From contig JBHGNT010000001.1 in the NCBI GenBank assembly GCA_043228905.1, forward strand, positions 4,960,001 through 5,024,000: DNA of 64,000 bases. The letters run 5' to 3'. This DNA is from Azolla caroliniana (Eukaryota; Plantae; Polypodiophyta). Below the pieces are notes generated by a model. It saw only the letters and a list, made by a program, of their open reading frames with translations. It was not told the origin of the DNA and made no database searches. Below are positions 1-64,000 of the stretch, one piece after another. The position numbers and the translations under genes were made by a program. Every line of letters starts with the position of its first letter. The first letter of the stretch is position 1.

Positions 1-429
1 CAAAACAAATCGAACATGTTGAACATGATCTTGCAAGGTACGGCTATATATCAAAATATCATCCAAGAAGACGACAACAAAATCACCGAGTTGATCTCGG
101 AAAACATCATTCATCGCTTGTTGGAATGTGGCTGGAGCATTAGTCAACCCAAACGGCATGACTAAAAACTCATAATGGCCATAGCGCGTACGAAAAGCGG
201 TTTTAGGAATATCATCCTCGGCGATGCGAATATGATGATAACCAGTTCGTAAGTCAATTTTCGTAAAATATCGAGCCCCGTGCAAACGATCAATCAAATC
301 ATCGGCACGAGGTAATGGATATGCATTCTTAATTGTCATTTTATTCAAACGGCGATAATTGATACACATTCGCCACGAACCTTCCTTCTTCTTGACTAAT
401 AGAACTGGCGCACCCCAAGGTGATTTACT
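1..429 (-). mobile_element. Ty3/gypsy reverse transcriptase fragment (chromovirus-like), runs off the window edge
   Basis: Manual minus-strand translation [30 protein letters not shown]...[28 protein letters not shown]...[12 protein letters not shown]. Confidence 0.9.
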
Positions 430-936
430 ATACCACTGTTAAGAGTCTATTACTAATCAATAGACCAAATCAAGTAAAAAGGAAGAAAATAGATTGGATA
501 GAAGAACCCGTTCCACCCGACCACCCCCGAGCTATGATCTAGACATAGCCAACCTACCACCGACGTCCCATACCGCCGGATATTAGGATGACTAATACCT
601 TGGAAGAGATAAACACGATCGTCGAGACGAAAGCCTAGCCCGCACCACCGGTGTCTACGACAGCAGCCTTCCGACGTGATGGTCTCTATGAGGGTAGCTA
701 AGCCTCATATTTATACCTTTTCCTAGGCCCCTTGAATAGATGTGCCTTTCTAAAAGGCTCTCTATTCATTGGTTGTCTAAATCATGATAGTGCATGCACA
801 TATCATTCATTCTATCCAATCATTAGTCCCCTTTTTAATAATAGTGAACATACCCTTCACTAATGTAAATATTAGTGACCTACCCTCACCAACGTTATGT
901 GTACATAACACCACCTCTCTAACCATGTGCACATCT

Positions 937-3900
937 TGTTAGATATAATCAATGATCAGCCCCAAGTTGTAAATCTATCCCCATATGTGCTCTTAGAGTG
1001 CACATTTTGTGATAGCGCCCCAAATGAGGAGCGGCTAGTGTGCAACTCGACCATATGGGTCGATAAGGTGTTAATCTAGGAAACCGTAGATGCGTAGGAC
1101 ACAATATATTTAGGAAAGAGAGAAATAGATAAAAGGATTGGCTAATCAAGTCAGCTAGAATATTTTGTGGGCAAGTTACGATGTACTTAGTCTTGAAGTA
1201 TGCGTCATTGACTTCAAGATAAGTATTATCTAGCACTAGCTTGTACCTAGGGAGTTGGGTCATATTAAATGACAAGTCAGTTGACAGAAAAGGAATATCT
1301 CCACTACTATCAACTGACTTGCACATTTATACTAAGACCAAACATAGATTATAAGTCACTTTTCTCACACAGTGGAGAGATTGATCACCAGTCCCCACTA
1401 ATTTTGTAGTGAGCCGGTCCATATCCTATCTAAGCTCTAAGGTGTGAGCGCATGGGAAAACTACCATTTTGAACTACTCTCATATGTAATAGAAATTCTG
1501 TTTTCATATATCCATCTCTGCAGTTGTAACTCTATATACCTATCTACTCGATTCTCAATATTTCTAATATGGTATCAGAGCGAAGAGGTTGATCTAGATT
1601 AGGTATATACGGGTAGTTGCTGTCTAGCAACAAAGAGAAATAGAGAGAGAGAGAGAGAGACAGAGTATCAATGGCCTTGTCCACGAATGTTGCAGCTGCT
1701 CCATTGCGCATTCGCCCACCTCCATTGTCTGATGGAAAGCTAGATGGAACCAACTACACTCTATGGAAGTTCAAAATGTCTGCCATTTTGGATTCCTACG
1801 AGTTGTTGGAAACAATCATGGGACCCACAGGGGGAGACCCTGAGCCCATGGCAACCTTTGACCCTGCACACCCTACCACATCAATTCCTCCAAATGCTGA
1901 TCTACTTCGAGCCTGGAAGAGAAGGAATGCTGATGCGCTATGTACCATAGTCACTGGTGTATGTGACTCTGTACTAACACTAGTGCAACATACAACTAGG
2001 GCACATGAAGCTTGGAGCATATTGGCCAGCCAGTATGAGACCAGAAACTATACAAGGATACAAAACCTCGAAAATCAGCTTGCTGCAGAGAAGCTCGCTG
2101 ATGGAGAGAAAGTAGAATCCTTTGTAAAAAGGATTAAGGATCTTCAAGATCAGCTGGCGGCTGTTGGAGTAGTCGTCTCTCAAGAGGATATGGCTCGTCG
2201 GTGCATTCGAGTACTTCCTTTCAAGTATGATGGCATTGTGACAGCATTGAACACTCAGGTTCGATCCACTCCTTTAAAATTTGATGAACTAAGTGCAATG
2301 CTGCTTGAAGAGGAGCTTCGGCTGAAGACAAGAGAAGAAAGGGAAGATTCAGCATTTGTCTTTAGGACTAAGGGTGAAGGGGCATCCAATTCAAACAATG
2401 CGAATAGGATACCGAAGAAGAAGAAGTTCAATGGATCGTGTTTCTACTGTGACAAGAAGGGTCACACAATCAAGGATTGTCGAAAGAAGATGGCGGATGA
2501 GAAGAATGGTTCTAATAAGACTTCTTGGAGAGAGCCCGAGTCCGCTAACAATGTCGTAGATGAACTAGAGTTATGGGTCGCAACTGAAGAAGTGTGTTCT
2601 TCAGTTGACACTCAAGTTGTTGATGAGTCTTGGATTCTCGATAGTGGAGCATCCCGACATATGACCAGTAATCGTGACTGGTACAGTTCTTGGACACCTC
2701 TACAAGAGCCCATCAATGTTGTGGTCGGAAACAATGCTCGATGTCCGGCCAAAGGAACCGGAACCGTCTCCCTCAAAGCAACGACCGGTGGGACAAAGCA
2801 TCTCTCTCAAGTGTTGTACGTGCCAGATCTGAAGAAGAATCTACTGTCCATTTCTGCACTGACTGACAAGGGTCTTGATGTTCGATTCAAGAAGTCGGGT
2901 GCAGAAATAACAGATTCTGCTGGCAAGGTTGTAGGAATAGGGGTGAGGCGCAACAATCTCTATGAGCTGAGCGCGTTTACCATTTCTACTGACCACAGCA
3001 CAAGTACCAACACAAAGCAATGGCATGAGAGATTTGGGCATCTCAACGTTGCTGTGTTGAAGGAGATGAAGAAGTCGAATATGGTAGTTGGGTTGCCAAC
3101 CCTATCTGACTTAAGTCATGTTTGTGATGCTTGTATGATGGGCAAGCATCAAAGATCAGCCATTCCAAAAGAGAGTCAAAATCGGGCAAAGACTCCTCTA
3201 CAACTAATACACATTGACCTCTCTGGAAAAATGGTGACTCCTGCAATGGGTGGATCTCTCTACTATATGCTAATAGTCGACGACTTCAGCAGAAAGATGT
3301 GGGTTTACTTCCTTCGGGAGAAGGCTGAAGCTTTTAAAATCTTCAAAAGATGGCATAAGTTTGTCGAGCGAGAGTCTGGAAAGTTAGTGAAGGAGCTACG
3401 CTCTGATCGAGGTGGAGAATTCTTATCAATAGAATTCTGTGAGTATTGCAAAGAGCATGGAATTAAGCGCCAACTTACAACTGCCTACACCCCACAACAA
3501 AATGGCGTTGTCGAACGTCGAAATCGAACAGTTGTCGAGATGGCTAGGTGTATGTTGAAGGCACAAGCGCTGCCCGACCCATTCTGGGCTGAAGCAGTGA
3601 ACACAACAGTTTACATCCTCAATCGGAGCTACACGAAGGCACTTCAAGGGAAAACACCCCAAGAAGCTTATTCAGGCAAGAAACCTTCAGTGCTGCACTT
3701 CAGAACCTTTGGGTGTATGTGCTACGCACATATTCCAGATGTGAGCAGAAAGAAGTTGGATGCTAAAAGCAAAAAGTGTATCTTTCTCGGATATAGTGAA
3801 GAGTCAAAGGCCTATCGACTCTACGATCCAGAGGCAAGAAAGATATTGACAAGCCGCGATGTGGTGTTCGATGAGGAACAACCACAACTAGCTGAGAACA

Positions 3901-6392
3901 ACGATTCTCAAGTTATCTCATCAACTGAAGAAGTATTTTACCCAATCCCGACCCATTATCCAAAAAAGGAAGCTGAACCATCTGATGGTAATGGTTCACT
4001 AGTTCAGCCTATGCCAGTCCCACATGTAAAGAAAATACCTAAGTGGGCTCAACAACTCTTCAATGATCATACTCCTAAAGTTGAGTTTCCTGAAACTTCA
4101 ACTGATGGATTACGAAGATCAAGAAGAATACAGGAGCAAGGAAGAACCTCTGACCACATTGTCAACATGGCTCTGATGGTGGACATCATAGGCTCAGTGA
4201 GTGAGCCGACCTCGGTGGAGGAAGCTATGGCCGACCCGAAGTGGAAAGAGGCGATGATATCAGAATATGATAGCATCATGAAAAATGACACATGGGAGTT
4301 GGTAGAGAGGCCAACAAAGAAGAAGGTGATAGGCACGAAGTGGGTATGGAAAGTAAAGTATAAAGCTGATGGCTCTTTGGAGAAATTCAAGGCCAGGCTA
4401 GTAGCGCAAGGATACTCCCAAATTGAAGGGTTCGATGTACAAGAAACATTTGCCCCGACAGCTCGCATGACAACAATTCGAATGGTCATAGCGTTGGCTG
4501 CTTCAAGAGGATGGCCGATTTATCAAATGGATGTCAAATCAACATTTCTGAATGGGCATCTCAAGGAGGAGGTATATGTGACACAACCACCGGGGTTTGA
4601 GATACCGAATTCAGAAAACAAAGTTTGCAAGCTGAAGAAGGCACTATATGGTCTAAAGCAAGCACCAAGAGCTTGGAACAAGAGGATAGACAGCTTCTTA
4701 CGATCAATCGACTTTAAGCAATGTGCTTCGGATGCAAGTATGTATGTCAAAATGAAGGACGGGAAACAAGTCATCATTATCATTTACGTGGATGATCTAG
4801 TACTTACTGGTGACCATGAAGAGTGCATTGGCCAAACACAAGACTGTTTGAAAACTGAGTTTGAAATGACAGACTTGGGGATTCTACACTACTTCCTTGG
4901 AATTGAGGTTTGGCAAACCTCGGTCGGCATCTTCATGTCACAAAGAAAGTATGCAACAGAGATCTTGAAGACCTTCGGGATGATGGACAGCAAGTCGAAG
5001 TCGACTCCAATGGAGTCAAACTGCAAGCTATCCCAAGAAGACTCATCACCAATGGTTGACATAAGGAAGTATAGACAACTAGTAGGAAGTCTAATTTTCC
5101 TATGCAACACTAGGCCGGATATTTGTTTTGCAGTCAATGTGGTGAGTCGATTCAGCAACAAGCCGAAGGAGACTCATTGGAAAGCTGCTCTACGTGTATT
5201 AAAGTACATTGTGGGTACTTTAAATTATGGAATCTTCTACAAGCCAACAATTGACCAACTTAGTGGATATTGCGACTCCGATTGGGCTGGAGATAGTGAT
5301 TCCAGAAAATCAGTTTCTGGATATTGTTTTTCAATAGGATCTGGAGCTGTTTCATGGAGTAGTAAAAAACAACCAACAGTGGCACTATCTTCAACGGAGG
5401 CAGAATACAAAGCAGCATGCATAGCTGCATGCGAGGTAGTTTGGCTAAGAAGAATCCTTATGGATGTGGCAGTCCCAATAAGGACGGCAACGGTATTGAG
5501 GTGTGACAATCAGAGTTGCATGGCCATTGCCAAGAACCCCGTATTTCATGCACGTACTAAACACATAGAGATTCAGTATCACTATGTGCGGGAGCTAATA
5601 AATGATGAGATTGTGGAGCTTGAGTACTGTCCAACATCAGAAAATGCTGCAGATATCTTCACAAAGGCGCTTGGAGCAGAACAGTTGCAACAACACCTTC
5701 GACGACTAGGTGTTGGCCCAATTCCAAGTGAACTCAATGGGTTGATCATTGAGGGGGCGTGTTAGATATAATCAATGATCAGCCCCAAGTTGTAAATCTA
5801 TCCCCATATGTGCTCTTAGAGTGCACATTTTGTGATAGCGCCCCAAATGAGGAGCGGCTAGTGTGCAACTCGACCATATGGGTCGATAAGGTGTTAATCT
5901 AGGAAACCGTAGATGCGTAGGACACAATATATTTAGGAAAGAGAGAAATAGATAAAAGGATTGGCTAATCAAGTCAGCTAGAATATTTTGTGGGCAAGTT
6001 ACGATGTACTTAGTCTTGAAGTATGCGTCATTGACTTCAAGATAAGTATTATCTAGCACTAGCCTGTACCTAGGGAGTTGGGTCATATTAAATGACAAGT
6101 CAGTTGACAGAAAAGGAATATCTCCACTACTGTCAACTGACTTGCACATTTATACTAAGACCAAACATAGATTATAAGTCACTTTTCTCACACAGTGGAG
6201 AGATTGATCACCAGTCCCCACTAATTTTGTAGTGAGCCGGTCCATATCCTATCTAAGCTCTAAGGTGTGAGCGCATGGGAAAACTACCATTTTGAACTAC
6301 TCTCATATGTAATAGAAATTCTGTTTTCATATATCCATCTCTGCAGTTGTAACTCTATATACCTATCTACTCGATTCTCAATATTTCTAATA
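937..6392 (+). mobile_element. Full-length young Ty1/copia LTR retrotransposon (copia A)
   Basis: 633-bp LTRs 937-1569 and 5760-6392 with 2 differences seen; TSD CATCT (932-936, 6393-6397); PBS TGGTATCAGAGC 1570-1581; PPT TTGAGGGGGCG before 5760. Confidence 0.97.
1671..5765 (+). CDS. Intact copia gag-pol polyprotein, 1364 aa
   Basis: Zinc knuckle [14 protein letters not shown], protease WILDSGAS, integrase WHERFGH..CDAC and [15 protein letters not shown], RNase H DSDWAG/ARTKHI in copia order. Confidence 0.97.
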
Positions 6393-7084
6393 CATCTAAC
6401 ATTATACATATACAACCTACTATTCCTTCTCTATCATGAATTTATCAACGTGTTCTTTGTCACCCACCTCATCTCTCTCCCTCACCCACCTTTTTTCTCT
6501 CTACCTTTCTCTTCCTCCATCTTTTCTCATTGTTTTGTGTTCCTTGCTAGTAAACATACAAAAGTCAATGTATATGTCCTCGAGGTCCACTACGGCACTT
6601 TTGTGGCTGTAGAATGTGTGGTGAACTCATCGAACCATGGATAATCCTTGTTGAACCAGCAATTGTCAATTAAGGCCTCTATAACAATGGCTTGAGGAAG
6701 ATTGTTGTAATTTGCGCATTCCACATAAGCCAATCATGCTATAATCGCGAATACCTTAGATATTAAAAGGTTAGCTCAAAAGGTGGAGACAACATACTTG
6801 ATTGCACATTACCAAACACCCATTGAAGCGGGGATTCGGGCATGCCACTAATAGAATAGAACCCTACACTTGTAGATATAAACTTCTGGGTATCCCTCAC
6901 CACCGGACAACTGATAAATCCATGTTAACTATGCTAGTATGAATCTGTGTAAAACAAAACAAATACATACACATTCCAGGAGCCATACTTTGTTTGTCTT
7001 TGATGATACGGTACATATACACCACCAAGCCAACAGCCTTGGTGTTCCTGTCCTTCTTCTTGTTAGAATGTTGCTGCTCTTAGA

Positions 7085-9283
7085 ATGTGCTCCCCTATTC
7101 TTTCCTGGAATAGCAGCACAAATAGAGATGTGTATGAGCAGCAGAAGAAGAAAGGCTTGCCATACGTTGAGCTGCTCAAAGCTTGTGCAAAGAAGAAAGA
7201 TGTGTACAAAGGCATTCAGCTACATGCTGGCATTCTGAGAAGAGGATTGCTTCAAAATAACCCCTATGTAGCCAGTGCTTTAATCAATATGTATGCCAAA
7301 TGCGGTGAACTTGGACAAGCCCAGAAAGTGCTTGACGAGCTTCATGTTAGAGAAGTGGTCGCATGGACCTCACTCATTGAAGGGTATGCCCAACATCGGC
7401 AGGGCCATGAAGCTCTAGAATGTTTTGAAAAGATGCGGAGAGAAGGTCTCTCTCCTAATGAGGTCACCTTCATTTGCATCTTGAAGGCATGTGCTACCCT
7501 CAGAGCTATTGACAAGGGCAAACAAATTCATGAGGAGATTGCTCATAGAGGTTTTTTAAAGGGAAATGTTGTGCTCGGTACTGCTTTGGTGGATATGTAT
7601 GTCAAATGTGGTATGCTTGCAGAAGCACAGCAAGTACTTGAAGAGCTTCTTGTCCGAGATGTAGTCTCATGGTCTTCACTCATTGCAGGGTATGTCCAAC
7701 AAGGTCAAGGTTTTAAAGCGTTGGACTGCTATGAAAGGATGGAAAAGGAGGGTGTTTCTCCAAATGAAATCACCTTCACATGTGTGCTGAAAGCATGTGG
7801 CATCACAAGAGATATAGACAAAGGAAAACAAATTCACTGTGAAATTGTCAATAGGAAGTTATTAGAGAAAAATATTGTGCTCGGAAATGCACTGGTAGAT
7901 ATGTACGCAAAATGCGGTGCTCTTTTGGAAGCACAAAAAGTGCTCAAAGAGCTTCCCATTAGAAACAGAGTCTCATGGTGTGCACTAATATCTGGGTTTG
8001 TACAAGAGGGCCAAGGCCATGAGGCTCTCATTTGTTATGAAAAGATGCAAGAAGAGGGCATCAATCCAGATGTAGTTAACGTCTCTTGCGTTTTGAAGGC
8101 TTGTGGCCACATAGGAGCTATAGACAAGGGCAAGCAAATTCATGAGGAGATTGTGAACAGGGGCATGTTGAAAGAAAATGTTGTAATTGGAAATGCTTTG
8201 GTTGATATGTATGCCAAATGTGGTATGTTTGAACAAGCACTACGAGTGCTTGATGAGCTTCCGGTTCGAAATGTGGTGGCTTGGACTGCTCTAATTGCTG
8301 GATATGCTCAACATGAAAAAGGTTGTGAGGCTTTAGATTGTTTTGCACTGATGCGAAGAGAGGGATTGTCTCCGAATGAAATCACATTGTCCTGCATCTT
8401 GAAGGCCTGTGGGCATACAGGAACGTTCAATAAGGGAGAGCAAATCCTTCATGAAGATATAACCAATGGATACTTAATGAACAAAAATATTATTCTTGGC
8501 ACTGCATTGGTAGGTATGTATATCAAATGTGGTAGGCTTGCTGAAGCAGAGGAAATACATAAAGAGCTTCATTTTCGAGACCCAATCTCTTGGTCTACTC
8601 TAATTTCTGGGTGTGCCCAACAAGGACAAGGTTATAAAGCGTTGGAGTGTTTTGAAAGGATGAAAAAGGAGGGCTTTTATCCGGATGTGGTCACTTTCAC
8701 TTGCATTTTGAAGGCCTGTACCAGTGTCGGGGCTATAGATAATGGAAAAAAAATTCATGAGGATATACTTAGTGGGGGTTTTCTGGATAAGAGCATCATG
8801 CTTGGCAATGCTCTGGTGGATATGTATGCCAAGTGTGGTTTGATCACAAAAGCAGCACAAGTGCTTGAAAATCTTCCGTTTCGAAATGTGGTCTCTTGGA
8901 ATGCATTTATTGGAGGTTATGTACAAGAGGGACATAAAACCTTGAATTGTTTTACTCGGATGCAAATGGAGGGTGTTTTGCCAGACGAGATAACATTCTT
9001 GTGCATGCTGAATGCATGTAGGCACTCACACAAATTAGATGAGGCCCAAAAGCATTATGAGGATATGAGGAGAATAACGAGGATGAAACCCATGCTTGAG
9101 CACCATACATGCATGGTGGGGGTTTTGGGATGCTCTGATGAGGCAATGGCGATGATCAAATCAATGCCAGTGTCTTTCAATGAATATCCTTCATGTTGGC
9201 TCACGTTTTTGAGTGCTTGCAAAAGATGGGGTAATTTGAGGCTTGCCTTATTGGCTTTTGATGAAATGATGCATAGGGATTGA
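7085..9283 (+). CDS. PLS-class pentatricopeptide repeat protein with truncated E domain, no DYW (732 aa)
   Basis: Six ~102-aa P-L-S triplets (ALVDMYAKCG / VVSWxALIxGY / FxCILKAC); ends WLTFLSACKRWGNL; single ORF. Confidence 0.92.
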   Translation: MCSPILSWNSSTNRDVYEQQKKKGLPYVELLKACAKKKDVYKGIQLHAGILRRGLLQNNPYVASALINMYAKCGELGQAQKVLDELHVREVVAWTSLIEGYAQHRQGHEALECFEKMRREGLSPNEVTFICILKACATLRAIDKGKQIHEEIAHRGFLKGNVVLGTALVDMYVKCGMLAEAQQVLEELLVRDVVSWSSLIAGYVQQGQGFKALDCYERMEKEGVSPNEITFTCVLKACGITRDIDKGKQIHCEIVNRKLLEKNIVLGNALVDMYAKCGALLEAQKVLKELPIRNRVSWCALISGFVQEGQGHEALICYEKMQEEGINPDVVNVSCVLKACGHIGAIDKGKQIHEEIVNRGMLKENVVIGNALVDMYAKCGMFEQALRVLDELPVRNVVAWTALIAGYAQHEKGCEALDCFALMRREGLSPNEITLSCILKACGHTGTFNKGEQILHEDITNGYLMNKNIILGTALVGMYIKCGRLAEAEEIHKELHFRDPISWSTLISGCAQQGQGYKALECFERMKKEGFYPDVVTFTCILKACTSVGAIDNGKKIHEDILSGGFLDKSIMLGNALVDMYAKCGLITKAAQVLENLPFRNVVSWNAFIGGYVQEGHKTLNCFTRMQMEGVLPDEITFLCMLNACRHSHKLDEAQKHYEDMRRITRMKPMLEHHTCMVGVLGCSDEAMAMIKSMPVSFNEYPSCWLTFLSACKRWGNLRLALLAFDEMMHRD

Positions 9284-10599
9284 GAAAACCGAACATTGAT
9301 CCGTTTTTAGTTTGGGATGCACAAATGAATAACACTGTCAAAAAGAAAATCTCAAGCATAGAACACAACATATATGTAAATAAATGTATATAAATGTATA
9401 TAAATGACCCACAACCAACCAAACATGAGTATTTTTTTACAATGGCATGATGGTGAACTACTTCACATTTGTTGATCTGGAGCATTGCTTTATATGGCTC
9501 AGAAAGTCTACGGTACATAGTGTAGTGCCAACACCAAGTCTTTTAACGGGAGCTTGGTAAGATAAAAGGCTTTTGAATGATTAACATTCAAGACATTAGA
9601 TCTTACTAAGCATAAGCAAATCCAAATTCATGTCAAACATCAACTTCATTAGAAATTTTGTAGCTCCTATTTTCCTCTAATTTGTGCTGACATTTTGGCT
9701 CGATGCATCAAATAGGAAATGAGAGAGTTATGATAGAAATATCAATGGGGGTTTGTCGTGTGATGATTACAATCCACTTGTGTTGAATCTCTCCTTGATT
9801 TCTCCATTAAGTTGTAGCCTATTGAATCCACTTCACATACTGGGGAATTTGGTGGAGTTGATTTGGCTTCAAATGCACTGCAAATCCAAGCATACTGTGG
9901 GATGTGGTGGAGACCAAATGCAATGATGATGATGGGGAGGAAGGGATATTTTTTGGATAATGTATTTCATGTGACCAAACCATATCTGCACCTATTATTT
10001 GAGTATGGTATAGTCACTCTTTTCTTGTAAGACAGGAGTGAGTGATCAGATGGTGGAGGTGGTTTATTGTCAATGTCATTTCTTGTATTCTTGTTATTAC
10101 TTTTATTGTCTCCATTGGAAGTCTCGACCTGGGTCATTGACTAGCCACGCAAAATGGTTTGATGTTGTAGTGCTAGATTTGTTTTGTCATGCTGCTTTCG
10201 ATATGGGGCCGATAATCATCACTCAAAGCATTTGGATGGAGTCATTGGCCCTCCTAGTTTTATGTTTGTGGCCACCATTTTAGGGCTCCCCTGAAATTTC
10301 TAACAATCATAAGTTATTACATAATCTCCCATTCCCCTATCCGATATCGTTGGGACTGTCACTTGGTTCACTGTTACGATGAGATTGAAAATAGCAACAG
10401 CCAACATGTAGTTTGCTTCGAACTCTCCTGATCACATCATGCCAAGGTTCGGAGTTTAACCTCAAAACCTCTTCAACTGTAAGATTGATGTGGTTGGCTT
10501 AATTATGATTGAGAAATTGTTTTCATGATCTGAGAGTTTGACTATCCTATATACTTCCCTAACAATAACTGTACCTTTTCAGATTTGCTACCGGCCATA

Positions 10600-10910
10600 T
10601 GATGCTTAGAAGGAATGGCAGCAACCTCATTAACATTATCCTTGTGCTTCAATCACCTCCTCACCCACATCACACATTATATCAACAATTGCCATTGCCA
10701 ACCCTTCACGATGACACCTTCGTACCTTCTATTCAAATTCAAAAGAGATTCCATGCTACCCAATTCTACAAAGACCTCAGTGGTCTATTTTCAACTCATT
10801 CAGGTATCACCCAATGTCCTTAATTCAATGGTGTGAGGCGCATGGCTCGCCGATTGACAAACCCTAAACCTCGATCCCTTAGCAATTTGATTTGATATAC
10901 CTCACCTCCT
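10600..10910 (+). repeat. Old dispersed repeat, inverted paralog of the sequence flanking the 32395-60916 nest
   Basis: CATTGCCAACCCTTCA and CCTCGAT..GCAATTTGATT..TGATATACCTCACC match the reverse complement of 32300-32390; TGCTTAG..TGGCA..AACATTAT..TGCTTCAA matches the reverse complement of 60917-60986. Confidence 0.65.
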
Positions 10911-11476
10911 CACTTCCAAGGGGAAAAACCTATATTTTTGTCTTTTGAACTTCAAGAAAGTCATGCACCATAATAAGGAATGAGATTTGGAAAAGAATGA
11001 TAGAGATCGAAATGTCATTAGAGTATATCCTCATATCCTATCCTCTCATGCTAATGAAATAGGTGCTCGATCCATAGAGGTACTAGCGTAGCAAATGGTG
11101 TGCAACCATATCACAGAAGTCAAGAATATGCCTAATTATACATTACCCAAACAATCTTTGAACATAGGATGCAAGGTATGAAAAGCTAATAAGAGGTGAA
11201 TCCTCTCATCTAACTAGGTGCTTGACATTATGAAATGGTTTAAGAGATGAGGAATAAAAAGATCTAATGTAGCTCTCATGTGATGCTATGATATGATCAT
11301 TCAAGATATATCAGTCAAGGTACTAAGGATGAAGTGGCAAGATGCTAAAATGCTAGAGTTGGATTATTACATTGCCAATGTCACTATTTCCCCAATACAA
11401 GGAAAAAATGTGAATATTGGAATATTTTTCCAATACAAAGAAAAAATGCCAAAACTTATCCAATCATATTGACTAC

Positions 11477-11860
11477 CAAATATGGCATGCTTGCAAGATA
11501 GCACAAGAAGCGCTTCAAGAGCTTCTAATTGTTGGGTATATACAACAGACCAAAGGCCATGATGCTCTTAATTGCTTCTCACAGATGTAAAGGGAGGGTC
11601 TCTTACCTAATGAAGTCACATTCACTTGCATCCTCAAGGCATGTAGAAGTGTTGGAGATATCGAGAAAGCAAAAGAATTCCATGATGAGATAGTGAACAA
11701 GGGCCTTTTGGAAAGAAATGTTAGGTTGGCAATGCGTTGGTAGACATGTATGCCAAATCGGGTGTTCTTGCATTGGCACACCAAGTGCTTGAGAACCTTC
11801 CTATCCAAAATGTGATCACTTGGAATGCATTAATTTCAGGGCATGTCCAACATGACCAAG
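11477..11860 (+). pseudogene. PPR pseudogene fragment, inverted partial copy of the 13815-17057 gene
   Basis: VDMYAKSGVLALAHQVLENLPIQNVITWNALISGHVQHDQ nearly identical to a motif of the 1080-aa PPR (about 16165-16575); stop and frameshifts. Confidence 0.88.
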
Positions 11861-11863
11861 CAG

Positions 11864-11916
11864 CGCTCTGGCCCGAGGACCCCGCCTGCCTGAAGTGGGT
11901 GAATGGACAAGAGGCC
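11864..11916 (+). pseudogene. UDP-glycosyltransferase exon fragment fused to the PPR pseudogene
   Basis: CTCTGGCCCGAGGACCCCGCCTGCCTGAAGTGGGTGAAT vs CTCTGGCCAGAGGACCACGCCTGCCTGAAGTGGCTGAAT at 63731; LWPEDPACLKWVNGQ vs LWPEDHACLKWLNRQ. Confidence 0.85.
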
Positions 11917-13814
11917 ATTAAGGTCATTGTGGAACCACGTAATGCTGCTTGCTGCCAAGCCAAAGGTTGTTTCAGATGGAACTATTGAATAGTTTTTGCG
12001 TCATGGTGTGCTCACCTTGACCATTTTTACACTTGTCTTTATGTTGGGTAACCAAACTGATGTGTTGGATCCACAAACGAAGGAACTTTGGCACGTCTCT
12101 AGAGTCTAGACCTCCACCATAAAAGTGCAGTGTATGCCCAAATCTTGTATGAGGTTTTAGTCTTCCCCATTCCATACAAGATGGTGAAATAATCCTATGC
12201 CATAAAATGCTTTGGAGGGTTCTATCTTTAGCGTTCCCATCCATTGTATATTTTCAATTCAATAGGTTTCCTCAACAAAAATGTTGTGATCTAGTAAAAT
12301 GGTGCTTTCCATTACATTTACATGAAAACCATCAAAAACTAGTTTATGGTGGCTAGGCAATTGCACTACACAAAGCAAAAGATCCAAAATTCTTTATAAT
12401 GTTAAAATTTTTTCCTAGCTATCTCATCCTAGTCTTCATGTCATTATTTGTCTCTTTAGTGTTTACTATATACACTTTCAAATATATGAAAACATCATGT
12501 GAACAGATAGTAAGTGCAGTTCCTCGAGCATAGATTTAATCTAAATGCTTTCTTTCGCAACTAGAGGTATGGTTGCAAGTTCGATTTCCATGGATGATAA
12601 TGCCTAGGTGGATTGCTTCTTAACTTTCAACAAATTATAGCACCAAGTAGTGTGTAGACATAAGAGTACTTCATTAATCATTAAATATCTTCCTCCAAAA
12701 ACCTTGAGTGGTAATCATTTTGATGAACTTCACATTAACCTCTCTACTATACTAACTTAACTAAGAGATGATTACACTCAATCCCAAAGACTTAATCATG
12801 AGACTTAACCGAGTAAGAAACTACAAAACATAATAAGGGAGCCCATACACTTCCTTTTAGTTAAGTTAATCCAAATAAACACTAGATAGCGCAAGTACTT
12901 TAAAATAGAATACTCTAAGTTCTTTAATGTAAAGGAGATGGAGAGAAAGATTAAGGTGTATGCTCTAGCCTGAAGTGAGAAAAGTAAAGATGTTATGAAA
13001 GCCAAAAAGCTGGGCTTAATACTTTCCTTAAATTTAAGTGGGTTCTTTGTACCCTTCCACATTATCGCGGCGGAGCACACAAATATGTTGGTATCAAACC
13101 AAGGCAAAGCCAAACAATTTCAAAGCTCATTGAGCTACTGAATTGTTCTTGAAGTGGCTAAATAGTTTGGTTTCCTTTTTGGGTAGTCCACCAATATGAA
13201 TCACCCTTATTAAATTGTGACTCTATACATGATTTGACTGATGTACATGTTACAAATGGTAGTAATCATCGAATAATACACAATCATCCTAAACTTGCCC
13301 TCCTCTACCATACCCTACGTTCATGAATGGGAATCCTTGAATGCTCATCATTAGATCATTCTACTGCCTGGATTATGTGCCCCAATCAGTGACTCAAGTT
13401 CTAGTTCATTTCACTAGCTTTTGGCCTGAGGACTAGCATCGACACTTCACACCCTCCTAATTATTTGGTTATTAGTATAATGTGCTCAGGTTTCGTGAAT
13501 TCGCTAACAAAGATTAATAGTATGTACATTTGAATCTGCTCTTAAAGCATAGGCAGCTTGCTCCATAGATCTCAATAGTTGAATTCTCTTAAAACCTTCT
13601 TATGACCATGTTTCTTCCATTCATCTCACCCCCATTTAGAATACTCTAATCAGACTTGTGAACAGTGGGTTCTTTGCTGAAGTCATTCTTCTCTCTCTTC
13701 ATAAGTTAGGCATTTATATTTACTCCTTTGTCTTTATATCACAATTACCAAGCATGCAAACTACCTGTTGGTGTGGACTCTGTGAAATATGTCGCAATGG
13801 ACATTAAGTCGGTA

Positions 13815-16800
13815 TCATATGGTACAAAGTTGTCCAATCACACTCGTGCCCATTTCATCCTTCTTCCAATTAGTGTTTCTCCCTCTCATTGCGTCTACTT
13901 TGTCAGCCTCTTCTTGCATACAAACAGCTGCATAAATATTGGCCATAATCACATAAGCAGAAGCAAGATTCCCATTCATCTGTATCACCTGATCAAAAGC
14001 CAGTTTGCCAAGATTCACATTGCCCCATTTTCTACATGCATTAAGGAGTGCAGTCCAAACTGAAGAATCGTTGGAGGATGGCATTGTTTTAATCACTGAC
14101 ATTGCTTTATGAAAGCATCCTGTATATCCAAAGACGACCACCATGCATGTATGGTGCTCTATCGTTGGAGTGATATGATATATTTGGCACATATTGTCAT
14201 AATATATTTGGGCGTCATCTGAATTCCCTGAGTGACAGCATGCACTCAGCATGCACACAAATGTTATCTCATCTGGAAAAATACCCTCCCTTTGCATCCT
14301 TACAAAACAATCAAGTACTTCATGACCTTGCCCCTCTTGGGCATATCCAGCCATTAATGCGTTATAAGAGGCTGCATCTCGAAGTGTTAGTTCCTCGAAC
14401 ACTTGCCGAGATTTGGCAAGCAATCCACATTTGGCATACATGTCCACTAAAGCATTGCCAAGTAAAATGTTTTTCTTTAGTAAGCCCCTATGGACAATCT
14501 CATCATGAATTACTTTCCCTGTGTTAAGAGCACCTATTTCACCACATACCTTCAAGATACAAACAAATGTAACCTCATTCGGGATAAGGCCCTCCCTTTG
14601 CAATTGTTCAAAACAACACAATGCTTCATGACATTTGCCCATTTGTGCATATCCTGCAATTAATGCTGACCAAGAAAATATGTCTCGGGTGGAAAAGGCA
14701 TTGAGCACTTGCGAACCTTTCGAAGGAACACCACATTTGACATACATATCAACCAAGGTAGTGCCAAGCACAATATTCTTCTCCAGCAGTCCGCATCGGA
14801 CAATTTCTTCATGAATTTGTTTGCCCTTTTCAATAGCCCCTTGGCAAGCACATGCCTTCAAAATGCAAATGAAGGTCACATCATTTGGGAGCAGACCCTC
14901 TGTTTGCATCTGCTCAAAACAATTCAATGCATCTTGAAAATGCTCCTCTTGAGCATAACCACAAATAAGGGCATTCCAAGATACAGTGTCTCGAATGGGA
15001 AGCTCTTCAAGCACTTGGTGTGCTTTTTCAAATGCATCACATTTGACATACATATTGACCAAAGTAGTGCCAAGCAATATATTTTTCTCTAGCAAGCCAA
15101 GGGTGGCAATCTCCTCATGAATTTCTTTTCCCTTATCAATAGCTCCAAAGTTGCCACAAGCCTTCAAGATGCAAATAAATGTGTCGTCATTCAGAGCAAG
15201 GCCCTCCTTTTGCATCTGCTCAAAGCAATTCAGTGCTTCCATACATTTATCCTCTTCCACATATCCAGCAATTAATCCATTCCAACAGACTGTATCTCGA
15301 ATAGGAAGCCCATCAATCACTTCTTGTGCTACTACAAGCCGACCACCTCTTGCATACATATCTACCAATAATGTTCCAAGCATAATATTTTTCTCAAGCA
15401 AGCCCAGACTGATAAGTGTATCATGTATTTCTTTACCCTTATCGATAGCTCGTATACTACCACAGACCTTTAAGATGCACGCGAAGGTTACTTCATTTGA
15501 AGAAAGACCTTCTCTTTGCATCTGCTCAAAACAGTCCAGTGCTTCATGGAAACACCCATGTTGAGAATATCCGGTAATAAGTGCATTCCAAGAGACTGTA
15601 TCTCGAACTGGAAGCTCCTGGAGCACTTCTTGCGCTTTCCCAAGCAGACCATATTTGGCATACATATCCACTAAAGCAGTGCCAAGCACAATGCTCTTAC
15701 CTAGATAACCCCCACTAAATATTGCCTCATGAACTTGTTTGCCTTTTTCAATAGCTCCTATGTTTGAGCAAACCTTTAAAATACAAGTGAAGGTGACCTC
15801 ATTTGGATATAAACCCTCTCTTCTCATCTCTGCAAAGCAGGCAAGTGCTTTATCACCTTGATTGTGTTGGGCATACCCTGCAATTAGTGTAGACCAAGAC
15901 ACTACATCTCGAATGGGAAGCTCTCCAAGCACTTGTCTTGCGGATGTAAGAAGCCCACATTTGGTGTACATATCCACCAATGCAGAACCAAGCACAGTAT
16001 TCTTTTCCAAAAACTTCCCAGTCACAATAAGATTGTGGATTTGCTTGCCTTTGTGAATATCTCGAATGCTGCCGCAGGCCTTCAGGATGCAAGAAAATGT
16101 CACCTTGTCAGGTGAAAAGCCCTCCCTTTGCATCCATAGAAAGCATTGGATTGCATCATGGCCCTGGTCATGTTGGACATGCCCTGAAATTAAAGCATTC
16201 CAAGTGATCACATTTCGGATAGGAAGGTTCTCGAGCACTTGGTGTGCCAATGAAAGAACACCTGATTTGGCATACATGTCAACCAACGCATTGCCAACCA
16301 TAACGTTTCTTTCCAAAACCCCTTTGTTCACAATCTCATCATGGACTTCTTTTGCTTTCTCGATATCTCCAACACTTCCACATGCCTTGAGGATGCAAGT
16401 GAATGTCACTTCATCCGGCGAAAGACCCTCCCTTTGCATCTGTGAGAAGCAATCAAGAGCATCATGGCCTTTGTTCTGTTGTACATACCCAGCAATCAAT
16501 GCATTCCAAGAGACCACATTTCGAATCGGAAGCTCTTCAAGCACTTCTTGTGCTATTGCAAGCATGCCACATTTGGCGTACATATCGACCAAAGCATTGC
16601 CAAGCATGATATTCTTATCCAGCAAGCCCATATCAATAATCTCCTCATGAATCTGTTTACCCTTGTCAATAGCTCTGATGTTACCACATGCCTTCAAGAC
16701 GCAAATGAAGCTGACCTCATTAGGAGAAATACCCTCTGTCCGCATCCGTTCGAAACATTTTAGTGCTTCATGGCCTTGATCTTGTCGGGCATACCCTGAA

Positions 16801-17057
16801 ATGAGTGAGGACCAAGAGACAACATCTCTAATATGGAGCTCTTCAAGCACTTTGTGGGCTTGTCCAAGCTCACCACATCTGGAATACATATTGATCAAAG
16901 CACTGGCTACATACGGGTTCTTGTGAAGCAATTCTCTTCTCAGAATGCCAGCATGTAGCTGAACGCCTTTCGAGACATCCTTCTTCTTTGCACAATCCTT
17001 CAACAGCTCCACAACGAATGTAGAATGGTGATCTCGGAAGCAAAATTCCATGATCAT
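13815..17057 (-). CDS. PLS-class PPR protein with E1/E2 extension, no DYW (1080 aa)
   Basis: Nine P-L-S triplets, then HHTCMVVVFG, WTALLNACRKWGNV and SAYVIMANIYAA E-type motifs; start codon uncertain. Confidence 0.93.
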   Translation of the reverse strand: MIMEFCFRDHHSTFVVELLKDCAKKKDVSKGVQLHAGILRRELLHKNPYVASALINMYSRCGELGQAHKVLEELHIRDVVSWSSLISGYARQDQGHEALKCFERMRTEGISPNEVSFICVLKACGNIRAIDKGKQIHEEIIDMGLLDKNIMLGNALVDMYAKCGMLAIAQEVLEELPIRNVVSWNALIAGYVQQNKGHDALDCFSQMQREGLSPDEVTFTCILKACGSVGDIEKAKEVHDEIVNKGVLERNVMVGNALVDMYAKSGVLSLAHQVLENLPIRNVITWNALISGHVQHDQGHDAIQCFLWMQREGFSPDKVTFSCILKACGSIRDIHKGKQIHNLIVTGKFLEKNTVLGSALVDMYTKCGLLTSARQVLGELPIRDVVSWSTLIAGYAQHNQGDKALACFAEMRREGLYPNEVTFTCILKVCSNIGAIEKGKQVHEAIFSGGYLGKSIVLGTALVDMYAKYGLLGKAQEVLQELPVRDTVSWNALITGYSQHGCFHEALDCFEQMQREGLSSNEVTFACILKVCGSIRAIDKGKEIHDTLISLGLLEKNIMLGTLLVDMYARGGRLVVAQEVIDGLPIRDTVCWNGLIAGYVEEDKCMEALNCFEQMQKEGLALNDDTFICILKACGNFGAIDKGKEIHEEIATLGLLEKNILLGTTLVNMYVKCDAFEKAHQVLEELPIRDTVSWNALICGYAQEEHFQDALNCFEQMQTEGLLPNDVTFICILKACACQGAIEKGKQIHEEIVRCGLLEKNIVLGTTLVDMYVKCGVPSKGSQVLNAFSTRDIFSWSALIAGYAQMGKCHEALCCFEQLQREGLIPNEVTFVCILKVCGEIGALNTGKVIHDEIVHRGLLKKNILLGNALVDMYAKCGLLAKSRQVFEELTLRDAASYNALMAGYAQEGQGHEVLDCFVRMQREGIFPDEITFVCMLSACCHSGNSDDAQIYYDNMCQIYHITPTIEHHTCMVVVFGYTGCFHKAMSVIKTMPSSNDSSVWTALLNACRKWGNVNLGKLAFDQVIQMNGNLASAYVIMANIYAAVCMQEEADKVDAMRGRNTNWKKDEMGTSVIGQLCTI

Positions 17058-17604
17058 TATTTCCTTGTCCCATGCTCTCCAGGTGATAAGAACAGTTCTG
17101 AGGCGACATGAAACGGATGGTCCTTTCTAATCAACATATAAATTAGAATGAAGTATGCAAAACTAGAACTTCTGAGTATTAGAATTAGAATTTTTATCGT
17201 CCATAAAGAGGCCAAATTTGACCTATGGGACCAAAGTATCCATGTGTTCTTGATATGTGTCTCCTTCCTAAGAAGGGGTATGTGTTCTTGATATTGAAGC
17301 ACAAAGTCTTTATGTGTGAATAAAGCATACGCATATGAGCTCGACCTTCTCAACGGTGTCTTAAGTATGGCACTTACGTTATCACTCCCTCTTAGTATGT
17401 TAGCATATCTTGAACAAATTGAACTATATGTCGACCATGTGAAGAGCAAGTGACATTAATTGCATACTTTGCATGACTTCAAATTTGTTACATTTTGATA
17501 CCATGATGCAACTTCAATACCTAACTTGTGTGATCGAGTGCGAAGTAGTGTAAGGGCTTGTAAAGAAGGTGAGACGTAGGTGGTGCTATGCAACAGAAGC
17601 GAAC

Positions 17605-17636
<32 letters not shown>

Positions 17637-20600
17637 ACTACACATAAGGCAAGAGAGAGAGAGAGAGGGAGAGGGACAGCTTGAACAAGAAACTGTATTA
17701 GTAAAAACCTAGAATTACATCCAACAATAACTAAGTTACAAAAGTTTGGTTTAAATACCAACTGATCTAGGGCAAGTGCCCTTTCTACCAATTACAAAAC
17801 TAGCCTAGTATGATGTCCACTGACTAGTGTGAACACTATCTCCATGGGAAGTTAAGTTCGATTCTCAACACTCCCCTTCAAATACAACTTCCGGATGTCG
17901 AGAAGTTAGTTCGGTTCGCTCCTTGAGAATCTTCGATTCAGCTGAATCAACTTTCAAAAGGTTAGTCGACACGACTTACGATTTCAATTGTTCGATTGCT
18001 TTGTGCTCCTTGTTCGGCTCAATTATCATCGTACTTCGACTCCTTTGGTCGGCTTCGATTGACTGATTAGCTGCAATTCGACATCGACGATTATTGCTAT
18101 TTTTCAGTACTCCCCCTCAAGCTTGGCTGGTCGGTGATCGAGAGACCAAGGTTTGTCGTGCTGATGTGTTGTAAATCGACATCTCCAGTTTGAATGCGCT
18201 CTCGAATGAAGTGGTAGTGCACTTCGATATGTTTAGTCCGCCGGTGGAACACGGGGTTCCAAGCCAGGTAGATACTACACATGTTGTCGCAGTATAGGAT
18301 AATCAGATCCTTGATAGGAACGCCCAGATCCTTCAAAATGCGTTTGGGCTAGACAGCTTCACACGCCGTGACTGTTGCACCCCTGTATTCGGCCTCCGTG
18401 CTCGACAGTGCGACTGTCGACTGCTTTTTACTGATCCAGGAGATCGCTCCACTGCCGAGGGAGAAGACAAATCCAAAAGTCGATAGCCCGTCGGCCTTAA
18501 AGTTGGCCCAGTCCGCATATGTGTACCATTCGAGCCGAATGATCGTATCCAACTTGTATTTGATGCTGAAATCCATCATCCCACATACGTACCTAAGTAC
18601 CCTCTTAGCAATCGAAATGAACATTCTGAGGGTTTTGCATGAATTGGCTAAGTAGGCCGATTGAATAGCTGAGGTCGGGCTGTGTGATGGTTAGATAGAT
18701 TAAGCTGCCGATCAATTGACGGTACTGAGTCAGCTCGCATGCTTTTGTCCCCAAATCGGCATCGAACTTGAGATTTTGATCGAGAGGGATAGACACATGT
18801 GTGCACTTGGTCATTCTGAACTTGTAGAGAAAATTAAGAATGTAGTGCCGTTGAGAGATCAATATCTCGACTGGTGTTCGAATTACTTCGATACTGAGGA
18901 AGTAATGGAGCTCGTTCATGCCTTTCATTTCGAATCTTTCGGATAGGAACATTTTGATTTTATTAATGTCGGTGATATCCTTTCCTCCGATGACCAAATC
19001 ATCCACATATAGGATGATGACAATTGACGGGTTGTTCGACTCGTTTCAGATGTATAGGGAGTTGTCCGATTTCGACATTCGGAAGCCGATTTGGTGAAGA
19101 TACTAGGTGATCTTTGAATGCCAAGCACGCGGTGCTTGCTTGAGGCCGTATAGAGGCTTTCTGAGTCGGCATACGACTTTCAGATGAATGTTGGATTCGA
19201 AGCCGGGTGGTTGTACCATGTACACCTCCTCTTCTAATTCGCCTTGAAGAAAGACGTTCTTGGCGTCCATCTGGTGGAGGTGCCACTCTTTCGTCGTTGC
19301 TAGAGAAATGATTATCCAAACATCTTTGCCATCGGGGCAAAGGTCTACTCGTAATCTACTTCGTGCGTTTCAGTGTATCCCTTAGCTACGAGTTGTGCCT
19401 TGTAACGATTTATTGAGCTGTTAGCATTATATTTTACTTTGAAAATCCATCTATAACCGATTGCTTTCTTGCTTGAGGTATGGGGGACGAGATCCCATGT
19501 CTCGTTTTTGCTTAAACCCTGCATCTCCTCGTTCATTGCTTTGATCCATCGTGGATCCTTGGCTGCCTGGAGAAGTTTTCTGGTTCTCGGACTGTCGTCA
19601 CCTTCATCATAAAGGCATAATGGTATGCCATATACTCATTGTAGTTGAATCGGCTGACCGGGTTTTTCTCTCGGGTGGAGCGATGGAGCTTCTTGTTTGC
19701 ATGATCTAAGGCTTTGCTCCATTCGTCCGGATGATTGGGATGTCCAGGCCTTCGAACTCACTGTCAAAGGAGTGAATTGACTCGTTTTCGATTGCATCGT
19801 CGTATTCCGACATTTTGGCCTTCCCTTTGTCTAGCCCCGAACTTGGTCGAGATGTTCTTTGATCACTCGGGGTCTCTTGTGGTCCACTAAGCCTTGTCGT
19901 AATCAGACTTTCTTCGAACATGTGTCCGAGTCAAAATTCGTCTTCTGTTTGTCATTCGGTTGATTCCGGGTAGACTGGGATCAAAATTGGACTCGACTTT
20001 GGTTCGTACTAGGATGTTGACTCGTCGAAGACAACGTCTCAACTTACTCGAACTTTTCGGGTAGATGAATTGTAATATTTGTACCCCTTTTGTTCGAGTG
20101 AGTACCCTACGAGGATACATTTCTCCGACTTCAGGTCGAGCTTTTGTCACTTCTCGTCGGGAATATGTACATAAGCAATTGAACCGAATATCCAGACATG
20201 TGATAGGTCCGGCTTCTTTTTGAAAAACTTCTCATGAGGGGTTATGTCATGTACCCCCGAGGTTGTACACCTATTCATGAGGTAGACGGTTGTGTTTGCC
20301 ACTTCAGCCCAATACGATTTCGACAGGTTTTTCTCGTTCATCATTGCCCTAACTACCTCTACTATGTGCCGATTCTTTCGTTCGGTTACTCCGTTTTGCT
20401 GAGGTGTGTGTCGGCATGAGAATTCTCGTTGTTTATTCCTTCCTATTGGAGGTATGCTGTAAACTCGTCCGAGAAATACTCTTTGCCTCCATTCGAACGA
20501 AGGCATCGAACATGCCGACTTGTGCCTTTTTCGACTTCGTTTTTAAACCTTTCTAAGTGTCTAAACACTTCACTCTTCTACTACATCGGATAGATCCAGA

Positions 20601-21896
20601 CATGCCTTGAGAAGTCATCGATGAACGAGACATAATATCGGCATCCGCCGAATGTGGTTGTTTGTGCCGGTCCCCATACATCTTAATGCATGACATCCAG
20701 GATCCCTTTGCTCACATTCCCTTCTTTTGGGAATGGTAGTCGATGTTGTTTGCCGAATTGGCATGCTTCACATACACCCGAGACTAGATTTTCGTGATGG
20801 TTGGGACATGCAAGACATTTCCAAGGTAGGTTTGTTTGCCATCGTTCCCGAATGGGACATATTCGATATGCCAAATCGAGTGAGTTGTGTCATCTCCGGT
20901 TTCGACATAGTCAGGCCGATCGAGCTTTCGTAATTCTCAGAACCAATCTTTGTGGGACGTCATATGATTGGATGCTCCTGAGTCAACAAACCATACATTA
21001 TCCGAAGGAGAGGTGTTTGTCTCACCTTGTGTCAACATTGAATGCACTTTGTGCCTAATCATAAACATTCCGCCACGATCGTTGTAGTCAGAGTTCGAAG
21101 CATTGTTAGTGAGTTGTCAGCTAGTCGAAGCCTATTCTCGTTTGGCACTCCTCTTTGTAGTGGCCGAGTTTTCCATAGTACCCGCATTCGATCAGGTTAT
21201 TGCGATTGCTTGGTCCGGTAGGATGGCTCCCCCTTCTACCGAACTCCTTGGAGTTGTTCCTATCGTCTTGCCATTGGTGGGAGGTGTGTCCTCGGGTCGG
21301 TTGACCTTGTCGCCCTTGGCCGAATCAACCTCTATTTCCTCGGCCAAATCGTCTTCTATTATCCAACTGGGAGTAGAGCATTTGACCATTGGGTGCATTG
21401 CTCCTTTGTTGGGCATGATTTTCTTCCACCAATAATATCGACTTAAGGTCAAAAAAGGAGGGTGGATTCTCCCTTGCGAGAATGACCGATCTAATCGTGC
21501 CGAATCGAGGTGCCAAGCCATTGAGGCATATTTGCACCATCTCATCATCATCGATGACATCATTGATCAATCCAAGAGCATCGCATAGCTCCTTGATCTT
21601 CAAGGTATAGCTGGTCAGTGGTGATTGACATATCCCTTTGTTGCATGTTATTCAACTCCTGTCGAAGTTGGAGCTTTCATGCAACTGTATTGGCCGCAAA
21701 AATATTCTTGAGATTGGCCTAGGCTTCTTTCGGTGTTTTCGACTCTCGAATATAACCGAGCATGTGATCATGAATGCATGATGCAAGGCAATATGACATA
21801 GGGCTTGCGACCTACTCCCACGCTAGGTAGGCGGCGTGTGTTGGGTTGGGTTGCGTTTCATGAGCTCTTTCGATATAGCTCCAGTAACCTTGTCCG

Positions 21897-22726
21897 TGAC
21901 AGGAACCCAACGACCCTTATGCGCGACGCTCGGCCACAACCGAGCATAGAATGATACACAGAAAACGGGAAATAAAACACGACACAAAGGAGAGGAAGAT
22001 ACACACACACTACACAGGAGGTTTACGTGGAAAACCCCAAACTAGGGGAAAAACCACGGCAGTCCACAGGCTGCAAACTGTCACTATGTAAGAATGTACA
22101 AAAACAGTGAGTCCACGGAGGCAACGACCTCGTGCTCACGATCTTCGCCACAGGCGGCGGTTACAACAGAGGCAACGACCTCGATCTCTCTCTCTCTCTC
22201 TCTCTGTACAGTTACGCACTCTGATTTCGTGCAAAACAGAAAATGACAACAACACAACTAGTTTGCCCTAAGTCATATTTATACTAATATGACTTTTCGG
22301 CTATTTACAAATATAGCCTAGATGGGCTCTCAGAAACATATTTACGAATATGTCTCTTCATCCGGTTCTCACCGGGCCTGCACCATCCGGCTCTCCGTGG
22401 CCGGGTACTCCTCATCCGGTCTTCACCGGGTCTGCACCATCCGGCTCTCCGTAGCCGGGTACTCCTCATCCGGTCTTCATCGGGTCTGCACCATCCGGCT
22501 CTCCGTAGCCGGGTACTCATCCGGTCTTCACCGGGTCTGCACCATCCGGCTCTCTGTAGCCGGGTACTCCTCATCCGGTCTTCACCGGGTCTGTATCATC
22601 TGGCTCTTCGTAGCCGGGTACTCCTCATCCGGTCTTCACCGGGTCTGTATCATCCGGCTCTCCGTAGCCGGGTTCTCCTCATACCGTTCTTCTCCCTTCC
22701 CATCCGGAGGGACCTGTCTCCCAACA
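21897..22726 (-). mobile_element. Solo LTR related to copia C LTRs, inserted in copia B gag
   Basis: TG...CA ends, TSD GTCCG (21892-21896, 22727-22731); shares GTTTGCCCTAAGTCATATTTATAC and CATCCGGAGGGACC..CCCAACA with 33464-34124; removal restores HQYLVGQGYWSY. Confidence 0.92.
22358..22682. repeat. 54-bp tandem repeat, about 6 copies, inside the solo LTR
   Basis: Unit CATCCGGTCTTCACCGGGTCTGCACCATCCGGCTCTCCGTAGCCGGGTACTCCT. Confidence 0.92.
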
Positions 22727-23785
22727 GTCCGACAAGGTATTGATGCATCTTGTATTCCCAAGATGCAAAGTTTGTCCTATCAAGCTTCTTTGTAGGAAGA
22801 GTGCTTCCCATTAGAGTATTCATGATGTCGATTTCTTTCTCTATTTCTTGAACTGGTTCTGATGATCGTTGGTGTTGTGATCACCACAAAGTTGAGCGAG
22901 TTTGATCAAATAACCTAAACGCTCTGATACCATGTAAAGAAGGTGAGGCGTAGGTGGTGTTATGCAACGGAAGCGAACTCTGTGTGTGTGTGAGTACACG
23001 TAAGGCAAGACAGAGAGAGAGGGTGAAGGAGAGCTTGAACAAGAAGCTGTATCCAACAATACCTAAGTTACAAAATGTTGGTTTAAATACTAACTGATCT
23101 AGGGCAAGTGCCCTTTCTACTAATTACAAAACTAGCCTAGTATAATGTCCACTGATTAGTGTGAACACTATCTCCATGGGAAGTTGAGTTAGATTCTCCA
23201 CAGGGCTCTAAGAGCATTACTACTCATATTGGTAATGAGATAAGGTTGGATACGATCAATATGCATTCTTGCTTTATATTGAGACCAACATTCAGGGTTG
23301 ACATTTGCAATGTAGTATTCTAGCTTTGTCCTCTTAACACCTTCCTACTTCATCCTTAATGATTCCACCAACCTTTCCGCAATCATTACATACTACATAG
23401 CATTCCCCGAAAGCTCTAAAAGATCATCCACACCCCATCTTCTAAACAATTTCCTTATGTCAACAACCCAACCGAATGAGAGAATCTTACTTTTATGAAT
23501 CTTTTGTAGCTTACATCCAACATTCCAAGCAAGATGTGGTAATCGATGATTCGACATATTCTTGACTTTTGTAATGTATTTATATACTCTTTGGAGTGCC
23601 AATAATTCTATGGGTCAAACACCTGTTTCCAAGAGCATAACCTGGTAAGAGGTAGTGCATTTAACTCCTAATTGCCTCCTTAAAAACATCTTTTGAATTT
23701 TCTCAATCTCATTCCATGCATTAAGAGGGATGGTGCCACCCCATACTTCTACTCCATAAATCAATACTTGAGTTACCATGGCATT

Positions 23786-23909
23786 GATGAAGTACATGGT
23801 ACTTCTGTCAGTCCCAAGAGGACTTGTATAAATAGTGCTACTTAGCACAGTGTGTGTATAGAGTCTTGATATAATTTTGAAATTACGTTCTGCTCTCTCT
23901 GTCTCTCTG

Positions 23910-23944
<35 letters not shown>

Positions 23945-24036
23945 GTTGTTCTCTGTTTTACGCTTCCGCAAACACTCACGTTTACAGCCTTAGTTGTTCG
24001 TTGGTCCTCCTAGTGTGAAGTTTTTACTACGTAACA
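23786..24036 (+). mobile_element. Partial LTR related to copia D LTR
   Basis: TACTTCTGTCAGTCC..GACTTGTATAAATAGTGCT..TTAGCACA..GTTCTGCTCTCTCTG matches 32570-32680. Confidence 0.7.
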
Positions 24037-24659
24037 ATTGTTGACAGATTCCTCGTACATACACATGATGTATTTACGATCATGAGAAGCTTTACGTTCT
24101 CTCAAGTACTTTTAAGTTTTACCTAGGTGCTAGAATAGAGGTGCATGTGACCTTGTGGTTTTGAATCCATGATATCTAGAACAATTTGGAGACTTCAATT
24201 GACAACACTAGTTAATATGATATACAACTTACACAAACTAGAATTACAAATGACAATGCAATATGAATGCTACAAATTGAACTAATGACGAGCAAAGCAA
24301 TAAGACATTAATGAGAAGAATGGATTAAGGGTGCTTAACCACATTGACTATCCCCAAACGAAGGACATAAAGCGAACATAAACTACCACTAGTGTCCCAT
24401 ACCTCCAATTATAAGTTATGACCCTGTGTTATACCGTGGTTGTTGATATAAATGATCCAAAGAAGAAAGCTTAGCCTCACTAATATAGTCTCAAGATTTT
24501 GTAATGAAGGAGCTAGCTAGTTCCCTTTATATAACTCAATACCTAAGGTTCCTAGACCACCATGTATTCCCATGTGTCGTTTGTTCATATGGGGTTGTCC
24601 CAAATCCAAGGATAATGAATTTCCCAACTATCCTACCCTTGGTTCATTAAAATTAATTA

Positions 24660-25500
24660 GAATCAACATGAAAGTATGGGTAGAGTAGGAGGAGGAAATC
24701 CCAAAGAATTAGTAATTTCAAGGTGGCCCAAACCACCAAAACAAACTAGTCTAATGTTGGTATTTCCACAAGCTTGCCACATCAAGGTAGATTGTTGCAA
24801 TCAACATGAAAGTAGGGGTGAGAGTAGAAGTTAAAATTCTTGAAGAATGAGTAGTTTCGAGGTGGTGCAAACCACCAAAACCAACTACTAGAATGTTGGT
24901 ATTTCAATAACCTTGCCACATCAAGGTGGATTGTTGTATTCAACATGAAACTAGGGATGAGAATAGGAAATTTGTATGGAGACCTACACAAACTATAACA
25001 CATATAATATGTAACACTAGATTACCTTCATGAATGAATACTCTTGGCACACATCGTGGTTTTACCGAATGTTTAAAAGTGAAATGTTTGTTCACTTTCA
25101 AAAAGTTGACAATCTTGTGGAGAAAGAGACCACCCTAAAGAGTCAATGTCTTAGGTGAATTTATGCCATTTCTCAAATGAGTTAGAGTATTCCAACAATT
25201 CATGTGGTTATGCAATGATTGATGAAAAGTATGTGCCACATTCATATTAGGTGAAATATGTGAACATGGCTATTTTAATTATGAATCAATCCATGAACAT
25301 TGTGGTACAAGATGTGACTTGCCAAGACAACTTTGTGAAGGAATCCTAACCTCTCACATACACCAAGTTTGTTGGATACATTGCATATTTGTATGTCTCC
25401 ATTGAGGTGTGAACAAAGCTTGATTCTCAATGGACAAAAAGGGCTACTCACTTGAGCAACAAAGTATTACAAGCGTGACAACCCTTCTACCAACAAAGGC
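24660..25500 (+). mobile_element. Very old copia remnant (duplicated gag zinc-knuckle segment and integrase)
   Basis: About 138-bp unit x2.3 encoding decayed ECWY..HIKVDC; downstream AMIDEKYVPHSY, IAYLYVS..TKLD, GYSLEQ resemble copia B integrase. Confidence 0.55.
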
Positions 25501-28500
25501 TTCATTCATGTAAGACATGATATCATGTTTGATGAGATTGCACACGGGTACACTTGAATGAGATCATGTTTGACAAAATTGAATTGAAAATGTGTGAGAG
25601 GTGACAATAGGATTGAAGGAAAAGAAGAAAACATGAAGTGGATTATTATGGTTTTGGACCCACACCCCACGCATAAACACACATACACACACAAGAAAAG
25701 GAAAGGAAAGGATAGATGGACCACATGAAGCTACTTGCATGGGTCATAGCTTAGTGTTGTGGTACCTCATCAGAGCTTTCTGGCCTCCCCTGCCTCAAAC
25801 CAATTGGCTCAATCGACAAGCTACCCAGTTCTTCATTGTTTGGAAGGGGAGGCTATAGCCATTTGTCTTGTCGCCAAGCCTCTCTCTTGAGGCCAGGCCG
25901 TTGCATCTCAAGCCATCATGGGATACATACTAGGTAGGCTAGAGGCCATGGTCACAAAACCAACACCCATGAAATATTTCGAAAAATCTCCAACATGAGC
26001 CAATCCACAAAATCACCTTTGGTGTTAGGTGATAATGGGCTTTTAAACACACACACACACACACACAACATGTTGATAGACCCAAAAAAACGCATGTTAA
26101 AATGTGTCAAAATCAATGTTCTACTCCTCCAAGTCAAAATATATCACTAACAATGAGCGCAAATTTCTGCTTTCTCGGGAAATGTCTTTATCTAGACACC
26201 TCATGAATTAGATCATGAATTAAACATGTCATTCTAGGCATGTGGTATTGGATCAGAGTCACTACTTCATGGTTGCATGCAACCTGCAATGCAAAAACAT
26301 AAAATGTAAATAGGAATGGATTCCCAACACTTAAAACAATTAACATTATGTCATGAGACATCATTACAGAGCATTGGGTACAATACGATGAATTGTAGTC
26401 AAATAATTGTAATGTTTAAATGTAGATATCTTTTTTATATATTGCTCCTCTATAGTAGAAGAACAACCATAAATTTTTTTCTACATTTAAAGCAATGAAT
26501 TAAATTATTTATCACAATAAATAAAAGAGAATTTGAATGATTGATCACTTAGTAAAAGAATTCTAATTACAAAAATGGGCTACATACATACGTAATGGAG
26601 CCATAGAGATCCCCTATTTGGATACAAACTCTAGATATATAGTTACATCAACTACTTATATGTATATAATACAAGTTAACTTGGCAAGTTATAAGGTGTA
26701 TAACATTTTTGGGCAATTGTATTCTTGTTAGTCAAAAGATAATATAAGGGCATTACACATTATGAACGAGAATTTTTTTTCGAATGCCCATAAAACATTC
26801 ATATGTATTCCTTCATTAATGGATAGTAAAGTGTAACATTCCTAGGTTTTTGTCCTACTTATTCCTTTATTCATGGTCATAAGCTATACGAATCGTACAT
26901 GATTGTCGAAATCTATGTAAGCACATTAGAAATAAATTGCTATAAACGAATACATTGGTATTTGGAGGGTATTCTCATTTACTGTTTATGCATTATACAA
27001 AATTGTCTTGTGGCATTGGAGGAATGTGGATCGTCGTTGAAGTCTTAAAGAAGCAAAATTAGATGGAGGATCTCATACAACATGAGCAATGATGTGCAAC
27101 CAAACTTGAGCTTACATAGATCAACCCATTTTTAGGCAATTTATTGCAAGAAATTTTAGAGAAAATATACAAACTTCATGAAGCATGAAAGGATCACATT
27201 GATGTATGATAAACATCATCATATGTTGTTTGTTAACCCCAAAATTGAAGTTTACTTCAATGATATATGTAATAATTTGCAGAGTTGGACGTTTAGACAA
27301 TTATTCATTCTTCTAATCATCACATAGAGAGGACAAGGAGGATTGATTTTCGAAAGTTCACCAAGATGATTCCTATGGGTGTGCCAAGACGTTATCAAGT
27401 GGATTAACAAGATTCATAATTGTCAGAATATCAAAACCCTTAGCGTAGGAAGTTGGGATTCAGGTAGTTGTGAGGTAGAAAAAACAGAAGGATGTGTTTG
27501 ATGACATTCGTGTATTCCTTGTAAAATCATGTCCTCAAATTAATGTAAAAACAAAAGGATGTGTTTGATGACATTTGTGTATTCCTTTTTTTTTCCCAAA
27601 AACATTCTACTTCCATTAGTTAAGAAAAAGTACATAGAATAATATACAACTCATATGTTACAAGCTACTTTGCAATGGCTACAAGAAAACATCCTGTATA
27701 AATGAAGCAACAAAGCCTCGTCACATAATTACTGGACAGACTCCCATCAACATAGAGGTAGGTGCTAAATTGTGAAGTGATTGGAGGGTGTCTTTGTTGA
27801 ATGTGGGTTGTGTGAGGCCCATCAAATTAATCTAAAAAGAAATGGACATGTTTGATGACCAAGAGATTTTTTTATAACATTTTTCCTAGTTTTATTTAAT
27901 CAAAAGTCTTTTCATTTAACAAGAAGCTGGACATGATGTTTGATGATAAAAGAGTTTTTTTTGCTAGCTATATAGCCTTTAAGTTAAACTATGCACCATT
28001 GGAAATTTGTGCAATCAAATTATGAAAGCTTGATTGGTGCAAACATGATATTTCTCATGAAGAGTGTGCAACATTTCTAGTTGACATGGACCAATATGAT
28101 AAAGCATGAAAACGCCTAGTGAGTTCAAATCCACGCTTGGCAAGCTTCAAAGCGTGAGAATAGGGGTTGGGCCTCTTTTCAAGAATATCTCGCATGTTTA
28201 AATTTGTATACATCTTTAACAATGAATTGTCATTAACATGTGAAACTTTGTTGTTGTTGCTATGGTCCTTGGTAGGCCTGAGGTTGACAATTTTACCATA
28301 CAATGCTAATGAGCATCACTAAATATTTTTAATCTTTAATGGATTGGAGACTTTTTAAAGGTTGTGAAACTTCATTGTGGCTTGTTTCTTTTCCAAGCAA
28401 TGAAACCCAAAACCCTTTTATAATGCAATAGGACAAACAAACATAACATGGTTGATGTTTCCAATGAAACAATAAGCTACAATATATATCTCTAACTTGG

Positions 28501-28519
28501 CTGAAATGCTTGTAAAAAC

Positions 28520-29650
28520 TTCTTTAGAATGGAGATGTTCTCTTGTGGAATGCATCTATTACAAGATATCTTGTGCATGGCCCAGCTGAGATTTTTTGTG
28601 GTTTACTTGGTGAGGCACAAGAAACATTTTCAGAGCTTCGATTTAGAGATATAGGGATGTGGAATACAATGATTTTGGCCTTGGGAGGTTTTTATTATTT
28701 CAGGAGCTAGTTTTGAAGCATTGAAATGTTTTCAACGGATGTAAAGTGAAGGACTTTCTCCTATTGTGATATTGTTTCATTTGCATTTTAAAGGCTCTCA
28801 TATTCTCCACAGAGGTTTTCTAGCAAAGATTACCCATCATGGAAGTAGTTTCATTTAGATGTATGCAAAATGTGGTGACCTAGTAAAAGTTGAACAAGTA
28901 TTTACTGAACTACCCACGAAGATTATTGCAGCTGGGAATGCTCACATCACAGGATGTATTCAATGTGGCCAACCTTATGATGATATAAAATGGATTATTT
29001 TAGTCCACCTTATGTGTCTCTACTCAAATAAGTTTTTGGACCATGTTCCACCTCGATTTGTAGTCTCTTGGAATGCATTGTTCGTCGGCCTAGCTTAGAA
29101 CTGGCTATACTGAAATTCACAATGTGATAAGGTCTTTGTTTATGTCATGTTCATGATCAGATTGTTAGAAGGGGATTTGTGAGAAGGATGTTATGTTGGG
29201 CAAGACGTTGGTAGATAAGTATGTGAACTGTGGTATGCTTGAAAAAGCACAAAAAGTGCATGGTGAGCTTCTTGTTAGGACTCTATACTCTTTGAATCAC
29301 TCATTACTGGGTATGCTCAACACAAAAAGAAGATGCAAAGTGAGGGTCTCTCACCAGATAGGATCACATATATTTGCATCCTCAAGGATTTTGGAATCAC
29401 TGGATTTAGTGTAAAAGGAGAAAATATTCATGATGAGAGTACAAATAAAGGTCTCTTCATGGAGGAAGATCTCGTGCTTAACAATGCTTTGGTGAATGCA
29501 AAAGAAGGATTGGAAAAAGATCCTTTTGTTGCTATTTGCGGTGGAGATATGGTACAATGGTCTTCCATGTTATTGGGCTATATTGAGCATGATAAGAATG
29601 AGGATGCTATACAACTCTATCCTCGAATGCTTGTGCAAGGTCTCTAACTA
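28520..29650 (+). pseudogene. Heavily decayed PLS-class PPR pseudogene
   Basis: Fragments MYAKCGDLVKVEQVFTELP, VVSWNALF, LVDKYVNCGMLEKAQKV, MQSEGLSPDRITYICILK in shifting frames with stops. Confidence 0.82.
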
Positions 29651-29849
29651 CTATGGTGACATCTTTTAGTATGTTGAAAGTAGGTGGCAACATGGGAGAA
29701 TTGCTAGACATATTGAAATGTAATTAGATGTTGACATGGATCCATAGAACGTAATATACGTGTTCGTGCAAGCATTCAAACGTTTGAAAACGAACATGTT
29801 TGAAAAGGCAAAAATGTGTGCTCCTTTTTCTATTATCATTACAAATTGC

Positions 29850-30180
29850 CTCACCCTAGAGGCATGTTGTCATGCTATTGTTGTTTATGTCTTGGGTTCG
29901 AAGACCAATTTTCTCATCTCTCTCGTTAGTGTTTGTCATAACAAAATTTTATGTTAGTGTCATCTTTGTTTTTTTGTTTTTTTGCTTCCTTATTATTAGA
30001 AATTAACTCAACCTAATGGTTAATTGTCATGCTATTATTGCCTATGTCTTGGGTTCAATGCTTAAATTTATCATATCCTCTCTTTAGTGTCATGTCATGG
30101 CCAAAACTTTAAGTTAGTGTCATGTTCCTTTTTTTTTCTTTGTTATTAGAAATTAGCTCACCCTAGTGGTAAGTTGTTAT
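29850..30180. repeat. Degenerate tandem repeat, about 155 bp x2
   Basis: CTCA(C/A)CCTA..TTGTCATGCTATT..TATGTCTTGGGTTC..GTTAGTGTCAT..TTATTAGAAATTA recurs. Confidence 0.7.
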
Positions 30181-30334
30181 ACTACTACTACATATGTCAT
30201 GTTTCCTTCATATTCTTGAATATACGTTTTATGAGTTTTTGAACATTTGATTATAATTTATAATGACATATTTTGATTCAATCTCTATAGTTCATACTCA
30301 TTTTTTTGTAAAGTTCTAAAGTGAGGAGGTTAGA

Positions 30335-30454
30335 GATGTCTTGATTCTTAAGAAGCATCCCAAAGCCATGCATGTGACACAATGCAAATATTGCAATCAT
30401 ACTTATGTTGGTGGTTCACAATGGATTAGAGTCCACTTATTGGGATTGAGAGTG
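30335..30454 (+). mobile_element. BED zinc-finger remnant, probably from a hAT transposase
   Basis: Manual translation DVLILKKHPKAMHVTQCKYCNHTYVGGSQWIRVHLLGLRV. Confidence 0.6.
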
Positions 30455-30694
30455 ACTCAATATATAATATAGACCATAGTCAATCCAATCCAACTTTGAG
30501 ATGATTTACCATACACGTTTGCTTGAATCATTCTCAAATGCAAATGCACGTATGTTACATATGGTTCGTTCTATGCAAGCTCTATAAGTTAAATGAAGGA
30601 TCCATGGCTAGCCATTGGGATAGTCGTTTCTTTTCCATCTATTTTGTAGTTTATGCCTGATATGTATTTTGAAAACTAATGGACGGATAAATTG

Positions 30695-31280
30695 TTTTGG
30701 GAAAAAGAAACTTCTTTAGAAATTTTTTTTATCAACAACTCTAAAACATTTCTTCATGAACATGAAATTCCATCAAAATATGTTGGCGTGCATAAGATGA
30801 CACAAAGTTCAAAAGCTATAGGAAATGAATAGAGTGGAATAGGAAAGGCCTTCAAGAGTGATGTAGATTCTCACAAAATTCAAGACATCCCATTCCATTG
30901 TGATTGGAGTGAGGCCCCCACCTTGAAAAGGGTGTGTCACCACCCCAAGACATGCATGACACAGAGAAATATTTTCAAAGGTTCGATTTAGAGATACAGG
31001 GATGTGGAATACAATGATTTTGGGGAAAAAAAAAACTTCTTTAGAATATCTTTTTATCAACAACTCTAAAACATTTATTCATGAACATGAAATTCCATCA
31101 AAATATGTCGGCGTGCATAAGATGACATGAAGTTCAAAAGGTATAGGAAATGAATAGAGTGGGATAGGGAAGGCCTTCAAGAGTGATGTAGATTCTTGCA
31201 AAATTCAAGACATCCCATTCCATTGGAGTGATGCCCCCACCTTGTAAGGGGTGTGTCACCATCCCAAGACATCATGACAC
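30695..31280. repeat. About 265-bp direct duplication with PPR-derived filler
   Basis: Copies about 30695-30962 and 31018-31280; spacer matches 28616-28678. Confidence 0.85.
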
Positions 31281-33463
31281 TTGATATATACCAATACATA
31301 CATGCTTATACACATATACATATACATTAGGATTACAAATAGAATTGCTCTTTAGTTAACAAGCATGATAATGTATAGGCTCTTTCCTTTGAGTTTGAGT
31401 TTCCTTTTAAATCGATTGGAGGAGAACATTACAACCATATAATCTTCTTCCATGTCTATTTCTTTGACTTTATCGTGATGAGAGACCCACCACATGACTT
31501 TTCACAACTTAAAAAATATTTATCGGAAAATTGGCCCATTATCGTGTATTTCTTCCATGTCTATTTCATTGACTTTATTGTGATGACTTAAAGTTAAAAA
31601 ACTAATGACAACCTACACAAAATTTCCATTTTCAAATCTGAAATGATTTATTAACCAAAATTGATGTTGCTCAAAAAACACTTAGTGAAACAAGTATTCA
31701 TTTTCAATTGATAGTTAACTTGCTCTTACAATTGTTAGGCAATTGCTTTATCCTCTAATGACAATTCGATCTCTATCATTCTTTTCCAAATCTCATTCCT
31801 TATTTTGGTGCATGGCTTTCTTGAAGCTCACAAACAAAAATCTAGGTTTTTCCCTTGAAGTCGACTTTCTTCCATAATAACTCTTAGTGTAAGAAATGAT
31901 CGACGGTTGAATATTGTGATCTAAAGACTACTTGACCAAGTACTTGTTTGTGATTATGTTCAACTCATGAGCTAATCTTTTGTTCCAGAGAGAGAGAGAG
32001 AGAGAGAGCTTAATTACAAAGGTGGCTTGAAGACTCAAAATTTACGAAGGAATAACTAAAATGTGAAACAAATAGCTTTATATAGCTCCTTCGCAGAGTG
32101 ATTGTCCCCCTTCACATCAGAGCGACTATTAGGTTTAAAGGTCTATAACTAATTTTGCAATGTTACCCTTTCTTTTTTCTTGCATTTAGATTTTAATAAA
32201 GAAGTCGATGTTAATGTCCTCAAGAGGTTTTCTATGTTAGCCAAGTACTTAACAATCAACGTGTTGTTTAGTGACAATCTTAAGATAGATCGCATACAAT
32301 CCTGGTGAGGTATATCAAAGGAATCAAATTGCAAAGGAATCGAGGTCGTCATTCATGACATAATGAAGGGTTGGCAATGAGGTGGGTGACGGGGTGTTGA
32401 GCGAGAAAGCTCAATCGGATCCGGAAACAACCGGCCGGATCGGGGAGCCGGATCGGAGAGCCTGATTCGAGCGGGAATCGGAAGCCTAGTAGTAGCCTAG
32501 ACTACAGGGTAAATCATTGGCTCGTAGTTAGTGTTAGTTGCTCGTGTGAGCATTGAAGTACCTGTCAGTACTTCTGTCAGTCCTTTATAGACTTGTATAA
32601 ATAGTGCTGTTTAGCACATTGTATGTACAGAGAGTTTTAGAGTTAATTTTTGAAGATAGTTTTATGTTCTGCTCTCTCTGTCTCCTCTGTGTTTTTAAGC
32701 TTTTCCATTAAACCTTCATCTCATTTTCTGTTGCTATCTGGCTGAGCCGGTTCTGTCTAACGCTTCCGCACATTAACATTCACATGGTATAAGAGCGCAA
32801 GGGTTGAGAACCTTTGCAGCTGACATTTGCTTCCGTAGACGAACCCTAGAACCCAATAACAACAAATAGAGAAAAGATATGGACAAAGGAATGGCGAGTT
32901 CACTTCCAACAGAGAAGCTCGATCGGAGCAACTATGCATCCTAGTCATATTAAATGCACCAGTACCTACTGGGGCATGGATATTGGAGCTTTGTCGAAGG
33001 AACAAATGAAGTAGCATCGGAGTCGTCACACAAAGACTTCTCGGTATGGGAGCAAGGAGCGAGTCGGGTACTGTATTGTCTCGCGTCCGGTGTGCATGAT
33101 CAAATGATCAGCTACATCAAGGATGCAAAGACGCCGAAGGAGGCCTGGGAAAATCTACGGAAGATTTTCGCTGCAAGTACCACAACTCGTAAGTTGCAGC
33201 TCAGGCAAGAGCTGAACAACATTCGGCAAAGAGACATGTCGGTTACGGACTACACCACCAAGATAAAGGAGATTTGTGACACACTCGAGTCCATCAACGT
33301 GACGGTGGACAAAGACGAGATGGTACAAATCTACCTCGGTGGTCTAGTGCAAAGGTATGTGCCAATTGGGACAACGATCTGCACCCGAGAGAAACCACCA
33401 TCCTTCTTCGACTTGCAATCGATGCTGATGGTCGAAGAAAACCACGCAAGTGGGTCAAGGACC

Positions 33464-33728
33464 TGTTGAAAAAACCAGCTCTCGGCCACAACCGAGGAAT
33501 AGAATCAACTCCAGAAAACAGGAAAATACAAAGTTCACGAAGACTATAGAGAGAAGAGTACACAGAGTGTTTTACGTGGAAAACCCTAAATGGGAAAAAC
33601 CACGGGAGTCCTCTAACTCCAACTATCACTATACACTGGAATATACAGTGGCGAGCTGCAAGGCGACGACCTTGAGCTCGCTGTCCTCGCCACAGACGGC
33701 GGTAATACACAGAGGCGTCGACCTCTTC

Positions 33729-33765
<37 letters not shown>

Positions 33766-36700
33766 CTGCTCTCACTTCTCATGAAAAATGAACAACAACA
33801 AAAACTGTTTGCCCTAAGTCATATTTATACATATATGACCTTCGGGCTATTTACAAATATAGCCTCAATGGCTCTTAGCAAACATATTCACAAATATGTC
33901 CCCGCATCCGAATCTCTCTCCGGGTACATTCGTCATCCGGCTCCGTAACCGGGGTCTTCAGCATCCAGATCCGTAACCGGGGTCTTCAGCATCCGGATCC
34001 GTAACCGGGTACTCGTCATCCGGCTTCATGCCGGGTACTCTTCATCATCCGGTTCCGTAACCGCAACCGGGCTTGCCGTCATTCATCTCCGGACATCCCA
34101 TCCGGAGGGACCGTAATCCCAACAAACTCCCCCTTCACTTCGGCATGGGATGTCTCTCCAATCCGATCCTCTTCCGGCATGCTTCCAGCTTGTTGGGTGT
34201 GAGCACCTTGGTCAGCATATCCGACCCGTTCTCGTCCGTGTGGACCTTCGTCAGCACGAACTCCTTGTCTTCTATCCTTTCCCGGATCCAGTGATATCTT
34301 CGCTGGATGTGCTTCGTCCGGGAGTGATAGGCCGCGTTCTTTGCAAGATGGATGGCACTCTGACTGTCGCAGTAGAGTCGGTACTCCTCCTGCTGGATAC
34401 CGAGCTCTCTAATGAAGTCCTTCATCCATATTATTTCCTTGCCGGCTTCAACAGCTGCCATGTACTCCGCCTCCGTGGTTGACAACGCAACCGTCTTCTG
34501 CAGCCTCGACTGCCACGAAACGGCTCCCCCTGCATGGGTCATCACATACCCTGATGTGGACCGGCTGGTATCTGCATCAGCCGACATATCCGAATCGGTG
34601 AAGCCGTTGAGTTCGGGTTTACCGGAGCCGAATCGGAGGCACACGTTTGCCGTGCCCTTCAGGTATCGGAGTATCCACTTGACCGCGTTCCAGTGCTCCT
34701 TGCCGGGATTGCTCATGTACCGGCTCACCACCCCGACTGCATATCCTATGTCCGGTCTCGTACACACCATGGCGTACATCAAGCTCCCGACGGCTGAGGC
34801 ATACGGCACTTTCATCATATCCTCCTTTTCAGCCTTTGTCTTGGGACTTTGCTTGTTGGACAGCTTGCAGTTTGCCGGGAGGGTTGACTCGACCGGTCTT
34901 GCTTCCGACATGTTGAACCGGTGAAGCACCTTTGTCACGTACTTCTCCTGTGACAGCCACAACTGCTTCTTCTTCCGGTCCCGGATGATGTGCATCCCTA
35001 GTATTTGCCTCGCCGGACCCAGGTCCTTCATTGAGAAGGTTCGGTGAAGCGCTTTCTTCAGCGTCCGTATCTTGACCTGGTCCCGTCCGACGATCAACAT
35101 GTCGTCCACGTACAGGAGGAGTATTAGAGAGTCTCCTCCTTCGAACTTCTTCACAAACACGCAGTGATCGGACTGTGTTTTGTGGTACCCTTCATCGGTC
35201 ATGAAGGAGTCGAACTTCCGGTACCATTGCCGGGGAGCCTGCTTCAGTCCGTAAAGGCTCTTCTTCAACCGGCATACCAGGTGCTCCTTCCCTTTCTTCT
35301 CGAATCCTTCCGGTTGCTGCATGTAGATCTCTTCTTCGAGGTCACCGTGAAGGAATGCCGTCTTCACGTCCATCTGTTCTACCTCGAGGTCCATGCTTGC
35401 CGCTATGCTCAGCACCGTCCGGATGGAGGTCATCTTCACTACCGGGGCAAATATCTCGTCGAAGTCGACACCCTTCTTCTGCTGGAACCCCTTCACCACG
35501 ATCCTGGCTTTGTATCTCGGGGGGTTTTCGGCATCTCCCGGTTTCAGCTTGAACACCCACTTGTTACGGAGTGCCTGTTTTCCTTTCGGCAACTCCACAA
35601 GTTCATATGTGTGGTTCTCATGCAGGGAATCCATCTCCTCCTGCATGGCACTTAACCACCTGCGGCTATGGGTGTCATGCTTTGCTTCTTCAAAGCTCTC
35701 CGGCTCCCCCTCGTCGGTTAGCAACACGTGCTCTGGTTCCGGAAATCTCCGGGGGGCCCTTCTCTCTCTTAGAGGGTATCTCCGTTCCGGAGCTTCGGTA
35801 ACCGGTTCTTCCGATTCTTCTTCATCCGAATTCATTTCGGGATCGGGGCCGGTTCCGGTATCATTTTCATCTTCTTCGGCCGGTTCTGTTTCTTCACCGT
35901 CTTCGGCCGGATCCTCGAGTGCTAATCGGTCCCTTGCCGGTCGGGACTGCTCCTCGTAGAGTTGATCCTCACCAGTCGACTTGGAGCTCTTCATCTTCTT
36001 CTCCGACTCCCAGTCGGTGAGTGTCTTGTCCTCCATGAAGATGATATCTCGACTCCTGAATATCTTCTTGTCGACCGGGTCCCATACTCGGTAGCCGAAC
36101 TCGTCGTCACCGTAACCGAGGAATATGCATGGCCGGGTCTTTGGATCTAACTTTCCTCTCCGGTCCTTTGCCACATGCACGTATGCGAGACACCCGAACA
36201 CCTTCAGATGCCGGTAGGACACTTCCTTACCGGTCCACACTTTCTGCGGCGTGTCTCCGTCCAAAGGTACTGAGGGTGATCTGTTTATCATGTATGTCGC
36301 CGTCGACATTGCCTCAGCCCAAAACCCCTTGGGTAGTTTCGCATGCGCCAGCATACTCCGGACCCTCTCCATTATGGTCCGGTTCATCCTCTCGGCCAGC
36401 CCGTTCAGTTCCGGCGTCTTCGGCACAGTAAACTCGAGCCGGATTCCCTTCGAGCGACAGTACTCCTGGAACTGCCCCCGGTATTCCCCTCCGTTATCCG
36501 CTCGTATCGCCTTCAGCTTCTTGCCGGATTCCCTTTCCACTCTCGCGTGAAGTTCTTTGAAGACGCACAACACTTGGTCCTTTGTCTTCAACGGTGCCGT
36601 CCACAGCTTCCGGCTGTGGTCATCAATGAATGTCACGAAGTACTGGGCTCCGCCATGTGACTTCGTTTCTACCTGACACACATCAGTGTGCACCAGCTCC

Positions 36701-38504
36701 AATGGTGCGCTACGTCTCGTCGGTGGCCTTGAGTGGAAGGAGGTTCGGTTCTGCTTACCGGCCAGACAATCGGTGCACTTCTCCAGATGCACATGCTTCA
36801 CTGGAATGAGGTTGTCTTCTGCAAGCCTCTTCATCCCCTTCTCGCTCATGTGGCACAGTCTCTTGTGCCACAGCTCACCGGCAGTGTCGGCTGCCACGTT
36901 CAGCTCCTCCGAACATAGCCGGGAATTCATCAGGTACAGGGTGTTGACCTTCCGGGCCCGAGCCACTATCAAGCTCCCCTTGCTGAACTTCATGACACCG
37001 TTCCGGATGCTACCCGTGTAGCCTTCATCATCTAGCCTCCCGGCCGAAATCAGGTTCAGTCGAACCTCCGGAACGTGTCGAACATTCTTCAGCAGCATCT
37101 TGCATCCGGTTGATGTCATCAGCCACACGTCTCCTATGCCGGCAATCCGGCATGTACCTTCATTTCCCATCCGGACAAAACCGTGCTCACCGGCTGTGTA
37201 GGATGAGAAGTATTTCTTCTCCGGGGTCAGGTGGAACGACGCTCCGGAATCGACCACCCAGGTCATCTCTTCACCGGCAAGGTTCAGCTCCCTCTCTTCG
37301 GTAATGAGCATTATCTCTTCTTCACTTGCCGCGAGTGCCGTCGTTCCTTTCCGGTCCTGCCCTCGCCGATCCGAACCTCTCCGGTCCGTGGCTCCCCGGT
37401 ATGCACCGTTTCTCTCCGGTGACTTCTTCAAATCGGTGTCGTCGGCTCCGTTTTCCTTTCGGTAATGCCGACAATTCTTCCGGAAGTGCCCCGGCTTCCC
37501 ACAGTGGAAACATGTTGGCCTTCCTCTTGACTGTGACCGGGTCCCCGACTTCTCCCGTCTTTGCGGACTCCGGTTCCATTGTCTTCCCCGTTCCGATTCG
37601 GTAAGCAGCGCCTTCGAGTCGGAGACCGGTTCTTTATCTCTCCGACGCGCTTCTTCGTTCAAAATACTTGTCTTTACCGTTTGTAGGGACAAGTTATCTT
37701 CGGCGCAGGAGGTGCTGAGAGTCACCACCAAGTTCTCCCAGCTGTCTGGCAAAGTACACATCAGGATGATGGCTTGCATTGCATCCTCCAACGGGAACTT
37801 GATCGCCGCAAGCTGGTTCACGAATCCCATGAACGTGCTCACGTGTTCCACCATACTCTCGCCGTCCCGGTACTTGAGATTCACAATCTTCCTCATCAGG
37901 GAGGTCCGGTTCAGCGCATTCTTCCTCTCGTAGAGGCCCGACAGCTTCTTCCACATCTCATATGCGTTGGTGTCGCTCGCCACATGTTGTAGGACGCTTA
38001 CATCGACATATTGTCGGATCGTCGCTACGGCTTTCCGGTTCAGGAGCTTCCACTCCGACTCAAGTACCCCCTTCGGTATTTCCGACCTGTCAATCGGTTC
38101 GTACAGGTCCCGAACAATCAGAAGGTCTTCCATCTTGATCTTCCAGTCGGCGTAGTTCTGCGCATTCAGCACCATCATGCCCGGAGGCCCACTACCGCCG
38201 CCTTCCATTTTCTGTGTTACCGTCGCTCTGATACCACTTTGTTGAAAAAACCAGCTCTCGGCCACAACCGAGGAATAGAATCAACTCCAGAAAACAGGAA
38301 AATACAAAGTTCACGAAGACTATAGAGAGAAGAGTACACAGAGTGTTTTACGTGGAAAACCCTAAATGGGAAAAACCACGGGAGTCCTCTAACTCCAACT
38401 ATCACTATACACTGGAATATACAGTGGCGAGCTGCAAGGCGACGACCTTGAGCTCGCTGTCCTCGCCACAGACGGCGGTAATACACAGAGGCGTCGACCT
38501 CTTC

Positions 38505-38547
<43 letters not shown>

Positions 38548-38906
38548 CTGCTCTCACTTCTCATGAAAAATGAACAACAACAAAAACTGTTTGCCCTAAG
38601 TCATATTTATACATATATGACCTTCGGGCTATTTACAAATATAGCCTCAATGGCTCTTAGCAAACATATTCACAAATATGTCCCCGCATCCGAATCTCTC
38701 TCCGGGTACATTCGTCATCCGGCTCCGTAACCGGGGTCTTCAGCATCCGGATCCGTAACCGGGGTCTTCAGCATCCGGATCCGTAACCGGGTACTCGTCA
38801 TCCGGCTTCATGCCGGGTACTCTTCATCATCCGGTTCTGTAACCGCAACCGGGCTTGCCGTCATTCATCTCCGGACATCCCATCCGGAGGGACCGTAATC
38901 CCAACA
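33464..38906 (-). mobile_element. Full-length young Ty1/copia element, Tnt1/Tork-like (copia C)
   Basis: LTRs 38240-38906 and 33464-34124 differ by 2 SNPs seen and a 6-bp (CT)n change; TSD GGACC; Met-i PBS 38225-38236; PPT GAAGGGGGAGTT. Confidence 0.97.
34135..38208 (-). CDS. Intact copia gag-pol polyprotein (first ATG after the PBS)
   Basis: CFHCGKPGHFRKNC, WVVDSGAS, WHKRLCH..CTDC, IRADNGGEY, LYVDDM, SWQSRLQKTVALSTTEAEY, RTKHI. Confidence 0.96.
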   Translation of the reverse strand: MEGGGSGPPGMMVLNAQNYADWKIKMEDLLIVRDLYEPIDRSEIPKGVLESEWKLLNRKAVATIRQYVDVSVLQHVASDTNAYEMWKKLSGLYERKNALNRTSLMRKIVNLKYRDGESMVEHVSTFMGFVNQLAAIKFPLEDAMQAIILMCTLPDSWENLVVTLSTSCAEDNLSLQTVKTSILNEEARRRDKEPVSDSKALLTESERGRQWNRSPQRREKSGTRSQSRGRPTCFHCGKPGHFRKNCRHYRKENGADDTDLKKSPERNGAYRGATDRRGSDRRGQDRKGTTALAASEEEIMLITEERELNLAGEEMTWVVDSGASFHLTPEKKYFSSYTAGEHGFVRMGNEGTCRIAGIGDVWLMTSTGCKMLLKNVRHVPEVRLNLISAGRLDDEGYTGSIRNGVMKFSKGSLIVARARKVNTLYLMNSRLCSEELNVAADTAGELWHKRLCHMSEKGMKRLAEDNLIPVKHVHLEKCTDCLAGKQNRTSFHSRPPTRRSAPLELVHTDVCQVETKSHGGAQYFVTFIDDHSRKLWTAPLKTKDQVLCVFKELHARVERESGKKLKAIRADNGGEYRGQFQEYCRSKGIRLEFTVPKTPELNGLAERMNRTIMERVRSMLAHAKLPKGFWAEAMSTATYMINRSPSVPLDGDTPQKVWTGKEVSYRHLKVFGCLAYVHVAKDRRGKLDPKTRPCIFLGYGDDEFGYRVWDPVDKKIFRSRDIIFMEDKTLTDWESEKKMKSSKSTGEDQLYEEQSRPARDRLALEDPAEDGEETEPAEEDENDTGTGPDPEMNSDEEESEEPVTEAPERRYPLRERRAPRRFPEPEHVLLTDEGEPESFEEAKHDTHSRRWLSAMQEEMDSLHENHTYELVELPKGKQALRNKWVFKLKPGDAENPPRYKARIVVKGFQQKKGVDFDEIFAPVVKMTSIRTVLSIAASMDLEVEQMDVKTAFLHGDLEEEIYMQQPEGFEKKGKEHLVCRLKKSLYGLKQAPRQWYRKFDSFMTDEGYHKTQSDHCVFVKKFEGGDSLILLLYVDDMLIVGRDQVKIRTLKKALHRTFSMKDLGPARQILGMHIIRDRKKKQLWLSQEKYVTKVLHRFNMSEARPVESTLPANCKLSNKQSPKTKAEKEDMMKVPYASAVGSLMYAMVCTRPDIGYAVGVVSRYMSNPGKEHWNAVKWILRYLKGTANVCLRFGSGKPELNGFTDSDMSADADTSRSTSGYVMTHAGGAVSWQSRLQKTVALSTTEAEYMAAVEAGKEIIWMKDFIRELGIQQEEYRLYCDSQSAIHLAKNAAYHSRTKHIQRRYHWIRERIEDKEFVLTKVHTDENGSDMLTKVLTPNKLEACRKRIGLERHPMPK

Positions 38907-39699
38907 GGACCACTCAATCGGACGGCCAGATGTTGTACACGGAGACAAATCGGCCCCATGGACGTGGTGGATGAGGTGGGTCGGCACGCAATGGAGGCGG
39001 CCGACAAGAGCAGGACCGGAGGCATAGAGGTTGTGCCGACAGCAGTTCTGAACCCTCCACAAGCAAGGGGAGTCAAAGCAGCGCCGTGAACCGGCAAGGA
39101 AAGGTCGACACGGAATGCTGGTACTGTGGCAAAAAGGGCCACAGGGAAAGCGAGTGCTGGAAGAAGTGCGCCGATTCGGACAAATCCGAATATGGCAAAA
39201 CCGATCGGGAGAACCGGCAAAGTTCGCACTATGCGGAAGGATTGGAAGGATCCGGAACCGGGAAAACCGGTAAAGGGCCAACCTTCGTGATGAAGCACAA
39301 GGCTAACTCAATGAAGAAGACTACTTCTGGATTGGAGGAAGTATGGTACGTTGATTTCAGAGCGTCCAACCACATGACAAGCCATGAAGAGTGGTTCTCT
39401 TTTTTGGAGAAACCGGAACAACCGGGGATTGTCGAAACTGGAGATGACACCCCTCACCCGATTGTGCATGTTAGAGAAGTCCCTTTAAGCCATGTCGGAC
39501 AAAAGGGGAAGTTGATGAATGTACTACACGTTCCGACTATCACAAAGAACATGGTGTCAGTTGGGCAAATCGTCGACCAACGGATGTAGGTGCAGTTTAT
39601 GCACCTAGGGTGCTTCATCGAGGAAGGGGGCCGGATAATTGCGCAAGGGCGCAAAGACGGGAGGATGTTCATCCTCAACACTAATGATGTCGGCACTGC

Positions 39700-42600
39700 T
39701 GTCGCGTTGTTATGCGCGTGCGTGGAGAACGAGGCGGGACCACCGGGGTCTTGGACCGAGAAATAGTTGAGAAGGAGGAGAACAGAAAGGCACCGTGCGC
39801 ACTTGCACACGCACAGACACGGGAGCACACAAGAATCACAATCAAAACCACAACAAAACGAGACGACTAGAAGTTTGAGTATATGAACACGTAGGTATAT
39901 AAATATATATGTATATAACAAGACGGTTACAACTAACAGGCCGGCAAGGCAAACACCGCCGCCTGTTCACTCACACACACAAAAGAGCGGGATGGAGACT
40001 CTGCCGGAAGCACACGAGCGTTCCACGGAGCAGAGTCAGCCTCCCGAAAACCCGCGCAAAAATGGCTATGGAGAGTGGCAGAGGGGAAGGGCTCGGTCCC
40101 AGTCCGGCAACACTTCGTTCTCTCTAACCCCCTAATACCTTTTCATTCCTCTCCCTCTCTTTTATAGCCCAAGGAGGGAGGCCGTTATCATCCGTTACAT
40201 CACATTAATTCTCTGTCCTTTTGGACAGAGATACACCTCGATTCCCTCCCTATTGAATGCGTGCTACCTAGGATTTCCCCTCAACCGACTTGTACCTACT
40301 TACTTACCACACAACGAAAAGTATGCTCGCGTGTAAGGGCCGGTTTACACACGCTAAACTCGGTTTCCGCCTAGGGACGGTTTTCTTCACGACATCCGCC
40401 CCCACCTAACCGTGCATCCACCGGTATGTGCCAAAATTGGGCTTTTGCTGGAGAAAACTGGTCCATGCTTTACTCCTTGTCTTCCGGATCGTCATCCGCC
40501 TCGGGCCGCCCGTCGTCGTTGTCCATGCTTTCTAGATCCGGCTCACACTCGTGTCATTTCTTAAACGCTTTGACCCTCTTCCCCGCTACCGGTATTGCCA
40601 TCCTCGTACCGTCGAGCTCCGCAAGATGGTAGGTCCCGTTGTTGTTGGCGCCTATCACCATGTAAGGCCCGAACCACCTCCTTGCAAACTTCCGCGTTGC
40701 CCTGTGCTGGTTGTCGAGGCTGCTGTCATACACTAGGACCCAGTCGTCTTCCTCGATTTTCTTCGGTCGCAGTCGGTGAGTCCGGTCAAACCGGCCTTTG
40801 TTCTTCATCCTTGCCAACCGAAGCTTCTCTACGGCTCGTTCCACGTCCTCCGGCTTCGCTCCAGCTGTTGAATCCGTGCCGCTAGCAGCTCCTCCCGGCT
40901 CATCTCATCTCTCAAGTCCACCGTGGCCCATGAGGAGATGGTTCGCTCCGTTGGCATGATCGGCCTTTGTCCATATATAAGCTCTGCCGTCATGAACCCG
41001 ATTACCGAACTGTGCATAGTTCGGTCCGCCCACAAGGCATAAGGTAGCAGTCGCGACCAATTCCCGACTTGGCCTTCACACGCCCGTACTAGTGCTTTGA
41101 CGATTGGCCCGTGTCCGTGCTCCACCTTCCCGTTAGCCTCCGGATTGTACGTTGTGGTGAGCGAGAGATTGACCCCTAGTCGGTCAAATAGCTCTTCAGC
41201 CTCTTGCGCGTCCAACTCTCTGCGGTCAGCCACGATCTTTCCTACGCTCTCGTATCGACATATCACATCCTCGATCAGAAACAGGCACACAACCGTGGTT
41301 GTTTTGTTCTGCAGCGCTCGGCCTTCAACCTGGTTCGTCAGATCCTCCCAAGCCAGCACCAGATACCGCATCTGTCCTACCCCCATTGGCATCGTCACCA
41401 AATCCACCATCCATTTGAAGTGGAGAGTCGGAGGGTAGGTCGGTTGAAGCTCGTCCCGGTGTCGGACTATGGAGTGCATCTGATAGCTTTCGCAAGTCGT
41501 CACGAACCGATGCACGTCTCGGTACAGTCCTGGCCACCAGTACTTCCCATTTAGCTTCTCGAACGTGGCCCATGTTCTGGGATGTCCGGCCCAGGGACTC
41601 TCGTGGTAGGCCTCCAACAACTCCTCCTGTTCCTCCTTCTTCACCACCACTCGGAGCGGGATGCCGCCCTTCTTCTTCGGGTGCTTCCATATGTACCCGT
41701 CCCGAAGGAAGAATCGGTACGCCTTCTTCCGGATCCGGTTGGCCTCTTCCTTTGTCCATGCCGCGTCTGGTGTCATTGTTTTCAGGAGCTCGCTGATCTG
41801 GAGCCACTCCCCGTCATACTTGCTCTCGTCGAATTCGTTAAGCGCCGGAGTGCTCCTCTTTCTGGTTGTCACACATGCCGCCTCGAAGAAATCTACGCCG
41901 ACTTCCTCGTCCTCCAAAACCATGCCGTTCTCGTTTTCGAACCTCGCCCTTGAGAGCATGTCGGCCATGGCATTGTCTTTTCCGGAAATGTGTCGTATCT
42001 CCGGATTCAGGGACTTGATGTACGCTATCCACCTGAGCATTGCCAGTCTGGCGTCACGCATCTGGAAACCATGCCGAGAATCGGTAGGCAGTTCGTCTCG
42101 ATTATTACCTTTGTTCCGATCAGATAGTCTTTATCGGCCTTCACTGCCGAAACGATACCCCAGAGTTCGCGTTTAACCTGGGCATATCCTCGCTGTCGCT
42201 CACTGAGGAACTTCACGCTGAACCGGATGGGGAACCTCGTGCCAACGTTATCCTCCTGGTTGATCACCCATCCGATCCCAGTCGGACTCGTGTCTACGGT
42301 CACGTAAATCGGAGTGTCTTTGCCGTGGACAGCCTTTCGGAGCGCTGGTGTCGTGGCAAGTGCTTTCTTCATCTTTTGGACTGACTCCATATGTTTGTCT
42401 CCCCACTCGAATTTACGCCCTTTCTTCGGCAACCCATACAGCAGCTCCGCGACGTGGGCGTAATGCGGGGTCCAGATATGGTAGAACGAGCATGCTCCCA
42501 AGAATCTCCGAACCTCCGTAACCGAATTGCAGTCATGCTTCATTGCGGAGATGGCTTCCACCTTGGCCAGAGATAGTTTCCGACCGTATGGTCTGCATAG

Positions 42601-45600
42601 GTGCCCGACGACCATGATCTCTGATTGCCTGAAGGCTGATTTTTCCCCGGAGAAGGTGAGCCTCGTGCCTTCTAGTCTCTGCAGCACTTTCTCGCAGTCA
42701 TCGATGTGAGTCGCCACGAAATTCTGACATCCGTCTGGTCCGATTGTCTCGTCCTTTTCCTCCACTGGGAATCCCCTGATCGGGATGTCGTCTAAGAATG
42801 ACATGGTGATGTCCGGGATACAATCCCTGAGCACTTTGTTCATCGCGTTCACCATGTGAGTCACCAAGTTCATCCCTCCTTGTGGTAGGGTACACATCCA
42901 CACTAGGCCGAGAGGAGTCTGCATCGTTGTAATGTCTCTGCTCTCCATGGCTAGTTGGTACTAGTCGTACCCTGAGTACAGATCATCGACAGAGTAAATC
43001 GACCTTCCAGCCAAGGCCTCCACGAACTCGTCTATGGTCGGTCCGATTCCTGCTTACGGATGGTCACCTTGTTGACCGGTTGTGGGTCTTGAATGAAGCG
43101 CAGCGTGCCGTTCTTTTTCGGCACCATAAACCACCGAATCGAATACGGGGCACTCGACGGTTCGAGGATGCCTATCTCCACCTTTTGCTTCAGAAGCTCC
43201 ATCAACTTCCGGATGTGAGCTCTCGGCACCGGAATTGGTTTGAGATTCCACAGTACATGTGGTACCGTGAAGATCACCATTGGTTTGACGATCGTCGGGT
43301 CCACGCACCCGATCTCCCCCGGCGAGAACGCGAAGGCTTTCCCATGCCTTCCGAGCATTCTCCGAAACTTGTTCTCCTCCGCCAGCAGTAGAAAGCCACC
43401 CCCACCGACCCTGAGCTCCCGTAGCGTTATGTCGGTGAACCGGTGCCCTATGCCAGCCGGATTCTGTAAACTTGGGTCCGACGTGACCCCCTTTATCTGC
43501 TCCTCACTGCCCTCCGGCAAGGGTGCCTCGACCGGCTTCACCTTCCGGTCCACAGTCTTGTACTTTGTACCCACGCGGGCCGTCCTATCCAACCCGATCC
43601 TTTCCCCGAAGTCCGCGATGACTTCGTACATTCCCATTGATCCTACCGGAACAGTCCGGTCTTCTCTAAGGTCTTCACCGATCACCTTTCGCAACTCGCC
43701 CAAGGTGTCGTCAAACGAGACCGCCTCCACGGCGCCGCTGATCTCTTCGTCGGGGGAGAGGACTCCATATCCCTTGAGCCGCTCCTCCGCTCGCTTCCTT
43801 TCCCGGCCGTCGACGCCGGCTATAATACAACCTCCGTTTTCGGAGAACCAAAACTTCCTACCTACTGTACATGTGTGGGGTTCTTCCGGTACGTTCGGAC
43901 TACCGAGGCCCCACGCCTTGATAGCCCTCTCTAAAAATCCCCTCGGCTGTCGCCGCTGAGGGTCTTGCGATTCCTTTCATGGTTTGGACGTACGGTCATG
44001 AATTGGACGGAATGCCGACCGTCCTGGCTCTTGACGCCCGCGTACGCCGAACCGTTGTCCAGCACCTTCGTCTCCATGCATGCTGCCATAATGTATGGTT
44101 CGCCGAGAATCACCGGGTGCGAGGATGTTTCCTGCACGAAGAAATGTTGATCTATCTCGATGTCACCGACCTTTACGCGTATATTCGGGCACGCACCATG
44201 CAGCTCCTCCGTAGCACGCGTCGCCGCGCGTATCTTCCACCCATGCTTGGTGTTGATCGGCCATTTACCCCTCTTGTAGAAATCCATGGACATCAGGTTG
44301 ATTTCGGATCCATGGTCTACCAAGGCCACCACCGGTTCCTGGACATCTCCGATCTTAACAGGGGTCTCCGTGGTCGCTCTGGCCCAGTGCGGCCTCGAAT
44401 AGTGGCTCTCCGCCAACTCGTCTTCTAGCGCCATGTTGTTTATGTGTGTCGCTCGCACTTCCACTGGTTTCTCTGGCTCTGGCTCTGTCGATAGCCTCTT
44501 CCTCTTTACCAAGTCTACGATGGAGTCGAGGAACTCCTTCTTGGCGATCCCGAGCACTTCCCCTCAGCGATAGATCCACTTTGCTGTCGAGGATACGCTC
44601 CTCCAGGACCTTTCGCAGGTCCGTGGTCCTTTTGATTTCCGTGCTCAATCGGTACCCGGCCTTCTTGGCTTTATCCGGTGCGCCGGTCGCACCGGCCTCA
44701 TTCTGCCTTTGACCGAATCGGGTCTTGTACCATTGCGAGGGCCCGGCCCCTCCGGTTTTACTTACTCGCTTGTCTTCCACCAGAGCCTCGTAGTTCTGGC
44801 ATGCGGCTTCAACGAAGCCGATCTTCTCTTTGACCGGGTCACTCCACCCAGTTACCTCCCGGACCCGTTTTTCCGCGTGGTTCGCTTCTTCTTTCCTTAG
44901 TCGTGCGCTGGTGAGGCCTTCCAGCATCAACGGCCAGAATCCGGCTTCGTTCGTCTTCCGGGCCTCACCACCTCCGACTCGGATTCTAGCCGACGCCGAG
45001 TAGTGGACGGTCTCCGCGTGGCGAGCCGCCGCTTCTTCGATCAACCGTTTCATACCCCCTCGTCTGACATTCAGGTCGAGGGCCCTTCGGGTCTCGCTAG
45101 CGTGCACCCGACCGTTCCATAGGTACACCACGTTGGCTCTCATTGCCTCGGTGAAGTCCCCGCAGTCCTTCCGGACGTGGCCGACCATGTTGCACCACAA
45201 ACACCGGTTTCCAGCTAGAGGCCTTCGGTCATGGGCCTGTTCGCCACCGTCCCTCCGTGCCTGTGCAATCTGGAGGTCCTTTACCATCCTAGTCAGCTCC
45301 TTCGGTCGAACCTTTGACCATGCCGGTCGAAGTCGATCCGGTCTCGAGCCAGTCTCGGGTCTCTTCCCTTCGCGCTGGCGGGGTTGGCTCGAGTTTCCTT
45401 GCTGCTACAGAGCCCGCCCTTGTTGATCCTTTATCGACCCACACTCGCCGTTTGTCGAAACGGCCAGACTGTCTTCACCACGGCCCAGTCGGCCGTCAGC
45501 CCATCATCAGTCTCCAGCAGGAGACCCACTTGCTCCCGGTCCCTCGCATCCACCGACTTAACGAACAACAGAATGCGACTTGTGTCTAGTACGGTCCGGT

Positions 45601-45663
45601 CGAGCGCCGAAAGACACGCAAAGCGTTCTTCAAACTCCAGGAGGAGCACTGACGCGTTTCTCC
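39700..45663 (-). mobile_element. Decayed, 5'-truncated gypsy element of the 53549 family (copy 2)
   Basis: 3' LTR 39700-40394, PPT identical to that at 60061-60078; broken gag-PR, RT, RH, IN highly similar to ORFs 54366 and 56624. Confidence 0.93.
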
Positions 45664-46521
45664 GAGCTTGTCCATGCACCTCTCCTCCTCATAAAGGCGT
45701 ACGAGCATTTTGTGCGTGTGTTTGTGTCTTTCTTGTATGTTCGGCCGTCTTGTGGCGAGGGGACCGTTCGGGCTTGCCCATGCACCACTCCTCATCATAA
45801 AGGCATACGAGCATTTGTGTGTGTGTTTGTGTCTTCCTTGTACATTCGGCCATCTTGTGACGAGGGGACCGTTCGGGCTTGCCCATGCACCTCTCCTCCT
45901 CATAAACGCGTACGAGCCTTTGTATGTGTGTTTGTGTCTTCCTCGTACGTACGGCCGTCTTATGACGAGGGGACCGTTCGGGCTTGCCCATGCACCTCTC
46001 CTCCTCATAAAGGTGTACGAGCATTTGTGTGTGTGTTTGTGTCTTCCTCGTACGTACGGCCGTCTTGTGAAGAGGGGACCGTTCGGGCTTGCCCATGTAC
46101 CTCTCCTCCTCATAAAGGCGTATGAGCATTTTGTGCATGTGTTTTGTTTCTTCCTCGTATGTTCGATGTCTTGTGACAAGGGAGCGTTCGGGCGTGCCCA
46201 TGCACCTCTCCTCCTCATAAAGATGTACGGACATTCGTGTTTGTGTTATCGTCCCCTTGTGCGTTCATGTTGCGTGCTCATCTTGCTTGTACCCGTTTGG
46301 TCACTTGGCTCGTGCGGTGACCCCAAAAGGTCGACGAGTCGTGATCAATGAGAGCCACCGACCTCACAAAACAAAGGGCAACGAGACCTTGCTCGGGAAG
46401 GGGTCGGGAAGTAGTATTGTCGTAAAGCAAACCTCGGGTCTTCTCTATCCCTTGAGTACTCCCTAGTCCAAGACCCCCGTGGTCCCGCCCAAGTAACACA
46501 CGTGCGCGAAACTTCGCGACA
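45664..46521 (+). mobile_element. 3' part of a gypsy-family LTR carrying a 105-bp array
   Basis: Ends CTAGTCCAAGACCCCCGTGGTCCCGCCC...TTCGCGACA, the U5 motif shared with LTR ends at 54348 and 61766. Confidence 0.75.
45665..46240. repeat. 105-bp tandem repeat, about 5.5 copies
   Basis: GGC(T/G)TGCCCATG(C/T)ACC recurs at 45771, 45876, 45981, 46086, 46191. Confidence 0.93.
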
Positions 46522-46562
46522 CCGCTCAAGCGAAGCACGCACGCACGCACATCTTTGTGACA

Positions 46563-49500
46563 CCGTAAACCATCTATTGGAGTAGGGAGCATTGGACGGC
46601 TCAAGTATTCCCATCCTAACCTTTTCTTTTAGAAGCTCAATCAACTTCAGAATGTGAGCTCTTGGAGCCGGTATCGGCTTGAGGTTCCAAGGTACATGCG
46701 GCACCGTAAAAATCACCATCGGCTGTATTATCTTCGGGTCGGCACATCCAATCTCTTGTGGAGAGAAGGCAAAGGCTTTCCCATGTCTCACAAGCATTCC
46801 GCGGAACATTCTCTCCTCTTCAGGGAAAAGGAAATCTTCCCTTCCAACTTGTAGCTTCCCTTTTGTCTCTTTGGTGAAGACATGACCTATTGCCTTTGGA
46901 TCCCTTAAGCTCGGATCATTAGCAACTTCCTTCATCTTCTACCAGCTATCTTCTTGTAGCAGAACCGCAACTGGCTTGATCTTCTTATCCACCGTTTTAT
47001 ATTGTGTGTTGACTTCAGCTTCCTCCATCAAGATTTCTCGATGATATTCATCGATGATAGCTTACATGTTGACGGAGTTAACCGAAATCACATTTTGATC
47101 GTGAGAGTAGCTCAAGTCCACGACTTCCTCAATTTCACCGATGGTGTCGTTAAATGAGGCTTCCTCTAGAATATGAGACACAAATTCTTCTTCTTCGATT
47201 ATGCTTTCTTCTTTCAACATCTTCTCGAAGTCTTGTATCCGATGCTTGTCCTTCTTGTTGAGTAGTGTTAGGTTACATGTGCCACTAGGTGTCACACATG
47301 TTGCTTCTCCTTGCGATCCACTTATTTCGCTTCCTTGTGGGGACTTATGATTTCTCGGACTATTTGTGCCCCACGCTTCAATAGTCCGCTCTAAGGCTAT
47401 CTCGGTTCCTTTCGTGATTAGCCCGCACCGTAAGGAATTGAACAGATCTTTGATTGTCAAGGCTCTTGACTTGTGCGAAGGCCGCTCCATTATCGAACAC
47501 CTTAGTCTCCATCCGGGACGATGTGATATATGGTTGTCCTAGGATGATGGGATGTGAAGCCGAGTCTTGCACGAAGAAGTGTTGATCCATCTCCACATCT
47601 CCGATTGTGACTTTAACATTGGGGCAACCTCCGTACAAGTTTTCCGTGGCCTTCGTTGCCGCTCGTATCTTCCATCCGTGGTTTGTGTTGATCAGCCATC
47701 TTCCTTTCTTGTAGAATTCGGTCGATATGAGGTTGATCTCCGAACCATGGTCAATCAAGGCTACCACGGTCTCCTTCTTCTCTCCGATCTTCATCGGCGT
47801 CTCCGTTGTCGCTCTTGCCCAATGAGGCCGAGAGTAATGGTTGTCCGCCATCACTTCTTCTTCCTCCCCCTCTTCGGATCTTGCCATGGTTATGGCACTT
47901 GTTTTCACCTCTTCTTCATCCGATTGTTGCCGCTTCCGCTTAATCAAGTCCACAATAGTATCGTGGAACTCCTTCTTAGCGATCCCAAGTAGCTCTCTCA
48001 AAGTAAGGTCAACATGACTGTCTAAAACCTTCTCCTCAAGGACCTTCTGCAAGTTGGTTGTTTGTTCTATGTCTAACCTTAGCTTGTAATTCGGCGCCAC
48101 TCGTTCATTTCCTTTCTTCACAGATTCATCGACTTCCATCCGAGAAGGTTGGCTCGATCCACCGGGCTTCATGCTTGTTTCTCCTATCTCTTTTCGTGGC
48201 GTAGGTTGGGCTTGTCCTTCTTTCCCTACATTCCTTGTATTGTGACGCTTTGAGGTGCCATCTTCTTCACCGGTTCTTTTCCTCTTCTCTTCGACAAGAG
48301 CCTCATAGTTGTCACACACAACCTCCGCAAAGCTTGTGTTATTGTCGACTGGATCTGACCATCCGGTTACTCGTCGCACATTCCAATCAGCAAGTTTGAG
48401 ATCCTCCAAATCTATTTTTCCTTTCTTTTCACACTCGAATATTGTTGGCCAAAACCCAACTCCTGGCTTGATCGTCTTTAGATTCTCTCTTCCGACTCGT
48501 ATTCCCGCTGATGCGGCGTAGTGCATGGCTTCCACATGCCTTGCATCTTCCTCTTCCACGATCTTTTTCAGCCCGCCTCTTCCGAAGTTCACTCGTAGCG
48601 GCTTTCGAGTCTTGCTCGAGTGAATCATGTTGCCGTCCAAATAGACGACATTCTTGCGAATCAACAGCTTTGTCGATTAAAGCTTCTCGATCTCTCACCT
48701 TCAGCATGTATTCCACTACGGACACCATGCCTTTCGTTAATTCCTCTCCTTGAGTTCTGCTTGTTGAAGCCATTGTTACACTTGATATCCTTCCTACTGC
48801 CTCTTTCACGTTGGGTTCACCACTTAATTATGTCGTGAAAATCCGTCACTATGTGCAGATCGTGAGACGTAACCGCTGGGGTTCTGGACTAGAAGGATTT
48901 AGAGCAACATGTACAACACAAGAAAGTTTTAAGCATAAGACAAGTGGGAGAGACAAATCATTACTTTATTGCACAAGAAAATCGATTCTTTATAATTTCA
49001 GAATCGTGTTACAATGGGTTGGGTATAGAAATGAGAGATTAATTTTTCAAAGAAAGGAGCCAACAACCATGCAAGGAGTGGTCCGATATGAATACGAGAG
49101 ATAATTTTTGACAAGAAAGATCAAGTAAACAAAGCTAGGACTTTGATATCTATATGTGAGATAATTTGTTTCTCGAATCCGAGAGGGAAGAAGAAAGAAG
49201 GGAAAAAAAAAAACTAGGAGGGAAAAAAAAATGGGACATATATCTAGCTCCTCGTTGATCCTCCTCCACTTTGCATGCCCACTTTTAGTTGGATGGCCTC
49301 TATTTTTAGTTGCATGGCCTCTGCTTTTAGTTGCGTGCTTCCATTTTTAAATGCATGCCTTTTACTTTTAGTTGCATGGCCTTGGCTTTTGGTTGCATGC
49401 GATTGTCCGTATAATTCAGCCAAATGACACAATCATCCATAAAGTTTAGCCCGTGCACAATCTGTACGTGCGTCGCAACCAAACCGTAGACGCGTCCGCG

Positions 49501-50779
49501 CACAAAAGTCTCGATCGCGTAGTAGTGTACGCATCCATGCATGCGCGCGTCCCAACTGCGCCGTAGTGTACGCATCCATGCGCGCGCGCGTCCAACCCGC
49601 ACCGTGTACACATCCGCGTAGTAGTGTACGCATCCACGCATGCGCGCATGCACACACACTCATCCGTCGGAAACGTCCACGCGACCGTGCACGTGTACGC
49701 CCGAAACTTGCACACGTGCGTACATCCGAAGACGTTCATGCGCATGTACGTCCGAAAACAACCACATGGCCATGCACACGCGCATACGCCCACACCGTGT
49801 ACGCATCCATGTGCAAAAGTCTCGACTGCTCCGTAGTGCGCATGCACACACACTCATCCATCGGAAACGTCCACGCGACCGTGCACGTGTACGCTCGAAG
49901 CTTGCACACGTGCGTACATCCAAAGACGTTCATGCGCATGTACGTCCGAAAACAACCACATGGCCATGCACACGCGCATACGCCCGCACCGTGTATGCAT
50001 CCGTGTGCAAAAGTCTCGACCGCCCCGTAGTGTACGCATCCACACATGCGTGCATGCACACACACTCATCCATCGGAAACGTCCACGCGACCGTGCACGT
50101 GTACGCTCGAAGCTTGCACACGTGCGTACATCCAAAGATGTTCATGCGCATGTACGTCCGAAAACGACCACATGACCATGCACACGCGCATACACCCAAA
50201 GCGTTGACACGACCGTGCATACGCCTGGAGCACATGCGTGCATGCACACACACTCATCCATCGGAAACGTCCACGCGACCGTGCACGTGTACGCTCGAAG
50301 CTTGCACACGTGCGTACATCCAAAGATGTTCATGCGCATGTACGTCCGAAAACGACCACATGACCATGCACACGCGCATACACCCAAAGCGTTGACACGA
50401 CCGTGCATACACCTGGAGCATTAACACGAACGTGCATACGCGTGTACGTCCGAAGCATGCACACCACACAGTGTAGCTCAAGTCACCTTGAATATTCTGT
50501 GTTCCACACATTGATAGAATGAATATGTTTTGGTTTCCCTTATATATCCTGGGTTCCCATGTTGTCCTATCTATGTGGGATAACTCACAGTTTTGTCTTT
50601 TCTTTTCTTTTCTTTAAACTTCACAGTCACATAACTTGATACTTATTTATCCGTTTTATGCGTAGTAAAATACGCTATGAAGCTCTTGAACACATCTATC
50701 TTTCCATATCAATATATTAAGCTAATCGTAAAAAATTATTTTACTAGTTTTCATATCGTGTGTGAAAAACCACACGACA
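46563..50779 (-). mobile_element. Decayed, 3'-truncated divergent gypsy relative with 1.95-kb 5' LTR (copy 3)
   Basis: LTR 48831-50779, PBS TGGTGAACCCAACGTGAA 48805-48822, internally deleted gag, PR ALIDHGSEIN, RT start to PYSNRWFTV. Confidence 0.88.
49640..50420. repeat. Tandem array, 4 units of about 190-210 bp, in the copy-3 LTR
   Basis: CACTCATCC(A/G)TCGGAAACGTCCACGCGACC at 49657, 49851, 50063, 50251. Confidence 0.9.
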
Positions 50780-51464
50780 CCGCCAACGGCATATTGCTCT
50801 CACAACGACACTATGTGTTGAGTATGTTGTACAAGTTCAATATGACAGAGTGCCGACTTGTCTCCACACCCCTGGACGGGAACTAGAAGCTTTGTCCCAA
50901 CTCCAGACTGGCTTGCGATGAGAAACGGTTCTGACAAATCGTCGGAAGCCTGATATATACTTGACAATCACTTGACCCGACCTCAATTACCCGGTCAGAG
51001 TGATCAGCCAATTCATGCAGAAGCCGACTATCGAGCACCTTCAGTGCGCACACCGGATACTCCGGTATGTGAGCAGCATGAAGGACAGGGGATTGTTATA
51101 GTGACACGGTATAGCTGGGAAGGTAGTCTGATATACTTATGCCGACTGGGTTGGTGATGCATCGGATTGCCGATCTACCTTTGGTTACATGTTTTCTCTG
51201 GGTAGCGCAGTTGTTGCGTAGAGCAGCAAAAAGCAACCAACAGTGGCTCTGTCGAGCATTGAGGCTGAATACCGGGGCACTACCAATGCCACTTGTGAAG
51301 CCATCTAGCTTCGGCGACTGTTGGGAGACCTACAGATTGAGGTATCGACCCCGATCCTGTGCAGAACCAGAAGGGTCACGGCAAACAAGACCGGACCGGA
51401 CGAGGAACACGAGCGAGGCGGAGCAATGCCAGGAGGAGCCGGGTTGAAGAACCGGCTACCGCGG

Positions 51465-53110
51465 TGTCGTGAAAATCCGTCACTATGTGCGGATCATGAG
51501 GCGGAACCGCCAAGGTCCTGGACTAGAAGGATTTAGTGCAACACGTACAACACAAGCAAGTTTTAAGCATAAGACAAGTGGAAGAGACAAATCATTTTCT
51601 TTATTGCAAAAGAAAATCGATTCTTTATAATTTCAGAATCGTGTTACAATGGGTTGGGTATGGAAATGAGAGATTAGTTTTTCAAAGAAAGGAGCCAACC
51701 ATGCAAGGAGTGGTCCGATATGAATACGAGAGATAATTTTTTACAAGAAAGCTCAAGTAAACAAAGCTAAGAGTTTGATATCAATATGTGAGATAATTTT
51801 ATTCTCGAATCCGAGAGGGAAGAAGAAAGAAGGGGGGGAAAAAAAGAAGGAAAAAAAAAACTAGGAGGGAAAAAAATGGGACATATATCGAGCTCCTCGT
51901 TGATCCTCCTCCCCAACTTTACTTTGCATGCCCACTTTTAGTCGGAAGGTCTCTATTTTTAGTTGCATGGCCTCTGCTTTTAGTCGCATACTTCCATTTT
52001 TAGATGCATGCCTTTTTACTTTTAGTTGCATGGCCTTGGCTTTTGGTTGCATACGATTGTCCGTATAATTGGGCCAAATGACACAATCATCCATAAAGTT
52101 TAGCCCGTGCGCAATCCGTACGTGCATCACAACCAAACTGTAGACGCATCAACGCGCAAAATTCTCGACCACGTAGTAGTGTACGCATCCACGCATGCGC
52201 ACGTCCCGACCGCGCTGTAGTGTACGCATCCACGCGTGCGCGCGTACAACCCGCACCGTATATGCATCCGCGCACAAAAGTCTCGTCCGCGCCGTATCAG
52301 CGCGCAAAAGTCTCGACCACGTAGTAGTGTACGCATCCACGCATGCGCACGTCCCGATCGCGCCGTAGTGTACGCATCCATGCGCGCGCGGGTACAACCC
52401 GCGTCGTATACGCATCCGCGCACAAAAGTCTCGTCCGCGCCGTATCAGCGCGCAAAAGTCTCGACCACGTAGTAGTGTACGCATCCACGCATGCGCACGT
52501 CCCGACCGCGCCGTAGTGTACGCATCCACGCGCGCGCGCGTACAACCCGCGTCGTATACGCATCCGCGCACAAAAGTCTCGTACGCACCGTAGTGTACGC
52601 ATCCACGCATGCGCACGTGCGCACACACGCGTCCGTCCAAAACGTCCATGCGTACGTCCACGCATGCGCACTTGCACATACACGCATCCGTCCGAAATTT
52701 GCACACACACGTACATCCGAAGAGGTCCATGCGCGCGTACTTCCGAAAACGTCCACACGGCCATGTAGTCGCGCATACGCCCGAAGTGCGCACACCACAT
52801 AATGTAGCCCAAGTCACCTTGAACATCCTATGCTCCACACATTGATAGAATGAATATGTTTTGGTTTCCCTTATATATTTTAAGTTCCAATGTTATCCTA
52901 TCTATGTGGGATATCTCACAATTTTGTCTTTTCTTTTCTTTTCCTCAAACTTCACACTCACATAACTTGATACTTGTTTATCCGTTTTATGCGTAGTAAA
53001 ATACGCTATGAAGCTCTTGAACACATCTATCTTTCCATATCCATATATTAAGCTAATCATAAATAATTATTTTATTAGTTTTCATATCGTGTGTGGAAAA
53101 CCACACGACA
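51465..53110 (-). mobile_element. Solo LTR (1646 bp) of the copy-3 subfamily
   Basis: Collinear with 48831-50779; TGTCGTG...CACGACA; 4-bp flanks GCGG/ACGG. Confidence 0.9.
52155..52600. repeat. 148-bp tandem repeat x3 in the solo LTR
   Basis: TCTCGACCACGTAGTAG at 52163, 52311, 52459. Confidence 0.9.
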
Positions 53111-54352
53111 ACGGACACTAACACCACGATCCGACCTCAAGTTGAGCTTGAGGGGGAGTGTTGAGCGAGCAAGCTCAACCGGATCTGGATTGGCATCCGG
53201 AAGGATGAGCCGGATTGGTATCCGGACGGTATCCGAAAACAACCGGCCGAATCGGAGAGCCGGATTCGAGCGGGAACCGGAAGCCTAGTAGTAGCCTAGA
53301 CTACTAGGTAATCATTGTCTCGTAGTTAGTGTCAGTCGCACGTGTGAGCATTGAAGTACCTGTCAGCACTTCTGTCAGTCCTTTATGGACTTGTATAAAT
53401 AGTGTTGTTTAGCACGTTGTATGTACAGAGAGTTTTAGAGTTAATTTTTAAATATAGTTTTATGTTCTACTCTCTCTGTCTCCTCTGTGTTTTTAAGCTT
53501 TTCCATTAAACCTTCATCTCATTTTCTGTTGTTATCCGGCTGAGCCGGTGTCGTGAAGAAAACCGTCCATAGGCGGAATCGGCGCACCAAGGCGTGGGAA
53601 CCGGTTCTTCACGCGCGCACGCTCCGAGTTGTACATAGAAACGAATTGAGAGGATAATCGGCAGGAACGGGCCCTAACTCAAGTGGAGACAAAGACCGCG
53701 CGAACAGTCTTTTCGGTCGCGCGCGCGAACTGTACGAGTCGGCGGCGTAACTACGCGGATCCGTGAAAAACGGAGCGGATCCCTGTCCAAAAGGGACAGG
53801 GAATAAAGCTGACACGACGGCCTGTTCGTCGGCCTATATAAGGAGCGGGAAAGAGCTGTTGCAGGGATCTGGCGCGGAGAGGACGAAGTGCTGTCGGACC
53901 GTTTCTGGACGCTTCGCTCCCTCTGTTTCCTTCCTTCTGGAGCTCCAAAGCTTTCTGTGCAGGGTTCCGGGGAGGCTCGCGCTGTTTCGAGGAACGCCCG
54001 AGTGCTTCCAGCAGCACCTCCGACCTGCTACCCCCCCCCATTTCCCCCGTTTGTGCGTCGAAGCGAACAGGCATCGGCATCTGTTCGCCGGCCTGTTCGG
54101 TTGCAACCAACCTGTGCCCCATCGGGGGTTGTAGTCGTGTTAGCCATTTTGTTAATACACATATTTAGTCATTCGCATCCGTCTGTGTCGGTGTCTGTTC
54201 GCGTTCTCCGTGCTGAAGGGCCGTGTCCCTGTGTATCCCCGGTCCTGCGTAGCCGGTTCTCTCTCTTTCTCCTCCCTCGCTTGCTCTTTGGTTCGAGACC
54301 CCCGCGGTCCCGCCTCTATTCCACACGCACTTGCGTAATATCTCGACATCTT

Positions 54353-54370
54353 TGGTGAACCCGACGTGAA
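54353..54370 (+). promoter_or_regulatory. Primer-binding site complementary to tRNA-Trp
   Basis: TGGTGAACCCGACGTGAA is the reverse complement of TTCACGTCGGGTTCACCA, the 3' end of plant cytosolic tRNA-Trp as I recall it. Confidence 0.85.
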
Positions 54371-54392
54371 AGAGGCGGCAGAAGAGCAGAAG

Positions 54393-56519
54393 ATGAGGGG
54401 GTCGGATCTCGCAGAGGCCATGGCTTCGGCCGTGGATCGGATCGTAAACGCGCGCGAGGGTACCGGTGCCCTCGACAGAGCTATTGAGGCGGTCGTCGGC
54501 ACGATCGGCCGGTTCGATGGGAGGGATGCCACGAAGTATCTGGCGTCCTACGGTGCAGAAATGTTGATGCGGGACATTCCGGAAGAAAGGCGTCTTGCCG
54601 GTTTTCCCCGAGTGGCAATACCGAGCATCCATGCGGAGGTGCTCGAGGTGCGGGCGGAGAGCCGTACCTGGGAGGAGTTCGAAGGTCGGCTCCTAGAGAA
54701 ATACGGGCTGGACGACGCGCTCCGGCTTTCGAAGCGAAGGTTCATGGAATGGGTGGAGTCCCCGGGGAAGGGAAGAAACGCGTCGGCACTCCTCCGGGAG
54801 TTCGAGGAAAACTTTGCGCGCCTTTCGGCGCTCGACCGAACCATCCTGGACACGAGCCGGGTCTTGCTGTTTGTCAAGTCGGTCGACGAGCGGGATCGGG
54901 AGCAAGTGGGCCTCTTGCTGGAAACCGAAGACGGGCTCACTACCGACTGGGCGGCTGTCAGGAAGGTCTGTGGCCGTTTCGACAAACGGCGAGAATGGGC
55001 GGATAACGGACCGACTGGGTCGGGCTCGGTCGCAGCAAGGAAGCTCGAACCAGCGCCACAGGTGCGCAAGGAAGAGACCCGGGAGTGGTTGGAAACCGGT
55101 TCGGCTTCGACCGGCGTAGTCAGAGGCTCAACCGGAGGAGCGGCGCTGGAGGAATTGACGAAGGCGATAAAGGACCTCCAAATCGCGCAGGCCCGAAGGG
55201 AAGGAGGCGAACCGGCTCGTGACCGACGGCCGGCGGCAGGAAACAGGTGCATGTGGTGCGATGAAGTCGGCCACGTTCGGAAGGACTGCGGCGACTTCGC
55301 GGAGGCGCTGAGGGACCGGGTGGTGTACCTGTGGGAAGGACGGGTGCATGCCAGCGACACCCGAAGGGCCCTGAGCCGAAACGACGGAAAGGGTGGTATG
55401 AAAAGGTTGATGGAAGAGGCGGCGGCCCGACACGCGGAAACCGTCCACTACTCGGCGTCGGCCGGCATTCGAGTCGGGGGCGGCGAGGCCCGAAAGGAAA
55501 GCAAAGCCGGATTCTGGCCGACGATGCTGGAAGGCCTTGCCGGTGCAGGGCTTAAAAGGGAGGAATCGGACCGTGCGGAGAAACGGGTACGGGAGATGAC
55601 CGGGTGGAGCGACCCGGTCGAGGAAAGGACGGGCTTCGTGGAAGCCGCTTGCCGGAACTACGAGGCTCTGGTAGAAGAGAAGCGGGTGGGAAAACCCGGG
55701 ACGACCGGGCCCTCACAACGATACGAGACCCGGTCCGGGCCACGACGGGACGAAGCCGGCAGGGCCGGTACGCAAGATAAACCCCAGAAGGGCGGGTACC
55801 GTCTGGGGACGGAGATAGAAAGAACCACGGACTTACGAAAGGTCCTGGAGGAACGGATCCTCGACAGCAAGGTGGAGCTGTCGCTACGGGAGGTGCTTGG
55901 AATCGCCAAGAAGGAGTTCCACGACTCCATCGTGGACTTGGTGAAACGGAAGAGGCTGTCAACGGAGACAGAACCGGAAAGACCGGTGGAAGTGCGGACG
56001 ACGCACCTAGACGACATGGCGCTGGGAGACGAGTGGGCGGAAAGCCACTATTCGAGACCGCACTGGGCCCGAGCGACCACGGAAACCCCGGTGAAGATCG
56101 GCGATGTCCAGGAACCGGTGATAGCTTTGGTGGACCACGGATCGGAGATCAATTTGATGTCCATGGACTTCTATAAAAAGGGCAAATGGCCGATCAACAC
56201 CAAGCACGGGTGGAAAATAAGGGCAGCAACGCGCGCCACCGAGGAACTGCACGGGGCCTGTCCGAATGTGCGAGTCAAGATCGGCGACGTCGAGATTGAC
56301 CAGCACTTTTTCGTGCAGGAGACGTCTTTGCATCCGGTCATACTGGGAGAGCCGTACATCACGGCGGCGCGAATGGAAACCAAGGTGCTGGACAATGGTT
56401 CGGCCTATGCGCGGGTCAAGAGCCAGGACGGCCGCCATTCGGTCCAGTTTTTGACGGTTAGGCCGAACCACGAGCGTAACCGCGACTCCCTCGGTTCCGA
56501 TAACCGAGAGGATTTTTAG
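54393..56519 (+). CDS. Gag-protease ORF (first ATG 54393; frame open from GTG 54366)
   Basis: Zinc knuckle CMWCDEVGHVRKDC; protease ALVDHGSEINLM...VILGEPYI. Confidence 0.9.
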   Translation: MRGSDLAEAMASAVDRIVNAREGTGALDRAIEAVVGTIGRFDGRDATKYLASYGAEMLMRDIPEERRLAGFPRVAIPSIHAEVLEVRAESRTWEEFEGRLLEKYGLDDALRLSKRRFMEWVESPGKGRNASALLREFEENFARLSALDRTILDTSRVLLFVKSVDERDREQVGLLLETEDGLTTDWAAVRKVCGRFDKRREWADNGPTGSGSVAARKLEPAPQVRKEETREWLETGSASTGVVRGSTGGAALEELTKAIKDLQIAQARREGGEPARDRRPAAGNRCMWCDEVGHVRKDCGDFAEALRDRVVYLWEGRVHASDTRRALSRNDGKGGMKRLMEEAAARHAETVHYSASAGIRVGGGEARKESKAGFWPTMLEGLAGAGLKREESDRAEKRVREMTGWSDPVEERTGFVEAACRNYEALVEEKRVGKPGTTGPSQRYETRSGPRRDEAGRAGTQDKPQKGGYRLGTEIERTTDLRKVLEERILDSKVELSLREVLGIAKKEFHDSIVDLVKRKRLSTETEPERPVEVRTTHLDDMALGDEWAESHYSRPHWARATTETPVKIGDVQEPVIALVDHGSEINLMSMDFYKKGKWPINTKHGWKIRAATRATEELHGACPNVRVKIGDVEIDQHFFVQETSLHPVILGEPYITAARMETKVLDNGSAYARVKSQDGRHSVQFLTVRPNHERNRDSLGSDNREDF
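56510..56516 (+). promoter_or_regulatory. Candidate -1 ribosomal frameshift heptamer G_GAT_TTT
   Basis: In phase just before the ORF1 TAG; -1 frame open into pol; same GGATTTTTAG in copy 2 (43931-43940, minus). Confidence 0.75.
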
Positions 56520-59500
56520 AGAGGGCTGCCAAGGCGTGGGGCCGCGACAGTCCGGACACCCCGGGAAAACCCCACACCTGTACGATAAAACCGAAGAAAC
56601 CTTGTACCATAGGTAGGGAATTTTTGTTCTCCGACAACGGAGCGTGTGCGATGGTCGGCATCGCCGGCCGAGAGAAAACAAAGACGGAGGCGAGACTTCG
56701 AGCGTGCGGAGTTCTCGGCCCGGACGAGGAAATCAACGGAGCCGTGGAGGCGGTCTCATTCGACGACACCTTGGGAATGCTGGGAAAGGTAGTCGAAGAA
56801 GGCCTTAACGACAACCGGACGATACCGGTGTGTTCCGAGGAGATGTACGAAGTCATCGCGGACTTCGGTCGAGGGCTCGAGTCAGTTCGGACGGCCCACG
56901 TAAACACCAAGTACAAGACTGTGGACCGGAAGGTAAGGCCAGTAGCGGCACCCTTACCGGAGGACAGCGCGTCGAGAATCAAAGGGGTTGCGTCAGACCC
57001 TAGTCTACGAGATCCGGCCTGCATAGGGCACACCTTCACTGACGAGACGCTCCGAGAGCTCAAAATCGGTGGGGGCGGGTTCCTACTGCCGGCGGAGGAA
57101 GACCGGTTTCGGAGAATGCTCGGAAGGCACGGGAAAGCCTTCGCATTCTCGCCGGAGGAAATCGGGTGCGTTGACCCAACGATCGTGGAGCCGATGGTGA
57201 TATTCACGGTACCGCATGTACCATGGAATCTCAAGCCAATCCCGGTTCCGAGAGCTCACATCCCGAAGTTGATGGAGCTGCTGAGGCAGAAAGTTGATAT
57301 GGGAATTCTCGAGCCGTCGAGCGCCCCATATTCGAATCGATGGTTTACCGTACCGAAGAAAAACGGTTCGCTGCGCTTCATCCAGGACCTGCAGCCGGTC
57401 AATCGAGTGACCATTCGGAACGCAGGAATCGGACCGACCATAGACGAGTTCGCGGAGGCCTTCGCCGGAAGGTCAATTTACTCGGTCGGGGATCTATACT
57501 CAGGGTACGACCAGTTCCAGCTGGCCGTGGAGAGCAGAGACCTTACGACGATGCGAACTCCCCTCGGCCTAGTTCGGATGTGTACACTGCCGCAAGGAGG
57601 GACCAACTCGGTGGCCCACATGGTGAATGCGATGAACAAGGTTCTGAGGGACTGTGTCCCGGACATTACCATGCCGTTTCTGGACGACATCCCGATCAAG
57701 GGATGCCCGGTGGAAGAAAAGGACGAGACGATCGGGCCGGACGGATGCCGGCGATTCGTGGCGACGCACGTCGACGACTGCGAGAAGGTGTTGCAAAGGC
57801 TAGAGGATGCGAGACTCACCTTCTCCGGGGAGAAGTCGGCCTTCGGGCAGTCAGAAATCATGGTGGTCGGACACCTGTGCGGACCATATGGCCGGAAACC
57901 GTCTCCGGCGAAGGTAGAAGCCATCTCCGCGATGAAGCCCGACTGCAGCTCGGTCACGGAAGTACGGAGATTCCTGGGGGCATGCGCGTTCTACCACATA
58001 TGGATCCCGCATTACGCACACGTCGCGGAGCCACTGTACGGGTTGCTGAAAAAGGGGCGAAGGTTCGAATGGCTAGACAAGCACGCGGAATCGGTCCGGA
58101 AGCTGAAAGAGGCCCTTGCAGCGGCACCGGCACTCCGGAAGGCGGTTTACGGGAAGGGTACCCCGGTATTCATAACGGTGGATACCAGTCCGACCGGGAT
58201 CGGATGGGTCGTGAACCAGGAAGACGAGGACGGCAATCGGTTTCCGATCCGATTTGGCGCGAAAGTCCTCAGTGAACGGCAGCGAGGGTACGCCCAGGTT
58301 AAACGCGAACTCTGGGGTATTGTTTCGGCGGTTAAGGCCGACAAAGACTACCTGATAGGGACGGAAGTGATCATCGAGACGGATTGCCTGCCGATTCTCG
58401 GTATGGTTTCCGGATGCGCGACTCCGGACCTGGCGATGCTCAGGTGGATAGCGTACATCAAGTCCCTGGACCCGGAAATACGACACATTTCCGGGAAAGA
58501 CAACGCCATGGCCGACATGCTTTCGAGGGCGAGGTTCGACGACGAGGGCGGCATGGTTTCGGAAGACGAAGAAGTCGGCGTGGATTTCTTCGAGGCGGCA
58601 TACATAACGACCGACGGGATGAGCACTCCGGCGCTTAACGAGTTCGACGCGAGCAAGTACGACGGGGAATGGCTGCAGATCGGCGGGTTTTTGAAGACGA
58701 TGACGCCCGATGCGTCATGGACGAAGGACGAGGCCAACCGGATCCGGAAGAAAGCATATCGATTCTTTCTCCGAGATGGGCATCTATGGAAGCACCCGAA
58801 GAAGAGGGACGGCGTCCCGCTCCGAGTGGTGGCGATGAAGGAAGAACAGGAGGAGCTACTGGCGGCCTACCACGACAGCCCTTGGGCTGGACACCGTGGA
58901 ACGTGGGCGACGTTTGAGAAGCTGAAGGGAAAATACTGGTGGCCGGGATTGTACCGGGACGTGCATCGGTTCGTGTCAACTTGCGAGAGTTGTCAGATGC
59001 ACTCGATAGTCCGACACCGGGACGGGCTTCACCCTACGTACCCTCCGACTATCCACTTCAAATGGATGGTAGATCTGGTGACGATGCCGATGGGGGTAGG
59101 ACAGATGCGGTATCTGGTCCTAGCGCGGGAAGACCTGACGAACCAGGTGGAAGGCCGAGCCCTTCAGAACAAGACGACCGCGGCCGTGTGTCGGTTCCTA
59201 GTCGAGGACGTGATATGCCGGTACGGGTGCGTCGGGAAGATCGTGGCTGACCGAGGGGAGTTGGACGCCGAAGAGGCCGCGGAGCTGTTCGACCGGCTTG
59301 GAGTCAAGCTCTCGCTCACCACTGCGTACAATCCGGAGGCGAATGGAAAGGTGGAGCGCGGACACGGACCGATCGTCAAGGCGTTGATTCGGGCATGCGG
59401 AGGTCAAGTCGGTAACTGGCCGCGGCTGCTACCTTATGCTTTGTGGGCAGACCGGACCACGCACAGTTCGGTAACCGGGTACATGCCGACGGAGCTCATG

Positions 59501-60007
59501 TTCGGCCAGAAGCCGATCATGCCGATTGAACGGACGATCTCCTCGTGGGCAACGGTCGACTGGAGGGACGAGATGAGCCGGGAGGAGTTGTTGGTCGCAC
59601 GTATACGACAGCTCGAGCGGAGGCCGGAGGATGTGGCACTGGCTACGGAGAAGCTCCGGGTGGCGAGGACAAAGAACAAAGCCCGGTTCGACCGAACGCA
59701 CCGGCTACGACCGAAGAAAATCGAAGAAGGTGACTGGGTGCTCGTCTACGACAGCAGCCTCGACAACCAGCACCGAGCCGCACGGAAGTTCGCACGAAGG
59801 TGGTTCGGGCCTTACGTGGTACGGAGCGCCAATGACAACGGGACATATCACCTGGCGGAACTTGACGGCACGAGAATGGCGATACCGGTTGCGGGGAAGC
59901 GGATCAAAGCGTTCAAGAAGCGACACGACGACGAGCCAGACCCGGCTCTCCTGGTCGGCAGTGACGAACGATCCGAAAATGAAGAAGAACCGACGGGCGA
60001 GGAATGA
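56510..60007 (+). CDS. Pol ORF (RT-RNase H-integrase) in the -1 frame, no chromodomain
   Basis: No stop from 56510; LPQGGTNS, PFLDDI, TVDTSPTG, YHD..GHRG..CESC, VADRGE, WFGPY. Confidence 0.93.
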   Translation, partial: GFLERAAKAWGRDSPDTPGKPHTCTIKPKKPCTIGREFLFSDNGACAMVGIAGREKTKTEARLRACGVLGPDEEINGAVEAVSFDDTLGMLGKVVEEGLNDNRTIPVCSEEMYEVIADFGRGLESVRTAHVNTKYKTVDRKVRPVAAPLPEDSASRIKGVASDPSLRDPACIGHTFTDETLRELKIGGGGFLLPAEEDRFRRMLGRHGKAFAFSPEEIGCVDPTIVEPMVIFTVPHVPWNLKPIPVPRAHIPKLMELLRQKVDMGILEPSSAPYSNRWFTVPKKNGSLRFIQDLQPVNRVTIRNAGIGPTIDEFAEAFAGRSIYSVGDLYSGYDQFQLAVESRDLTTMRTPLGLVRMCTLPQGGTNSVAHMVNAMNKVLRDCVPDITMPFLDDIPIKGCPVEEKDETIGPDGCRRFVATHVDDCEKVLQRLEDARLTFSGEKSAFGQSEIMVVGHLCGPYGRKPSPAKVEAISAMKPDCSSVTEVRRFLGACAFYHIWIPHYAHVAEPLYGLLKKGRRFEWLDKHAESVRKLKEALAAAPALRKAVYGKGTPVFITVDTSPTGIGWVVNQEDEDGNRFPIRFGAKVLSERQRGYAQVKRELWGIVSAVKADKDYLIGTEVIIETDCLPILGMVSGCATPDLAMLRWIAYIKSLDPEIRHISGKDNAMADMLSRARFDDEGGMVSEDEEVGVDFFEAAYITTDGMSTPALNEFDASKYDGEWLQIGGFLKTMTPDASWTKDEANRIRKKAYRFFLRDGHLWKHPKKRDGVPLRVVAMKEEQEELLAAYHDSPWAGHRGTWATFEKLKGKYWWPGLYRDVHRFVSTCESCQMHSIVRHRDGLHPTYPPTIHFKWMVDLVTMPMGVGQMRYLVLAREDLTNQVEGRALQNKTTAAVCRFLVEDVICRYGCVGKIVADRGELDAEEAAELFDRLGVKLSLTTAYNPEANGKVERGHGPIVKALIRACGGQVGNWPRLLPYALWADRTTHSSVTGYMPTELMFGQKPIMPIERTISSWATVDWRDEMSREELLVARIRQLERRPEDVALATEKLRVARTKNKARFDRTHRLRPKKIEEGDWVLVYDSSLDNQHRAARKFARRWFGPYVVRSANDNGTYHLAELDGTRMAIPVAGKRIKAFKKRHDDEPDPALLVGSDERSENEEEPTGEE

Positions 60008-60989
60008 AGACGGGCCGGTTTTCTCCGTCCCAACTCTCTTGGCGCATACCGGAGGATGCGCGGTTAGGTGGGGGCGGATGTCGTGAAGAAAACCGTCCAT
60101 AGGCGGAATCGGCGCACCAAGGCGTGGGAACCGGTTCTTCACGCGCGCACGCTCCGAGTTGTACATAGAAACGAATTGAGAGGATAATCGGCAGGAACGG
60201 GCCCTAACTCAAGTGGAGACAAAGACCGCGCGAACAGTCTTTTCGGTCGCGCGCGCGAACTGTACGAGTCGGCGGCGTAACTACGCGGATCCGTGAAAAA
60301 CGGAGCGGATCCCTGTCCAAAAGGGACAGGGAATAAAGCTGACACGACGGCCTGTTCGTCGGCCTATATAAGGAGCGGGAAAGAGCTGTTGCAGGGATCT
60401 GGCGCGGAGAGGACGAAGTGCTGTCGGACCGTTTCTGGACGCTTCGCTCCCTCTGTTTCCTTCCTTCTGGAGCTCCAAAGCTTTCTGTGCAGGGTTCCGG
60501 GGAGGCTCGCGCTGTTTCGAGGAACGCCCGAGTGCTTCCAGCAGCACCTCCGACCTGCTACCCCCCCCCATTTCCCCCGTTTGTGCGTCGAAGCGAACAG
60601 GCATCGGCATCTGTTCGCCGGCCTGTTCGGTTGCAACCAACCTGTGCCCCATCGGGGGTTGTAGTCGTGTTAGCCATTTTGTTAATACACATATTTAGTC
60701 ATTCGCATCCGTCTGTGTCGGTGTCTGTTCGCGTTCTCCGTGCTGAAGGGCCGTGTCCCTGTGTATCCCCGGTCCTGCGTAGCCGGTTCTCTCTCTTTCT
60801 CCTCCCTCGCTTGCTCTTTGGTTCGAGACCCCCGCGGTCCCGCCTCTATTCCACACGCACTTGCGTAATATCTCGACACCGGTTCTGTCTGACGCTTCCG
60901 CACTTTAACATTCACAGGGGGGTGCTTGAAGCAAAGGGATTTGTGTAGAATAATGTTTGTGAGATTGGTGCCACACTCCTAAGCACCGT

Positions 60990-61766
60990 TGTCGTGAGGA
61001 TTTTCGGCCATGGTGAGAAAACTCGAGCGGAATGAATGAAGCGAGATGTGCAACATTGCACATATACTTAGGAAAATTGTAACATATGAGTAAATAGACA
61101 AATGTAAGAAGGAAAAGTAAAGTGTGGGGTGTAAATGTGATGTGCACTTTGTAGACTAGAGGAAACTACATGAAGAATGGTGTAGGGATTAGTGGCCATT
61201 GAGTGTGAATGTGAGAGGCAAGAGAGTTAAAGGCCCACGGATTTAAGATCAAGGCCAAATATTCCTCATTGAAAGAAGGGGATTTGTCCTCTCCTTTTGT
61301 AATGTGCCTTACCCCTTATTCCTATAAAAGGGAGTGAGGGGTCTCTTGTGAAGCGGTTGCCTATTTTGAGTGAGGAGAGGCTTCCACTTTTTGTTTTTCT
61401 TTGGGTTGCCTATTTGAGTGAGGAGAGGCTTCCACTTTTTGGGTTTCTTTGGGTTGCCATTAGGGATGCAGAATTTTGGGTTTTAGGATCGTTTTAGGGG
61501 TTTCATTCGTCTTCTTCTTCTTCTTTTCCCCTATCCGGTTAGGGTTTCATCTAGAGGGTTTACATTCGGCCTACACGGCCACGGTTGTAATTGGTGTGGT
61601 GCTTTCCATAATGTATCTTGTCTTGTTTAGATCTTATTCTCTTGAATCTTAATCTTTCTCTTCCTTCTCGGTTGAACTCCCAAGCTTCTCTCCCTCCTCT
61701 TACTCCCTAGTCCAAGACCCCTGTGGTCCCATCCTATCTGACACGCACACGCAGATTTCCGCGACA
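60990..61766 (+). mobile_element. Older solo LTR of the same gypsy group (777 bp)
   Basis: TGTCGTGAGG...CCGCGACA, TATA-like CCTATAAAAG at 61321, shared U5 motif, flanks CCGT/CTGC. Confidence 0.8.
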
Positions 61767-62568
61767 CTGCATGATGGGGGATTGTAGGGTTATGAGACGG
61801 AGATGAGTGAGGAAGTTGGGGAAATGAAGATGGTGGTGTTGAGGTGAGGGGTGATCCCAATATTAGTAGGAGAAGGCGTAGAGATTGCGATTGGGAGGTA
61901 GTAATTTAATGCAAGGTAGAGGAAAGGGAGGTGGGGTGATATGGGGTGTGGATGTGATAATGGTTGTCAAGCATGGGACCCATGAGATCAAGAATACGTT
62001 ATCATTTTGGTAGGCAACAAAATACCAAAGGGGGGTCGTTGGACAATTACGTGTTAATGTGAAGTAAGTGAGAAATATGAAAAGAGATCGTGATTGATTT
62101 TCCTTATAATCGGTAAGTGTACTGTGTAACATATATAAATCAATTCTTTTTCTACGAGGACACATCATCAAGGGACAACTTCCCAAATGGACGAGACATA
62201 TACATCACGTGACACAATCTCCTACTGCCACATCAGAATGCTTTTGTATTTTTGCTATCGCACAAGACACGACGCTGACGCAATACATGAGCGCAGGAGT
62301 GGCAATATCACACGACTCCACGATGTCCCTTGGACATCCAAAAGGAAGCGAAAATACATTTTGTGTTGTGCAGTGGTAGTACTCTCTCTCTCTCTCTCTG
62401 TGTCACATGAATGAGGCTGCCTACATTAAGTCGTAGGTTCAGCAAAGTGGGAAATATCTGGGAAGGCTTCCACTTGCAATGCGGTTCAAAAAATTCAGGC
62501 CATTTCATCCGCATATAGCCAGATTAGGTCAATAGCATTGAATTATTGTTGTTGTGCCCTCCCATTCA

Positions 62569-62606
62569 TATATAAATTATAGACATACCCCCATCCGTAT
62601 ATAAAT
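62569..62606 (+). promoter_or_regulatory. TATA-box candidates upstream of the UGT
   Basis: Two TATATAAA about 90-125 bp before the ATG at 62695. Confidence 0.45.
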
Positions 62607-62694
62607 ATTGACATACCTCTGCACTAAATCTTCATCACCATCTATCCCCACAGCTACACCTGCACCCACACCTTCTTCTTCTTCTTCTTCTTCT

Positions 62695-64000
62695 ATGGCA
62701 CCAATTCCATCATCCCCCCATGATGGGCGTCCCCAACCCCAACCCCAACTCCATGCCCTGGTCATCCCCTTCCCTGCCCAGGGCCACATTGCCCCCTTGA
62801 TGCAACTCTCCCTCAAGCTCGCCCGCCAAGAAGGCTTCTCCGTCACATTCGTCAACACCCAATACAACCATCCCCTCCTCAGCCACCTCTTGCCCACCTT
62901 CCAGGACGAGGGCCTCGACATACGCCTCGTTGAGGTCTACGACAAGCGCGACACCGGCCACACCACCGGCGTAGGCAGTATCGTCGAGCTCTGCGAAACC
63001 TTCTTCAGCCTCCAGCCCCAATTCGAGGAGCTCGTTCAGTCCCTCATCTCGCCCTCCATATCTTCCAACTCCTCCGACACTACTCACCGTCGTCCGCCAC
63101 TCTCCCTCATCATCGCTGACCTGTACCTCTACTTCACTCTCGACCTCGCTGCCAAATTCTCCCTCCCGCACATGGCTTTCTGGACTGCCTCTGCCGGCAC
63201 CCTAGCCTCCGTCCTGGCCATCAATCGGGGCCACCGACCCAGTAATAACTCCCCCCCCCTCTTTCTAGTTGAATATCGTAACTGTAAAATCCTGGAAATA
63301 AAGGCCTGTTTAGACCACTATATTCTTGAGGTTGAGCTGCCTCCCTAATGCTTACGTTAGAGATTTTGTTGTAGATGCAGATGATCCACTGGAGCTGGTG
63401 CGGTGGATCCCGGGCGTTCCACCATTGAAGCGTACCGAAATCAACGGCTTCTTGCAGTGCTTCGATCCTGCGGACCTTATGTACAACGTCTTCCTGGAGC
63501 CGTACCAGAGACGCAAGGAGACAACGTGGGTTGTATTCAACACGTTGGAGGCGTTGGAGCATGAATCTCTGGAGGCCTTGCGCGAAGAGAACGAGCGCGT
63601 GTTCAGCATTGGCCCTCTGCTACCGCTTGCATACTTGAAGGCTGGGGGAGGGGGAGGGGGAGGGGGAGAGGGAGGAGCTCCTCAACCCAATGGAGGCGAT
63701 GGGGCATTAGAGCCGTATCACACGGCCTCCCTCTGGCCAGAGGACCACGCCTGCCTGAAGTGGCTGAATCGGCAAGCCGCGAACTCCGTGCTGTATGTGT
63801 CCTTCGGGAGCATAGCCGTGTTGAGCGCGGAGCAGTTCGAGGAGCTGGCGTTGGGGCTAGAGGCGAGTGGTGTGGCGCTGCTGTGGGTCATACGCCCCGA
63901 TCTGATGTATGGGGAGAAGGCCTTGTTTCCTGCGGGCTACTTGGAGAGGATGAAGGAGCGCACGTGCTTCGTGGAGTGGGCGCCGCAGCTGCAGGTGTTG
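62695..64000 (+). CDS. Family-1 UDP-glycosyltransferase, 2 exons (62695-63241; 63375 or 63381 to beyond the window)
   Basis: HALVIPFPAQGHIAPLMQL, LIIAD; phase-1 GT..AG intron from 63242; exon 2 WIPGVPPL, FNTLEALE, IGPL, CLKWLNRQAANSVLYVSFGS, start of PSPG box WAPQLQVL. Confidence 0.93.

What the first reader, a model, noticed from the sequence alone, without database searches (positions are those of the whole stretch)
39696..61770. Gypsy family with 4-bp target duplications always centred on CpG
All ten LTR flanks of this family that I could read are N-CG-N or its deamination product N-TG-N: CCGG/CCGG (53545, 60879), GCGG/ACGG (51461, 53111), CCGT/CTGC (60986, 61767; both derivable from CCGC), CTGC (39696), CCGC (50780), CCGC (46522), CCGT (46563). 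The 4-bp length is fixed by the empty site GAGCCGGTTC in the copia D 5' LTR. Plant LTR elements normally make 5-bp TSDs with weak preference, as the copia insertions here do. Inference: a CpG-recognising, possibly methyl-CpG-guided, integrase without a chromodomain, which would steer copies into other CG-rich transposons.
Basis: partly seen in the sequence, partly recalled or inferred. Interest (0 to 1): 0.78.

Follow-up and report, generated by a model that had tools for sequence, protein, structure and literature searches.

The report
CG-targeting Phygy-type gypsy retrotransposons
These plant retrotransposons nearly always land on a CG base pair step and duplicate four bases of the target, a real habit already described for the moss Phygy lineage to which they likely belong; whether DNA methylation guides them is untested.

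Summary
The ten flanks read as stated (8 NCGN, 2 NTGN) but are seven independent insertions from three or four LTR families of one lineage. The 4-bp length is fixed by intact copy A (53549-60878, CCGG/CCGG) and the empty site at 32744. Relatives agree: 19 of 25 flanks in 80 related loci are NCGN, 4 more are one C-to-T step away, none has a TA centre (background CG 3.4%). The read consensus before the LTR ends in ACGT in 3 of 4 runs. The property is published: Neumann et al. 2019 list Phygy elements with a 4-bp NCGN TSD, tRNA-Trp primer site and no extra domain, all seen here. The tree test against moss Phygy could not be run. Most likely the integrase itself reads CG in a sharply bent 4-bp target. 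No methyl-reader domain was found and methyl guidance is untested (about 20%). What is added: an intact copy with identical LTRs, a conserved -1 frameshift site, candidate specificity residues, and relatives in a fern and liverworts.

The parts
53549..60878 (+). Copy A: intact Ty3/gypsy element, 7,330 bp
   Evidence: LTRs 800/800 identical; two open ORFs; domains
53549..54348 (+). A 5' LTR, TGTCG...CGACA
54353..54370 (+). Primer binding site TGGTGAACCCGACGTGAA after a 4-nt spacer; tRNA-Trp assignment recalled
   Evidence: found in 35 of 80 related loci; exact complement of the CCA-ended small RNA listed as miR894
54339..56519 (+). ORF1 gag-protease (stop to stop; first ATG 54393), with DUF4100
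   Evidence: protease motif LVDHGSE read from the sequence
56510..56516 (+). Predicted -1 frameshift site GGATTTT just before the ORF1 stop
   Evidence: GGATTTT in 26 and GGATTTC in 4 of 35 rows from related loci, -1 frame open
56504..60007 (+). ORF2 pol: RT, RNase H, integrase; no chromodomain, no extra RNase H
58838..60004 (+). Integrase: HHCC, intact DDE, SH3-like C-terminal domain with GPY; Glu141 at the PFV Ala188 position; conserved Gln311-His312
60067..60078 (+). Polypurine tract GGTGGGGGCGGA
   Evidence: same in B and relatives
60079..60878 (+). A 3' LTR
53545..53548 (+). TSD of A, left copy CCGG
60879..60882 (+). TSD of A, right copy CCGG
32744..32753 (+). Empty site GAGCCGGTTC in the 5' LTR of copia D
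39700..45661 (-). Copy B, 5' part deleted; 3' LTR 39700-40394; flank CTGC at 39696
45662..46521 (+). LTR remnant H with 105-bp tandem repeats; flank CCGC at 46522
46522..46562 (+). Probable LTR end G (41 bp, motif only); flank CCGT at 46563 inside the RT gene of C
46563..50779 (-). Copy C, 5' half; 5' LTR 48831-50779; flank CCGC at 50780 in the RT gene of copia D
51465..53110 (-). Solo LTR F (family of C); flanks GCGG/ACGG
60990..61766 (+). Solo LTR I; flanks CCGT/CTGC, in CG-poor host DNA
32395..60916 (+). Copia D, the host of the nest; 5-bp flanks CGGGG/GGGGG

Best explanation
These are copies of a chromodomain-less Ty3/gypsy lineage, likely Phygy, that make 4-bp target duplications centred on CG, and the integrase itself likely reads that CG step with no need for methylation. 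Shown: the 4-bp stagger, the CG centre in the window and in relatives, the conserved primer site, the gag-protease plus pol layout and the absence of a chromodomain. Inferred: a 4-bp stagger needs a sharp kink at the central step, which favours pyrimidine-purine steps as in foamy virus and MLV; added base contacts would then narrow this to CG. Candidates are the conserved loop of the SH3-like domain (Gln311, His312, Lys317) and the unusual acidic residue (Glu141) where retroviruses have a small neutral one. NTGN and NCAN flanks are likely later decay of methylated CG. Because young transposons hold two to five times more CG than host DNA in this window, the element would drift into them passively.
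For: Window: 7 events, 6 with NCGN, all 7 CG or one deamination away. Relatives: 19 of 25 flanks NCGN, 2 NTGN, 2 NCAN, 2 other; P 2e-23 at background 0.034; 0 of 25 TA although TA is twice as common (0.070); T at the joined base in 1 of 25. Reads: loose-end consensus before the LTR start ends in ACGT in X21 (946 reads), X2 and X4 (27 contigs each). Phygy profile matches: 4 bp NCGN, tRNA-Trp, no extra domain. Retroviral 4-bp integrases select a central YR step and avoid T at position 0, largely independent of chromatin. Drosophila ZAM-group elements target CGCG and ZAM integrase binds it directly; that flies lack CpG methylation is recalled. No chromo, MBD or SRA match at E up to 1. Copies A and I sit in CG-poor 100-200 bp surroundings (0.01-0.02).
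Against: No moss Phygy sequence was available, so the defining tree test is missing. A is 7,330 bp, below the moss range of 7,656-9,968. Four of 5 primary insertions lie in copia D: P 0.08 by CG count if copia E is counted as part of the target, 0.006 by length, and about 0.003-0.02 if the younger copia E is left out (hand arithmetic), so CG supply may not explain all the clustering. The candidate residues are untested; in PFV the Ala188 position contacts bases outside the TSD, not the centre. Two of 25 relative flanks (TCCA, ATCA) fit neither CG nor its decay. The read evidence is a plurality consensus (agreement 0.37-0.41), not a frequency, and X14 did not list that row.
Confidence: 0.7

Rival explanations
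1. The integrase prefers methylated CpG (the methyl group eases the kink or is contacted directly), which actively guides copies into silenced transposons without a chromodomain.
For: 6 of 7 window events lie in other transposons; clustering may exceed CG supply (and hand arithmetic). At least 8 of 25 relative flanks are recognisable transposon DNA with only this window as reference. 4 of 25 relative flanks and 2 of 10 window flanks show CG decay. Phygy copies nest in Tcn1 in moss and are enriched at centromeres of a liverwort.
Against: No methyl-reader domain. Decay may follow insertion. Nesting is ordinary in large plant genomes, the window was chosen after the fact, and short-read contigs favour repeated flanks. 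CG-centred targeting exists in flies. No paper testing this turned up.
Confidence: 0.2
2. A sister or convergent lineage, not Phygy proper (for example closer to the DUF4100 gypsy elements of basidiomycetes), with the same target rule.
For: Atlas neighbours of gag and integrase include basidiomycete clusters at 0.96-0.97; no named moss protein was among the listed hits; size is below the moss range.
Against: Four independent traits match Phygy; named relatives are liverwort and fern proteins at 50-70% identity, and Phygy is reported in a liverwort.
Confidence: 0.12
3. Only general bendability (any YR step) plus CG-rich surroundings; no true CG readout.
For: All 4-bp retroviral integrases studied favour central YR; the nest is CG-rich (0.05-0.10).
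Against: 0 of 25 TA centres although TA is twice as common as CG; 19 of 25 CG at 3.4% background; 186 moss elements listed as NCGN.
Confidence: 0.03

Closest known systems
Phygy lineage, non-chromovirus Ty3/gypsy (REXdb; Neumann et al. 2019, PMC6317226)
   Same: 4-bp NCGN TSD, tRNA-Trp-type primer site, no chromodomain or extra RNase H, coding sequence filling nearly the whole internal region
   Different: Described from Physcomitrella only and with ORF layout 'ND'; here a vascular-plant-like host (fern inferred, not tested), an intact gag-protease / -1 / pol layout, and 7.3 kb against 7.7-10.0 kb
Drosophila ZAM/Tirant subgroup (PMC2527525, PMC5408687)
   Same: Gypsy-type integrase with intrinsic preference for a CG-centred palindrome
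   Different: Target CGCG(CG), insect errantiviruses with env; here only the central CG is fixed and ACGT is the commonest site
PFV and MLV integrases (PMC4422553)
   Same: 4-bp stagger, central YR step, T avoided at the joined base; PFV intasome chains are the top fold matches
   Different: Their preference is weak and covers all YR steps; residue 188 is small and neutral, here Glu or Asp
TatI and Selgy (same table)
   Same: 4-bp TSD; TatI also uses tRNA-Trp
   Different: TatI carries an extra archaeal-type RNase H, Selgy uses tRNA-Ala; neither is listed with NCGN

Membership tests
Phygy | Clusters with moss Phygy in RT-RH-INT trees (primary definition) | not testable with these tools
   REXdb FASTA and element table too large to read; no named moss protein among listed homologs
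Phygy | 4-bp TSD | tested here: met
   CCGG/CCGG with empty site; 5- and 6-bp registers fail
Phygy | NCGN target motif | tested here: met
   6 of 7 window events, 19 of 25 relative flanks, read consensus ACGT
Phygy | tRNA-Trp primer binding site | tested here: met
   TGGTGAACCCGACGTGA in A and 35 of 80 loci; complement of a CCA-ended plant small RNA; the Trp identity itself is recalled, no call names it
Phygy | No chromodomain, no extra RNase H, no extra ORF; coding region spans nearly all of the internal part | tested here: met
   no PF00385 among the 120 listed pol homologs; ORFs cover 54393-60007 of 54349-60078
Phygy | Length 7,656-9,968 bp (descriptive; the paper calls size of little value for classification) | tested here: inconclusive
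   A is 7,330 bp
TatI | Extra archaeal-type RNase H domain | tested here: not met
   Only the RT-linked RNase H is found in pol
Selgy | tRNA-Ala primer site, about 5 kb | tested here: not met
   Primer site and 7.3 kb size differ
Chromoviruses (Tcn1, Galadriel, CRM, Reina, Tekay) | Chromodomain at the integrase C-terminus | tested here: not met
   Only an SH3-like domain and a short acidic tail
Methyl-CpG-guided integrase (proposed) | Preference for methylated over unmethylated CG | not testable with these tools
   No methylome or assay available; no reader domain

The most novel reading that the evidence does not exclude
The Phygy-type integrase senses 5-methyl-CpG at the kinked centre of its 4-bp target through its catalytic core and SH3-like loop, a reader-free way for a retrotransposon to aim at silenced DNA, shared across mosses, liverworts and ferns.
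Probability: 0.2. Interest if true: 0.72.

Novelty: new member of a known kind. Interest (0 to 1): 0.3.

Why it matters
The target rule is in print, but in the papers I could search only as one sentence and one table cell, with no mechanism. Neumann et al. call Phygy the one exception among plant LTR lineages in preferring a sequence. Copy A has identical LTRs and open reading frames, so it gives a ready integrase for asking how an LTR integrase picks CG and whether methylation matters. If methylation did matter, it would be a new route to heterochromatin targeting. If not, it is still a model for base readout by a 4-bp-stagger integrase.

Tried and rejected
No host genome is held, so no genome-wide logo. 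Viral contigs held no relative; six exact primer-site matches there were neither tRNA genes nor LTR ends. No tRNA gene in the window. Cluster look-up of 10 homologs gave no organism names. Three homolog searches listed Riccia and Ceratopteris but no moss protein among the rows shown (120 of 440, 120 of 261, 24 of 24). The first read laying did not isolate flanks. Earlier findings of this scan: none. The fold search confirmed an integrase fold but did not map PFV Arg329 onto the model; the active-site loop 163-174 has pLDDT under 50. Passages of PMC7466625, PMC5014426, PMC2864245, PMC11358816, PMC12810828 and PMC12477314 gave nothing on TSD sequence of this lineage. Rejected: 5-bp TSD; pairing CTGC at 39696 with CTGC at 61767 as one TSD (they border different LTR families, and 61767 lies outside copia D); TatI, Selgy and chromovirus membership.

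Full report
Setting. The window is plant DNA with two long PPR genes and several LTR elements; a fern host is my inference from the style of the PPR repeats and was not tested. No host genome is held. The finding lies in a nest inside a copia element (copia D, 32395-60916).

Anatomy. Self-comparison and translation resolve seven insertions of one gypsy lineage. A (53549-60878, +) is intact, with LTRs identical over 800 of 800 bases. B (39700-45661, -) has lost its 5' part by a deletion that joins it to LTR remnant H (45662-46521, +). H sits in a 41-bp probable LTR end, G (46522-46562), which interrupts the RT gene of C (46563-50779, -). F (51465-53110) and I (60990-61766) are solo LTRs. A encodes gag-protease with DUF4100, then RT, RNase H and integrase. 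The pol of A is 72-85% identical to B and 47% to C, so this is a lineage of several families.

Check of the observation. A has CCGG on both sides and the other LTR of copia D keeps the empty site GAGCCGGTTC. For A, F and I the 4-bp register gives 0, 1 and 2 mismatches against 3, 4 and 5 for 5 bp. The three copia elements have 5-bp TSDs. Ten flanks are seven events; six have an NCGN flank, P 5e-8 at the local CG frequency of 0.044 and 6e-6 at 0.10.

Independent test. The integrase fetched 80 of 228 confirmed stretches from metagenome contigs. The primer site TGGTGAACCCGACGTGA follows the LTR end in 35 of these 80 loci. A search for LTR ends and starts found 57 end places (37 followed by the primer site) and 63 start places (52 after the polypurine tract). 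Of the 20 and 11 left I dropped six: one contig end without letters, one primer-site spacer cut by a contig end, one duplicated LTR end, two repeats inside an LTR and one variant polypurine tract; one doubtful start was kept. Of the 25 flanks, 19 are NCGN, 2 NTGN, 2 NCAN and 2 other (TCCA and the doubtful ATCA); background CG is 0.034, P 2e-23. Counting the five dropped rows that have letters gives 20 of 30. No centre is TA, though TA is twice as common as CG. Read outward from the LTR, the first base is A 16, C 8, T 1, G 0; ACGT is the commonest 4-mer (7). These contigs are collapsed short-read assemblies and favour repeated flanks. Public reads laid on the polypurine tract and LTR start left loose ends at the LTR boundary whose consensus ends in ACGT in three of four runs (946 reads in X21, 27 contigs each in X2 and X4; agreement 0.37-0.41; no such row among those shown for X14). 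This is a plurality, not a frequency, and X2 may be the window's own source.

What is known. Neumann et al. 2019 (PMC6317226; passages, sections 8 and 9, supplement 5 whole) write that, except for Phygy elements, which prefer NCGN, plant LTR TSDs are highly variable. Their table gives Phygy as 186 elements, TSD 4 bp (100%) NCGN, 7,656-9,968 bp, tRNA-Trp 81%, no extra domain, ORF layout not determined. A matches on TSD, motif, primer site and domain content; it is 326 bp shorter than the smallest moss copy. The Trp identity of the primer is recalled; a paper table (PMC5846777, passages) shows its exact complement as an abundant CCA-ended small RNA labelled miR894. Additional files 1 and 3, which hold per-element TSDs and the protein sequences, were too large to read, so the defining tree test is open. 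Named homologs are from Riccia and Ceratopteris. Phygy is reported in a liverwort, enriched at centromeres (PMC12885004, passages), and nested in Tcn1 in moss (PMC6911290, passages). TatI, Selgy and chromoviruses fail on extra RNase H, primer and chromodomain. Searches for 'NCGN' with 'retrotransposon' (2 papers), 'Phygy' (18 papers, none on a fern genome by title) and methylated-CpG insertion preference showed no mechanistic study; the library lacks most subscription papers.

Mechanism. The integrase has HHCC, an intact DDE and an SH3-like C-terminal domain, with no chromo, MBD or SRA match at E up to 1. The model (mean pLDDT 76.7) matches PFV intasome chains best. Serrao et al. (PMC4422553; passages and section 14) report that 4-bp integrases kink the target at a central YR step and avoid T at the joined base, largely independent of chromatin. 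Both traits are seen here, but narrowed to CG, which calls for added base readout (inferred). At the PFV Ala188 position, small and neutral in retroviruses, this lineage has Glu in 36 and Asp in 3 of 40 sequences; the C-terminal loop holds Gln311 (39 of 39), His312 (34 of 39) and Lys317 (37 of 38). These are candidates only; Ala188 contacts bases outside the TSD, and I could not map Arg329. ZAM-group elements target CGCG and ZAM integrase binds that sequence (PMC2527525 and PMC5408687, passages), in an insect that I recall as lacking CpG methylation.

Methylation and steering. Transposons here hold CG at 0.05-0.10 per position against 0.02 in host DNA, so a CG-seeking element would drift into them passively. 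Four of five primary insertions are in copia D: P 0.08 by CG count with copia E included, 0.006 by length, and about 0.003-0.02 if the younger copia E is left out (hand arithmetic). So a regional or methylation effect is not excluded, but one chosen nest cannot show it. A and I lie in CG-poor surroundings. At least 8 of 25 relative flanks are recognisable transposon DNA. Decayed CG in flanks shows methylation at some time, not before insertion.

Verdict. A real and strong signal, already described for the lineage this most likely belongs to. New member of a known kind; interest 0.3. The methyl-guided reading stays at about 0.2 and would deserve about 0.7.

Noticed in passing
window 56510-56519: GGATTTT directly before the gag-protease stop, with pol open in the -1 frame; the same heptamer in 26 of 35 rows from related loci (GGATTTC in 4). 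A predicted -1 frameshift that would fill the 'ND' ORF layout of Phygy.
   Followed up: partly
window 54353-54370: The primer site is the exact complement of the pan-plant small RNA annotated miR894, which ends in CCA and looks like a tRNA 3' fragment.
   Followed up: partly
window 53111 and 60989; related loci: The base next to the LTR is never G when read outward (0 of 25) while the mirror position has it 6 times (Fisher P 0.02); both mismatched TSD pairs in the window show G to A there. The junction CA-G makes a new CHG site that may decay fast; B keeps its G.
   Followed up: partly
reads on window 53549-54400: Four reads in X21 join an LTR end to an LTR start with ACGT between, suggesting head-to-tail copies at a reused site; few reads from a Hi-C library.
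   Followed up: no
window 937-6392 and 33464-38906: Two young intact copia elements (ORFs of 1,373 and 1,381 aa, LTRs 99.7% identical, TSDs CATCT and GGACC); the first ends in TA instead of CA on the right.
   Followed up: partly
window 7067-9283 (+), 13815-17126 (-): Two long single-ORF PPR genes with a 306-bp repeat period, 57% identical, facing each other; decayed PPR pieces near 11476-11858 and 29188.
   Followed up: no
window 62605-64000: Gene that looks like a UDP-glycosyltransferase by recalled motifs (no Pfam match for the two pieces), about 840 bp downstream of solo LTR I.
   Followed up: no
window 45661/45662: A deletion joins B to H and, with the loss between 39699 and 50780, removed the integrase and part of RT of copia D.
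   Followed up: partly
window 45663-46247, 49491-50420, 52145-52592: Tandem arrays inside the LTRs: 105-bp units in H, 148-bp and about 190-210-bp units rich in CG/CA steps in C and F.
   Followed up: no
window 13-429 (-) and 21929-22727: A fragment of an unrelated gypsy RT (31% to A) and an old LTR 72% like copia E with 54-bp repeats.
   Followed up: no
window 54339-56516: The gag carries DUF4100 and its nearest Atlas clusters after a plant one are basidiomycete, hinting at a fungal sister group; a lead only.
   Followed up: no
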